This document shows, in pieces, positions 1-64,000 of a stretch of DNA of 64,000 nt (positions are counted from its first letter, which is position 1; every line of letters begins with the position of its first letter). The notes beneath the pieces are model-generated. The model did no database searches and was not told where the DNA came from. It saw only the letters and a list, made by a program, of their open reading frames with translations. The stretch spans positions 57,288,001 to 57,352,000 of the forward strand of contig NC_086116.1 in assembly GCF_963921235.1 (NCBI RefSeq), read 5' to 3'. The DNA is from Mobula hypostoma (lineage: Eukaryota). The position numbers and the translations under genes are program-made.

Positions 1-639
1 CACACACACAGAGACTAAACTGTTTTGCTGCCACATTTGATATTTTTCCCATTCACTTCATTCAGGGCTCCAATTAAATTATATGTATTCATTTTTTAAA
101 TCTATATATACTTAATGATATTTCACTAAAAGAGTAAACTTATCATGACCCATTCAGAAACTCCGATGGCCCCCAGTTTGTTTCTAACTTATGGCCTCTA
201 CATCTGTCATGGCCCACATTCAGAGCCACTGCTCTAGAGGTCTATCTGAGCCAAATGGAGGCAGAATAGCGTAAGGTTGTGGTGCCATTTATTGAGGAAC
301 CTGGAACATAGTAGGAGACCAAAAAAGGCCCTCTTTATTCCCACTCTTTTCCTCCTGCCAGTCAGCCAATCTGTTGTCTATGCTATTATCTCTCCTGTAA
401 TACCATGGGCTCTGATCTTATTGCACTGCCTCATGCGTGGCACCTTGTCAGAAGGTCTTCTGAAAATCCAAGTACGTCCCCCCATCAATTCTCCTTTGTC
501 TATCCTGCTTGTTATTTCCTCACAGAGGCAAGGAAGGCATTTGGCATGCTGGCCTTTGGCTGTCGGGCATTGAATGCAAGTCATATTGCAGTTAGTGCTG
601 AAAAGAATTACCTTGATGTTGTCCGGATTCGGGGGTCTC

Positions 640-1300
640 AGTTACAGGATAGGTCATAGAGACTAAGACTTCATTCACTGGACCATAGAAGAATGGTGAA
701 TGGTGTACAGGGCTGAATGCTCTCCATGGTATATTTGTAGAAATTTGGTAGTCTTCAGCGACGTACAAAATCTCCTCAAACTCCTTTTCAAGTATAGCCA
801 CTAGTGTGCCTTATTTGTGATTGCATCAATATTTTGGACCCAGGAAATGTTCAGGACCTTGAAATGGCTCATCCTTTGTACTGCAAACCCCTCAATGAGA
901 ATGTGTGTGTTCTCCCAATCTCCCTTTCCTGAAATCCACAATTAATTCCTTGGTGTTGATGACGTTAAGTGTGAGGTTATTATTGTGACCCCACTCAATT
1001 AGCTGAACTATCTCACAAATGTATGTCTCCTCATTGACGTCTGAGATACTGCCAACAACAGTGGTGTCATTAGCGAATTTATAGATGGTGCTTGAGCTGT
1101 GCTTAGCCACACAGTCACGAATGTAGAGAGGGTAGAGCCGTGGGCTATGCATGCATCCTTGAGGTGTGCCTATGTTGATTGTCAGCAAGAAGAAGATGTT
1201 ATCTCCAATCAACACAGACTGTGGCCTCCTGGCAAGGAAGTCAAGGATCCATTTGCAGTGGAGGTACAGAGGTCCAGGTTTTGAAGCTTGTTGATTAGTA
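640..1300 (-). mobile_element. Rex1/Babar-like LINE RT fragment
   Basis: ORF 892-1323: DCVAKHSSSTIYKFANDTTVVG...NNLTLNVINTKELIVDFRK. Confidence 0.8.
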
Positions 1301-1305
1301 CTAAC

Positions 1306-3300
1306 CATAAGATCATAAGACATAAGAGCAGAATTAGGCCATTCAGCCCATCGTCTGCTCTACCATTCCATCATGGCTGATTCAGGATCCCACTCAACCC
1401 CATACACCTGCCTTCTCGCCATATCCTTTGATGCCCTGACTGATCAGGAAACTATCAACTTCTTCCTTAAATACATGCACAGACTTGCCTCCACTGCAGT
1501 CTGTGGCAGGGCATTCCACAGATTTACTATTCTCTGGCTAAAAAAAAATCCTCCTTACCTCTGCCCAAAAGGATTGCCCCTCAGTTTTGAGGCAGTGCCC
1601 TCTAGTTCTGGATACCCCCACCATAGAAAGCACTGTTACATACCCTGTAACTGGGTTGCCAAACCAGCAGAAATGGATCACTCAGTTGGAGTCTGGATTA
1701 CTAGAACTAAGAAAGTTTTATTAAAGAAACAAGCAACACAGTAATCGAAAGGATAATAAATGCAACAGTTCAGCAATGATAAACACACATATGCACAGAA
1801 TTAAGATAACAGGATCAATCAAGCTCTATCGTTGTCTAGGGGTAAATGACCAATTTCAAAGTGACGCAAAGTTCAGTCCAATTTAGTTCAGTTCGCAGTA
1901 ATCGTTGCCATGGCGATGGACAATGTGGGGGGAAGGAGAGAGAGAACAAGAACGAATGATCATTCAAAACGGCTTCCACTCACAGACCTGCGATATTGCT
2001 CACAAGCAGCTTTTGGGCAAGTCCTTTGTGATGTCACCTGAGGTCACCGACTGTGACCCCTCCTCCAGATGCGGTCGATCCTCTGCAGTGAACCCGGCAC
2101 CCAAGCAAGGGCGGACACACACCGGGTTCCCGCTGATCGTACCTTTCCACCCTGTGCGTTTAAGGCTTGGTTCCGCCACCAGCCTTCCAAAACGACTCCC
2201 GCCGACTTGCGGGGGGGCACCGCTTCCAGGGTCTCGTTACCTTGTGGTGTCGTGTGTGTCTTGCCTTAGCGAACCTGTCCCTTTTTATCCCCCTGCTGGG
2301 GTATCGCCTGTCCGTTACTTCAGACAGTTCAGGGTTCAAAGGGGGAGCCGCTCTAGACAGCTCTCTCTCCCGTCCCTTCATTACACATCTCCAAATCGCC
2401 TGTCCATCACTTCAAACAGTTCAGGGTTCAAAGCAGGAGCCGATCTTGACAATACCCAGACTGATGGCTCCTTCATTAACATCTCCAAATGCTGCTTCAT
2501 TGTGTTCCTTATCTCTCCCTCCCCTGAGGACAGGTGGCAGACCAACTGCTGATGCCACTGGTGCTATCCCAGGCCAGCAAACATCTTAATTTATGTGTAT
2601 TCTCATCACAGTACCCTCTTCACATCCACCTTACCTAGTCCTTTCAACATTTGGTTGGTTTCAATTAGATACCCCACCCCCCGCACTCTTTAAATTCCAG
2701 TGCGTACAGGCCCAATTGGAGTGGCCAAATGCACCTCATATGTTAACCCCTTCATTCCCAGAATCATCCTTGTGAGCCTCCTCTGGACTCTCTCCAATGA
2801 CAACACACCCTTTCTGAGATATGGGGCCCAAAACTGTTGACGATACTCCAAGTGTGGTCTGACTAGTGTTTTTATATTCTGTTCCCCTTGAAATAAATGC
2901 CTTCTTTACCACAGACTCAACCTGTAAATGAATCTTCTGGGAGTCTTGCACGAGTACTCCTAAGTCCCTCTGCATCTCTGATGTCTGAACCTTCTCCCCA
3001 TTTAGATAACAGTTCGCACTGTTGTTCCTTTTACCAAAATGTATTATCATACATTTCCCAACTCTGTATTCCATCTACCACTTTTTTGCCCATTCTTCCA
3101 ATTTCTCGCATTGTTTCCTACTCCTCCACCTATCTTTGTATCATTCGCAAACTTTAACACAAAGCCATCAATTCTACTATCTAAATCATTGACAAACCAT
3201 GTGAAAAGCAGCAGTCCCAATACTGACCCCTGAGGAGCATCACCAGTCACTGATTACCAACCAGAAAAGGCCCCTTTTATTCCAACTCATTGCCTCCTGC
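1306..3300 (-). mobile_element. CR1 LINE 3' part, interrupted by a solo LTR
   Basis: CR1 3' tail (ccataagatcataagacataagagcagaattaggcc) at about 1306. RT remnants PQGSVLGLLLF and KFANDTKIGG in ORFs 2736-3250. The CR1 sequence resumes at 2611. Confidence 0.85.
1634..2610 (-). mobile_element. Solo LTR, 977 bp
   Basis: TGT...ACA termini, imperfect 4-bp TSD GCAC/GTAC, AATAAA on the minus strand at 1717-1722, internal tandem duplication of about 90 bp (about 2320-2490), inserted cleanly in the CR1. Confidence 0.65.
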
Positions 3301-6300
3301 CTGAGAGTTTGTCTTGTTAAGCAGCTTCATGTGTGGCAGCTTATCAAGGTATCAAGGGGATGATGGTGTTAATCACTGAGCTGTAATTAATAAACAGCAG
3401 CCTAACCTAGGTATTGCTGTTGTCCAGCTGGTCCAAAGGCCAAGTAAACAGCCAGAGAGAATCTATCTGCTACAGAGCTGTTATTGTGGTAGGCAAGTTG
3501 CAGCAGATCCAGGTCTTTGCTTTGACATAGTCATAGTCATACTTTATTGATCCCGAGGGAAATTGGTTTTCATTACAGTTGCACCAACCAAGATGGTTCT
3601 AGCCATGACTAAGCTCTCAAAGCACAGTGCTACCAGGCGATAGTTGTTGAGACCGCTCATCCTGTTCTTCTTACGCACCTGTATGATCGATTCCATTTTG
3701 AAGTAGGAGGCAACCACCATATCACGTAAACAATACATATAGCCTGTTAAATCTTAAATATTGACTGTATATTAGAATAATTAGTACAATTGGCCAAAAA
3801 AACTTTAGCAACTAAGGGACAGTTGCAAGAGGACATCGAGCAGAAAAGGATGAGATCTACTGCTCGAGAGCATACTGGCCACAGCGCACAGGGTTCATGG
3901 TTCACAGGTAAGCTTGATTTCAATCCCATGATACACTCGTACAGCTGGCAAACTCAGTTTCCAACATGAACAGTTAGCTTTAGAAGGAAATATTTATCAA
4001 TATTTTGTGGATGGTAAATAACCTATCACTTGTAATAACATAGCATGGAACAGTCTGTATTCTTAGTCTAGTTGCTTTTCACAGATGCGCCATTTCCTTG
4101 TGCTTTTTTCTTCCATTTAACCAGTGGTTTGGAAGAATAATTTCATATCCTGTCTGGTGACCTTGGATTGTGTGGCCGGGTTCACCTGTTTGCAGATCGC
4201 CATGTTTACTGGTGTTGGAACAGTATGCAAATTGCAGCTAGGCAGCTGTTAAGGTAATGTGCAGGCGAGGATAATTTAAAGGTAGTGTCCAGTCAAGCCA
4301 GACAAAGGAGCTCTTTGAGACCATAGCTTCCTTTTGTCCTTAAGACCAAAAGACTATAAGACATAGGAGTGGAATTAGGCCATTTGGTCCATTGAATCGG
4401 CTCCATTATTACATATTGAAATCCCCCATGAGTATCAGGACATTGCCCTTTTTACATGCATTTGTCAAAATCTCCTATTGTAATTTGTAACCCATATCCT
4501 GGCCACTGTGATGAGGCTTTTACATAATTCCCATCAGGGTCTTTTTACTCTTGCTGTTTTTTAACTCTACCCACAAGGACTTTACATCTTCCACCACAGC
4601 CAAACAATCAAGTGCACGTGATGATTGAAGCCCGTTGAAAAGTCCTGAAAGGCCCTGAGCTCTTTTTAAACCCCACACCACAAAGCCAAACAACTTGGCA
4701 TAGAAAGATAAGGGAGCAGAAGATCAGAAACAGAATCCTACCAAATAGTGAAGCAGCCAGTTAGAATGCTCTCCATGGTACATCTGTAAAAATTTGCAAG
4801 CGTCTTTGGTGACATACCAAATCCCTTCAAACTCTTAATGAAATACAGCTGCTGTCGTGCCTTCTTTGTAGTTGCATTGACATCGCATTGATGCTCAGAG
4901 ATATTGACACCCAGGAACTGAAATTGCTCATTCTTTCCACTTCTGATCCACCTCAGTCAAACAATTTGGCATACAAAGATAAAGGTGCAAAAGAAGGATT
5001 CCTGGGTGACAGATACTAGTGGTCAATTATTAATTCTGAAGATTATTTGCCTTTATTGTGTAGATTCTATTGGCTATTAATGTCTGTATTACCATAGGGT
5101 GACTGGCGAGTGATAATGCAATTAAGGAATTTGAACATCCACAAGGTTACCAATTGGTCAATAGCTGTGGCCAACTAGCCAATTTCTGTATAAAAATAGC
5201 ATTTTTTGTTCAGACTTTTGAACAGTTTTGTGACGGGCACAGGTAAATGAAGTACGTTTAAGGAAAGAATGCAAATTTTGTGAGTCCAGTTAATCAGTGG
5301 TGGCAGCTACAGGGAGTTCATTGCCAGTAAGTTGCTGAACACTGTCACATACAGGCTGATCCAAGCAATGACAATCATAAGTTATAGTTTGGAAAGAGCC
5401 TCTTAGCATTAGGGTAAAGATAATGCTATTTTCTTCTCCTTTGGACAAGAGTCAAGCTCCAAACCTGATGAGTTTGTGATAAAAGAGGAGATAAGTGGGA
5501 ATTCTAATACATAAAAGACTTCATTAATCTTCAACAAAAGCAGCTTCCAGGAACATGAAGGAAGTGAAGGTCATCTCCAACATGCAGTGACTGATAGACC
5601 TTTGAGCCTGGTCCCTGACGCCAGGACTGGACTGCTTGTTAGGTTCTACGTACATTCTGTTGAAATCATCACATTGGAATATGCCAGTTCTTTAAGATCA
5701 GTCTAGTTGGATGGCTGCAAGTAGCAGCTGTGTAAAGACACTTGGCACAAGAGTGAAAAGGAGACTTGAGACCAGTGTCAATTCCATACTGGCCTTGGTG
5801 GCACATTACAGTGGTAACACCCTTCTGGAGTGGATAGTGGCCATGGACAGGAATTAAGGAGAGTCTTCCCAGGACTTGGCTTCAAGTCTGACTCAATGCC
5901 AAGGTCAGGCAGCAATATCTGTGTGGCCAGAAGAAGAAACAAGGCTTGGACATAATTGTCAATATGATTAACATTGTTACTGGTGCATTGAACTTACCTT
6001 CTCAGTTCTCCCAAAAGGGAATACACAGATTAAGTCCTCACCTACATTCTCTGGCTTCCTGTTTGGATCACTAATGTGCCTCCTCTTTCCCAAACCTCTT
6101 GTGAGGGGGACCTGCAAATCTCTAAATGGCCAAGTGAGCGAAAACGTCTGATGTCAAGGATCAGATCAACAGCAATATCACCGACTTAATCAGCGACCCA
6201 CTTTAATGGGTGGGGCAGCATTTGATCCAAATACTCCTTGAAAGGTTCAGACAACTGTTTGTTTTGTAACTTCAAAACATCAAACTAATTCAAAGGAAGA

Positions 6301-6419
6301 CATGGGAGTCCAGGAATGTGGGTTTAACTTTGCATTTACTTTAATCGAGTTGCAGCCATATCCTGTGGTTACAAGATAACATATGTAATTGACATAAGTG
6401 CTATTTCGAATAAGCACAG

Positions 6420-7090
6420 CAGCCTCTTTACTTCCTTAACAGCTTGCAGATATTCAGCATGACATCTAAAACTTTGGCAAACTATTACTGATGTGTAGTG
6501 GAGAGTACATTAACTAGCTGCATGACTGCCTGGTATGGGAACACCGAAGGCCTTGAACAGAAAATCCTACAAAAGGTAGTGGATTTGGTCCAGAACATCA
6601 CGGATAAAGCCTTCCCAACCTTTGAGCACATCTACATGAAATGCTGTCGCAGGAAAACAGCGCCATCATCAGAGATCCCCACCACCCAGGCCACGCTCTC
6701 TGCTCACTGCTGCCATCAGGTAGAAGGTACAGGTGCCTCAGGACTTGCATCACTAAGTTCAAAAACAGTTACTATCCCTCAACCATTAGGCTTTTGAATA
6801 AAAGGGGACAACACACTCACTTGCCTCATCATTGAAATATTCCCACAACCAAGGATCTCACTTTAAGGACTCTTTATCTCATTACTTCATGTTCTCGCTA
6901 TATATTTATATTTGCATTTGCACAGTTTGTTGTCTTCTGCACTCTTTTTGATTGTTCATTGATCCTGTGATAGTTACTATTCTATAGATTTACTGAGTAT
7001 GCCCACAGGAAAATGAATCTCAGAGTCGTATATGGTGTACTTTGATATTGTATATGTATTTTGATAATAAGATTTACTTTGAACTTTATA
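6420..7090 (+). mobile_element. Rex1/Babar-like LINE 3' end
   Basis: ESTLTSCMTAWYGN...LPSGRRYR...KNSYYPSTIRLLN, followed by a T-rich 3' UTR. Confidence 0.75.
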
Positions 7091-7339
7091 TTTATAACCA
7101 CTAATGAATTATTTAAATGAATAAGAATGCTTGATCAAACAATATATTTACAAAATTACTCAAATATTACCGAAATATAAATACACACCACCACAGAAAT
7201 TATCAGACAAAATACCTTATTAACACGCTCAAAATGCTGGAGGAACTCAGCAGTCTAGGCAGCATCTATGGAAAAGAGATTTCCAGTATCTGCAGATTTT
7301 CTCTTGTTTATGTTTGAAAATGCGTATGCTCACTTAGTT

Positions 7340-7640
7340 TCACTTTTGTCGTTGACATCGATTTCGAACTGTGTTTACTTCCTGTTAGCGCTGAAAGGAA
7401 GGACATGTTGAAGTCTGGCCCTTGGAACAAGAGGGATTCGAGGGTCGGAATAGCCGACGAGAGACGATACACGATGAATGGTGTGACTATGTTTAAACCG
7501 TCGTCAAGTAAACACAGCATTCGCCGTCTGAAATGAGTGATTCGTGTTCCAACGTAGGCGGAAGAAAGCTGTAGGTAATGGCGGGCAAAGCGGGGGAGGA
7601 GCGGCTGGAAATTCACTACGTAACTCTAAATTCAAAGCTT
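7340..7640. promoter_or_regulatory. CpG-rich, non-repetitive segment; possible promoter or first exon
   Basis: Local CpG enrichment, ETS motif ACTTCCTGT at 7377-7385, donor-like AG|GTAATG on + (7575) and A|GTGAGC on - (7333). Confidence 0.3.
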
Positions 7641-8257
7641 GGACTTTATCGTCTCTACACAAATATTAACGTAACTAATTCTTCTTCTGCTCACCTACCA
7701 CCGCCTGAGCTTCCGCATCCAACTCACCATACTCCGCCATCTCCTACGGGCCCTTAGCACCAAACATATCTTTACCTTTGTCCCCAGCTCCCCGCTCCCC
7801 GCTTTCCACAGGGATCGCTCCTTCAACAAATTTCACTTCACAATTATGCCGTCGATAATAAACCTGATTCTGATAATGGGACTGTCACCTATCAGGAAGG
7901 TGTATTTCTGCCACCTACTGTAATGGAGCTTGACAGGGATCAGTTCCTGCTTCCCCAACCTGTTTTCGTTGAAAACCTGCACCTGCACAACTTTAACCGT
8001 TTGCCTCAGGTGCCAGAATATCCTGCAAACAAAGCGTCCCAGATCTACCTAATAATTGCCTAAACAGCTTTCTACCTTCTAACAAATATCTGTGACACAC
8101 AGGGCCGCAGTGCTAATTTTTTAGGTACCGGAGCTGACAAAACGCTTGCCATTTCCGTCTGTCTGTCTGTATCTTGTTTTACGGCGGTTGGGCATCCAGC
8201 TTAATGGTGCATTACCGCCACCCTCTGCTCCAGAATGTGCACTAGACATACATTCTA

Positions 8258-8466
8258 NNNNNNNNNNNNNNNNNNNNNNNNNNNNNNNNNNNNNNNNNNN
8301 NNNNNNNNNNNNNNNNNNNNNNNNNNNNNNNNNNNNNNNNNNNNNNNNNNNNNNNNNNNNNNNNNNNNNNNNNNNNNNNNNNNNNNNNNNNNNNNNNNNN
8401 NNNNNNNNNNNNNNNNNNNNNNNNNNNNNNNNNNNNNNNNNNNNNNNNNNNNNNNNNNNNNNNNNN
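8258..8466. other. Assembly gap (209 N)
   Basis: Run of N. Confidence 1.
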
Positions 8467-10744
8467 TTCCTATATCCTCTCCATATATATGTCACACCCA
8501 ATTTGTGTACTTGCTCATTTCGTGCACTGGGCAATTTCCTTGCCCCATTCATGTAACGAGCAGGTACACAAATTGGGTGTGATATATATATATATATATA
8601 AAAGGGCTTCTTATAATGTCAAGCATTAAACCAAGATGAAAGAAATATATGGATTCCAGAGCTCCTCAGAACTATAGTAATAGTTAAGACATTAACAAGA
8701 TTATAGTCTATCACTACATTTCAGTGTATAACTGGTACAATAACACATATAATACTTAATGTAATAATATGACAAAGTATTGCCCGGTTGCACTCACTAA
8801 TTATCATAAAATATAATTATCAAACAAGTAAAGAAAAAGATGGTAATCATGTACTTTACCAATTTAAAAGTAATTACCTACTTACCAAATGCCACCAATG
8901 AGAAGTTTCACGATAATTTCCACGAAGGGTCAGGGGTAATATGTGTTTGGAGGTCTGAAGCAACTCTTGTCCTGGTGTCATCTGCTGATCTGTGGTACCA
9001 CAGCCATGATGTGACATATGGCTCAGGATTTCACTGAAATAGAGCAGGTTTGTGTAGGTTAACCAACATAAATGATGATATATGATTTTTGAGAATTCTT
9101 GAGCATGTTGTTGTTATTATCAAGTTCATGTGACTGAATCCTCTCTCACATTCAGCAGTACTAATAGGAATAACTTGTGAACAGCTCAGTAATGGGCGTA
9201 AATCTTGGGGGATGTGGCGTCCACGATCCTCCACATAATCTCTGAAGGCATTTATTACAGAGGAAGAACAAAGCTTAAACCTCTTACAGAGAGACGATAT
9301 TGTAGCTTCTCCATAATTAGGCAGTATTTCAGCAGGCCAGATATCTTTATCAAAGACACACATTTCATTTAGCAGGGATTTATACATACTTTGAGGTTTA
9401 GAAGTTTGAGAACCTTTCAAGGATGTTGCCATGAACATACGGTGCTGCAAATTGTTTAAAAGACTGGTAAGAAACTGTAGATAATTAATGGAGACAATTT
9501 TGTTGTTGTTTGTTAAGGTAATTTCTCCAAATTTCCCCTTTTCAACTGCCTCTTGAGCTTCCAGAATTTTTGTACCAGATTGCTCTTTCAGTCCATGCAG
9601 TGATCAGTTTGCCTGCATAAACAATCGTAGTAGTGCATTTCTGTAAACACTTTGACAGTAAACCAAGTTCATGCAACATGTCATACCTTAGAGCTAAGAC
9701 CAATAGAAACTGTTCTGAAGAGAGTCTTTTCAACAGACCTTCATAGGTTTTTCTGTCACTCCCAGATCTTGTTTCATCCTTCATTGCTTTTTCAAAATGA
9801 AAACACAGTGCTTCATAATTTTGCCACACTGCTGAAACTGTTCAAAATGAGCTAGCTACGCACCTGGTGCCCAGAACACGGCCTATTTTGCAAATTTGTT
9901 GTTCTAGTTGAGAGGCACATTCAGACAGTTTTTTTTTGATTTAGAGGTGATCTACTGTAAACAGAGTACAATTTGTCTGTAAATAATTGAAAATGATTTA
10001 TTCCATGAACTTCTCTCACCGAATCACCTACTGCAAATTCTAATCTGTGATTAAGACAGTGCCAAATCATCACATCAGGGTAATATTCCTTGAGAATTGT
10101 AGCAACAGCAGATTTGACACCAAGCATTACACTCGCCCCATCACTAGCAAATGCTACAAGGTTCTGTTTCAAGTAAGAGTCATCAAACCCATGGTTATTG
10201 AAACAGTTCAATACATGCTTAGTAATAGTTACAGGCTTTCTGATCAGGCAGTTCAGTTAGATCTGAAAACATAAAATGGGGATCCCCTTCCTTATCACTT
10301 TCACATCTCAAATAAACTATTAGGGCGGTATTAATGCTCAGGCTTGTTGATTCATCAATGAGAACAGAAAATTTGCCATTTATCTGCTTGATATGCTGGC
10401 AAATTTTCTTTTTCATATTAATGGCTATGTGATTAATTATCTCCGTAGCACTAGTGCGGGAATCCAGTCCAATTCCAATGTCAATACCATTTTTTTTTGA
10501 AGTTCCAATAAGCCAAAGTGATCAGGGTATGGTCTGTCATTCTGAGCTAAATAATATGCAGAACGAAAAATTGAACAAGTTGCCTTTAGATGCGAAGCAT
10601 TCATGGTGTCACATAATTTTCCAAGAGCATCTTCACTAGCTATATTTTCAAAACTTAGAGCAGCAGTGTGAGCTTTTGATAGTTTGTGATCAACAATCTT
10701 TTTTCTGAGAGACTTCATGCATGTGCTTTGATCGGCTCCATAAT

Positions 10745-11800
10745 AGGATACTTAGTACATCCGCCATGTCGATTCTCCCGTGATCTTTAAGTTCTTGGGG
10801 CTGTAGCACTTTACATAGCTAGCTAGCCAGCCATCCCTTACTAGCCTTAAACTCCTTCCTCTCTCTCTCCCTCAACCCCCTCACAACAGTGCTCATAGAG
10901 GCTAAGTGCTTTTTCACGCATAATTTTGCCATCAACAGGGATATGCTTCTGTGACATGTCCTCTAGCCACACACTTAATGCTTTCTATATGGGGTGTCAG
11001 GGAGGGGTAGCACCTCTGGTGGGGGAACATGTCGCATCCTTTTCAGGGCGGTTAGTCCACCTTTGGTCCCCACCTGGCACTCAGCTCTCACCTGAGGCTC
11101 CCCATAGCTGTTTGCATGCGACAGTGGCCACACCCCGGGCAACGGCTTCGACAAGCCGGCTAAACCAGGTGAGGGTAGCCGACGGGTCTCAAACCCTCGG
11201 TGAGATAGGGAGTTGTCTGTCCCAGCATGTGAAGACAGACTCCGGCGGATTGAGCGGACGAGACCAGCGGAAGGTCCAACGGTCAAGAAGGCGGTCTCTG
11301 CAAGCGTCGTGGAACGTGTAGAGCAGGACAAGACACAGAAGACGTCCTGGCCATCCACTGCGCCTAGTCCCATCTCCAGCCGTCTAGACTCTGTCTTGCC
11401 ACTGGATCCAGATGGGAATTGGGAAGAGAGAGTGAGGCTGACGCTGCGCAACTCTCCCTCACTTAAGTCCAAATCACGCGCTAGTCTCAACACCATCATG
11501 ATGGTGTCGAGGTCCTCTTCGACGTCAACGATGGATGAACAACCAAATGCTTTCTCAGTCTTTGCAAGCACTTTATCACAAACCAGAGAGACCACTTTTG
11601 CCGTTGCAGGGGTGGCATTAACACTTCCACGAAGTTCAGCTTCTTTCTGCTTTATTGTGCGAACGCTCGATTCGTTCTTACCGACCTTACGGCCCACTTC
11701 GGCAAGCGACATGTCACTTTTTAAAAGATCTAAGATTTTTATTTCCTCGGCAAACAATGCTCAAACAATGAGTGCTGGAGAGAGACTGAGGATCTGTGAA
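10745..11800 (-). mobile_element. Tigger/pogo (TIGD1-like) transposase N-terminal fragment inside the hAT
   Basis: IKILDLLKSDMSLAEVGRKVGKNESSVRTIKQKE...AKTEKAL joins SVWLEDMSQKHIPVDGKIMREKALSLYEH...EFKASKGWL once 10987-11555 is removed. These are HTH-psq and CENP-B HTH domains. Confidence 0.85.
10987..11545 (+). mobile_element. 559-bp non-LTR insert (RTE-related SINE or internally deleted LINE)
   Basis: Flanked by a perfect 10-bp TSD AATGCTTTCT (10977-10986 and 11546-11555); CpG-rich. Family and strand are assigned by resemblance only. Confidence 0.65.
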
Positions 11801-14800
11801 ATGGCGGGAGGCTACAGCAGGGTATGCTGGGACAATGGGTTGAGCGCGGAGGAATTTCACAAAACAGTCACAGCTCCAGGATTTCACCAAGAACGATCAA
11901 ATATCCTAATGCTATTAGTGGTATTTTCCCCACCAGCCGCCACCCCCTCTCCCCAACCCCCACTTCTGTAAAATTCCCTCTATTTAATATGCAGCCGCTG
12001 TTAAATTCCCCCCTTGTTTATTTTGACTTTTTTTTACAGAGGGGCCGGAGTGGTGCTCTGGTGAGCTCCGGTAGCACTGCCCCCTGGAGACACACCATGA
12101 TCACATGTTCCACTATCTCCTGGACTTTAACAAAAATCACACTACCCACACCCATTCTTACCCACAACTGCCCAAGTGGAGTGGAAATTGCATGTCCAAA
12201 CCTCAGCCTCACCAACCACACATCCTCCCTCCTATTCCTTCCCAAAAGGCTCATCCCGTGAACTGTTGGAAACAAATTGTAATACTGCCTCTCGAGCCCA
12301 CCCCTATCCCACAATTTCTGACATTTCCCAATCCCAACCAACCCTGCTTAAGGGTCTCGGCTTGAAACATCGACTCTTTTCTTCTCCATTGATGTTACCT
12401 GGCCTGCTGAGTTCCTCCAGCACTTTGTGTGTGTAACCTAATACAAGATTTGGTTTCATACCTTCCTATATTCACTATAATATCTGACTCTGTCTTAGTA
12501 AATGCCTGTTTTGCTGTGACATTTACCCTTTCATTACCCAATACACCCACCTGTGTAGGTATCCAACAAAACTGTACAGCTATTCCCACAATCTCCAGGA
12601 CAAATAGATTGTAATACACTTCCATTAACAGATCAGGTCTCTTTGAACCCTTTGATTCTAAACTCTGCTGTACAGAGGCAGAATCTATTGTTAACTATTT
12701 GTTAACTATTAACGACTCTACTTGGCTTAACTTGTTCAACCCATTGCAGACTAATGATAATGATCATAAATTCTGCTGTGTAGACAGACAACCCATCTGT
12801 CAGCCTTTTCCACACCTCAACATTAATATTCCTGCGCTCACCTGATTGCTAACTGGGTCTTTAGAACCATCTGTAAAGATGGGCAAAAAGGAATAAATAC
12901 TGTTTTCATAAATGACTACCCACTAGACCCTGTCTATCCCCAAGTAACTTCCACGATGGAACTCCTGGCCAGGCCACAGTTGGGCTAATCTGCAAACTGT
13001 CACACATATTCCTTAGTTATCTGCCCAAAACATTTACCAACTCTGCCAGTATATTCCCAACGATCCATTAAAACTGTATATGTCAAATGCAATGTCTCCC
13101 ACCTTACCATGAAAGTCAGAATCAGGTTTAATATCCCCAGCATATGTCATGAAATTTGTTATGGGAGACCTTAATGATGGATGCCTCCTTTTTGAGGCAC
13201 TGCTACTTGAAGATGTCCTGGATACTATGGAGACTAGTGCTCATGATAGAGCTGACTAAGTACACAACTCTCTGCAGCTTACTTTGATCCCGTATAGTCC
13301 ATGCCAAATGGTAATGCAGTCAGTTAGAATGCTCTCCATGGTACATCTGTAGAAATTTGCGAGTGCTTATGGTAACATAGCAAATCTCTTCAAACTCCTA
13401 ATGAAATATAGCCTCTGTCTTGCCTTCATTATAGCTGCATCAATATGTTGAGTCCAGTATGCAAGGCTCAATTTTTCCCTCAGCACGTCAAGAGGCATCT
13501 TGCCTAGCTCAACTCCCAATGCATCTTTGGTGTGGTCCGGATTCCTCCCCTACAGATTCCAAGTGTCTGGCCTGTAGGACACCGAACCTATATAAAACTG
13601 AACGAGCTGCCTCCCCATAAGTCATACAACCGTGGTCCAGACAAGTGCACATTAAAGCATGATATATTGTCAATAAAGCTCCACTGGAAGCGCCCAGTCA
13701 TACGCAGCCACACAGCCCATAAAGTTAATGACCTGCTTACATTTATCCTCTTAAAAACTTTATGTGTGTTCTCCAAGTCCGTCTTGCATCCAGCCATAAC
13801 CCCAAATATTTAAACACAGGAATTCTAGACACCAAATGTCCCTACAAATTAAGGTGAATATAATCCACCCTATGTTTCTAAGTAAAAGCCATGTATTTTG
13901 ATAAAGAAACAGAAAATTTAAAACCCCAGTCCAAAGACCATTGTTCCATTACTGATGACACTGTTCGCACAGACCTTCCCACATCGGCAGTATTACGACC
14001 CCTTTCCACAGTGCCTCATCATCAGCATGTAAAGCCAAACCGAACCCAGGCCCAACACCATCAAAATTATCAGATTAAACAATATTGGACTAATAACACT
14101 ATCTTGGGGAGTCCCATTATCCACTGAAAACTCTGATGACACTACTTCACCTACTCTCACTCTAAACGATGAGCCAAATAAAAAATCCAAAACCTAAAAC
14201 CCAGTTGTAAAACCTGCCACCCATACTGATACAGATGAAAGGTCTCAGCCCAAAACATCAACTGTACTCTTTCCCATAGATGCTGCCTGGCCTGCTGAGT
14301 TCCTCTAGCATTTTGTGTGTGTTGCTTGGATTTCCAACATCTGCAGATTTCCAGGTTGAACAACAAGCAGCACCACAGCCCTTTTCAAGTTTCCCAGAGG
14401 CATTCCTTGCTTCCAGACCTTAGTATAAAACTCAAGTAAATTCCCTGGGGCTGCCTCAGGCAGATGCTGCAGCATATGATAGCTGACCGTATCCTGTCCT
14501 GGGGCTGTAGTACTTGCACTATTGACAGCAAATTTCAGTTCAGCCAACGTAAAGTCATCACGGCATTCTCAAAATCTCTTGTTTCTCACAAATTATCCCA
14601 TCCTCCATCAAAATATGCTATTGTCTCTTAATATACTCATCCCCAAAATTGTCTTGTCCATGCATCTTTGCAAACATGTTTCATGGACATTTTGCCTTTT
14701 CTTTGTCTGGTGTAGCCAAATTTCCATTCTCCACTAACACCAGAATCTAGTTATAACCTCTGATACCTTTCACTTTCTTCAATATTTTCCACACCACCAT

Positions 14801-14899
14801 CATGCCAGTTTCCCTCCCAACTGATGAGCAAAATCCAATGTAAGTCACCCTTTTAGCAACTCTCCTTGATATTGCTCTTCTGAAAATTCATCAAGGCTG

Positions 14900-16440
14900 A
14901 TTCGCTTGTCCATTCATCCCTCCCCACTAATCTCCCTCACCTCCATTCAGGGCCCCAACCAGTCCTTCCAGGTGAGGCAGCATTTCATCTACGAATCTGC
15001 TGGGTTCGTCTGTTGTGTTTGGTGCTCTCAATGTAGCCTCCTCTATATTGGCGCGACCCGTCGTAAGCTGGGGGACTGCTTCGTTGAGCACCTCTGCCAC
15101 AAGCGGGACTACCTGGTGGCCAAGTATTTTGATTCCGATTCCCATTTTGACGTGTGGGTCCATGGCCTCTTCTTGTGCCAAGAGAGGCCACCTTCAGGAT
15201 GGAGAAGCAACATCTTATATGTCAGCAGAACAAGTGCAACACCTGCCCCTACACCTCCTCCCTCACTACCATTCAGGGCCCCAAACAGTCCTTCCAGGTG
15301 AGGCGACACTTCACCTGCGAGTCTTTTGGGGTCATCTACTGAATCCGGTGCTCCCAGTGTGGCTTCCTGTACATCGGTGAGACCTGACGTAGATTGGGAG
15401 ACTGCTTCACTAAGCATCTATGCTCCATCCAGCAGAAAAAGCAGAATCTCCCAGTGGCCACCCATTTTAATTCCACTTCCCATTCCCATTCCAACATGTC
15501 AGTCCATGACGTTCTCTCCTGCCGCGATGAGGTGAGGCCACACACTGGTTGGAGGAGCAACACCTTATATTCCATCTGGGTAGCCTCCAGCCTGAAGGCA
15601 TGTACATCAATTTCTCAAACTTCTGGTAATTGCCCCCCCCCCACTTCACCGTTCCCCATTTCCATTTTACTTTCTCACCTTAACTCCTTACCTGCCCATC
15701 ACCTCCCTCTGGTGTTCCTCCCCCTTTCCTTTCTTACGTGGTCTTCTACCCTCTCCTATCAGATTCCCTCTTCTCTAGCCCTTTATCGCTCACACCAATC
15801 AACTTCCCACCTCCTTACTTCACCTCTTCCCTCCTCCCAGTTTCACCTACCACCAACCACTTTGTACTTCTTCCTCCCCTCCCCCACCTTCTTACTCAGA
15901 CTTCTCATCTTTTTTTTCCAGTCCTAATGAAGGGTTTTGGCCCAAAACGTCGACTGTTTATTCATTTCCATAGACGTTGCCTGGCCCGCTGAGTTCCTCC
16001 AGTACTTTGTGTAGATTTACAGCACCTGCAGATTTTCCTCATATTCTGTCTGGGTAGCCTTCAACCTTTTGGCATGAATATCAATTTCTCTTTCCATTTA
16101 AAAAAAAAATTCCCTCGCACTCTCTCACCTCTCCCTAGTGCCCCTCCTCCTTCCCTTCCTCCTATGGTCCACTATCCTCTCCTACCAGATTCCTTCCTCT
16201 CCAGCCCTTTGTCTTCCCTTTCCACCTGGCTTCACCTATCACTTTCTCTATCCTTCTTCCTATTAACCTCCCATATTTTTATTCTGGTGTCTTTCCCCTT
16301 GCTTCCCAGTCCTGGGGAAGGGTCTCGGCCCAAAATGTCAACTCTTTATTTATTTCCATACGTGCTGCCTGACCTGCTAAGTTCCTCCAACGTTTTGTGC
16401 GTGTTGCTTTGGGTTTCCAGTATTTTCAGAATTTCTCATG
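14900..16440 (+). mobile_element. Tandem Penelope-like element fragments (GIY-YIG endonuclease plus terminal repeat)
   Basis: VIY...CSQCGFLYIGET..RLGDCFTKHL...PVATHFNS, followed by a pyrimidine-rich tail and degenerate hammerhead motifs at about 15919 and 16305. Confidence 0.82.
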
Positions 16441-16969
16441 TTCACCAATGTAACTATGTTGAACGCAGGCCAACAACATAAGTCACGAATTCAATTGTTC
16501 CCTTTGATTTCCCTGAAGCAGAGCAGTTCAGCCAGTTCAGTCAGTTGCTCGCCTCTAGTGACCCGCAGGTGACAGATACAGATCACCCTATTCTTAAACT
16601 TGCATGTTCTATCTTACCAAAGAACATCTCCCAAACAGCTTCTTACTTGGAAAAGATCTTTAGTTCATCATATTATCAATAGAGGCCTCATTTAATTTCT
16701 TTGATCCAGCTATTCCTGAATAAAACCAATTTGTAAAACAGTTCACAAAATGGAGATTGAAGAACAATTTCACAAATTGGCAACCTTTATTCCTTTAACC
16801 GTGTGGCAAGTACAGAGGCACTTGGTTTGTCTACTTTCACTGTCCTTGACTGATTCCAGTTAAGCATTTAAATGCTTCCTTCCATGCTTTAATTCCTTCA
16901 TGGCCAATGGGGTGGAGAGAATGAAGTGTGGGAGGGGGAAGGGGAGGTGGTGGAAACTCACAAAACTAC

Positions 16970-17610
16970 CCAAGAAGCACAAGATAGTGTCTCTTAATGA
17001 CTACTCTCGAGTGGCTCTAACATCTTCCATCATGAAGTGCTTCAAGGAGCTGGTCGTGGCACACATTTCCACATAACTTTGACCCACTGCAGTTTGCCTG
17101 CAGACCAATCAGGTTTACAGCAGATGCCATCTCCCTGACCCTACATTCATCTCTGAAGCATCTGGACAGTAAAGATACCTATGTCCTGATGTGTGGTCAG
17201 ATTCTGTTCTAACTCCCATCTATATATTTGCAGATGATATCACTGCAGTGGGCCGAATCTCAAATAATGATGAGTTGGAGTACAGGAAGGACATAGAGAG
17301 CTTAGTGACACAGTGTCATGACAACAACCTTTCCTTCAGTGTCAACAAAAGAGTTGGTCATTGGCTTCAGAAGGAAGGGTGGGGTGGCAATGCATCTGCT
17401 CCTCTCTATCTCAATGATGTTGAGGTTGACAGCTTCACATTCTAGGTATGAACATTACAAGTAGCCTGTCCTTACCAACCTCCTTGATGTCATGATCAAG
17501 GAGGGTCACCAACGCCTCTACTTCCTCAGAAGACTAAAGAAATTCAGCATGCCCCTGTCAATTCTGACCAATTTTTACCGATGCACCATAGAAAGCATTC
17601 TCTCTGGATG
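16970..17610 (+). mobile_element. Rex1/Babar-like LINE RT fragment
   Basis: YIFADDITAVGRISNNDELEYRKDIESL and QRLYFLRRLKKF...FYRCTIESILSG. Confidence 0.8.
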
Positions 17611-17611
17611 G

Positions 17612-18080
17612 ACAGTACTGTGCAAAAGTTTTAGGCACATATATATAGCTAGGGTGCCTAATACTTTTGCACAGTACTGTATTTGTCAACGTGGAGTGGA
17701 GAGCCAGTTTGTAAATCTGGCAGAAGCAAAGGATGCTGAGAGTGGTGAGAGAGGAGTACCTCGCGAGGAGTGTGGGACAGGTGACAGAGATGGCGTGTCA
17801 GGTTCGGGGGTGGGGGGGAGGTGTAGGTGCAGACACACCCAGCCCTGAGGCACTAGGCAAGGTCATTTGATTCTTAACAATTGTTTTAGTGATCATTACA
17901 GAATGTCTCCCTGGTGTTTCCCACTCCCTCCCCTTTCCCCAAGCAAGATACCTCTCTCCCTGCCCCCTTCTCACTGTCAGTCCACAATAGAGACCCATAT
18001 CAGAATCGGGTTTATCATCACTCATATATGTCATGAAATTTGTTTTTTTTTCCGGCAGCAGTACAGTGCAGTACATAAAC
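17612..18080 (-). mobile_element. Non-autonomous repeat with a Tc1-TIR-like hairpin end (copy 1)
   Basis: Hairpin CAGTACTGTGCAAAAGTTTTAGGCAC-loop-GTGCCTAATACTTTTGCACAGTACTG at about 17614-17679. The body is shared, inverted, with 21605-21950 and 43001-43620. Confidence 0.7.
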
Positions 18081-18427
18081 AGACCCCACTGTGAACTGTG
18101 AAGCAAGGTCCTGTTATAGCCACAACACTCTCCAGTGTTTCTCACAGCAGTGTCATAAGTCACCAACAGTGGAACGAATAAACAGCAGCTGTTGGAAACT
18201 ATTCAACCTTCTTCTCATCCACTACAGCTCAACATCTGAGCTGCAGGATGTAGTTAGCACTGGTGTGTACATGTATTTGAAGGCTGAGCTTCAGTCGCCA
18301 TAGACTGATGCATTGGAACATGAGAGAATAGACCTTGCAATTAAAATCCTTAAATCTAAAGTCCATTACCAAACAGGCCCTGCTCTACAATACTGCCTTT
18401 TGACAGTGAAGGTTCACAACGTGACCC

Positions 18428-18512
18428 TGGAAATATAATCACTTCCTTTTCCTTGGGAGCCACCTCTCAAGGAAGGTGGACATTAGCGTTGAAATTCTGT
18501 TTCACCTTCAGT
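18428..18512 (+). promoter_or_regulatory. Candidate proximal promoter of the Ig-NLR gene (PU.1/ETS and IRF-like sites)
   Basis: CACTTCCTTTT (reverse complement AAAAGGAAGTG) at 18440-18450 and GTTTCACCTTC (ISRE-like, one mismatch) at about 18499-18509, in non-repetitive DNA 170-240 bp upstream of the ATG. Short motif matches only. Confidence 0.3.
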
Positions 18513-18678
18513 ATCATCACAATCCTGAGTCATCTGAGGACAAGAGTGTTTAAAGGTTATTCCTGACACACAGCTCTCTGTGTTAACTTAGTTATTTATT
18601 TGTCATAACTCAGCTCTGATAAAGATTTGCAGAAGATGCTCAAAAGAGGTAACTCATTCTAGTTTTAATTTCAGGACA

Positions 18679-18739
18679 ATGGATTTTACTTTGGCGAGGA
18701 TATTGTTGGCGTTCCTTCTCTTCAGGGAGCTTGAAATGG
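18679..18739 (+). CDS. Exon 1: signal peptide MDFTLARILLAFLLFRELEM(G)
   Basis: ATG in ACAATGG context, hydrophobic core ILLAFLLF, donor G|GTGAGT, phase 1 as is typical for a leader exon before an Ig exon. Confidence 0.8.
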
Positions 18740-21700
18740 GTGAGTGGTTGCCTCTGTGGAGAGATTTGTATAAGTTTGTCAGGTTGATTCTTACAAGTTA
18801 GGAAGGTGACCTTAAGTCACTCAAGTTTCCTGTGATTGTTCTTAGAGTAATTCAAGGATCTAGGAGTAATCCCTTTGCTCAACAAAATAATACGTGTGCA
18901 CGCTCGCACGTGCACGTGCACACACAGACACGCATGCAGACAGACATACAAGCACACACATACACGCACACAGACTCTCAAATACACATGCAGACACAGA
19001 CACACACATCTTCTTTTATTTATTTGTTCATTCTGTTGTCATTTATTCTCTTACTTTCATCTTAATTTCATTTCTGATATTCTCAGCTCAGTTCAAGTTT
19101 AATTATCATTCAACCATACACGAATACAGCCAAACAAAACAGTGTTCCTCTGGAGCCAAGGTGCAACTCACAGTACCAACAGTCACAGACAGCACAATGG
19201 ACATATAGTATCAATAAGATAGCAAGCACATATAAGATGTCAGTAAAATACAGTCACACAAAAAAAATACATCCAAGACCCTGAGTCCGTGAATGTTACC
19301 TGAGTCTGCAGTCGAACACAATACTACTTGTTTTCTGCTGAGCAACCACTGGGGGCTGGCACTGACTCCAGCAAGGAAGCTCCACCAAACTGCCTCTGGT
19401 GGAGCACAATTCTCCAGGGTGGCTGTAAACAGGTGACACTGTGGCTCGGGGTCTCGTCCTCGCTATGACTGAATCCGTACAGTTCACCCGCCATCCACCC
19501 AATAAATCAGTGAATTGTACTTGCAGCGTTCCACATGAGCAATGTCCAGCACGGTCTTGCAATCACAAGAGAAGCTACTAAGACGCTCACTCACTGTTAG
19601 ACTGCACACTGCCTTCACGGACTGACTCCTCCGACACCTCTCTGTCCACACCAAGTCCACTTCCTTCTGTTTCTCTGCCAATGAGCAACTCGCTGATGGG
19701 GTAGGCTTGCAGTAACTTGTCTCCTGCAAGAATCTGAATCTTAATTTCACCTCTAACATCCCTCGTTGTAAAGTAACATCTGAAGAAGTGTAACAGGGAG
19801 CCAGGGGACATGGAAACAAGTCAGTGAGCTAATTGTGACGTGCTGGAAGTTATAGTGAAAAATCTGTTAATGCACAAGACTATGGAGGTAGATGAGCCCA
19901 ACTTTATTCACAAAATAATACATTTTTTAAAAATTTTCTATTGTTTTTACAAGATGCAAAAGTGTGGAGATTCAAGATCAAGATTCCAGATTGTTTATTG
20001 AACTCCAACTTTATTTGCAAGTAATATATATATCTTTATTTCCTGATATTTTTACTAGGTATAGGGTCTTTCTCCCAGTCCTATGGGAAATTGAATGGAG
20101 ATGTCTTGTTGCCCTGCACCTTTCCAGTTGCAGCCAGCCTCAATCTGCACAACCTGGTTATCACATGGCAGCGGACAGACACTCTCACTGTGGTTTACAG
20201 CTTCTACTCTGGATTGGACCATCCAGAGCATCAGGATGCACAGTTCAGAGGCCGCACTCAGCTGTTTCACTCAGAATTCCTCAAAGGGAATGTGAGCCTA
20301 AAATTGGAAAGCATGACATTATTCGACGTGGGTAACTACACCTGCTTTGTATTTGAAGAAGAAGGGACTGAATACACTGAGACCATTGTGGAATTAAGAT
20401 TAAATGGTGAGTGCATGAAATGGTGTGATAGTAAAAGCAAAGTGAGTGAATGACATTGGATCACGCCATACAGAAAAGGATGCTGTCCATCCGACTGTGA
20501 TGTCTGTCTACACCAGTCCCATTAGGCCCACATTCCTCTGTGCCTCTCCCGTCCAGGTACCTTTCTAAATGCCTTTCAGATATTATAATTGAACATGCCT
20601 CTACGAGTACCCTTGGAGCTCGTTCCACATAACCACCTCCCTCTGACTGATCACCTTTAAATTTCTCCTTTCACTGTACGCTAGCTTCAGACTTCCCGCC
20701 CTGGGAAAGATTCCTACTATCTACACAAGCATACCCAATGCTCTATCCACCAATGTCACCACTTTGAGTGAGCTATAGACTTGATTCCAAAGCTCCTCTG
20801 GACATCAGCACTCCTGAGGTCCCAGCCACTTACTATATATCCAACTAGAGTTCAACTTCCCAAATTATATTAGCTCACACTTAAAGTCCATCTGCCACCA
20901 CTCACGTTCCAATTGATTTATGTCCCTTTGTCATTAGAAAGCCTTCTTTACTCTCTATGACTCTTAACAGTCTTCTTGTCTGCAGACTTTCTGATAAGAT
21001 CACCTACATTCTCATCCAAGTAATTTATATGCATTGCAAACAAGAAAGGTCCCAACAAGAAGATCTACAGTGCATCTTTTTCCAGGCAGAGAAACAGCCA
21101 TTCCCCATTACCCTCTGCTTCCTATCTCCGAGACAAACTTGGATCCAGTTTCTCCACGTATTTCAGGTTCACTGTTCTTTCGCCTTCCGGAACCCTCCTA
21201 CCATACAGGACCTTGTCAAAAGTCAAAAAGCCTTACTGAAATCCATGTAATCCCTTCATACCATGTTGCCTTTGTAAATTTTAGACCATAAACCAAGAGC
21301 AGAATTAGGCTACTTGGCCCATTGAGTCTACTCCGCCATTCCATCATGGCTGATTTATTATCCCTCTCAACCCCATTCTCCTGTCTTCTCCACGTAACCT
21401 TTGACATCCTTACTAGAGATGAATCTATCAACCTTTGCTTTAAATATACTCAATGACTTGGCTTCACAGCCATCCGTGACAATGAATTCCACAGATTAAC
21501 GGTCCTCTGGCTAAAGAAATCCTTTTCATTTCTGTTCTAAAGAAACATATTTTTATTCAGAGTCTGTGCCCTCAAGTCCGAGACTTCGCCCTATCCATTC
21601 CATCTACAGTACTGTGCAAAAGTCGCAGGCACATATATATAGTGAGGAAGCCTAAGACTTTTGCACAGAACTGTAATAATATTATGTATTGTACTGTTCT

Positions 21701-24700
21701 GCTGCCACAGAAAAATGAAACAAATTTCATGACATATGTAAGCAATGATAAGCCCGATTCTGATGTTAGTCTCTTGTGGACTCAGAGTGGGAAGGGGGTA
21801 GGGAGAGTGGTTGGGAAAAGGAGAAGGGAGAGATGAGATGGGAGGGAGGAGAAGGCACCAGAAAGACATTCTGTACTGATCAATAAACCAATTGTTTGGA
21901 ATCAAATGACCTTGTCTGGTATCTCAGGGCTGGGTATATCTGCACTCGTTCCAGATTAGAGAAGCTGGTTAGAATGGCAGAACAGGTTGACAAGGAGGAG
22001 GTGATGAAATTTAATAAATATAACTGAATATGATTGGCTTTATTTCCCACATGTACATTAAAGCATACAGTGAAGTGTGTAATTCAGGGATGTAAATATG
22101 TTGAAGTGTGAATTGGGTACATTCGACATTTCGGGCTGAGACGAAACGTAGACTGTACTCTTTCCCATTGATACTGCCTGGCCTGCTGAGTTCCTCCAGC
22201 ATTTTGCATGTGTTGCTTGGATTTCCAGCATGTGCAGATTTTCTCTTGTTTGGAAGTGTGAATTGATGCCTTTTGGCCAAATGAACAAGGAGATTCTAAA
22301 CCAGAGGCTTTAGAGCACAACCCAAAGGATGTGCAGGAAAAAGGTCAGCATGAGCCATTCACTGCCAGAATATGTTAAGAGCATGGTTTGTAATGCTGTT
22401 AAAATCCTACATTTCATTATCAAAGCATGCAGTGCAAAGTTGGGATACTGTGTTGAATCTTTATAAAGTGGTGAGTTTGAATCTGGTTCTAGTGACAATT
22501 TTTAGGGAGGATTTGAAGTTGCTTGAGGAGCTAAGATGTTGAATGGTGAGAGAGATGAAGTTTTTATCTAAGGCTAGTCTGGAGAAGTTAAGATTGTTTT
22601 CCTTGGGGCCAGGAAGGGTGAAAGGAGATTTGATTGAAGTGTAGTAGGTGGTAAAATTATCTCCCACGTGCCTTCAACAAGAGGAACAAAAGTGAGCTTG
22701 GGACTCGGGAATTAATACATAAAGGAAAGGTTAAGTTTCTTGTGAGTAAGGTAGATTGAAAAAGGGGAGATTTTCAGATGAACATCAAAAAAAAAACTGC
22801 AGAGTCTAGAAATGTGAAATAAAAGTGGGAAATGCTGGAAACATGCATCATCTGTGGGAAAGGAAACCGCTGATGTTTCAGGTCTGAAACTATTGCCAGA
22901 ACTGGGAAAGAAGGGAAGTTAATTTTCAACAATCCACATTAAATGATGGGAGGAATGAGGAAAATAAAAAGAATTCCTCTGATGGAATGAAAACAAATGA
23001 GTTAACAGAAGCAGGTGGAATTGGATTGCTTCTTTGTCTATGTAACGTGCTGCTAAGAATAGGACAGCCATGCCCAGCAGCCAGGAATGTACTGGTAGAA
23101 AATTAAAATGGAGCCGTAGATGGCAAATGGAAATGGCTAATTCTGAGATAAACAGAGAGGAAGAGTTATTTGTCTAAAGTTGGAAATTTGGACACAGTCT
23201 GGAAGGCTGCAATGTGCCTTGAAAGAAGGTGAGGTATTGTTCCTTAAGTTAGCTTTGGGTCTTCTTGTAACAGTGCAGGAGGTCATAGAGAGACATGTCT
23301 GTCTGTGTGTAACTCTGTATGAACACTACTCCCATTTCATTTTTTTGTACTATTTATTGTAATTTATAGTAAGTTTATGTCTTTATACTCGACTGCTGTT
23401 GCAAAACAACAAATTTGACACGATATGATAATAAATCTGATTCTGAGCTGCTATCAGACAGGTTTTAATAATCCTCTTAACTATAAGGTAATCAACATTT
23501 ATACATCTCTTTTTTGAGTGGAACATCTTGTGATCATGTTTCATCTCCTTTGCCTATGAGACAGTTTAACCATTTGGTTTTGTTCTTAATATCCTAGATA
23601 CATCACGGATTAATGGAATAGATGCCGCTGGTCCCGCTTCAGAAAGACAACATTATGGATCTCCACCTGCAGTAGTGTTTGTTTTAATCACAGCTGCAAT
23701 TTTACTTTTCCAAATCAAATCCAAGAAGCAACAAGATCTTGAAAGTGAGTAACATATTGAGAAAACTGGGCACTCGCGACACAAACTGTACAACTATAGA
23801 TACAATGGGGGAGCCACAGTGATCCGGTCTCTGGCACTGAGTCTGGTGTTGTGGCTCAGAAAAGCAGAGAGGTAAAGAGGACTGCAGTGTTAATAGCTGA
23901 TTCCTTAGACAGAGGAACAAAGACAAGATTTTGTGGGTATGACAGAGACAACCTCATGGTATTTTGCCTCCGTGGTTCATGATCAGGAATGTCTAGGATC
24001 ATGTCCTTGGTATTCTCAAGGGTGAGGGTGAGCAGCCAGAAGTGTTGGTACATATTGGCATCAATGACATAGGTAGACAAGGTGAGGAGGTCCTGAAGAG
24101 AGATTTTAGGGAGCTGGGTAGAAAGCTGAGAAATGGGATCTCCAGGGTAGTAATCTCGGGATTGTTGCCTGTGCCAAGTGCCAGTGAGGGTAAGAATAGG
24201 ATGATTTGGCAGGTGAATGCGTGGCTGAGGAACTGGTGCAGGGGGCAGGGGTTCAGATTTATGGATCGTTGAAATCTCTTCTGGGGAAGGTATGACCTAT
24301 ACAAAAGGGATGGGTTACATCTGAACCAGAAGGTGTCCAATACCCTTGCGGGCAGGTTGGCTGGAGTTGTTTGGGGGAAATTTAAACTAATTTGGCAGGG
24401 GGATGGGAATCGGAGTGATAGTACAGAAAATGAGTTGGTTTACAAACAGAGGCAATGTGTACTAAGACTCCTAGCAAGGAGAGGCTGAACATAGGGCAAA
24501 ATTACAGTCAACAGGATGAGTTACAACAAAAGGCAGACAAAATCCACAAGGGTGAATATAGGCCTGAAGAAGAAGAAGAAAACCCTTAACTCTGGGTGGA
24601 GTCATCGGGACGCCATTATGACGGTGTTTTTTTAGCAGGCTTTCTTATTTTTACGAGGCCAAGTTGCTAGCTCGACACTCAACCCAGCACGGATGGAAAG

Positions 24701-27700
24701 CATGCAAGGGAGCCGGCTGGATTCGAACTCGGGAGCCTTAACTCCGAAGTCCGGTGCTGATGCCACTATGCCACCAGCTGGCCGGAATATAGGATTAAGG
24801 TGTTATATTTGAATGTGCACAGTATATGCAATAAGGTTTATGAACTTGTAGCACTGTTTCAAATTGGCAAGTATGATGTTGTAGGCATCACTGAATCATG
24901 GCTGAAAGAAGATTATAGCTGGGAGCTTAATGTTCAAGGATACATATTATATCAAAAGGATCGGCAGGAAGGCGGGGGGATGGTGTGGCTCTGATAATAA
25001 AAATAAAATTAAATCATTAGAAAGGGATGACATAGAGTCGGAAAGTGTTGAATTGTTGTGGATAGAGCTAAGGAACTGTAAGGGTAAAAAGATACTGATG
25101 GGAGTCATATACAGACCCCCAAACGTTAGCAAGGATGTAGTCTACAAGTTACAACGAGAGATAGAAAATGCATGCCAAAAGGGCAATGTTACAATAGTTA
25201 TGGGGGATTTCGATATGCAGGTAGATTGGGAAAATCAGGTTGGTGCTGGATTCCAAGAAGGGGAATTCCTAGAATTCCTACAAGATGGCTTTTTAGAGCA
25301 GCTTGTGGTTGAGCCCACTAGGGGATCAGCTATTCTGGATTGGGTGTTGAAGCAACACACATCAGAATTGCTGGTGAATGCAGCAGGCCAAGCAGCATCT
25401 CTAGGAAGAGGTACAGTCGACGTTTCAGGCTGAGACCCTTCGTCAGGACTAACTGAAGGAAGAGTGAGTAAGGGATTTGAAAGTGGGAGGGGGAGGGGGA
25501 GATCCAAAATGATAGGAGAAGACAGGAGGGGGAGGGATGGAGCCAAGAGCTGGACAGGTGATTGGCAAAGGGGATATGAGAGGATCATGGGACAGGAGGC
25601 CCAGGGAGAAAGACAAAGGGGCGGGGGAACCCAGAGGATGGGCAAAGGGTATAGTCAGAGGGACAGAGGGGGAAAAAGGAGAGAGTGAGAGAAAGAATGT
25701 GTGTATAAAAATAAATAGCGGATGGGGTACAAGGGGGAGGTGGGGCATTAGCGGAAGTTTGAGAAGTCAATGTTCATGCCATCAGGGTGGAGGCTACCCA
25801 GACAGAATATAAGGTGTTGTTCCTCCAACCTGAGTGTGGCTTCATCTTTACAGTAGAGGAGGCCATGGATAGACATATCAGAATGGGAATGAGATGTGGA
25901 ATTAAAATGTGTGGCCACTGGGAGATCCTGCTTTCTCTGGCAGACAGAGCATAGGTGTTCAGCAAAACTGTCTCCCAGTCTGCGTCAGGTCTCGCCAATA
26001 TATAGAAGGCCACATCGGGAGCACCGGACGCAGGATCTCCCAGTCAGATTGGAAAAGAACACTGGCATGGATGACAGCAGAGGAGCAGCAAGGCTGGAAT
26101 TTCTGGAAGCAATTTAGAAGGCACAGGATATATACATCCCAAAAAGGAAGAAGTACAGTTGAAGTCAGAAGTTTACATACACCTTAGCCAAATATACTTA
26201 AACTCAGTTTTACACAATTCCTGACATTTAATCCAAGGAAACATTCTCTGTCTTAGGTCAGTTAGGATCACTACTTTATTTTAGGAATGTGAAATGTCAG
26301 AATAATAGTAGAGCAAATGATTTATTTCAGCTTTTATTGCTTTCATCACTTTCCCAGTGGGTCAGAAGTTTACATACACTTTGTTAGTATTTGGTAGCAT
26401 TGCCTTTAAATTGTTTAACTTGGGTCAAACATTTAGTGTAGCCTTCCACATGCTTCTCACAGTGAGATGCTGGAATTTTGTTCCATTCCTCCAGACAGAA
26501 CTGGTGTAACTGAGTCAGGTTTGTAGGACTCCTTGCTCGCACACACTTTTTCAGTTCTGCCCACAAACTTTCTATCGGATTGAGGTCAGAAAATGGTGTC
26601 AAGTCTGGTTCACCCTTGGGAGCAATTTCCAAATGCCTGAAGGTACAACGTTAATCTGTACAAACAATAGTACGCAAGTATAAACACCATGGGACCACGC
26701 AGCCGTCATACCACTCAGGCAGGAGACGCATTCTGTCTCCTAGAGGTGAACGTACTTTGGCGCGAAAAGTGCAAATCATTCCCAGAACAACAGCAAAGAC
26801 CTTGTGAAGATGCTGGAGGAAACAGGTAGACAAGTATCTATATCCACAGTAAAACGAGTCCTATATCGACATAACCTGAAAGGCTGCTCAGCAAGGAAGA
26901 AGCCACTGCTCCAAAACTGCCATAAAAAAGCCAGACGACAGTTTGCAAGTGTACACAGGGACAAAGATCTTACTTTTTGGAGAAATGTCCTCTGGTCTGA
27001 TGAAACAAAAATTGAACTGTTTGGCCATAATGACCATCGTTATGTTTGGAGGAAAAAGGGTGAGGCTTGCAAGCTGAAGAACACCATCCCAACCGTGAAG
27101 CATGGGGGTAGCAGCATCATGTAGTGGGTGTGCTTTGCTGCCGGAGGGACTAGTGCACTTCACAAAATAGATGGCATCATGAGGAAGGAAAATTATGTGG
27201 ATATATTGAAGCAACGTCTCAAGACATCAGCCAGGAAGTTAAAGCTCGGTCGCAAATGGGTCTTCCAAATGGACAATGACCCCAAGCATACCTCCAAAGT
27301 TGTGGCAAAATTGCTTAAGGACAACAAAGTCAAGGTATTGGAGTGGCCATCACAAAGCCCTGACCTCAATCCGATAGAAAATTTGTGGGCAGAACTGAAA
27401 AAGCGTGTGCAAGCAAGGAGGCCTACAAACCTGACTCAGTTACACCAGTTCTGTCTGGAGGAATGGAACAAAATTCCAGCAGCTTACTGTGCGAAGCTTG
27501 TGGAAGGCTATCCAAAACGTTTGACCTAAGTTAAACAATTTAAAGGCAATGCTACCGGATACTAACAAAGTGTATGTAAACTTCTGACCCACTGGGAAAG
27601 TAATGAAAGAAATAAAAGCTGAAATAAATCATTCTCTCCACTATTATTCTGACATTTCACACTGTTAAAATAGTGATCCTAACTGACCTAAGACAGGGAA

Positions 27701-30700
27701 TGTTTACAAGGATTAAATGTCAGGAATCATGAAAAACTGAGTTTAAATGTATTTGGCTAAGGTGTATGTAAACTTCTGACTTCAACTGTATGTTAAAGGC
27801 AAGATGACACAACCATGGCTAACAAGAGAAGTCAAAGCCAAAATAAAGGCAAAAGAGAGGGCATATAATAGAGCAAAAATTTGTGGGAAGTTAGAGAATT
27901 GGGAAGCTTTTAAGTACCAACAGAAGGCAACTAAACAAGTCATTGAGAAGGTAAAGATGGAACACGAATGTCAGCTAGCCAATAATTTTAAAGAGTATTC
28001 CAAAATGTCGGACGAACTGACTAAGTACTTTGCATTGGTCTTCACTGTGGAAGACACCAGCAGTATGGTGAAAGTTCCAGGTGTCAGGGGGCATGACGTG
28101 TGTGAAGTTACCATTACTAGAGAGAAGGTTCTTGAGAAACTGAATGGTCTGAAGGTAGATAAGTCACCTGGTCCAGATGGTGTACACCCCAGGGTTATCA
28201 AAGAGGTGGCTGAAGAGATTGTGGAGGCAGTAGTAATGATCCTTGAAGAATCACTAGATTCTGGAATGGTTCTGGAAGACTGGAAAATTGCACACGGAGG
28301 AATTTAAAGTTGCTGACCGTCTCCACCTCTGATCTTCCAATGAGACCAACTGATAGACCTCTGGTTTCCCTCTCCTGAAGTCAATAATGAGCTTCTTGGT
28401 CTTGCTGATGTTGGGTAAGAGGTAGTTGTTACGACACTGCTCAGCCAGATTTTCAATCTCCCTCTTGTATGCTGATTCATCACCACCTTTGATTGGTGAA
28501 TGTTAAATGTGTACGGTATAGACTGTGATTGATTCAGTTACATGAATTGGTTAATCAACCAAGGAAATTGCCTTTAGCATTGGATGTGTGTATCTAGATG
28601 ACAAACATTATTGTGATGGTTGCATTCTGCATTAATGTTGTGAGGGTAATTGTCTGGATTTCCCCAACAAGTATTTGGCATTCCACAGATTTTTTAGTAT
28701 CTTCTCTGAAGGTTGAGTTGAAAGGCAGCAGGTAACTTGGCTGAGGAGTGAAAGACACTTCTTTAAGCACCTTTCAGCACCTGACTATAGAATTGCCTTA
28801 CTGCCAGTGAGAAAGGGAGCCAAGTGGCATCAGTGCCAAGCAAGTGGGATATCGAACCTCTTCCAATACTGATCCACACAGGTCACATAACAATGTTCTT
28901 TGTTTTCTGTCACCATAACAGGTATTGTGTTTGACTTCTGAAAGCTTACTAACGTTACTATTAAACCTTGTCAAATAGTTAAACATTTATGTTAAGTTCA
29001 CCCCAGCTAAATTAATTAAAGTTCAAAGTACATTTATTATCAAAGTATGTAATCTTGAGATTTGTCTCTTTACAGTCAGCCACAAAATGAAGAAAACCAA
29101 TAGAACCCATTAAAGAGACCTTCAGACACCCAATATACAGAAAACAACAAACTGTGCAAACAATAAAAAGTAGGCAAATAACATTCATAACTTAAGTTCA
29201 CAAAAGTGAGTCCACAGCCACGAAGCCAGTCCTCAGTGCAGCTGATCCAGGAGCCCGTTAGTTGCAGGCTGCAGCCCCAGCAGCCCATTGTACTCTGGCA
29301 CAGAACTTCATTATCCTGGTGAAGATGCCTGGTGTAATGTGCTGATGTTATTACAACTCCCCACCAGTTCCCAGCCACAGAGAATGCAACATGCTTTCAG
29401 AGGAACAGACACTGACTTGTGCTTTATTCTGTTTTTTTTCAGAGATCCATTTACTGGGAGACGATATAAAAGGTAAAGAGATGAATTGCACAGAGTTTTC
29501 ACCCACAACAGTATATGTGGTTTCCTTGTCCGCTGCAATAATCAGCCATAGAGCCGTGTGATATTAATAGTTTTAGAATATGGTCAAGCAATGAATTAAT
29601 GTTTAAAATGAAGACTTCTGAAAGAAAGAAGGCGCAAAATATACATTTTTAACAATCCAGTAATGTTTAGAAGTATATATTGACCAGTAGTTAAAAAGGC
29701 CATGACTTGCTTAGGCACGCACACTCCTTTCAGAAAACATCCAGTATCTTAACTAATTCTGTGGTTATTTATTCTTTAAGACATGAGAGAAGAGCCATGC
29801 AAGTGGGGAGACAAGAAAGCCTGTAACCTTTCAAAGCTCTGTTGGACAAACTTGTTAATCCTTACTTGAACCCAGTATATCCAATTGAATTAGAAAATTT
29901 GATGTAGGTTTTCTAGACAATTTAAAGATTTCACTTTCTTTTTTTTTTGCTGTGTGCGTGTGCGATGTTGGCGGGACGATGTCTTTTTCATGCCTTTACA
30001 AGGCGCGGCGTGAGAGAGAGAGACTGCGGGGCGCACCACTTCTCACACAGACATTTCACAGTATTTTTCCCTTTATTTTACGAGGTCGAGTTGCGATCTC
30101 GACACTCAACCAGGCACGGATGGAAAGCGTACTCAGGAGCGGACCTGACTGGTTTCGAACCCGGGAACCTCCGCTCCCGGGTCCGGCGCTGATATCAATG
30201 CGCCACCTGCCAGCCCAAGATTTCACTTTTTTGACATGGGTATGAATTTCAGCCTGGTTTCAAAATTATGGATGTCTTTCAGCATCTAGTGATGAGTTTA
30301 TAATGACCTCACAAATTGCTTGTCCTAATATCCCGTGTGATGTGAAATAGCAGATGCTGGCATTTTGATGTGGGTTAAGGTAGCAGGTGAAGTTCCCTGA
30401 ATTTTGTCATCTCTTCATCATTTTGGATGAATAACATTGGACAACAAAGATTTTGCTTCCTGAATTCTTTTGGGTGTATCTTAGGAATTTTGGGCTGCTG
30501 ATCAGGAAAATCACCATGAAATTTTGACAATTCAAAGAACTGCTTGTGGGACCAGAGAAAAAAAATCACAAACTTTTTTTTTAAATGATCTTAATTTGTT
30601 ATTCCCATTCATAATTCAAGTTAATTAAAATGTTGCCCACAATGTAAGCTGAAAAGTTTTCTATCTTGTCCAGGGATGCCAGGGCCTGGTAAGGCAGAGC

Positions 30701-33700
30701 AAATGCTGCATGGTCAGACAGTTTTAGAAAAACGGGACATGGAGTCCAGAGGAGGCAGGCAAAGATGCCATGATGCATGAGCAGGAATGCAAAAGGACAC
30801 TGATACTGATACAGATTTTGCTCCTTTATGTTGAGTGAGCCTCACCTGATAACTCAGTCTGAGTTAAATGAGCTGGTCAGAGACTTGGGTTTGTCAGAGG
30901 CAAAAGCAGAATTACTGGGTTCAAGACTGCAGGGATGAAATCTGCAGTCACCAGCTACAAAGATTGCAAATGGTTCAACTTAATATCAGAGAACATATAC
31001 AGTATGCAACTGAAATTCATACTCTTCGCAGAGACATCCATGAAACAGGAAACCCTGAAGAATGAATGACTAACATCAGAACCCGATAAAATTCCTTCCC
31101 ATTTCACACACAAGCAGCAGAAGCATCGACCCTTCCCTCTCCCTCCCCCTCATTCTTCCCCCCATTCTCCCCTCACTTGTACCAGCAGAAGCACTGATAC
31201 TCCCACCCCTCACTTTGCAACCAATAGCAAAAGCCCCTGAACAGGCCTTGATTTAGAGTACATTATGTAGTACATCCCATCACCCAGGACTTTGGTATTT
31301 CAGACAGGCTGGCTTTCACCAGTGAGGAACAGAGAGATCACTCCTGCACCAACGAGAGCAGGAAACCAGCAGCTCGCTGTTCTGATGTTACAACCTTCCG
31401 CATTGCTTCTGCAGCTCAATGCCCGACAGGCTTTCATTCTCCCATCGAGAGATAGAGAGAGGGATCACTCGAGTACAGTGGCCTTCTCCCATCCACTACA
31501 TAATGTACTGGGTGGGCACAGGAGTACATTCAGCCAGAGACTCATTCCACCGAGATGCAGCACAGAGCATCATAGGAGGTCATTCCTGCCTGTGGCCATC
31601 AAACTTTACAACTCCTCCCTTGGAGGGTCAGACACCCTGAGCCAATAGGCTGGTCCTGGACTTATTTCATAATTTACTGGCATAATTTACATATTACTAT
31701 TTAATTATTTATGGTTTTTATTACTATTTAATTATTTATGGTGCAACTGTAATGAAAACCAATTATGACTATGACGGTAGCGCACACTGCCTGCTGTCCT
31801 GATGTTTTAGTCTCCCGCGATGCTTCATTTGGCGAAATTCACAAGGAATGGGGTCACCCCCAATGGTGCACATCTTCCAGGCTGCTCCTGGAGATATCGA
31901 AACACCAGGCCGCACGGCTGGTTCAAATTCCCAACACCTGTGGAAAACCGTAGTTTGAGCTGTAATTATAGATCATGGATTCTGACAGAATCCCAGCCAC
32001 CTTGAAAGGAAAAGAAAGATATAAGAACAATAAGTTGTTTCGTGGACGAAATGGAAGAAGTCGTCTGGGTCTACAAAAACCACTGGCACCATCTCTCCTA
32101 GCTCTTCCCTCAAGTTCCGCGAAGGATTTTGATTTTTGAGATAGATGTTTCCCAGGATAACTAATGCCAAGATTAAGGAAGGCATTTGTGTTGGTCTACA
32201 AATGAAACAGATCATTAATGACAGACAATTCAAAGAACTTATTGTGGGACCAGAGAAAATCACATGGAAGGCATTCAAGGGTGTTGAAGATTTTCTTGGC
32301 AACTCCAGAGCACCAAGCTACATGCAGCTGGTTGAGAACATGCTTCAAGCAGACAAAACCCTGAACTGCAAATTGCATTGAAGATTCATTTTCTGCATTC
32401 CCATTTAGACTTCTTCCCTGAAAAGCCTGGTGCTGTTGGTGACAAATATGGTGAAAGGTTTCATAAGACCGGAAGATATAGAAGTAAAATTAGGCCATTT
32501 GACTCATCGAGTCTGCTCCGCCATTTCATCAGGGCTGATCCAATTTTCATCTCAGCTTCAATCTCCTGCCTTCTCCCTGTATCCCCTCATGCCCTGACCA
32601 ATCAAGAATCTATCTACCTCTGCCTTAAATATACATAAGGACTTGGCCTCCACAGCTGCCTGTGGCAAAGAATTCCACAGATTCACCACTCTCTAGAGAA
32701 ATTCCTCCTCATCTCTGTTCTAAAAGGATGCACCTCTATTCTGAGGCTGTGTCCTCTGATCTTAGAAGCTCCCACTATAGGAATCATTGTCTTCACATCC
32801 ACTCTGTCAAGGCCATTCACCATTTGATAGGTTTCAATGAGGTCACCTCTCATTTTTCTGAATTCTAGTGAATACAGGCCTGTAGCCATCAGAAGCTCTT
32901 CATAAGACAAACTGTCTATTCCTGGAATCATTTTGTGAACCCTCTTTGAACTCTCTCCAGTTTCAGCACATCCTTTCTAAGATAAAGGGCCCAAAACTGC
33001 TCACAATACTCCAAGTGAGGGCTCACTAGTACTTTATAAAGTCTCAATATTACATCCTTGCTTTTATATTCAATGTAGTTTAATGTAGTTTATCATGTGC
33101 CTCCAAGTACCCCGAGTCCTCATTATTGACTCCAACATCCTCCCAACCACTGAGGTCAGACTAACTTGCCTATAGTTTCCTTTGTTCTGCCTCTCTCCCT
33201 TCTTGAAGAGTAGAGAGACATTTGCAATTTTCCAGTCTTCCACAGCCATTCCAAAATCTAGTGATTCTTGAAAGATCATTACTACTGCCTCCACAATCTC
33301 TTCAGTCACCTCTTTCAGAACCCTGGATTCAGGTGACTTATCTACCTCCAGACTTTTCAGTTTCCCAAGAACCTTCTCACTATTTAAGGTAACTTCACAC
33401 ACTTCATGATCCCTGACATCTGGAACTGCCACCATACTCCTGGAGTCTTCCACAGTGAAGACTGATGCAAAATACTTATTCAGTTTGTCCACCATTTTGT
33501 TGTCCCCCATTATTATCTCTCTAGCATCATTTACCAGTGGTCCAATATCCACACTTGCCTCTCTTTTATACTTTATGTATCTGAAGAAACTTTTGGTATT
33601 CTCTTTGATATTATTGGTTAGCTTACTTTTGTATTTCATCTTTATCTTCTTAATAACTTTTTAGCTGCCTTCCGTTGGTTTTTCAAAGCTTCTCAATCCT

Positions 33701-36700
33701 CTAAATTCCCACTAATTTTTGCTTATTATATGCCCTCTCTTTGGCTTTTATGCTGGTTTTGACTTCACTTGCTAGCCACAGTCGTGGCATCTTGCCTTTA
33801 GAATACTTCTTTCTCTTTGGGATGTACATATCCTGTGTCTTCCGAATTGCTTCCCAAAATTCCAGCCAATGCTGGTCTGCTGTCTTCCCTGCCAGTGTTC
33901 TTTTCCAGTCACTTCTGGCTCACTCCTCTCTCAAGCGTTTACTTCATTGTAATACTAATACATCTGACTTTAGCTTCCTTGCTTTTAATATTGTAGTCCT
34001 CTTGAAATGAATGCTAGCATTGCATTTGCTGTCATAAATGATGCCCATTTCTGATTTGTGCATTTTTAGCATTTGTTAATCTGTAATAGAAAACTTACAA
34101 ATTCTGAGAAACGTCTCTTTCTGTCCAGCTGTGATACAGGATTACAAAGAATACATCATGAGAGACCAAGCACGTTCATGTTGCACAGTGATGCGAAAGA
34201 GATTCATGAACAACAATTCATTTGCCGGATCCATTAATACCATCGCTGTAAAGAAACAGGACCCAGGCAGTGACCTTATCACAGCAGGGGTGTTGAATAT
34301 TGCAAAAGAAATGGAAGTTTCAGAACTGCTGTCTTTACTTCAGAAGGATAAGTCATCGAAGAGAATCCTGCTGGTAGGTGATACAGGAGTTGGGAAAAGT
34401 TGGGCTGTGGACAGCATGGAGCAAGACTGGGCATCTCATCCAAGCCATGGGTTGTATTGTGTCATTGTTCTCAAGTTCTCTGACTTAAATCAGGTTAGAG
34501 GAAAGACCACTCTCCGGGAGCTTCTGAAGAAGCAGTGCCAGCCTTTGTCATCAGTCCTAACGCAGGTCCTCCAAAACCCTCAAGATGTGCTGATCATTTT
34601 GGATGGACTTGACGAATTTGGCTTTCAGCTTCAATGCAATTCTTTGGGTTGTGATTTGAACCTAGACAGCGTGGCTGAAGTAAGTGTTCTTGTTTCCAAA
34701 CTTATATCCAAGCATCTCCTTCGAGACGCAAAGGTGCTGGTTACCTCCCGATGGAATGCAAAGCAGTTAGAAGTTAACAAGAAGCATTTTGATCAGCATT
34801 TTATTATCACTGGCTTTTCCAGTGATAGGTTGAAAAGGTATTGTGATATGTTTTATGCGGAAAAGGAGAAGGCAGCAATAATGTACCAGCACATTACGGA
34901 GAATGAGACCATCAAATGCCTGGCTTCTAATCCCCTCAACAGCTACATTCTGTGCACCATTTTGGACAGATGTTTCCACTGTTATGAAATAAAGTCAGAT
35001 TCATTAATGACAAACAGTAAGGTTTTTAAATTGCTGCTTTACTGTATGATTAACTGTAAAGCCAATGATATTGATGAGACTGACCTGGAGTATGAATTGT
35101 TTATGGACACCATCCTAAAGGTAGGGCAACTGTCCTTCAACACCCTGCTTTCAGCCAAAGTTGAAATGAATGCAGTTGATCTGAAAGCCTACAGAATAGA
35201 GCAATCTCTGCTTTCAAAGTACCTCTCAAATTTTGTTCTGGAAAAGAAATATAATGATGAAGGTTCTTTTGAGTTCCATCACGTGGTGCTGAAAGAACAA
35301 TTTGCGGCTTTGTATTGTGCAACCTTACTGGATAAGGATCCTGTAGAGCTGGTCAAATGTCTGGATCTTTGGTGCTTTGGGAAGAGGCCACAAAATCAAT
35401 TGAGTCAATTTTATCTGCAATCATTCCGCCCTGAACACACCGAAAAGCTGTACAATTTTACCAGGTTTCTCATGGGTTCCTTAACAGCAGGAAGAGAAGG
35501 CAAGTTGTGGAATTATACAGTTCCTCTCACTCCTTCTACAGCCAGAGCTCTCAGGACATGGTTTAAAACCAACCTTGAGCAGGATATTAACAAGGCAGAA
35601 TTGCTGAATTTAATGCATTGTCTATTTGAATTGCAAGATCTGGATGTCACAGCTGATGTGTCTCCATACATAAAGAGTATAGATTTTTTCAATATGTCTT
35701 TGAGCCCCCTGGACGTGTCTGCTTTACATTACTGCCTGAAACACTCTGCAGTGGAAAAGTTGGATCTGAGACTCTGTAACCTCGGTGATGAAGGGATAAA
35801 GCAGCTGACGGATGTGCTTTTCAAATGCAAAACACTTTTGTGAGTAATACTTTTCTTAAGACTACTAAGCCCAAGTTGCAGTAATTTATTTTGTTGTATA
35901 CTCTGCGTATATGCTGTTCACATTCTTTGTCCTGAATTTGGTGATTCTGTACTGTCCTGACCAAAGTCCGTTCTTTCATGTGGTGATGCCACTTTTCAAA
36001 GCAACAATGGCAATAGACACTACCAGTGCAATAAATACCAGGCCACCAGTGCAGCGTAGCAGTTAGTGTGATGCGATTACAGAGTTCAGAGTTCAGTTCC
36101 AGTGCCCTCAGTGAGCAAGTTTGTATGTTCCTTCCCGTTTCCGTGTGGGTTTCCTCCAGGTGATCCGGTTTCATCTCACAGTCCAAGGTTACACCAGTTA
36201 GTCGGTGAATTGGTCATTGTAAATTGTCCCATGATTAGGCTCGGGTAACTGGGCAGTGCGGCTGGAAGGGCCAGAAGGGCTTGTTCTGCACTGTATCTCC
36301 ACCAGTTACGTGGTGCCATCATAACCCTCTCCTCAACCATTCCTGATGGCATAACCGTTCTGTTTGGTTCTGGCCATACATTCTGTTTGCAAAGACTTTA
36401 TTGATCTCTATAAAAAGATCTAGTTTCCTTTGTCTGGTGCAAATGTACTTGCTGTGGAATATGGTCTTTCTGTAATTCGTAGCCCACCACATCTTCAACA
36501 GAACAGCAGCAAAGGACTCTTTCAACATCCTGACGAAGGGTCTCGGCCTGAAACGTCGACTGCACCTCTTCCTAGAGATGCTGCCTGGCCTGCTGCGTTC
36601 ACCAGCAACTTTGATGTGTGTTGCTTTCAACATTTATTCCTGAATCAAAGCAGTTTGACTACTCACATCACACTGTTTCAAGAATCACCCCTTGTAATAA

Positions 36701-39700
36701 TGAAGAGTGAGGCACAGAGGATCTGTATTTACTGACAATTAACTTGTATTGTCCAAACTAAAAAGAACATGAGTTCACAAACTAACTGTGTGTACACCCT
36801 ACTAAAATCCCTGAACCTCCATGAACAGTCAATGAAGAGAAAAGGTATTATCGGGAGACGATTCTACGCTGGCCAGGCGTTCCTCATGGTCCGGATCTCC
36901 ACGTGTCTGTGGGTCCTCCTTATCCATGATGGCTGGTCTCTGGTTGCTGGAGAGTAATGCTCCTGTGTTTTTGGAGCTCCTGCCTCTTATAGTGTTCCTC
37001 ATCAATTGAACCATTGGATCTCTGTCCCATTTGCTCAAGGTCACCTGACCTACCTGGATCACCTCCTCACTGGTCATTGTACAGGGCTACAGCCAACATT
37101 GTTTCATGGTTCTGCTCACCCTAGCCTTACATTTGTGTCTCTCAACTCTGACCGGTCCGAACCAGCTAAATGAGGCGAACCAGACATCGAGATTACAGAT
37201 CACTTCTATGGTAGGCCTGGCATTTTACATAAGTAGCTACTTATCTGAGAATGGTCTCAGATTTAGCAGATCATCACTTGAGTGAGGTTCCTTGTGCCAA
37301 GCACCTACGCACCCTCCACCAGAAAAATGGGATCTCCCAGTGGCCACCAACCTTAATTCCACTTCCCATTTCTATTCCACCATGTCCATCCATGGCCTCC
37401 TCTACTGTTGCAATGAGGCGACACTCAGGTTGGAGGAGCAACACTTTATATTCCATTTGGGTAGCCTCTAACCTGGTGGCATGAACATTGATTTCTTGAA
37501 CTTCTGGTGATGTCCCCTCCTTCACCATTCCCCATCCCCTTTTCCCTCTCTCACCTTATCTCCTTATATACCCTCTGGTGCTTCGCCTCACTTTTCTTTC
37601 TTCCATAGCCTTCTGTTCTCTTAGAATCTCCCTTCTCCAGCCTTCTATCTCTCTCACCAATCAACTTCCCTGCTCTTTACTTCTCTCCTCGCCCTCCCAG
37701 TTTCACCTGTCACCTTGTGTTTCTCCTCCTCCACCTTCCACCTTCGAACTCTGACTCCTCATCTCCTTTTCTCCAATCCTGCTGAAGGGTCTCAGCCCGA
37801 AACATCAACTGCACTCTTTTCTATAGATACTGCCTGGGCTGCTGAGTTCCTCCAGCATTTTGTGTGTGTTGCTTATATTTACGGCATCTGCAGATTTTCT
37901 GTTGTTTGTAACTGAACCTCTTGACCATGTCTGCATGCTTTTGTGCTTTGTGTTGGTACCACATGACTGTCTGATTAGATATGTTCATTAATGACTGGGT
38001 GTGTGTACGGGTACGGTGTAGGCACTGGGTGTGAGTACGGGTACAGTGTGGGCACCGGGTGTGAGTACGGGTACGGTGTGGGCACCAGGTGTGTGTACGG
38101 GTACGGTACGGGCACCGGGTGCAAGTACGGGTACGGTACGGGTATCGGGTGCGAGTACGGGTACGGTATGGGCACCGGGTGTGAGTACAGTTATGGTATT
38201 GGCACTGGATGTGCGTACGGGCACAGTGTGGGCATGGTTGAATTCAATCTGATTTGTGTAGGAAATATTTCCCTCCCCCTCCCCCCAACAGAAACAGGAT
38301 CTCTTAATCATATAGCCATCTGAAGATTATGCTCATTTATAAATAAATAGAAAAGATTATAAATAATATAAAGATATTGCTTGTTATCTCCGTTCTCCTC
38401 ACTGTGCCCCAAGTGTTTATTTTCAGGCTGTCCTCCCGCTCAGCAGTTTGTGAGGCTGGAGTTCTCCAAATTAATCGTTTTCATTGCCTTGTGTTCCAGG
38501 ATAAGCTCCAACAAACTGACCGAGGAGTCAGCAGAGATTTTGAGTGGTATCCTTCAAAACCCAGAATGCAGAATAGAGACGCTATCGTGAGATTTTTCAT
38601 CACATAAATCTTCATGTAAAATTTTTCATATTTCACTTGAAACTGTAATCCCTCATATTTGCTGTTTGGTTCTGTTTTCAGGTGTGGTACAAACTGTTTT
38701 GGTTCCGCAGGAGCTCGGTCTTTGTGGAAAGCTCTGGCAGGGAACAATAGTCTCAAAGTCCTTCGTTTGTATGACAATGGGATTACAGACGATGGCATAG
38801 AGGACATGATCCAGTACCTGAGACTGAACACAACTCTCCAGAAACTCTTGTAAGTATTTGGTAGATGAGTGTGTGCCTGTGATATGCAGTTTATTTCAAA
38901 AATATCCACGTCAACATGTGTACACCTGCACATGTCCTCTGTGGTGTTCTGTACCAGGCAAGGAGCAACTGGTAACACAGATACAGAGATAGCTAGATGG
39001 CAGTGTGAAATGTGAGGAGGATGTTATGAGAATGCAGGGTGACTTGGACAGGCTGGATGAGTGAGCAGATACATGGCAGATGCAGTTTAATGTGGATAAA
39101 TGTGAAGTTATCCACTTTGGTGGTAAGAACAGGAAGGCAGATTATTATCTAAATGGAGTCAAGTTAGGAAAAGGGGAAGCACAATGAGATCTAGGTGTTC
39201 TTGTACATCAGTCACTGAAAGCAAGCATGCAAGTACAGCAGGCAGTGAAGAAAGCTAATGGCATGCTGGCCTTCATAACAAGGGGAATTGAGTATAAGAG
39301 CAAAGAGGTCCTTCTGCAGCTGTACAGGGCCCTGGTGAGACCACACCTGGAGTACTGTGTGCAGTTTTGGTCTCCAAATTTGAGGAAGGATATTCTTGCT
39401 ATTGAGGGAGTGCAGCGTAGGTTCACAAGGTTAATTCCCGGAATGGCGGGATTGTCATATGTCGAAAGATTGGAGCGACTGGGCTTGTATACTCTGGAAT
39501 TTAGAAGGCTGAGAGGGGATCTTATTGAAACATATAAGATTATTAAAGGATTGGACACGCTGGAGGCAGGAAGCATGTTCCCACTGATGGGTGAGTCCAG
39601 AACCAGAGGCCACAGTTTAAGAATAAGGGGTAGGCCGTTTACAATGGAGTTGAGGAAAAACTTTTTCACCCAGAGAGTGGTGGATATATGGAATGCTCTG

Positions 39701-42700
39701 CCCCAGAAGGCTGTGGAGGCCAAGTCTCTGGATGCTTTCAAGAAAGAGATGGATAGAGCTCTTAAAGATGGTGGAATCAAAGGTTATGGGGATAAGGCAG
39801 GAACTAGATACTGATTGTGGGTGATCAGCCATGATCACAGTGAATGGCGGTGCTGGCTCGAAGGGCCGAATGGCCTACTGCTGCACCTATTGTCTAGTGT
39901 CTATAGCTGTAATGTGTTTTTCTAAGTATGGGGGAAGGAGAGGAGCTAGGATTGAAAGTGCATTTTTACTCAAACCTCTAACTGACCCTCAGTTATCAGT
40001 GGCTGTCAAAAATGAGGTATTTCTTTTGGAAGCAGAATCATGCTTCATGTAATCAAATGAAAAAATATGTGGATTTGGAAATTGTACTGAAGAGGACAAA
40101 GGGCAAAACATGGATTTCTTTAACTTATGGTAACTCCCCTCTCCCCCTTTTCTCTTTCTCCATTCCCCATTCTGACTCTCTTTTTACTCTTTCTTCTCCT
40201 CGCCTGCCCGTCACCTCCCTCTGCCGCCCCTCCTTCTTCCCTATCTCACATGGTCCACTGTTTCCTTCTTCAGCCCGTTACCTCTTCCACTTATCACCTC
40301 CCATCATCTATATAACCATATAACAATTACAGCACGGAAACAGGCCATCTCGGCCCTTCTAGTCCGTGCCGAACTCTTACCCTATCCTAGTCCCACCGAC
40401 CTGTACTCGGTCCATAACCCTCCATTCCCTTCCTGTCCATATATCTATCCAAATTAACTTTAAATGGCAACATCGAACCTGCCTCAACCACTTCTGCTGG
40501 AAGCTCGTTCCACACAGCTACCACTCTCTGAGTAAAGACGTTCCCCCTCATGTTACCCCTAAACTTTTGTCCTCTAACTCTCAACCCATGTCCTCTTGTT
40601 TGAGTCTTCCCCACTCTCAATGGAAAAAGTCTAACCACGTCAACTCTATCCATCTCCCTCATAATTTTAAACACCTCTATCAAGTCCCCCCTCAGCCTTC
40701 TACGCTCCAAAGAATAAAGACCTAACTTGTTCAACCTTTCTCTTTAACTTAGGAGATGAAACCCAGGCAACATTTTAGTAAAGCTCCTCTGTACTCTCTC
40801 AATTTTATTGACATCTTTCCTATAATTCGGTGACCAGAACTGTACACAATACTCCAGATTTGGCCTTACCAATGCCTTATACCAATTCAACATTACATCC
40901 CAACTCCTTTACCCAGTGCTCTGATTAATAAAGGCAGCAAACCAAAAGCTTTCTTCACCACCCTATCCACATGAGATTCCATCTTCAGAGAACTATGCAC
41001 CATTATTCCTAGATCCCTCTGTTCTACAGCATTCTTCAATGCCCTACCATTTACCATGTATGTCCTATTTTGATTAGTTCTACCAAAATGTAGCACCTCA
41101 CATTTTTCAGCATTAAACTCCATCTGCCATCTTGCAGCCCACTCTTCTAACTGTCCTAAATATCTCTGCAAGTTTTGAAAACCCACCTCATCATCCACAA
41201 CTCCACCTATCTTAGTATCATCTGCATACTTACTAATCCAATTTACCACCCCATCATCCAGATCATTAATATATATTACAAACAACATTGGACCTAGTAC
41301 AGATCCCTGAGGCACACCGCTACACACCGTCCTCCAATCTGACACACAGTTATCCACCACTACGCTCTGGCATCTCCCAGCTAGCCACTGCTGAATTCAT
41401 TTTACTACTTCCATATTAATGCCTAACGATTGAACTTTCCTAACTAACCTTCGTGTGGAACCTTGTCAAAGGCCTTACTGAAGTCCATATAGACAACATC
41501 CACCGCTTTACCCTCGTCAACTTTCTTAGTAACCTCATCAAAAAATTCAATAAGATTTGTGAAACATGACCTTCCATGCACAAATCCATGTTGACTTTGT
41601 CTATCCAGATAATTATATATATCATCTCTAAGAATACTTTCCATCAATTTACCCACCACTGACATCAAACTCACAGGCCGATAATTGCCAGGTTTACTCT
41701 TAGAACCCTTATTAAACAATGGAACCACATGAGCAATACGCCAATCCTCCGGCACCATCCCCGTTTCTAATGACATTTGAAATATTTCTGTCAGAGCCCC
41801 TGCTATTTCTACACTAACTTCCCTCAAGGTCCTAGGGAATATCTTGTCCGGACCTAGAGACTTATCCACTTTTATATTCCTTATAAAAGAGTTTCTCGCC
41901 AGTACTTCCTCTTCTTTAATTGTCATACTTTCCATAACTACCCTTCTTGTTTCCTTTACCTTACACAATTCAATTTCTCTCTTCATCCCCTCTCCCCCAC
42001 CCACACACCTGATTTCACCTATAACCTGCTGGCTTGTAATCCTTCCCATTCTCCCACCTTCCTCATTCTGGCTTCTTCCCCCTTCCTTTCTAGTGCTAAT
42101 GACGAAATAGCAACTGCTTATTCCTCTGCATAGATGCTGCCCAAGCTGTGGAGTTCCTCCAGCATTTTGTGTATGTTACTTTGGATTTCCAGCATCTGCA
42201 GGATCGCTTGTGTTAATGAATTGTTTCTATTGGCAGCAAAGAATGAGAGGACACAGAAATACTTAGCAGAAAATAAAATCCAAGGAAATTTTTGTTTATT
42301 CTGTACATTTAATGCAACTTTTCAAACGAGATTCATAAATATGTGAACAATAGACTCACATGTTTGCTGGAAAGATCAGGAAGTGTGACCGGTTATAGAG
42401 TTTTGAAGTGGCTGCATGGGCACAGTGGGATGATGGGTCACTTTCTCATTGTACAATTCTGAGTTTATCAAGACCTGGGCAATGAAGTCAATAAGGTGTG
42501 TCTTCGCTTATCAACTGGCCTCTGAAAGCACACACCCATTCCTCAAACATACTGTAATTGACTTGTGCACGAGTAGAACAGCGTGACCTCTGTCACTTAC
42601 ACTGTTCTGAAGTCAGGTAAGAAAAATGCTATTTTCATACATAATTCAGGCACAGTTGTGTATATTGACCATTTGGTAAACTATGTATTCTTGAATTTTT

Positions 42701-44054
42701 TTACTTGCAATATCAATCAACATTCACAAAACAGGTGTTAAAAGTCAATAGAAACTACAAGCTATGTTACTTTGAATTTAGTAAAGGAGTTGTCCCTTTG
42801 TTGGTCTGTGTATTTTGCATCTTTTTGTTCTATTCTTTTCTCGTCTGCAGGAAGCCAAAATGGCTCCAGTAATCTGTTATGCATAATGGAAGCTATGCTT
42901 TTCAAAGACCGTTATTGCCTGGTTTGTCTGCAATCTGTCCTTGCCCAGATATTATGTTAACCCTTGCCTTACTGCAACTTGCACAGGTGGTCAAAACTGA
43001 GTTTTCTTGATTCTTGGTTTACAGTACTGTACAAAGGTCTGAGGCACATATATATAGCTAAGGTTAGTAATGTTATTATTGCACTGGACTGCTGATGCAA
43101 AAAAAAACAACTCCATGGGTCAATGTGAGTAACGATAAACCTGACAGACTGTTGTGTGAGGCCTGATGGACTGTCTACTGTGGACTGAGAACAGGAAGGG
43201 GGCAGGGAGAGTGGACTCATGGTTGGGAAAAGGGGAAAGGAGAGGGGAGGGAGTGGTAAGCATCAGAGAGACATTCTGTAATGATCAATAAACCAATTGT
43301 TTGTAATCAAAGTCCTGGCATTCCTTCTCTGCCACCTGTGCCACACCCTTCCTGAGGCGATTCATTCCCAACATCCTTTGCTCCCACCAGAGTTACAAAC
43401 TTGATTTCCTCTCTATGTTGACAAATACAGAGCTGTGAAAAGGTCTATGCACCTTAGCTGTTTATATGTGGGATATGGGGAGAAGGCAGGAACTGGATAC
43501 TGATTGTGGATGATCAGCCATGATCACAGTGAATGGCCGTGCTGGCTCGAAGGGCCGAATGGCCTACTCCTGCACCTATTGTCTATTGTCTATGTGCCTA
43601 AGACTTTTGCACAGTTCTGTATATACATACACTTGAAGCATCTGCTAAAGATAATTTCCTTCTTGTTTTCAGTATATGTGCAAACAACTTCAGTGATGTT
43701 GCACAGAGAAACATTGCACAGGTGGAGTCATGTTGTGGGCTGCAAGTCATCACTAAAATCAAAGATGATGAAGAGCTCTTACAACGAGTTGAAACGCAGG
43801 TCGAAGAACTGCTCTCTTCCTGTCCAAAGTATGACAAGGAATGGCTTCAGAAAATACTGAGAACGATTTTAAAAGACCTGGAGGATGAGAGCTGCATACC
43901 TGACCAAAGGACCCGTGCTAAGGTTGGAAAGATAAAAGCAAATATCAACAAGCTTCTTCAGAAGAGCAAGAATGCAGCAGATAATGATCCAAGCCATGAA
44001 AGAAGGGTGCAGTTCCTGACCACTTCGTCACTTTCTTTGCAGGATATCGTATAA
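18679..44054 (+). CDS. Predicted 8-exon gene, 977 aa: signal peptide-IgV-TM-NACHT-LRR-helical tail (transmembrane NLR-like receptor)
   Basis: join(18679..18739,20059..20406,23598..23744,29443..29472,34129..35839,38500..38586,38682..38849,43673..44054). All introns are GT-AG, with phases 1,1,1,1,2,2,2. Total 2934 nt = 978 codons, no internal stop, ending TAA at 44052-44054. Confidence 0.8.
18890..19010. repeat. Degenerate (CA)n/(CAGA)n microsatellite in intron 1
   Basis: cacacacagacacgcatgcagacagacatacaagcacacaca... Confidence 0.9.
20059..20406 (+). CDS. Exon 2: IgV domain, B7/butyrophilin-like
   Basis: Acceptor TTTTTACTAG|, donor G|GTGAGT, phase 1-1, 348 nt. Motifs DVLLPCTF, VITWQR, QFRGRTQLF, GNVSLKL and DVGNYTC are canonical V-set Cys/Trp positions with B7-family signatures. 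Confidence 0.93.
21605..21950 (+). mobile_element. Non-autonomous repeat with a Tc1-TIR-like hairpin end (copy 2)
   Basis: TACAGTACTGTGCAAAAGTCGCAGGCAC...GCCTAAGACTTTTGCACAGAACTGTA, then a Rex1-like tail and the purine-rich body. Confidence 0.7.
23598..23744 (+). CDS. Exon 3: stalk plus transmembrane helix plus basic stop-transfer segment
   Basis: Acceptor TTTTGTTCTTAATATCCTAG|, donor A|GTGAGT, 147 nt, phase 1-1. Encodes (D)TSRINGIDAAGPASERQHYGSPP-AVVFVLITAAILLFQI-KSKKQQDLE. Confidence 0.8.
24563..24784 (-). mobile_element. tRNA-derived SINE with (TTC)n tail
   Basis: On the minus strand, A box TGGCATAGTGG and B box GAGTTCGAATCC; TSD GAATATAGG at 24554-24562 and 24785-24793. Confidence 0.85.
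25350..26030 (-). mobile_element. Penelope-like element fragment
   Basis: GIY-YIG remnant (LYIGET..RLGDSFAEHL) and a terminal repeat carrying a hammerhead motif. Confidence 0.8.
25414..25450 (-). ncRNA. Minimal type I hammerhead ribozyme motif (Penelope-associated), core intact
   Basis: Minus strand reads AGTC-CTGACGA-AGGGTCTCAGCCT-GAAAC-GTC^GACTG: stem I AGTC/GACT, conserved CUGANGA and GAAA, palindromic ACGT stem III. Confidence 0.7.
26156..27788 (+). mobile_element. Tc1/mariner element of the Sleeping Beauty (IR/DR) type, 1633 bp
   Basis: TA TSD; TIR CAGTTGAAGTCAGAAGTTTACATACAC; inner DRs at about 26352-26380 and 27570-27597; DD34E transposase remnant WSDETK, QMDNDPKH and SPDLNPIE. Confidence 0.95.
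26590..27565 (+). pseudogene. Sleeping-Beauty-like transposase pseudogene
   Basis: Start codon region replaced by an inverted copy of the 3' end; in-frame stops at SIM*W (about 27122) and RLT*VK (27527-27529). Confidence 0.9.
29443..29472 (+). CDS. Exon 4: 30-nt cytoplasmic microexon (K)IHLLGDDIK
   Basis: Strong acceptor CTGTTTTTTTTCAG|, donor G|GTAAAG, symmetric phase 1-1, open frame. The model stays in frame if this exon is skipped. Confidence 0.6.
29938..30216 (-). mobile_element. tRNA-derived SINE, young copy, in intron 4
   Basis: B box GGGTTCGAAACC, poly(A) tail, 13-bp TSD AAGATTTCACTTT (29925-29937 and 30217-30229), CpGs retained. Confidence 0.88.
30240..32465. mobile_element. DNA transposon remnants, probably Chapaev (CMC superfamily), with a Rex1 3' end inserted at about 31250-31760
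   Basis: FPRITNAKIKEGICVGLQMK...KIHFLHSHLDFFPEKPGAVGDKYGERFH at 32145-32465, with a related piece at 30500-30570. The superfamily assignment is recalled from the motif and not searched. Confidence 0.55.
32465..33985 (-). mobile_element. CR1 LINE fragments ending about 145 bp before the NACHT exon
   Basis: ORFs 32683-32931 and 33070-33639 (NYRQVSLTSVVGRMLESI), plus a CR1 3' tail. Confidence 0.85.
34129..35839 (+). CDS. Exon 5: linker, NACHT NTPase, winged helix/HD2 and first LRRs
   Basis: Acceptor TCTCTTTCTGTCCAG| (phase 1), donor TT|GTGAGT (phase 2). Walker A GDTGVGKS at 34377-34400, Walker B VLIILDGLDEF, sensor-1 KVLVTSR, ITGFS, NPLNSYILC, FHHVVLKEQFAALY, RFLMG, NLMHCLFELQD, then LRR KLDLRLCNLGDEGIKQL. 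Confidence 0.95.
36040..36300 (+). mobile_element. V-SINE (HE1-like), degenerate
   Basis: Core gtttgtatgttccttcccgtttccgtgtgggtttcctccaggtgatccggtttc...gtccaa and a CR1-like tail. Confidence 0.7.
36526..36562 (+). ncRNA. Minimal hammerhead ribozyme motif (Penelope-associated), core intact, weak stem I
   Basis: CTGACGA at 36530-36536, then AGGGTCTCGGCCT-GAAAC-GTC^GACTG. Confidence 0.6.
37260..37910 (+). mobile_element. Penelope-like element 3' fragment
   Basis: GIY-YIG remnant, pyrimidine-rich tail and degenerate hammerhead (CTGCTGA...GAAAC) at about 37780. Confidence 0.75.
37994..38233. repeat. Minisatellite, 8 x 30 bp, in intron 5
   Basis: Unit about ACCGGGTGTGAGTACGGGTACGGTGTGGGC, no spacers, built from degenerate hexamers. 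Confidence 0.95.
38500..38586 (+). CDS. Exon 6: one RI-type LRR
   Basis: Acceptor TTGTGTTCCAG|, donor TC|GTGAGA, 87 nt, phase 2-2. Encodes (L)ISSNKLTEESAEILSGILQNPECRIETL. Confidence 0.88.
38682..38849 (+). CDS. Exon 7: two RI-type LRRs
   Basis: Acceptor TCTGTTTTCAG|, donor TT|GTAAGT, 168 nt (2 x 28 codons), phase 2-2. Encodes CGTNCFGSAGARSLWKALAGNNSLKVLRLYDNGITDDGIEDMIQYLRLNTTLQKL. Confidence 0.92.
38985..39900 (+). mobile_element. CR1 LINE 3' end, well preserved
   Basis: ORF 39227-39814 (LYRALVRPHLEYCVQFWSP...RRLRGDLIETYKI), then a 3' UTR with CTATTGT tail. Confidence 0.9.
40310..41880 (-). mobile_element. CR1 LINE RT to 3' end
   Basis: GVPQGSVLGPMLF, KYADDTKIGG and VVYMDFSKAFDKVPH in ORFs 40387-42049. 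Confidence 0.9.
43001..43620 (+). mobile_element. Non-autonomous repeat with hairpin remnants at both ends (copy 3); right hairpin split by a CR1 tail
   Basis: Left arm at about 43001-43028, shared body, right arm at about 43427-43454, CR1 tail at about 43470-43592, closing arm GTGCCTAAGACTTTTGCACAGTTCTG ending near 43618. Confidence 0.65.
43673..44054 (+). CDS. Exon 8 (terminal): last LRR plus about 105-aa charged helical tail
   Basis: Acceptor TTCCTTCTTGTTTTCAG|, phase 2. (F)ICANNFSDVAQRNI completes the LRR begun in exon 7, and the frame stays open for 126 codons to TAA. Confidence 0.8.
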
Positions 44055-44074
44055 TCACCATTGTTTTTTTCCTG

Positions 44075-47000
44075 TGTTACATGCTCAAGGAGATCTGTTT
44101 TTTTTGTGAGAATGATGTAATGGTCTTTTGGAGGTCACCTGATGTGATTTTCCCGCCGATGTGAGGTCATGTGATGACATGTGCCCCTTGACTATATAAG
44201 GGTCGACTCAGGTGACACAGTTGGTTTTTGAGTTTGTAGATTTCCAGGTAGAACGTGTTGTGCCTCCGTTTCTGTTGCGTGTTTGTTTTTGTGACGCAGT
44301 TTCATTTTTAAAACAGTAATTTTCAAACGTACTTTTTGTAGTTTTCTTGGCTAGTCTATGCTAATATTTCATTTTCTTGTTTAATTATATGGTCTGTTGT
44401 AGGTTAACGGTTTTCTTTATATGTACCTGTTTTTTCTTTGTATTATATCGTTTTCGTTTTAATCGGTGTACTTTTTTTTATTCCTTTACTGTTTTATAAC
44501 TTTAGCTGATCTTTTTATATATATACTTTCTTTTAGTGAGCGTCTATCGGAAGTCATGGGGGTAGTTCTAGTGCTCGCTTCTTTCTGGCTGGTCTATCTT
44601 AGATTTAGCTTTGGGGTTACGGGGGTGGGGGGGGCTTCACTTTTTAGTTTTTCTTTCTTCTTGGTCTACTTATATTACCGAAGTATTGGTCACGTTCTCT
44701 TTCCCGTTATCTCTTGTTTACTCTGTTCCCTTTCCGGGTTCGTGGGTCGAACCTATTGTCAATCCTCCTTTATTTGAGGGTTGACTTTAGGGATTATGGA
44801 GTCTATTATTAATTTTGTCTCTTGGAATACTAATGGTCTTAATCATCCAATTAAAAGGAAAAAAGTCTTTAAAGTATTCTGGAGACTGAAAGCACATATT
44901 CTATTTTTATAAGAGACCCATGTGCGAAGGGGGGACAGATTACGTTTTTTTAAGTTCTGGAAGGCTCAACACTTCCATTCGAATTCCGACGCCAAAATTC
45001 GAGGAGTTTCTATTTTTATAGATCCCACAATCACTTTTGTGCAACACGATATTATTTCGGATCCGAATGGTAGATTTCTATTGGTTAGTGGTTTATTCTT
45101 TAATAAAAAGGTAGTTTTGGTTAACATCTATGCTCTTAAACTGGACTGTCCGGAATTTTATAAATCATTATTTAATTTGTTCCCGAATTTGAATGAGTTT
45201 TCACTGATCTGGGGTGGAGATCTTAATACTTGTTTATCCCCATTATTGGACCGTTCGGCTCCGTTATGGACTCTACCCAATAAATCTGCAACCTTGATTA
45301 ATTCATTTCTCTCAGATTCCGGGTCGACGGACATTTGGCATTTTTTGCATCCTCAGGAAAAAGATTTTTCTTTTTTTTCACATGTTCATCATTCCTATTC
45401 AAGAATTGATTATTTTTTTATTGACTCTCGTCTTATTTCTTCAGTGGTTAAATGTGAATATGACTCTATAACCATTTCGGATCATGCTCCACTTAAGCTT
45501 TCTATTAAAATATTGGCCAATACACAAAATAAAAGACAATGGCGTTTTAATTCGCTGTTGCTTCAGGACTCGGATTTTGTTAACTTTATGAATGAACAGA
45601 TTGATCTCTTTTTTACAATCAACTGTACAGAGGATATATCCATGAACACCCTTTGGGATACTTTTAAAGCTTATATTCGTGGTCAGATCATCTCGTATTC
45701 TGCTGCTTTGAGGAAGAAGCTGAAGCAGGAGGAGCTGGTAATTGTGAGCAAGATTAGGGAAATTCATAAGAAATATGTTACAGATCCCTCTGAGAAGTTG
45801 TATAAACAAAGAACTGAACTTCAAATGGAACACAGTTTATTACTTTCGTCCTCGATTGCAAATCAATTAATGAAACCAAGAAGCGAATTTTATATACATA
45901 GTGACAAAGTTGGTAAACTGTTGGCTAATCAGTTGAGGACTAACTATACTAAATTTCAAATTAATCAGATTTATAATCAAAAAGATCAACTGATATTTGA
46001 TCAAGCTGAGATTAATCAATCCTTTTTTGACTTTTATTCCTCCTTATATCAATCAGAGTTTCCACGAGATTCTAAACATATGTATGACTTTTTAGATAAC
46101 CTAGATTTCCCTAAGATTTCACACGATATATCTTCTATGTTAGACACTTCCTTTACCACTGATTTAAGAATGTTATTTTTTCTATGAACCCGGGGAAAGC
46201 TCCTGGTCCTGATGGGTTTACCGCGGAATTTTATAAATTTTTTGCATCCTCATTAATCCCTTGGTTATTCAGTGTTCTGGAGGCCTCATTAAAACTTGGT
46301 AAACTTCCCGAATCCTTTTATAGAGCATCGATCTCTTTAATATTAAAGAAGGATAAAGACCCTGCTCAATGTGCATCTTATAGACCAATATCTTTATTAA
46401 ATGTTGACTCTAAAATTTTTTCTAAATTATTAGCAAACAGATTAGAAAAGGCACTTCCTTATATTATCTCGGAAGACCAAACGGGTTTTATTAAAAGTAG
46501 TTACTCTTTTTATAATATTCGTACACTGTTAAACATTGTCTATACCCCGTCACAAAATGATCCTGAATGCGTCATTTCCCTAGATGCTGAAAAAGCCTTC
46601 GATAGGGTCGAATGGCCTTACTTATGTAAGGTGCTTGAAATGTTTAACTTCAGCCCGAAATTTATATCCTGGATCAAATAGTTATATCATTCTCCTATGG
46701 CCTCAGTTCGTACTAACTCTTTAAATTTTCTCTTTTCCTCTTTTTCTCCTCTTCTTCGAGGTACCAGACAAGGTTGTCCTCTTAGTCCTTTATTATTTGA
46801 TATTGCATTAGAACCTCTTGGAATTGCGATTCGAGAATCTCCAAATATTATTGGTATAACTCGTGGTTTAAAGTCTCATAAAGTATCACTTTATGCTGAT
46901 GATTTACTTTTATATATTTCTAATCCTCAAAAATCTATTCCTGCAGCTTTAGATTTATTAGCACAATTTAGTCTTTTTTCAGGTTATAAGTTAAATCTCA

Positions 47001-49330
47001 GTAAGAGTGAACTTCTCCCGATTAATAAGCAAGTTCCCTTATATCAGAATCTCCCGTTTAAATTGGTTAATAATCATTTTTCATATCTTGGGATTAAAAT
47101 TACCTGTAAACATAAGGATTTATTTAAGACTAATTTCCTACCCTTAATTGATCACATTACACAACTTCCATTTAAATAGTCTCCACTTTATTTAACTTTG
47201 ATTGGTCGTATTAATGCTGTTAAGATGTTTATTCTGCCAAAAATTTTATATGTATTTCAGGCATTACCGATTTTTTGTTCCAAAATCCTTTTTTGACAAA
47301 GTTAACTCTAAAATTTCTTCATTTATTTGGCAAAATAAAAACCCAAGACTGGGTAGAATACATCTACAGAAAGCTAAGAGAGATGGAGGTTTGGCATTAC
47401 CTAACTTTAGATTCTATTATTGGGCAATTAATATTCGACACATGAAATTTTGGTTATTTGACCAAGATACAGTATCCATTCCTAAATGGGTAGTATTGGA
47501 ATTACAATCTGCTCAAGGTTATGCACTTGGCTCCATTTTAGGTTCTTCTCTTCCTTACTTGAAACGCCATAAACAAGTTTCTAACCCGATAGTTAAACAT
47601 ACCTTACGTATTTGGTTTCAATTCCGAAAATTTTTCGATCTTAATCAATTTGGGCTTGCGATTCCTATTTTAGGCAACATATTCTTTCCCCCCTCTTCTA
47701 CGGACTGTGCCTTTCAAATTTGGAAGACTAATGGTATATCACGGTTTTTGGATTTATTTTTAGATGGCTCCCTTATGTCTTTTGAACAATTATCTAACAA
47801 ATGTAACTTACCAAGAATACATTTTTTTAGATATCTCCAAGTTAGAAATTTCCTAAGTACCATACTTTCTTTCTTTCCGACATTACCCCCTACGTATATT
47901 TTAGATACTATAATTAACCTTAACCCATGTCAAAAAGGTGTAACGGCTATTATTTATAATACTATCATGAAACTTAGGAAAGCTCCATTCCATAAGATTA
48001 GGTCAGATTGGGAAAAGGAATTGGGCTTTACTATCTTGGCAGATGACTGGGCGCATATTTTACAACTAGTCAATACTTCCTGTATCTGTTCCAAACATTC
48101 CCTAATTCAATTTAAAGTTGTTCATAGAGCACATATGTCTAAAGATAAATTAGCTCGTTTTTATTCTCATATTAACCCTCTTTGTGACAGATGTCATGGG
48201 GAGATAGCTTCCTTAAAACTCAAATGTTTTGGTCCTGTCCTACTTTGGAAACTTTTTGGAAAGACATTTTTAATATTATCTCAAAGGTATTGAATACAGA
48301 TATTTCTCCCCATCCTGTTACTGCTATCTTTGGATTACCTAAAATTTCCAGTAATCTTTCCCCTTCAGCCCGTAGAATGATTGCATTTCTTACTTTAATG
48401 GCGAAAAGATGTATTTTACAACATTGGAAGGAGATTAATGCCCCAACTACCTTTTTTTGGTTTTCTCAGATGATATTATGTTTAAATTTGGAGAAAATCA
48501 GAAGTAATCTTTATGGTACTTCAGTTAAATTTGAACAGACCTGGAGATCTTTTATTCAACATTTTCATTTAATGTAATTTTTTTTTTCTCTTTGCCCATA
48601 TTTACATTCCCTTCTTGCTTTTTAACTGTTTTTAATGGAAGGTCGGGTTTGAGGACGTGATTGTTTTAAATTGTTTAAGTCTACTTGATACCTAGTTAGC
48701 CCACTGCTTTGCTTTGCTTTTTAGATTAGTTGCACGGTAGGTTTTTTTTTGGGAGGTCTTTTTTTTGGGGTTTTTTCTTTTTATTGATATGTATGGAAAA
48801 TTAGTATACTATTATATTAAGTCGTTATTTTACATCTAAACTGTACTGTTAGTACTAATTTTTTGTGTGTATTAATATCTCGTGTAAATTTATATCGCAA
48901 CAGTGTATTAGTTTCTACATGGTTTACCTTTTGTGTACTAATTCAATAAAAAGATTTAAAAAGAAAGATTTAAACTGTTTATTTTCGGCATCGGGAATCC
49001 TGTGGACGGAACCAGTAGTAAAGGTGCGTCGGTGAAGAAATCTTTCTCCAGAGAAGTCTCTCCCAATTGAACGTGTAAAACTGTTGGACTTTCGAAGTTA
49101 TCGCTTTAAGAACTATATCTGACTGTATTGCTTTAAGAACTGTTTTCGCATTTAATGCTTTAAGAACCAGAGCCGAGTGGAGTTGATGAACGGCTGCGTA
49201 CCTGTTTAACCTTCGGTTAAAGTTTTCCTTTGTTTTTTTTCCCCTTATCGCTTATATGTGTTTAATAAATGTTTGGTTGTTTTCATAAAACCTGTCTCAA
49301 TTAATATACATTGTTGCCAGTTATGTAACA
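44075..49330 (+). mobile_element. Solo LTR (about 600 bp net) 20 bp after the NLR stop codon, interrupted by an L1
   Basis: Perfect 8-bp terminal inverted repeat TGTTACAT...ATGTAACA, perfect 4-bp TSD CCTG (44071-44074 and 49331-49334), TATATAA at 44193-44199 and AATAAA at 49264-49269. Confidence 0.85.
44314..48970 (+). mobile_element. L1-clade LINE, 5'-truncated, with a near-complete but disrupted ORF2
   Basis: ORF2 starts at ATG 44796 (SWNTNGLNHPIKRK...FL*ETH). APE motifs GGDLN and SRIDYFF; RT motifs GTRQGCPLSPLLF and LYADD; C-terminal CDRC...MFWSCP. AATAAA at 48945 and an A-rich tail; insertion at a TTTT/AAAA site. Several stops and frameshifts. Confidence 0.92.
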
Positions 49331-49639
49331 CCTGACACTTGTTGATCATCAACTGGTGTTTTAATTTACTGTTCAAGATGATGCCAAGCTGTGAGCTCTT
49401 GAACTCGGCTCAGTTTTGGGTTTTTTTGTTGGTCTGTGTATTTTGCATCCTTTAGTTCTATTCTTCTCTCGTCTGCAGGAAGCCAAAATTCTTCAGGCCT
49501 TTTAAATCAACTCCTCAGCTTCTTTTCTCCAGTCCTGCTGAAGGTTTTCAGCTGGAAATATCGACTGTACTTTTTTCCATAGATAATGCTTGGCAAAAAT
49601 TCCTCCAGCATTTTGAGTGTGTTGTGAAGACACACAGAG

Positions 49640-51290
49640 TTACATAGAACATAGAATAGTACAGCACAGTACAGGCCCTTTGGCCCACAATGTTGTGCTG
49701 ACCCTCAAACCCTGCCTCCCACCATAAGCCCCCAACTTAAATTCCTCCATATACCTGTCCAGTAGTCTCTTAAATTTCACTAGTGTATCTGCCTCCACCA
49801 CTGACTCAGGCAATGTATTCCACGCACCAACCACTCTCTGAGTAAAAAACCTTCCTCTAATATCCCCCTTGAACTTCCCACCCCTTACCTTAAAGCCATG
49901 TCCTCTTGTATTGAGCAGTGGTGTCCTGGGGAAGAGGCGCTGGCTGTCCACTCTATCTATTCCTCTTATTATCTTGTACACTTCTATCATGTCTCCTCTC
50001 ATCCTCCTTCTCTCCAAAGAGTAAAGCCCTAGCTCCTTTAATCTCTGATCATAATGCATACTTTCTAAACCAAGCAGCATCCTGGATTGAGCTCGATTTT
50101 TAAAAATTCTCATGACATATGTTCACGCCTTGTTTTAAGTAAACATGAAGTTAGATGCACATTTTGGACTCCCGTGTTTTCCTTTGAATTAGTTTTATGT
50201 TTTGAAGTTACAAAACATAACAGGGTGAGTCTGGGTTCAGGCTTGGATTTTTGAGACGGATGTGGGGGATTTTCGGGAATTAGAGAATGGGCCGAAGTTT
50301 AATGCCTTTGCTCCGTGTTGGAAGGATAGTGACGCAGGGCTGGGATGCTTGCTGACTGGGCTAGAATGTCCGGCCGGTTGTCGGACCGACAGACCATGTA
50401 CTGCTGGATGGAAGTGTGCAATACCATGTATCTCCCCTCCCCGCTCTCACTCTGCAGCCATAACAGACAGCAAAGCTGAGGCCAGCAGAGCTACGTGAGG
50501 CCGGCTGATGACCAGTCTCCCCCCTCCTGTTTGCTTCCCCAGCACAGCTGCCTCTGTGAGCCTCCCCCACACACTGTTTATGACTTATAAATGGTTTGAG
50601 TTATGAACGATTCCCAGGAACCTGTGGACCACTGGAGTGGAGAGGCTAATGACACGGACACGGTACTGAAACCCTAACTGCATCAGCAAAATTGTATGAC
50701 CAATCACTCAGAAACAGGTTTATTCTGCTGTTGTTCATTCTTGTATATCTACCAGTTTTGGGCCCCAAATCTCAGAAAGGATGTGTTGTCATGGGAGAGA
50801 GTCCAGGGGATGTTCACAAGGACATTGAAGATGTTAACATATGAGGAGTGTTTGGCAGCTTTAGGCCTGTATTCACTCGAATTGAGAAGAATGCAGGAGG
50901 GGGGATCTCATTGAAACCTACTGAACGTTGAAAGGACTAGATAGCGTGGATGTGGAGAGGGTGTTTTCTATGGTGGGGGTATCCAGAACTAGAGGGCACA
51001 GCATCAAAATTGAGGGGTGATCTTTTAGAACAGAAGTAAGGAGACATTTTTTTAGCCAGGGAGTAGTGAATCTGTGGAATGCTCTGCCACAGACTGTGGT
51101 GGAGGTCAAGTCTGTGGGTGTATTTAAAGCAGATGTTGATAGTTTCTTGATTGGTCAGAGCATCAAAAGATGGTGAGAAGGCAATGTGTTTGGTTGAGTG
51201 GGATCTGAGTTCAGCCATGATGGAATGGTGGAGCAGACTCGATGGGCTGAATGGCCTAATTCTGCTCCTGTGTCCTATGGTCTTACCAAT
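49640..51290. mobile_element. Cluster of CR1 3' ends (both strands) and short repeats
   Basis: ORF 49640-50113 (-) and CR1 + fragment at about 50750-51290. The piece at 50120-50230 is an inverted relative of 6260-6350. Confidence 0.75.
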
Positions 51291-51324
51291 AATACCGAAT
51301 TAAAAATATTGCTGCAGTTTTAGA

Positions 51325-54300
51325 AAGAATCAGAATCAGGTTCAATATCACCAGCATATGTCATGAAATTTGTCAGCTTAGTGGCAGCAGTACAATGCAA
51401 TACTTAATATAGAAACAAATAAATCAATCAATTACGGTAAGTGTATAACGGTATGGTAAGTGTGTAATTTAACTATTTAATATACATACGTATATTAAAT
51501 AGTTAAATTTAAAATAGCGCAAAAACAGCAATAATATATAGAAAAAAGTGAGGTAGTGTTCATGAGTTCAATGTCCATTTACGAATTGTATGGCAGAGAG
51601 GAAGAAGCTGTTCCTGAATCACTGGGTGTGTCCCTTCAGGCTTCTGTATCTCCTTCCTGCTGGTAACAATGAGAAGAGGACATGTTCTGTGTGATGGGGG
51701 TCCTTAATAATGGATGCCGCCTTTCTGAGGCACTGACCCCTGAAGATGTCTTTGAAACTACAAAGGCTAGTACCCAAGATGGAGCTGACTAATTTTACAA
51801 CTTCCTGTAGCTTCTTTTGATCCTGCTGAAGTAGATTTCCCCCTGCCCCACCCCCATACCAGACAGAACAACCGTAGAAGTTTTCAAGTATTTTAGGTGC
51901 CTTGCCTTCCAAATAACTATATCAATATGTTGGACCCAGATTAGATCCTCAGAGATTTTGACACCCAGGAACTTGAAACTGCTCACTCTCTCCATTTCTG
52001 ATCCCTCTATGAGGATTGGTTCGTATTCCCTCGACTTACCCTTTCTGAAGTCCAGTATCAGTTCTTTGGACTTACTGACATTGAGTGCCGGGTTGTTGCT
52101 GCAGCACCACTCAGCTAGCTGGTATATCTTGCTCCTGTATGCCCTCTCATCTCCATCTGAGAATCTGCCAACAATGGTCATGTCATCAACAAATTTATAT
52201 ATGGCATTTGAGCTGTGCCTAGCCACATAGTCATGGGTATAGAGACAGTAGAGCAGTTGGCTAAGCACCCACCACTGAGGTGTACCAGTGTTGTTCGTCA
52301 GCGAGGAGATGTTGTCACCAATCCACCCAGATTATGGTCTTCCAGTTAGTAAGTCAAGGATCCAATTGCAGTGGGAGGTACAGAGGCCCAGGTTCTGTGG
52401 ATTTCGATCAGGACTGTTCGAATGATAGTGTTAAATTCTGACCCGTCATAGGTGTTTGCATTGTCCAGGTGATCTAAGGCCACATGAAGAGCCATTGAGA
52501 TTGCATCTGCTGTAGACCTATTGTGGCGATAGGCAAATTGCAGTGGGTCCAGATCCTTGCTGAGGCAGGAGTTCAGTCTAGTCATGATCAACCTCTCAAA
52601 GCATTTCTTCACTGTAGATAATGAGTTTACTGGATGATAGTCATTAAGGCAGCTCACACTACTCTTCTTGGGCACTGGTATAATCGTTGCCTTTCGAAGC
52701 AGGTGAGAACTAACCACTGTAACAGTGAGAGATTGAAAATGTCTCTGAATACTCCCGCCAGTTGGTTGGCACAAGTTTTCAAAGCCTTACCAGGTTATGC
52801 ATTGGGGCCTGATGCCTTGCAAGGGTTCACCCTCTGAAAAAAATAGCCTAACAACGACCTCTAAGACAGAGATCATAGGGTCACCAGGTGCAGCAGGGAT
52901 CTTCACAGCTGTAGTTGTGTTCTCCCTTTCAAAGCAGGCATAGAAGACGTCGAGCTCATCTCGTAGAGAGGCATCACTGCTATTCATGCTATTGGGTTTC
53001 ACTTTCTAGGAAGTGATGTCCTACAAACCCTGCCAGGGTTGATGTGTATCCAATGTCGCCTCCAGTCTCGCTCAGAGTTGTTTCTTAGCTCTTGAAATAG
53101 CTCTCCACAATTCATACCTGCTTTTCTTGCACAGACCTGGTTCACCAGACTTAAATGCCACAGATATAGCCCTCAGCACACGACGAACCTCCTGGTTCAT
53201 CCGTGGCTTTTGGTTTGGGAACGTACAGCAGGTTTTCACAGGCACACATTCATCCACACAGTTTTTAATGAAATTGGTAGCTGCAGCATACTCACCCAGA
53301 TTTGAAGATGAATCCCTGAATACAGTCCAGACCACCAATTCAAAGCGCTCCTGTGCTTCCCTTGTCCATACCTTCTTGGTCCTCACTACTGGTGCTGCAG
53401 TCTTTAGTCTCTGCCTGTACTCGGAGTAGAAGTACAGCCAGGTGATCAGACTTTCTAGTGTGGGCATGGAATATCACGGTAAGCACTCATGATCTTGGTG
53501 TAACTGTGGCCCAGTGTGTTGTTTCCTTTGGTGATTTGTTGATGGTAATAAATTAGTGACTTTTTCAACCTGGCCTGGTTAAAATCCCCCAAAATGATGG
53601 TAAAGGCATCAAGGTGTGCTGTTTTGTTCCTGTTGGTCACTTTGCTCAGATCATCTGGAGTCTGTTTGACATTGGCCTGAGGTGGAATGTACACCACTAC
53701 CAAAATGATCGCAGAAATCTCCCACGAGATATTGCAAGTCTGTTGAACAGAATTGGGACAACATTGATACATTTATGCACCAAGAGGAGTTGATCATGAG
53801 ACACGCCTACACCTCTGCTTTTTGAGAGATTCACCAGCCCTATCCTGATGGTGTAGTGAACCCATCAATCTGAAAGGCTGTCTACACCAGTAGATAGTGT
53901 CAGGTATGGAAGGGGTTAACCAGGATCCCGTAAAACAAAGGATCCTACTGTCTCTCTGATACAGCCCCCCAGCTCTGAGATCTTCAGTTTTATTTACCAG
54001 AGACTCTACATTTGCCAGCAAGATAAGACCATAAGACAAAGCAGCAGAAGTCAGCCATTCGGCCCATCGAGTCTGCTCCGCCATTTTATAAGATCGTTGG
54101 TATTGGGAATTGAAAATCTCATTTTCTTTTAATGCACCAGTGAACCCGAACAGGAGCCTCATTGCCAACAAGGCCTCTTTGCAAGGATAGTATGGCCACA
54201 GTCAGCACTATTTCTGTCAGTTTTCAGCAGCAATAGATTGTTCAACTGCATGAAGACATCTTTGTTAACTGTATAGACCTTGGATGCAGTTGTGGAGTCA

Positions 54301-54385
54301 GCAAAGATGCTGCCGGTGCCTTCCAGAATGTAACAACAGAAATAGTTGCAATGCATAGATGGTTCTCCAAAAATCAGATGCAAAG
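51325..54385 (-). mobile_element. Rex1/Babar-like LINE, near full length, degenerate
   Basis: Endonuclease ILVVVYIPPQAN...ILGDFNQA; RT LNDYHPV...DPLQFAYRHNRSTADAI...YKFVDDMTIVG; CTGATT 3' tail at about 51330. Confidence 0.88.
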
Positions 54386-54530
54386 GAGATCTTCTCAGCA
54401 GTTAAAGGGGGAATGTGTTGTTACAGGCAAAGAGTGTTGCAATCACATACCTAACGAGTCTGAAGACATAATTGATTTGGCTGATTGTATCCATAAAGAA
54501 ACAGCTACGATATGTCAATCTGATGGAAGG
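54385..54530 (+). mobile_element. Retroviral envelope TM-subunit remnant
   Basis: KGECVVTGKECCNHIPNESEDIIDLADCIHKE contains the CX6CC motif of gamma-type env, preceded by a frameshifted DLL-AVKGG resembling the end of the immunosuppressive domain. Confidence 0.6.
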
Positions 54531-54929
54531 GATTCCTTTCACTGCATCCAGTTAAATCTAGGATGAGATTACAGGTGATAATATTTGCCCTGATACACCT
54601 TATCTTCATTTACAGTTTAACAGGGCTGCTCAAACTCAGGTAAGTGTACCAACTCATCAGGGCAATCCACCTGACAATGACGTAATTCCATAAATATCCT
54701 TTAACATTTTCATACCGGGTGATTTTTTGGTTATTTTATACTTAATTCAGGTACTGCATTTTCTTTCAGCTTCAGAATTTTAAGATGTAATGATTCTAAG
54801 TGTGTGACTTAGAATCAAAGGGGGAATATTAAATGTTGGTGTAGAATTGTTATTTTCCTTGTATATGCAGAGATATGCAGAGATTGAAGGAATTTTGAGT
54901 ATGTGCAGGCAGAATGGATTAATTAGGTT

Positions 54930-56100
54930 TCATTAGCTTAAGTAGATCAGCACAATGTCACGGGCTGAAGGGCTTTGTTCCTGTAATATACTGTTCTATG
55001 TTCAACCTGCATCTCATCTCTTAGTTACACCCACTGCAGGAAAATATTCTTACTGTCTACCATATCTACTTACTCAGTTTTACATTTCTCTATCAGATTC
55101 CCCTTTCAGTCTATGCTTTCCCAGAGGAAACAAATCCAATCACGTATTATAACCAAACTTCTGTAAGCCAGGCAACATCCTGGTGAATTTCCTCTGCAGC
55201 CTCTCCAGGATAACCACACTTGCCCAATAATGAAGCAGTTCCAGTCAGACAATTCATTGGATTTTGAATTTTGTCCCCATTTCAAAAATAGTCTATAATT
55301 TTTATTCTTTCTATCAAAGTGCATGGTCGTACACTTACTGACACTATATACCACCTGCCACTTCGTTGTCCATTCTCCTAATCTATCCAAGTCTTTCTGC
55401 AGCCTCCTGCCCCTCCACCTATCTTTATATTGAGTGCAAATTTGGCCACAAAGTCATCAATTCCATCATTGAAATCATGAACATACAACATAAAAAGAAG
55501 TCCCAACATTGATCCCTGTGGATCACCAGTAGTTCAAGGCAGCCCCCTTTATTCCTACTCCTTGCATTCTGCCAATCAGCCAATGCTCTGTCCATGCCAG
55601 TATCATTCCTGTAATACCATGAGCCATAATACCATCTTTTTAAGCAGTCTCATATACAGCAGCTTGTCAAAGGCCTTCTCAAAATCCAAGTACACGCTGT
55701 CCACCGATTCTTCCTTGTCTATCCTGTTTGTTATTTCCTCAAAGAATTCTAAGATTTGTTAGGCAAGATTTTCCCTTAAACAAACCATGCTGACTTTTGC
55801 CTGTTTTATCATATGCCTCCAAGTACCCCAAAACCACATCCTTAACAATCAACTCCGACTTCTTCCCAGCCACTGAGATCAGACTAACTGGCCTATAGTT
55901 TTCTTTCTTCTGCCTCTCTCTCTTCTTGAAGAGTGGAATGTCATTTGCAATTGTCCTGTCTTCTGAACCATTCTGGAATCTAGTGAATCTTGAAAGATCA
56001 TTACTAATGCTTCTGCAATCTCTTCAGCCACCTCTTTCAGAACTCTGGGGTGTACACCATCTGGTCCAGGTGACTTATCTACCTTCACACCTTTCAGTTT
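54930..56100 (-). mobile_element. CR1 LINE fragments
   Basis: KVDKSPGPDGVHPRVLKEVAEEI and other RT remnants. Confidence 0.8.
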
Positions 56101-56559
56101 CTAGTTATGGTAACTTCACACATTGCATGCTCCCTGGCACTCAAACCTCCAGCATATTGCAAGTGTCTTCTCTTCCACAGTGTAGACTGATGCAAAAAGG
56201 AAAGAAGAGTGTAAGAACAGTTAAGTGAGAAACATTCTTTAGGGGCTTCCAAAGGTAAGTAAAAATGCCAAATATTAACTAAAATGGATGTGGAAATTCT
56301 CTGAAGGTCGGGTAGCATCATTAGAAAGTGAAACAGGGTTAATACTTCAGGTCTGAGACCTTCCCGTGAAAAGAGATAAATGATATAAGATCTAGGACAT
56401 TATCTCTTACACTTTCCTCAGTTGTTGCCTGACTTGCCGAGCGTTTGCAGCGTTTTCGTTTATTACAAGGTAAAGACTCGTTTATAAATTCTATCGGAAG
56501 GAAAGTACATTATGTTGATCATGAAATTAAACGGGTGAATTAAATTTGGCTCCAAACAT

Positions 56560-57370
56560 GGCTGTTGCCGATCGTACAATTATTCCCCGGAATTCCCAGC
56601 CGCGGCAGAACTGGAGCGTATTTACTGCTGGAGTCCCGTCGTCAGCTGTTGGAATCCTGGCCTTATGATGTCACCAGAAAGTCCCCTATCCAGCCTATTG
56701 GCGTGGTGCATTGTGGGTTGGAATGGAGGCTGCTCCCAGGAAGTGAGAAGTCGAAGCTGGCACGGAGCTTGTGGCACATCAGGTGAGCTTGTTCCCTTCT
56801 CTGCACCGCAATATGTAGCATTTCGTTTTTAAAACGATGGCAATAGATTACTTGGAAAGAAATAACATGGATGTAACAATGTAAAGTTAAATCGAGTTGA
56901 AACATGCTTTTCCCTGGAAAAAGGAATGATGAAGTGTGTGAATACAATAGCGGCAGCGTTAATGGATAGGGACAGTAGGGTGGGACTAACTGGAAAAACT
57001 ACGGGGCATGGCGAACCATTCCGATCGCGCAGACAAAAGGGTCACGGATTAAATTTAACCTCTCCGGTTCATTTTGGAAAAGCCAGCTCATTAGCCGACA
57101 ATCCTCCCGTTGAAAAGCGGCGGAAATGCTGCTGGGTTCCCTCCCGACTGCGCCTTCTGGCGGCCTTGTGATAGACGTGTCATTGTCACGAGAGTGTCAC
57201 ATCTGGGTGGTGGCGACCAGAATTCTCTACTTTCGTTTCGCCGACATACTGCGAATAGTCGAATTGATTTTTGCATTATACCCCCACACCCCGTTATCAA
57301 AATGGTTCTACGATGTCAGAACACATCGACCAACACGGACACCCCGCACCCTGCCTGCTACCAGCACGAA
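56560..57370 (+). promoter_or_regulatory. CpG-rich promoter-like region with a probable non-coding first exon ending at 56782
   Basis: TGATGTCA at 56666-56673, ATTGG at 56697-56701, ZNF143-like TGGTGCATTGTGGG at 56704-56717, ETS CAGGAAGTG at 56737-56745, donor CAG|GTGAGC at 56783. A second CpG-rich patch lies at 57100-57370. Confidence 0.5.
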
Positions 57371-57439
57371 GTGCAGTCCCTTCGGCCCACAATTTCATGC
57401 CCACCCTTTAACCTACTCCAAGATAAATGTAACCCTCCC

Positions 57440-60400
57440 CTCTCACATAGCCCTAGATTTTTCTTTATTACACGTGTCCATCTAAGAATCTCTTAAAGTG
57501 TACCTAATGTAACTGCCTCTATCCCTGGCAATGCATTCCCCACACTCACGGCTCTCAGTATTAAACGAATCCTATCTCTGACATCCCCCTCCCCTTACTT
57601 TCCTCCATTAATCTTAAAAATATGCCCTCTTGTATTGGCCATCTCCATCCTGGGAAAAAATCTTTGGTTGCCCATTCTCTCTGCCTCTTGTCATCTCACA
57701 CACCTCTATCGTCACCTCTCATCCTCCTTTGCCTCAAAGAGAAAAGCCCTTTTCAGCCTAGCTCCGCATCCTGTCACCTGTAACAGCCTTCGACACCATC
57801 CACAACCCCACCAACCTCGGTGTCCTCTAACAACCTACCAACCCACCCTTCTACTCCCTCATCTAAGTTATTTATAAAAAACCACAAGGAGCAGGGGTCC
57901 CAGAACAGATCGCTGCAGAACACCACTCTTCACTGACCTTCAGGTAGTATATGCTCCATCTATTACTACTCCTTGCTTCTGTGGGCAAGCCGGTTCTGAA
58001 TTCCCGCAGCTAAGTTTCCTAGGGTCCTATGCCTCCTGACTTCCTGAATGAGTCTACCATGGGGAACCTTGTTGAATGCCTTACTAAAATCCATGCTCAC
58101 CACATCCACCGCTCTACCTTCTTCAGTTTGCTTTGTCGCTTCCTAGAAAAAGCCAATCAGGCTCATGAGGCATGACCTGTCCTTACAAAACTGTGCTGAC
58201 AATCCCTCATTAGTCTATGCTTCTCCAAATGCTCGAAAATCCTGTCTTTAAGAATCCGCTCCAATAGTTTGCCCACCACAGATGTAAGACTCATTGGTCT
58301 ACAATTCCCAGCATTATTTCTATCACCTTTCTTGAACAAAGGAACAACCTTTGCGACCCTCCACAAAGACCATCACCAACGTTGTTGCAGTCTCTTCCCT
58401 CACTTCCCATAGTAAACCTGGAGTATATCCCATAATGCTCCAGTGTGTTTGATCCTGATGTTCTTATTAAATTTCCGACACTTCTACTGATTTTGATTCT
58501 CTTGACAAATAGTTTCACCTCTCTTATCAACCATGGTTCCTTCTGTTGGATCTCTTCAATTTTTGATCATTAGACCATAAGATGTAGGAGCAGAATTGGG
58601 CCATTTGGCCCATTGAGTTCTGCTCCACCATTCAATCATGGCTGATCCTTTTTTTTTCTCCTCCTCAACCCCAGTTTCCAGCCTTTTCTCCGTAACCTTT
58701 GATGCCATGTCCAATCAAGAACCTATCAATCTCTGCCTTAAATACACCCAACGAGCTGGCCTCCACAGCTGCACATGGCAACAAACTCCACAAATTCACC
58801 ACCCTCTACTAAAGGAATTTCTCCACATCTCTGTTTTGAAAGGGTGCCCCTCTATCTTGAGGCCCTCTTGTCCTAGATTCTCCCACCATGGGAAAAATCC
58901 TTTCCACATCTTCTCTGTCTAGGCCTTTCAACATTTGGAAGATTTCAATGAGATCCCCCTCATCCTTCTGAATTCCAGCAAGTACAGACCCAGAGCCATC
59001 AAACGTTCTTCATGATAACCCTTTCATTCCTGGAAGCATCCTTGTGAAGCTCCTCTGAACCCTCTCCAATGCCAGCACACCTTTTCTAAAACTGTTCACA
59101 ATACTCAAGGTGAGGCCTCACCAGTGCCTTATAAAGCCTCAACATCACATCCTTGCTCTTGTATCCTAGACCACTTGAAATGAATGCTAACATTGCATTT
59201 GCCTTCCTCACCACTGATTCAACCTGCAAGTTAACCTTTCGGATGTTCTGTACAAAGACTCCCAAGACCCTTTGCATCTCAAATTTTTTGATTTTCACCC
59301 TGTTTAGAAAATAGTCTGCACATTTATTTCTACTACCAGAGTGTATGACCTTGCATTAGAGTTCTTCTAAATAAAGAGCTGAGAAATGATGCTAAGGAGG
59401 GAATTAATGCTGAGGCATTTAAGACGAAGGAATAAAAGCAAGAAAAGAGAGTGCTTCTGAAAAATTTATCACTTTTATAGGTAAGATAAAGAAAATTCCT
59501 TAGTGATAAATTAATTAATAGGCTAGATAATTTAAACAATTACATCATGTGTGTAATGTGCTAATAATTGGCCAATGAAAAAATGAGAAAGATGATAAAC
59601 CGTTAGTTTAGCTGCTATACTGCTTTCTGCCAATGAATGTGAAAAATACGAGTTGGTTTAAAAAATACAAATCTTATAAAAAGTATGAATAAATAAACAA
59701 TAGTTTCCAACATTTCAGTTGACCATCCTTTCCCTGCCGACTGGAACAAACATATCCAGAACCTGATGCAAGAATTCCCAAAACAGCTTCCACATTTCCA
59801 GTGAGAACATTTGTTCCCAATTTATGGTCCCAAGTTCCTGCCTAATTCACCCTCCCCCAATTAAATACTCTGCTATTCTGTCTGCTGCTAACCCTGTCCA
59901 AGGCTATGCTAATGGTCAGAGAGCTGTGGTCACTCTGTCCAGAAGGCTCACCCACTGAGAGGTCAGTCGGCTGAGCAGGCTCATTGCTTGCTTCCCGGCA
60001 CCACAGGCAATAGCTTTTGGCTTGCCTTTGACAATACTTTTCCCCATATCTCTTCTCGATTCTTGAAAAACCAATACGGCATGTACTGTATGGTGCAGAA
60101 AAAGACCCTTTGATCTACCGCATAAATGTCGATCATTCCATTCATCCTATTTGCTCTCATTAGGTCCGTTTCCTGTTGTGCCTTGCAAATTCAAACATTT
60201 GTCTAAATGTTTCTTAAACATAGTGATTATACCTGAGATTCAGATATTAACCACTCTGTGCAAAACAAGTTTCCCTCAAATCCCCTGTAAAACTCTTTCC
60301 TCTCAACTACACCTATGCTATCTTAATTTTGATACCCATATCATGGGAAAAAGATTCTTAATATCCACTCTATCTGTGCCTTTTTTAAAAAAAAATGTAC

Positions 60401-60510
60401 ATACCTCTCACAAATCAGCCCTCTGTGTCCTTTGCTCCAGGGAAACCCAGCCCAGCCCATCCACTTTGTCCCTGTATCCAAAGACTTCCAGTGAATCTCC
60501 TCTGTATTCT
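57440..60510 (-). mobile_element. Cluster of CR1 LINE fragments
   Basis: RPMSLTSVVGKLLERIL, LYKALVRPHLEYCEQF and CR1 3' tails. Confidence 0.8.
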
Positions 60511-60664
60511 CCTTAACCCCACTCCATCATTTAATGGACAGAATACTTCATGTGAAGTCTAATCCGTGTCTTATTGTGTCTATATCCGTGTCTATACCCA
60601 ATTTCCCTCGGGATCAATAAAGTATGTCTATCTATCTATCTATTGTTGCCATATACTGTAACAT

Positions 60665-61170
60665 CCTGATTTTTTTATTGAAGGAATGACGCAATACAGA
60701 ATATATAATGGATTACATTTTCCTCCATTTTGCTTTTATATCGTACCCCAAACAAACCTCCCCCCACCCACCCTCCCCGAACATATCATGGCAGCTAATA
60801 TATTTACAACATAACAATTCACAAATACAAGTACAGACATTTCACAACCGTACCCCCACACTACTTCAATACGACAGCTCATACACATCTGCAACATGTC
60901 AGATGATCCAAAATACACTCATATTTACAATTCATCAACCACTCTGTGAGGTAAATTATAAGCATGTTAAATGGGAGGCAACTTCCCAAGTACAATCAAA
61001 TGCCCTCAACTAGTAGGTAATTCCTTAAGACTCCCAAAATATGATAAGAAAGGTCCCCATTTCAAATAGAACTTTTTCACAGACCCCCTCAAAGTGAATT
61101 TAATCTTTTCTAATTTAAGAAAAAACATTACATCTTCTAACCAAGCAACAGCAGTTGGGGGAGATCCTGA
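60665..61170 (-). mobile_element. L1-like LINE 3' end
   Basis: TTTTTTTATTG (poly(A)/AATAAA on minus) and an AT-rich ORF2 C-terminal remnant. Confidence 0.5.
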
Positions 61171-62779
61171 TTTTTATGTTCTGTCACCCAGCCTATGAAA
61201 ACAAATGTCATATGCCTCTTTCATCACTCTATCCACCAGTGTTGCCACTTTCTGGGAACCATGGATGTGAACCTCAAGGCCTCTCTGTTCATCCACATTA
61301 CTGTGTGACCTTCCATTCACCGTACATGTACTGGCCCTGCTTGATTGCCCAACCTTGCACTTTGCAAGATTAAATTTCATTGAGCAATGCTCTACTTGAC
61401 TTTGCACTGAACAATATATCTCTGTAGCTTTGGGCAGCCTTTCTTGCTGTTTCTAACACTGTCAATTTTCATTTCATCTGCAGACTTCCTATTCACATTT
61501 CCTAAGTTCACGTCTGTAGGAGCCGCCCACATTATCCTGCGCTGTGCCTTTATTTTGGTAACTAGTCACGTGACTGGGGGCATGCTAAAAGCGAAGGGAA
61601 TAAGTTACGTATTCATGCTTGTTTCTTGGCAGTTTGTAGTTTGGCACCGTGGAGGTCACATCTTCGCTGACCACTTAATGCCATTTAATATCGCTTCAAG
61701 ATTATATGTTTGCTAATTGCTCATAAAGGAATCAAAGTAAGGAATTGGACTCTGCAGTATCATTCATTGAATCTGAGGGTGAGTCACACAAAGGTAACAG
61801 CTGCATCTGAGATCGCCGGCTGGTGGCAATTGTTTTGATTTTAGATCAATCTTGCCACAACAACAGCCGTGGATCCCAGGAGGTCATGGGTTTGTGCCTC
61901 TGGTGGACTGTGTCGTCGCAGAGGTCGCCAGAGTGAAGTTGTAAACAACATCAAACTGCCTTAGGAACTCCAGCTCCGGATTTCTTCCTCAGGGTTTACT
62001 CCCGAAGCCTTTCCCATGTTTATGGTCGCAAGGCAGCGAAGGTTTAAAATCAGAGTTTTCCTTTTCCTACAACATCTAGGTTGTCAATATATATCATAGA
62101 CAGCAAGGGTCCCTGTTGTACACCACTGATCACATTTCCCATCAGCAAAGCATCTTCCCGCCACCACCTGCTTTCTAATTTTGAATGGAATTCATTAACT
62201 CACCTTGGATCCAATGTACTTAACCTTCTGGTCCAGCTTACCACCCCAGACCATGTCTATACGGATTTTAAAAAGGCAGTTGACAATGTCTATCAATCTG
62301 CTTAGCTGTCTCCTCAAAACACTCAATCAGCTCAAGGTGACAGGATTTTCCATTCTGACTCTTGCTGATCTACCCTTGCTCGTACAAATGTACATAAATC
62401 CTGCTCCTCATAACTTTCTGCTACAAGTTCCTCACCGCTCACTCACCTCACCTATCCCTGCTGCTCTTCTAATCCCCCAGTGTGTGGCATCTCAACTGTG
62501 GTTAACAAAGATTCAGAGATCTCAATCAGGATCCCAGCTACCTCCTTCCTTGCTGCTTATGGCATCTGGTGCTGAAGAGCAAGAAAATAAAAGCTGCATT
62601 TCACTGTGTATTTTGATGTACACGTGATTATAAATAATCCAAATCTGAACGGTGCCTTGGTCCCCACGTTAAAACATCGCTTTGCTTCACAAGGTGCTAC
62701 AGTAACTGTAAAGTACTTGGGCTGGTCCTGAGGTCAAGAAAGCCTAAACAGGAAAACGAACCACAATGGCCCCTCGGCT

Positions 62780-63680
62780 ATTAGTTATATTCCTTATCCG
62801 ATCGTGTGTTGTGTTGTCTCCTGATAGTGAGGCCTCCAACTCCCTACCCCCAACTGTGGCCCACTGCTGCCCAGACAGCACTGCAGAAGAGAGCAGCAAA
62901 CGTCACCCAGAGCCCCCATGACCCAGGCCCAGTTCCGGCTTGCTACCAGCATCAGGCAGGAGGTACAGGAGCCGAACGTCCCACAGCACCAGGTTCAGGA
63001 ACGGTTATTACCCTTCAAGCGTCAGGCACCTGAACCAGCGTGGATAACCTCACCCAGCTCAGCTCTGAACTGACTCCACAACCTACGGACTCACTTTCAG
63101 GGGGTCTACAACTCATGTTCTCAGTAATATTTATTCACTTACTCTTAATTTACACAATTTATCTCCTTTTGTGCATTGGTTATTTGCCAGTCTTTGAGTG
63201 TAGTTTTTCATCGTTTCTATTGTACTTCTCTGTTCTACTGTGAATGCCTGCAAGAAAATGAATCTGAAGTTGACACAGAAACATAGAAACCCTAAAGCAC
63301 AATACAGGCCCTTCGGCCCACAATGCTGTGCCGAACATCTCCCTACCTGAGAACTACCTAGGCTCTACCCATAGCCCTCTATTTTTCTAAGCTTCATGTC
63401 GCCATCCAGGAGTCTCTTAAAAGACCCTATCATTTCCGCCTCCACACACTCGCCACTCTCTGCGTAAAAAAACGTACCCCTGACATCTCCTCTTTACCTA
63501 CTTCCCAGCACCTTAAAACTATGCCCTTTCGTACTAGCCATTTCAGCCCTGGGGAAAAGCCTCTGACTATCCACACGATCAATGCCTCTCATCATCTTAT
63601 ACACCTCTATCAGGTCACCTCTCATCCTCCGTCGCTTCAAGGAGAAAAGGCCGAGTTCACTCAACCTATTCTCATAAATG
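62780..63680. mobile_element. Rex1 3' end (+) followed by a CR1 3' end (-)
   Basis: Rex1-type terminal sequence at about 62870-63270; ELGLFSLKRRRMRGDLIEVYK on the minus strand. Confidence 0.75.
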
Positions 63681-63731
63681 TGCCTTGCTGATAATTTTAC
63701 TTTGACTTTCTGTGCGTCTCGCTTGGAGTAG

Positions 63732-63931
63732 GAGAGCTTTGTGTCATAGTTCAAAGGGCAAACTTTTCTTGTTTTGGCACCTGCTGCAGGCAGAACCAGT
63801 GTCAGATGGCAGGAATGGAAGCTGTGCCACAGTGCGATGTACCCATTGTCATCCTTCAGAACAGGATCAAAGCTGCGACAGATCTGGAGCAGAAGGAAAA
63901 GCTGCAGAAAGACCTGGACCATCTCCTCAAG
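63732..63931 (+). pseudogene. Legumain (peptidase C13)-like exon, activation-peptide region, apparently disrupted
   Basis: The 3' part reads MEAVPQCDVPIVILQNRIKAATDLEQKEKLQKDLDHLLK|GTAACA, resembling legumain [37 protein letters not shown] (recalled). The 5' part ESFVS*FKG resembles the QFQG motif but has a stop and is frameshifted. Not confirmed by search. Confidence 0.55.
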
Positions 63932-64000
63932 GTAACAGGGCGGGCTTGTTTCCCCCACTCTGGCTCACACAAGAGACTTCCTCACTTATCAGGAACTGGC

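What the first reader, a model, noticed from the sequence alone, without database searches (positions are those of the whole stretch)
18679..44054. Predicted transmembrane NLR: extracellular B7/butyrophilin-type IgV fused through a TM helix to a cytoplasmic NACHT-LRR
Seen in sequence: eight exons with canonical splice sites join without a stop into 977 aa. The TM exon has no stop and ends at a strong phase-1 donor (A|GTGAGT). The NACHT exon has no ATG start of its own and opens at a phase-1 acceptor. The 10.4 kb between them is almost entirely transposon debris, and I found no CARD, PYD, IgC or B30.2 exon there. Three N-glycosylation sequons lie in the predicted ectodomain (NVS, NYT, and NDT formed across the exon 2/3 junction), and the TM is followed by KSKK, as expected for type I topology. 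Established knowledge: vertebrate NLRs are cytosolic with N-terminal CARD, PYD or BIR domains, while butyrophilins are IgV(-IgC)-TM-B30.2. Inference: this is a surface or endomembrane receptor in which extracellular ligand binding or clustering could drive NACHT oligomerisation, or in which LRR sensing signals outward. I cannot confirm from here that the architecture is undescribed. The hydrophobic stretch is short (about 16 residues).
Basis: partly seen in the sequence, partly recalled or inferred. Interest (0 to 1): 0.95.

Follow-up and report, generated by a model that had tools for sequence, protein, structure and literature searches.

The report
Membrane-spanning NLR with B7-type ectodomain
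Rays, skates and sharks share a real gene that joins an outward-facing B7-like immunoglobulin domain, through one membrane helix, to an NLR innate-immune sensor that is normally free in the cytoplasm; I found no description of this design in a vertebrate.

Summary
The eight exons join with GT-AG sites into 977 aa, which is RefSeq isoform X3 of a Mobula hypostoma gene auto-named "NLRP6-like/NLRP1 homolog". A ninth upstream coding exon (7533-7570) gives the 991- and 995-aa isoforms.

The architecture is signal peptide, B7-H4/B7-H3-type IgV, stalk, one TM helix with a basic stop-transfer, a 30-nt exon completing an invariant ExxxLL motif, NACHT-WHD-HD2, about seven LRRs and a three-helix cap.

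- **Conservation:** 16 proteins from 15 ray, skate and shark species form one clade (100/100). Hypanus has the same coding exons and little skate the same exon order.
- **Transcript evidence:** a little-skate RNA contig maps to its genome as nine spliced blocks and joins IgV, TM, mini-exon and NACHT. Skates also make a short 214-aa IgV-TM form from an alternative exon in intron 4.
- **Origin:** the nearest relatives are frog and lizard NLRs that carry an N-terminal CARD instead, so exon shuffling probably replaced the effector.

Function is untested. I favour an endocytic outside-in receptor (about 0.4) over butyrophilin-like inside-out signalling (about 0.3). The only precedent I found is the sea-cucumber Ig-TM-NACHT receptor AjNLRC4. 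It is a new variant of a known kind, with interest about 0.7.

The parts
7533..7570 (+). Alternative 5' coding exon holding an upstream ATG. It adds 14 residues (isoform X2) or 18 residues (isoform X1) in front of the signal peptide.
   Evidence: The exact reconstruction of P0001 needs this exon. The isoforms are listed.
18675..18739 (+). Exon 1, with the ATG at 18679. It encodes the signal peptide (hydrophobic core ILLAFLLF, probable cleavage after G-I-G). A second acceptor lies 12 nt upstream at 18663.
   Evidence: The best 8-residue hydropathy is 3.39 at residue 8, with similar N-termini in the orthologues. AF2 models an N-terminal helix at residues 4-18.
20059..20406 (+). Exon 2: a B7-type IgV domain (phase 1-1), with the canonical Cys40, Trp57 and Cys116.
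   Evidence: Pfam V-set 4e-10. PDB sequence matches are CD276 3.6e-25 and B7-H4 1e-16. AF2 pLDDT is 88-98, and Foldseek gives B7-H4 IgV at TM 0.84. dN/dS is 0.36 against skate.
23598..23744 (+). Exon 3: disordered stalk, TM helix, the basic stop-transfer KSKK, and the Glu that begins the ExxxLL motif.
   Evidence: Kyte-Doolittle 19-residue peak of 2.12. AF2 models a helix at residues 160-181. The TM plus basic cluster is conserved in position in all full-length orthologues.
29443..29472 (+). Exon 4: a 30-nt mini-exon that completes the acidic dileucine motif (EKIHLL in Mobula).
   Evidence: Canonical acceptor and donor. The exon is present with the same 30-nt length in Hypanus and little skate. 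The ExxxLL motif is invariant in 16 of 16 TM-bearing orthologues.
34129..35839 (+). Exon 5: juxtamembrane helix, NACHT NBD, HD1, WHD, HD2 and the first LRRs.
   Evidence: Pfam NACHT 1.8e-22 and NLRC4_HD2 2.4e-15. It is 100% identical to P0001. Walker A GDTGVGKS, Walker B LIILDGLDE, sensor-1 TSR and the WHD His are invariant.
38500..38586 (+). Exon 6: one LRR (87 nt).
   Evidence: The exon has the same size in Hypanus.
38682..38849 (+). Exon 7: two RI-type LRRs (168 nt).
   Evidence: Pfam LRR_6.
43673..44054 (+). Exon 8: the last LRR, a three-helix C-terminal cap, a disordered tail and the stop codon.
   Evidence: AF2 models helices at 884-900, 907-920 and 929-954; in the 10-residue block means this stretch runs mostly 73-88, with one block at 55 covering the loop between the first two helices. 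The tail is shared with the tetrapod CARD-NLR relatives.

Best explanation
This is a genuine, single-copy-type elasmobranch gene. The window comes from Mobula hypostoma, where RefSeq names the gene 'NLRP6-like / NLRP1 homolog'.

**What it encodes.** It encodes a type I single-pass membrane NLR. The parts, in order, are:
- a cleavable signal peptide;
- one B7-H4/B7-H3-like IgV facing outside or into the lumen;
- a short stalk, one TM helix and a basic stop-transfer;
- a cytosolic acidic dileucine motif (ExxxLL) that is completed by its own 30-nt exon;
- a complete and apparently ATPase-competent NACHT-WHD-HD2 module;
- about seven LRRs and a three-helix cap.

There is no CARD, PYD, BIR, IgC or B30.2 domain.

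**Shown here.** The exon model is exact, the domains are identified, and 16 proteins from 15 shark, ray and skate species keep the architecture. The coding exon structure is identical in Hypanus, and the exon order is the same in little skate. A spliced little-skate transcript carries all parts in one reading frame.

**Strongly inferred.** The topology is IgV out and NACHT in. The gene arose once in the elasmobranch stem by exon shuffling: the phase 1-1 leader, IgV and TM exons of a B7/butyrophilin-like gene took the place of the CARD exon that the sister clade (frogs, lizard) still has.

**Mechanism I commit to (inferred, about 0.4).** It is an endocytic receptor. Ligand binding or cross-linking of the IgV at the surface or in endosomes or phagosomes brings the cytosolic NACHT modules together. 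That relieves LRR autoinhibition and nucleates an ATP-dependent oligomer on the cytosolic face of the membrane. The ExxxLL signal sends it through clathrin adaptors. In skates a short IgV-TM-ExxxLL isoform lacking the NLR would act as a decoy or competitor.
For: - **Exon model.** It is an exact match to P0001 with GT-AG sites.
- **Domains.** Pfam finds V-set, NACHT, HD2 and LRR.
- **IgV kinship.** The closest solved sequences and structures are B7 family.
- **NLR fold.** Foldseek and PDB sequence searches place the cytosolic part with NOD2, NLRP9 and NLRP3.
- **Membrane segment.** One TM plus a basic cluster is found in every full-length orthologue.
- **Sorting motif.** ExxxLL is invariant at one alignment position in 16 of 16 orthologues, although its surroundings evolve at dN/dS of about 1. 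Its density elsewhere in these proteins is 0.28 per 100 aa.
- **Family spread.** V-set plus NACHT is recorded in most elasmobranch hits and in nothing else. None of 149 other close IgV relatives has a NACHT.
- **Single origin.** The ML tree puts the IgV-TM NLRs in one clade (100/100) with a shark/batoid topology, sister to the CARD-NLRs of frogs and Lacerta (94/93). Those relatives have a CARD.
- **Conserved exon structure.** Hypanus has the same eight exons.
- **Transcript.** Little-skate transcript L001 is 99% identical to Leucoraja erinacea XP_055509288.1 and maps as nine spliced blocks to the skate genome.
- **Selection.** dN/dS is 0.36 for the IgV and 0.29 for the NACHT exon.
- **Short isoform.**
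- **Functional precedent.** AjNLRC4 has an extracellular Ig domain that binds bacteria and an intracellular NACHT, and it drives phagocytosis (PMC8699970).
Against: - No Mobula transcript was available, so the junctions are shown only in a skate.
- SignalP and DeepTMHMM could not be run. The signal peptide and TM rest on hydropathy, conservation and modest-confidence AF2 helices (pLDDT about 50-60).
- The Mobula TM core is short.
- Isoforms X1 and X2 put 14-18 extra residues in front of the signal peptide.
- There is no known signalling domain on the cytosolic side, so an outside-in output is unexplained.
- B7-family IgVs are usually ligands for receptors on other cells rather than microbe sensors, which fits inside-out signalling at least as well.
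- ExxxLL is a short motif.
- Both Amblyraja copies lack the first canonical IgV cysteine.
- Predicted isoforms without the TM exon (Stegostoma X2) exist.
Confidence: 0.75

Rival explanations
1. Inside-out signalling, following butyrophilin logic. The cytosolic LRR-NACHT senses an intracellular ligand or stress and oligomerises. This clusters or re-shapes the B7-type IgV on the cell surface, and the IgV is then read by a receptor on lymphocytes or NK-like cells. The IgV sits in the N-terminal 'effector' slot of the NLR.
For: - The IgV is closest to B7-H3, B7-H4, PD-L1 and BTN3A, all of which are ligands for receptors on other cells.
- The IgV replaces the CARD of the sister clade at the same N-terminal position.
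- The LRR and NACHT are kept under purifying selection, at 0.38 and 0.29.
- No cytosolic effector domain exists.
- From established knowledge, not tested here: the BTN3A1 B30.2 domain senses phosphoantigen inside the cell and signals through its ectodomain.
Against: - No counter-receptor is known.
- The LRR is short (about seven repeats) and capped.
- The ExxxLL endocytic signal and a decoy-like short isoform fit a receptor somewhat better.
- Nothing here tests the direction of signalling.
Confidence: 0.3
2. Anchor only. The signal peptide, IgV, TM and ExxxLL merely place an otherwise ordinary cytosolic NLR sensor on the cytosolic face of a particular membrane (endosome, phagosome or lysosome). 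There it could, for example, guard vacuole integrity. The IgV would have no signalling role, or only a cis or homophilic one.
For: - The conserved sorting motif and the short TM in batoids suggest an endomembrane location.
- From established knowledge: NOD1 and NOD2 (by palmitoylation) and NLRP3 (at PI4P membranes) need membrane recruitment.
- The stalk and TM evolve almost neutrally.
Against: The IgV is under purifying selection over the shark-batoid divergence, with an invariant core. A lipid anchor or a plain TM would be enough for tethering alone.
Confidence: 0.2
3. Two genes read as one. A small IgV-TM gene and a downstream NLR gene are joined only by read-through or minor splicing and by automatic annotation, and the main products are separate proteins.
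For: - Skate short transcripts end the ORF after exon 4 in an alternative exon, with an AATAAA 48 nt before the NACHT acceptor.
- The Mobula NACHT exon has an in-frame ATG.
- Lungfish has a stand-alone IgV-TM protein whose IgV is 45% identical.
Against: - The full-length spliced skate transcript exists.
- No alternative first exon, CARD or PYD for the NACHT exon is found in 64 kb.
- The NACHT exon starts in phase 1 at a conserved acceptor in Mobula and Hypanus, and little skate has the matching acceptor and junction.
- The in-frame Met is not conserved.
- The V-set plus NACHT model recurs in independent annotations of about 15 species.
- The NACHT tree mirrors the species tree with the IgV always attached.
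Confidence: 0.05
4. A decaying or non-functional relic of a chance exon-shuffling event.
For: dN/dS is fairly high between Mobula and Hypanus (IgV 0.69, LRR 1.28 on few sites). Amblyraja has lost one Ig cysteine.
Against: The reading frame is intact in 16 proteins from 15 species. The ATPase motifs are invariant. dN/dS is 0.3-0.4 over the longer comparison. The gene is expressed in skate.
Confidence: 0.03

Closest known systems
Tetrapod CARD-NACHT-LRR proteins auto-named 'NLRC3-like / NLRP12-like' (Spea, Pelodytes, Rhinophrynus, Leptobrachium, Lacerta; P0015-P0019)
   Same: They form the sister clade in the NACHT tree (94/93) and are 28-31% identical over the NACHT exon. They share the same NACHT-WHD-HD2, short LRR and helical C-terminal tail.
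   Different: They carry an N-terminal CARD and have no signal peptide, IgV or TM. The elasmobranch proteins sit on a long stem branch of 1.47.
B7 family / butyrophilins (B7-H4/VTCN1, B7-H3/CD276, PD-L1, MOG, BTN3A1)
   Same: The layout is leader, IgV and TM as a type I protein, with phase-1 exons. These are the best sequence and structure matches of the ectodomain. Like butyrophilins, the protein couples an ectodomain to an intracellular sensor-type domain.
   Different: There is no IgC domain and no B30.2. The cytoplasmic part is a 780-residue NLR.
Sea cucumber AjNLRC4 (PMC8699970) and AjNLR-new (PMC13133943)
   Same: These are membrane-localised NACHT proteins with Ig domains. AjNLRC4 has an extracellular Ig and an intracellular NACHT and acts as a surface receptor for bacteria.
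   Different: AjNLRC4 has two Ig-type domains and two TM segments, and it lacks LRRs. AjNLRC4 and AjNLR-new are echinoderm proteins. Given the vertebrate B7-type IgV and the vertebrate NLR sister clade, it is most likely an independent invention.
Mammalian NOD2, NLRP3, NLRP9 and NLRP1
   Same: They are the best solved-structure relatives of the cytosolic part, and the ATPase motifs are the same.
   Different: They are cytosolic and carry CARD or PYD effectors and longer LRRs. The RefSeq names 'NLRP6-like' and 'NLRP1 homolog' imply a PYD that is absent.

Membership tests
NLR (NACHT-LRR STAND ATPases) | NACHT NTPase domain with Walker A, Walker B and sensor-1 | tested here: met
   Pfam NACHT 1.8e-22. 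GDxGxGKS, DGLDE and TSR are invariant in 16 sequences.
NLR (NACHT-LRR STAND ATPases) | Winged-helix and HD2 modules with the conserved WHD histidine | tested here: met
   NLRC4_HD2 2.4e-15. NOD2_WH is found in the shark orthologue. H580 is invariant. Foldseek gives NOD2 5.9e-32.
NLR (NACHT-LRR STAND ATPases) | C-terminal ribonuclease-inhibitor-type LRRs | tested here: met
   LRR_6 hits. The AF2 model has seven LRR beta-strands. There are RI and NLRX1 matches.
NLR (NACHT-LRR STAND ATPases) | N-terminal death-fold or BIR effector domain and a soluble cytosolic protein | tested here: not met
   No CARD, PYD or BIR is found in the protein or in the 64-kb window. A signal peptide, IgV and TM are present instead.
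NLRP subfamily (the RefSeq name) | N-terminal pyrin domain | tested here: not met
   Pfam finds no PYD in P0001 or P0011. The name comes from automatic best-hit transfer.
B7 / butyrophilin family | Leader plus an IgV with the canonical disulfide and Trp, closest to B7 IgVs | tested here: met
   V-set 4e-10. CD276 3.6e-25 and B7-H4 1e-16. TM-score 0.84 to the B7-H4 IgV. C40, W57 and C116 are conserved.
B7 / butyrophilin family | Membrane-proximal IgC domain | tested here: not met
   The IgV exon is followed directly by the stalk/TM exon. No IgC exon is found with a shark butyrophilin query.
B7 / butyrophilin family | Cytoplasmic B30.2 (PRY/SPRY) domain (butyrophilins) | tested here: not met
Type I single-pass membrane protein | Cleavable signal peptide, one TM helix and positive-inside flank | tested here: inconclusive
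   Hydropathy, the basic cluster, conservation and AF2 helices all agree. No dedicated predictor (SignalP, DeepTMHMM) or experiment was available.
Echinoderm membrane NLRs (AjNLRC4 type) | Ig domain(s) outside, TM, NACHT inside; homology of the fusion | not tested
   The architecture was compared from the paper only.
Acidic dileucine-sorted membrane proteins | [DE]xxxL[LI] in the cytosolic tail that binds AP complexes | tested here: inconclusive
   The motif is present and invariant in 16 of 16 sequences. Adaptor binding cannot be tested with these tools.

The most novel reading that the evidence does not exclude
A single polypeptide wires cytosolic NLR sensing directly to the display of a B7/checkpoint-type ligand. 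NACHT oligomerisation inside the cell clusters the IgV outside, giving lymphocytes or NK-like cells a direct read-out of intracellular danger. This would be an NLR whose 'effector domain' is extracellular, and it would have been present in the elasmobranch ancestor.
Probability: 0.25. Interest if true: 0.9.

Novelty: new variant of a known kind. Interest (0 to 1): 0.7.

Why it matters
Vertebrate NLRs are textbook cytosolic sensors that signal through CARD, PYD or BIR domains. A conserved, expressed NLR that spans a membrane and carries a B7-type IgV would be a third way of coupling the two sides of a membrane in vertebrate innate immunity, beside TLRs (LRR out, TIR in) and butyrophilins (Ig out, B30.2 in).

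It would show that the N-terminal effector slot of an NLR can be filled by an extracellular domain. It is also a clean, datable example of exon shuffling between two immune gene families.

The hypotheses are directly testable in the little skate or catshark:
- topology;
- ExxxLL-dependent trafficking;
- ligand or counter-receptor of the IgV;
- the direction of signalling;
- the role of the NLR-less short isoform.

It also flags misleading RefSeq names ('NLRP6-like', 'NLRP1 homolog', 'NOD1-like', 'NLRC3-like') for one orthologous group.

Tried and rejected
- **Lungfish IgV-TM protein.** A word-index search with P0202, meant to map a donor family, returned only P0202 itself. Its gene spans 108 kb, so no DNA or neighbours could be read.
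- **N-terminal search.** The word-index search with residues 15-215 found only batoid orthologues and one shark butyrophilin. It missed the shark orthologues, so it says little about distribution.
- **Full-length AF2.** With a 35-row alignment the N-terminal 160 residues came out at pLDDT 30-45. A separate run with an IgV-rich alignment fixed this.
- **Skate alternative exon.** It has no detectable counterpart in Mobula intron 4.
- **Mobula birostris locus.** The 977-aa isoform is not on record. I did not fetch the longer isoform's locus, because its range would span the stretch orthologous to the masked N run at 8258-8466.
- **Literature.** Seven full-text searches (shark/elasmobranch/cartilaginous fish with NACHT and Ig or V-set, 'transmembrane NLR', and similar) found no vertebrate description. 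The library holds open-access papers only.
- **Holocephalans.** No chimaera orthologue appeared. That search is limited to proteins of 313-997 aa that share words with the query, so absence is not shown.
- **Rejected: gene-fusion artefact.** See the rival explanations.
- **Rejected: C-terminal tail as a death-fold effector.** It models as a three-helix cap on the LRR and is shared with the CARD-bearing relatives.

Full report
**1. The observation**

I re-read the claimed exon borders and rebuilt the coding sequence. The NACHT exon (window 34131-35840) is 100% identical to an NCBI protein of Mobula hypostoma: P0001 = XP_062929062.1, 991 aa, 'NACHT, LRR and PYD domains-containing protein 6-like isoform X2'.

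An exhaustive search over GT/AG sites gives one solution that translates exactly to P0001. Its exons are 7533-7570, 18675-18739, 20059-20406, 23598-23744, 29443-29472, 34129-35839, 38500-38586, 38682-38849 and 43673-44054.

That matches P0001 from residue 15 and is the length of RefSeq isoform X3 (P0204). Isoforms X1 and X2 add an upstream ATG exon and use two acceptors 12 nt apart.

Small corrections:
- The NACHT exon does contain an in-frame ATG 11 codons in, but most orthologues have Leu at that position.
- There is a ninth coding exon.
- The transposon content of the 10.4-kb interval was verified only for several ORFs: L1-type endonuclease, Tc1/mariner HTH plus DDE, and RT-like.
- No CARD-, IgC- or B30.2-like exon is detectable anywhere in the window with frog, lizard, salamander and lungfish CARDs and a shark butyrophilin as queries.

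**2. What the parts are**

*Ectodomain.* Exon 2 is a V-set domain (Pfam 4e-10). Its closest solved relatives by sequence are:

| Relative | E-value |
|---|---|
| CD276/B7-H3 | 3.6e-25 |
| B7-H4 | 1e-16 |
| PD-L1 | 1e-12 |
| MOG | about 4e-11 |
| BTN3A | about 6e-9 |

. With an IgV-rich alignment, AF2 models residues 21-135 at pLDDT 88-98. The best structural match is the human B7-H4 IgV (TM 0.84, 1.6 A, 33% identity), followed by PD-L1, MOG, B7-H3 and BTN3A1. A search of 1.84 billion representatives with the IgV gave 3260 hits. The sampled names of the closest ones are BTNL2, VTCN1, MOG, pIgR-like and multi-IgV 'hemicentin-like' proteins of gar, teleosts, frogs and turtles.

*Signal peptide and membrane segment.* Exon 1 encodes a typical signal peptide: a basic residue, an 8-9-residue hydrophobic core and small residues before Ser-Phe-Ser, seen in most of the orthologues. 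Exon 3 encodes a disordered stalk and the only strong hydrophobic segment of the protein, followed by KSKK. The same arrangement is present in every full-length orthologue, with cores of 15-21 residues. AF2 draws it as a helix at 160-181, though only at pLDDT of about 60.

*Cytosolic part.* This is a complete NLR:
- NACHT (1.8e-22), NLRC4_HD2 (2.4e-15) and LRR_6.
- Invariant Walker A, Walker B, sensor-1 Arg and WHD His.
- AF2 10-residue block means mostly 70-94.
- Best solved relatives are NOD2, NLRP9, NLRP3, NLRP1 and NLRC4.
- About seven LRR strands are followed by a three-helix cap and a disordered end.

**3.

The 30-nt exon 4, together with the last codons of exon 3, spells E-x-x-x-L-L. 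This is EKIHLL in Mobula and EKVCLL, EMIHLL, EKAPLL, EEMPLL and so on in the others.

The Glu is conserved in at least 90% of sequences and the two Leu are invariant, in all 16 TM-bearing orthologues and at one alignment position. Yet the stalk/TM/juxtamembrane segment as a whole evolves at dN/dS of about 1. The motif occurs at only 0.28 per 100 residues elsewhere in these proteins.

From established knowledge, [DE]xxxL[LI] is the acidic dileucine signal read by the AP-1, AP-2 and AP-3 clathrin adaptors in cytosolic tails of membrane proteins. I take this as independent support for the topology, because the motif must face the cytosol. It also hints that the protein is internalised or resides in endolysosomal membranes. 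This is inference; adaptor binding is untested.

**4. Is the fusion real?**

Four lines of evidence say yes.

- **Independent annotations.** The word-index search returned 14 elasmobranch proteins with 56-100% identity over the NACHT exon, most with V-set and NACHT recorded together. They come from Mobula, Hypanus, Hemitrygon, Pristis, a skate RNA contig, Rhinoraja, Narcine, Pristiophorus, Mustelus, Heterodontus, Scyliorhinus, Stegostoma and Chiloscyllium. Their 90% clusters add Mobula birostris, Amblyraja and Leucoraja. The next hits fall to 28-31% identity and have no V-set.
- **Same exon structure.** The Hypanus sabinus gene has the same eight coding exons (61, 345, 138, 30, 1711, 87, 168 and 328 nt) with GT-AG borders.
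- **A spliced transcript.** A 3341-nt Logan contig from RNA run SRR11241622 (L001) has an uninterrupted 982-codon ORF that is 99% identical to Leucoraja erinacea XP_055509288.1. It maps to the little-skate genome (L006) as nine blocks. These include IgV 5220-5568, TM 7559-7709, the 30-nt exon 12434-12463 and the NACHT exon from about 14132.
- **Selection and phylogeny.** dN/dS between Mobula and skate is 0.36 for the IgV exon and 0.29 for the NACHT exon. In an ML tree of the NACHT-to-C-terminus region, the 16 IgV-TM proteins form one clade (100/100) whose internal topology separates sharks from batoids, as expected for orthologues.

None of the 149 other closest IgV relatives contains a NACHT. 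The combination is therefore specific to this one lineage and arose once.

**5. A second product**

Skate RNA assemblies from at least three runs (L002-L004; proteins P0080 and P0215-P0218) carry exons 1-4 and then a different exon, which ends the ORF after 12 codons at 214 aa.

On the skate genome this exon starts at a canonical acceptor inside intron 4 (L006 13178) and runs at least to 14051. It has an AATAAA at 14083, 48 nt before the NACHT acceptor.

So the locus also yields a signal peptide-IgV-TM-ExxxLL protein without the NLR, probably through an alternative terminal exon; the 3' end was not seen. I found no counterpart of that exon in the Mobula intron.

**6. Origin**

The sister group of the elasmobranch clade (94/93 support) is a set of frog and lizard NLRs with an N-terminal CARD, the same NACHT-WHD-HD2, a short LRR and a similar helical C-terminal tail. 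They have no TM.

The leader, IgV and TM exons are all phase 1-1, and the NACHT exon opens in phase 1. The simplest reading is that a B7/butyrophilin-like leader-IgV-TM cassette was shuffled in front of the NACHT exon in the elasmobranch stem, replacing the CARD.

A lungfish stand-alone IgV-TM protein (P0202, 207 aa, 'MOG-like') has an IgV 45% identical to the Mobula one and a similar basic stop-transfer. It shows what the donor may have looked like. No chimaera orthologue appeared, but the searches cannot exclude one.

**7. How it most likely works**

*Shown:* the architecture, its conservation and its expression.

*Inferred with good support:* type I topology with the IgV outside or in the lumen, and an ATP-binding, oligomerisation-competent NLR on the cytosolic face.

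*Direction of information flow is open.*
- **Outside-in receptor (about 0.4, my preferred reading).** It follows the usual logic of type I receptors. An endocytic signal is present. The NLR-less short isoform looks like a decoy. The one experimentally studied Ig-TM-NACHT protein, sea-cucumber AjNLRC4, binds bacteria with its Ig domains and drives phagocytosis (PMC8699970).
- **Inside-out signalling (about 0.3).** The butyrophilin-like alternative is almost as good. B7-type IgVs are normally ligands for receptors on other cells. The IgV occupies the NLR's effector slot. No cytosolic effector domain exists.
- **Pure anchoring (about 0.2).** This cannot be excluded.

**8. Comparison with the known, and novelty**

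The protein is a member of the NLR superfamily by every catalytic and structural criterion. It fails the criteria 'N-terminal death-fold effector' and 'soluble cytosolic'. It is not an NLRP, because it has no PYD, despite its RefSeq names. Its ectodomain is a B7-family IgV, but it lacks the IgC and B30.2 domains that define B7 proteins and butyrophilins.

Membrane NACHT proteins with Ig domains have been described in a sea cucumber (PMC8699970, PMC13133943). Those differ in domain number, TM number and lack of LRRs, and they are probably an independent invention.

Seven full-text searches found no description of such a protein in any vertebrate. The whale-shark NLR survey does not mention it. 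The library covers open-access papers only, so this is not proof of absence.

I therefore rate it a new variant of a known kind. The sequences are already public but mis-named and apparently unrecognised. Interest is 0.7.

**9. Limits**

- There are no Mobula RNA data.
- No SignalP, DeepTMHMM or glycosylation predictor was available.
- There is no tissue information for the SRA runs.
- Pfam scans were run on only two of the orthologues here (P0001 and P0011); V-set calls for the others come from the precomputed annotations.
- The N run at 8258-8466 lies in the first intron and was left untouched.

Noticed in passing
window 23740-23744 + 29443-29460 (residues 185-190 of the 977-aa model): An acidic dileucine motif E-x-x-x-L-L spans the exon 3/4 junction. 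It is invariant in all 16 TM-bearing orthologues although the surrounding segment evolves almost neutrally. It is a candidate AP-adaptor sorting signal.
   Followed up: partly
L006 13178 to at least 14051 (little skate genome); L002-L004: Skate transcripts splice the 30-nt exon to an alternative exon inside intron 4, giving a 214-aa signal peptide-IgV-TM-ExxxLL protein without the NLR. An AATAAA lies at L006 14083, 48 nt before the NACHT acceptor. No counterpart was found in the Mobula intron.
   Followed up: partly
L002-L004 against L006 7559-7709: In the short skate transcripts the stalk/TM exon is only 94-95% identical to the reference and has a 3-nt indel, while neighbouring exons and the alternative exon are mostly 95-100% identical (one is 96.8%, and the L002 alternative exon 95%). 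This could be an allelic polymorphism or a second copy centred on the TM exon.
   Followed up: no
window 7533-7570 and 18663/18675: There is an upstream coding exon with its own ATG, and two tandem acceptors 12 nt apart. Together they give isoforms that put 14 or 18 extra residues in front of the signal peptide. The effect on targeting is unknown.
   Followed up: partly
P0209, P0211 (Amblyraja radiata, two loci): Both Amblyraja copies have Ser in place of the first canonical IgV cysteine (LLPSAF against LLPCAF in other skates). Amblyraja also has the gene on two different contigs.
   Followed up: no
P0012 (Pristiophorus japonicus, 855 aa): This is a paralogue with a stalk, a TM and a basic cluster, but its model has no signal peptide or IgV. 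Its Walker A reads GDVAAGKS, and it has EKTPFL in place of ExxxLL.
   Followed up: no
P0013 (Stegostoma tigrinum isoform X2): This predicted isoform skips the stalk/TM exon in frame, joining the IgV directly to the juxtamembrane segment. It would put a NACHT behind a signal peptide without an anchor.
   Followed up: no
window 37997-38234: A 30-bp minisatellite of 7.9 copies at 83% match lies in the intron between the NACHT exon and the first LRR exon. It reads as Gly/Tyr-rich ORFs on both strands.
   Followed up: no
window 44922-48290 (+), 26384-27529, 40893-42049 (-), 51795-52268 (-): Transposon remains surround and fill the gene. There is a LINE-like element with endonuclease and RT ORFs just downstream, Tc1/mariner HTH plus DDE pieces in intron 3, and RT fragments in the last intron and beyond. 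No second host gene was found in the 64 kb.
   Followed up: partly
window 8258-8466: A run of 209 N lies in the intron between the alternative 5' exon and exon 1.
   Followed up: no
P0202 (Protopterus annectens, 207 aa, gene range 108 kb): The lungfish 'MOG-like' stand-alone IgV-TM protein has an IgV 45% identical to the Mobula one and a similar K/Q-rich stop-transfer. It may be related to the donor of the cassette. Whether a NACHT exon lies downstream could not be checked.
   Followed up: partly
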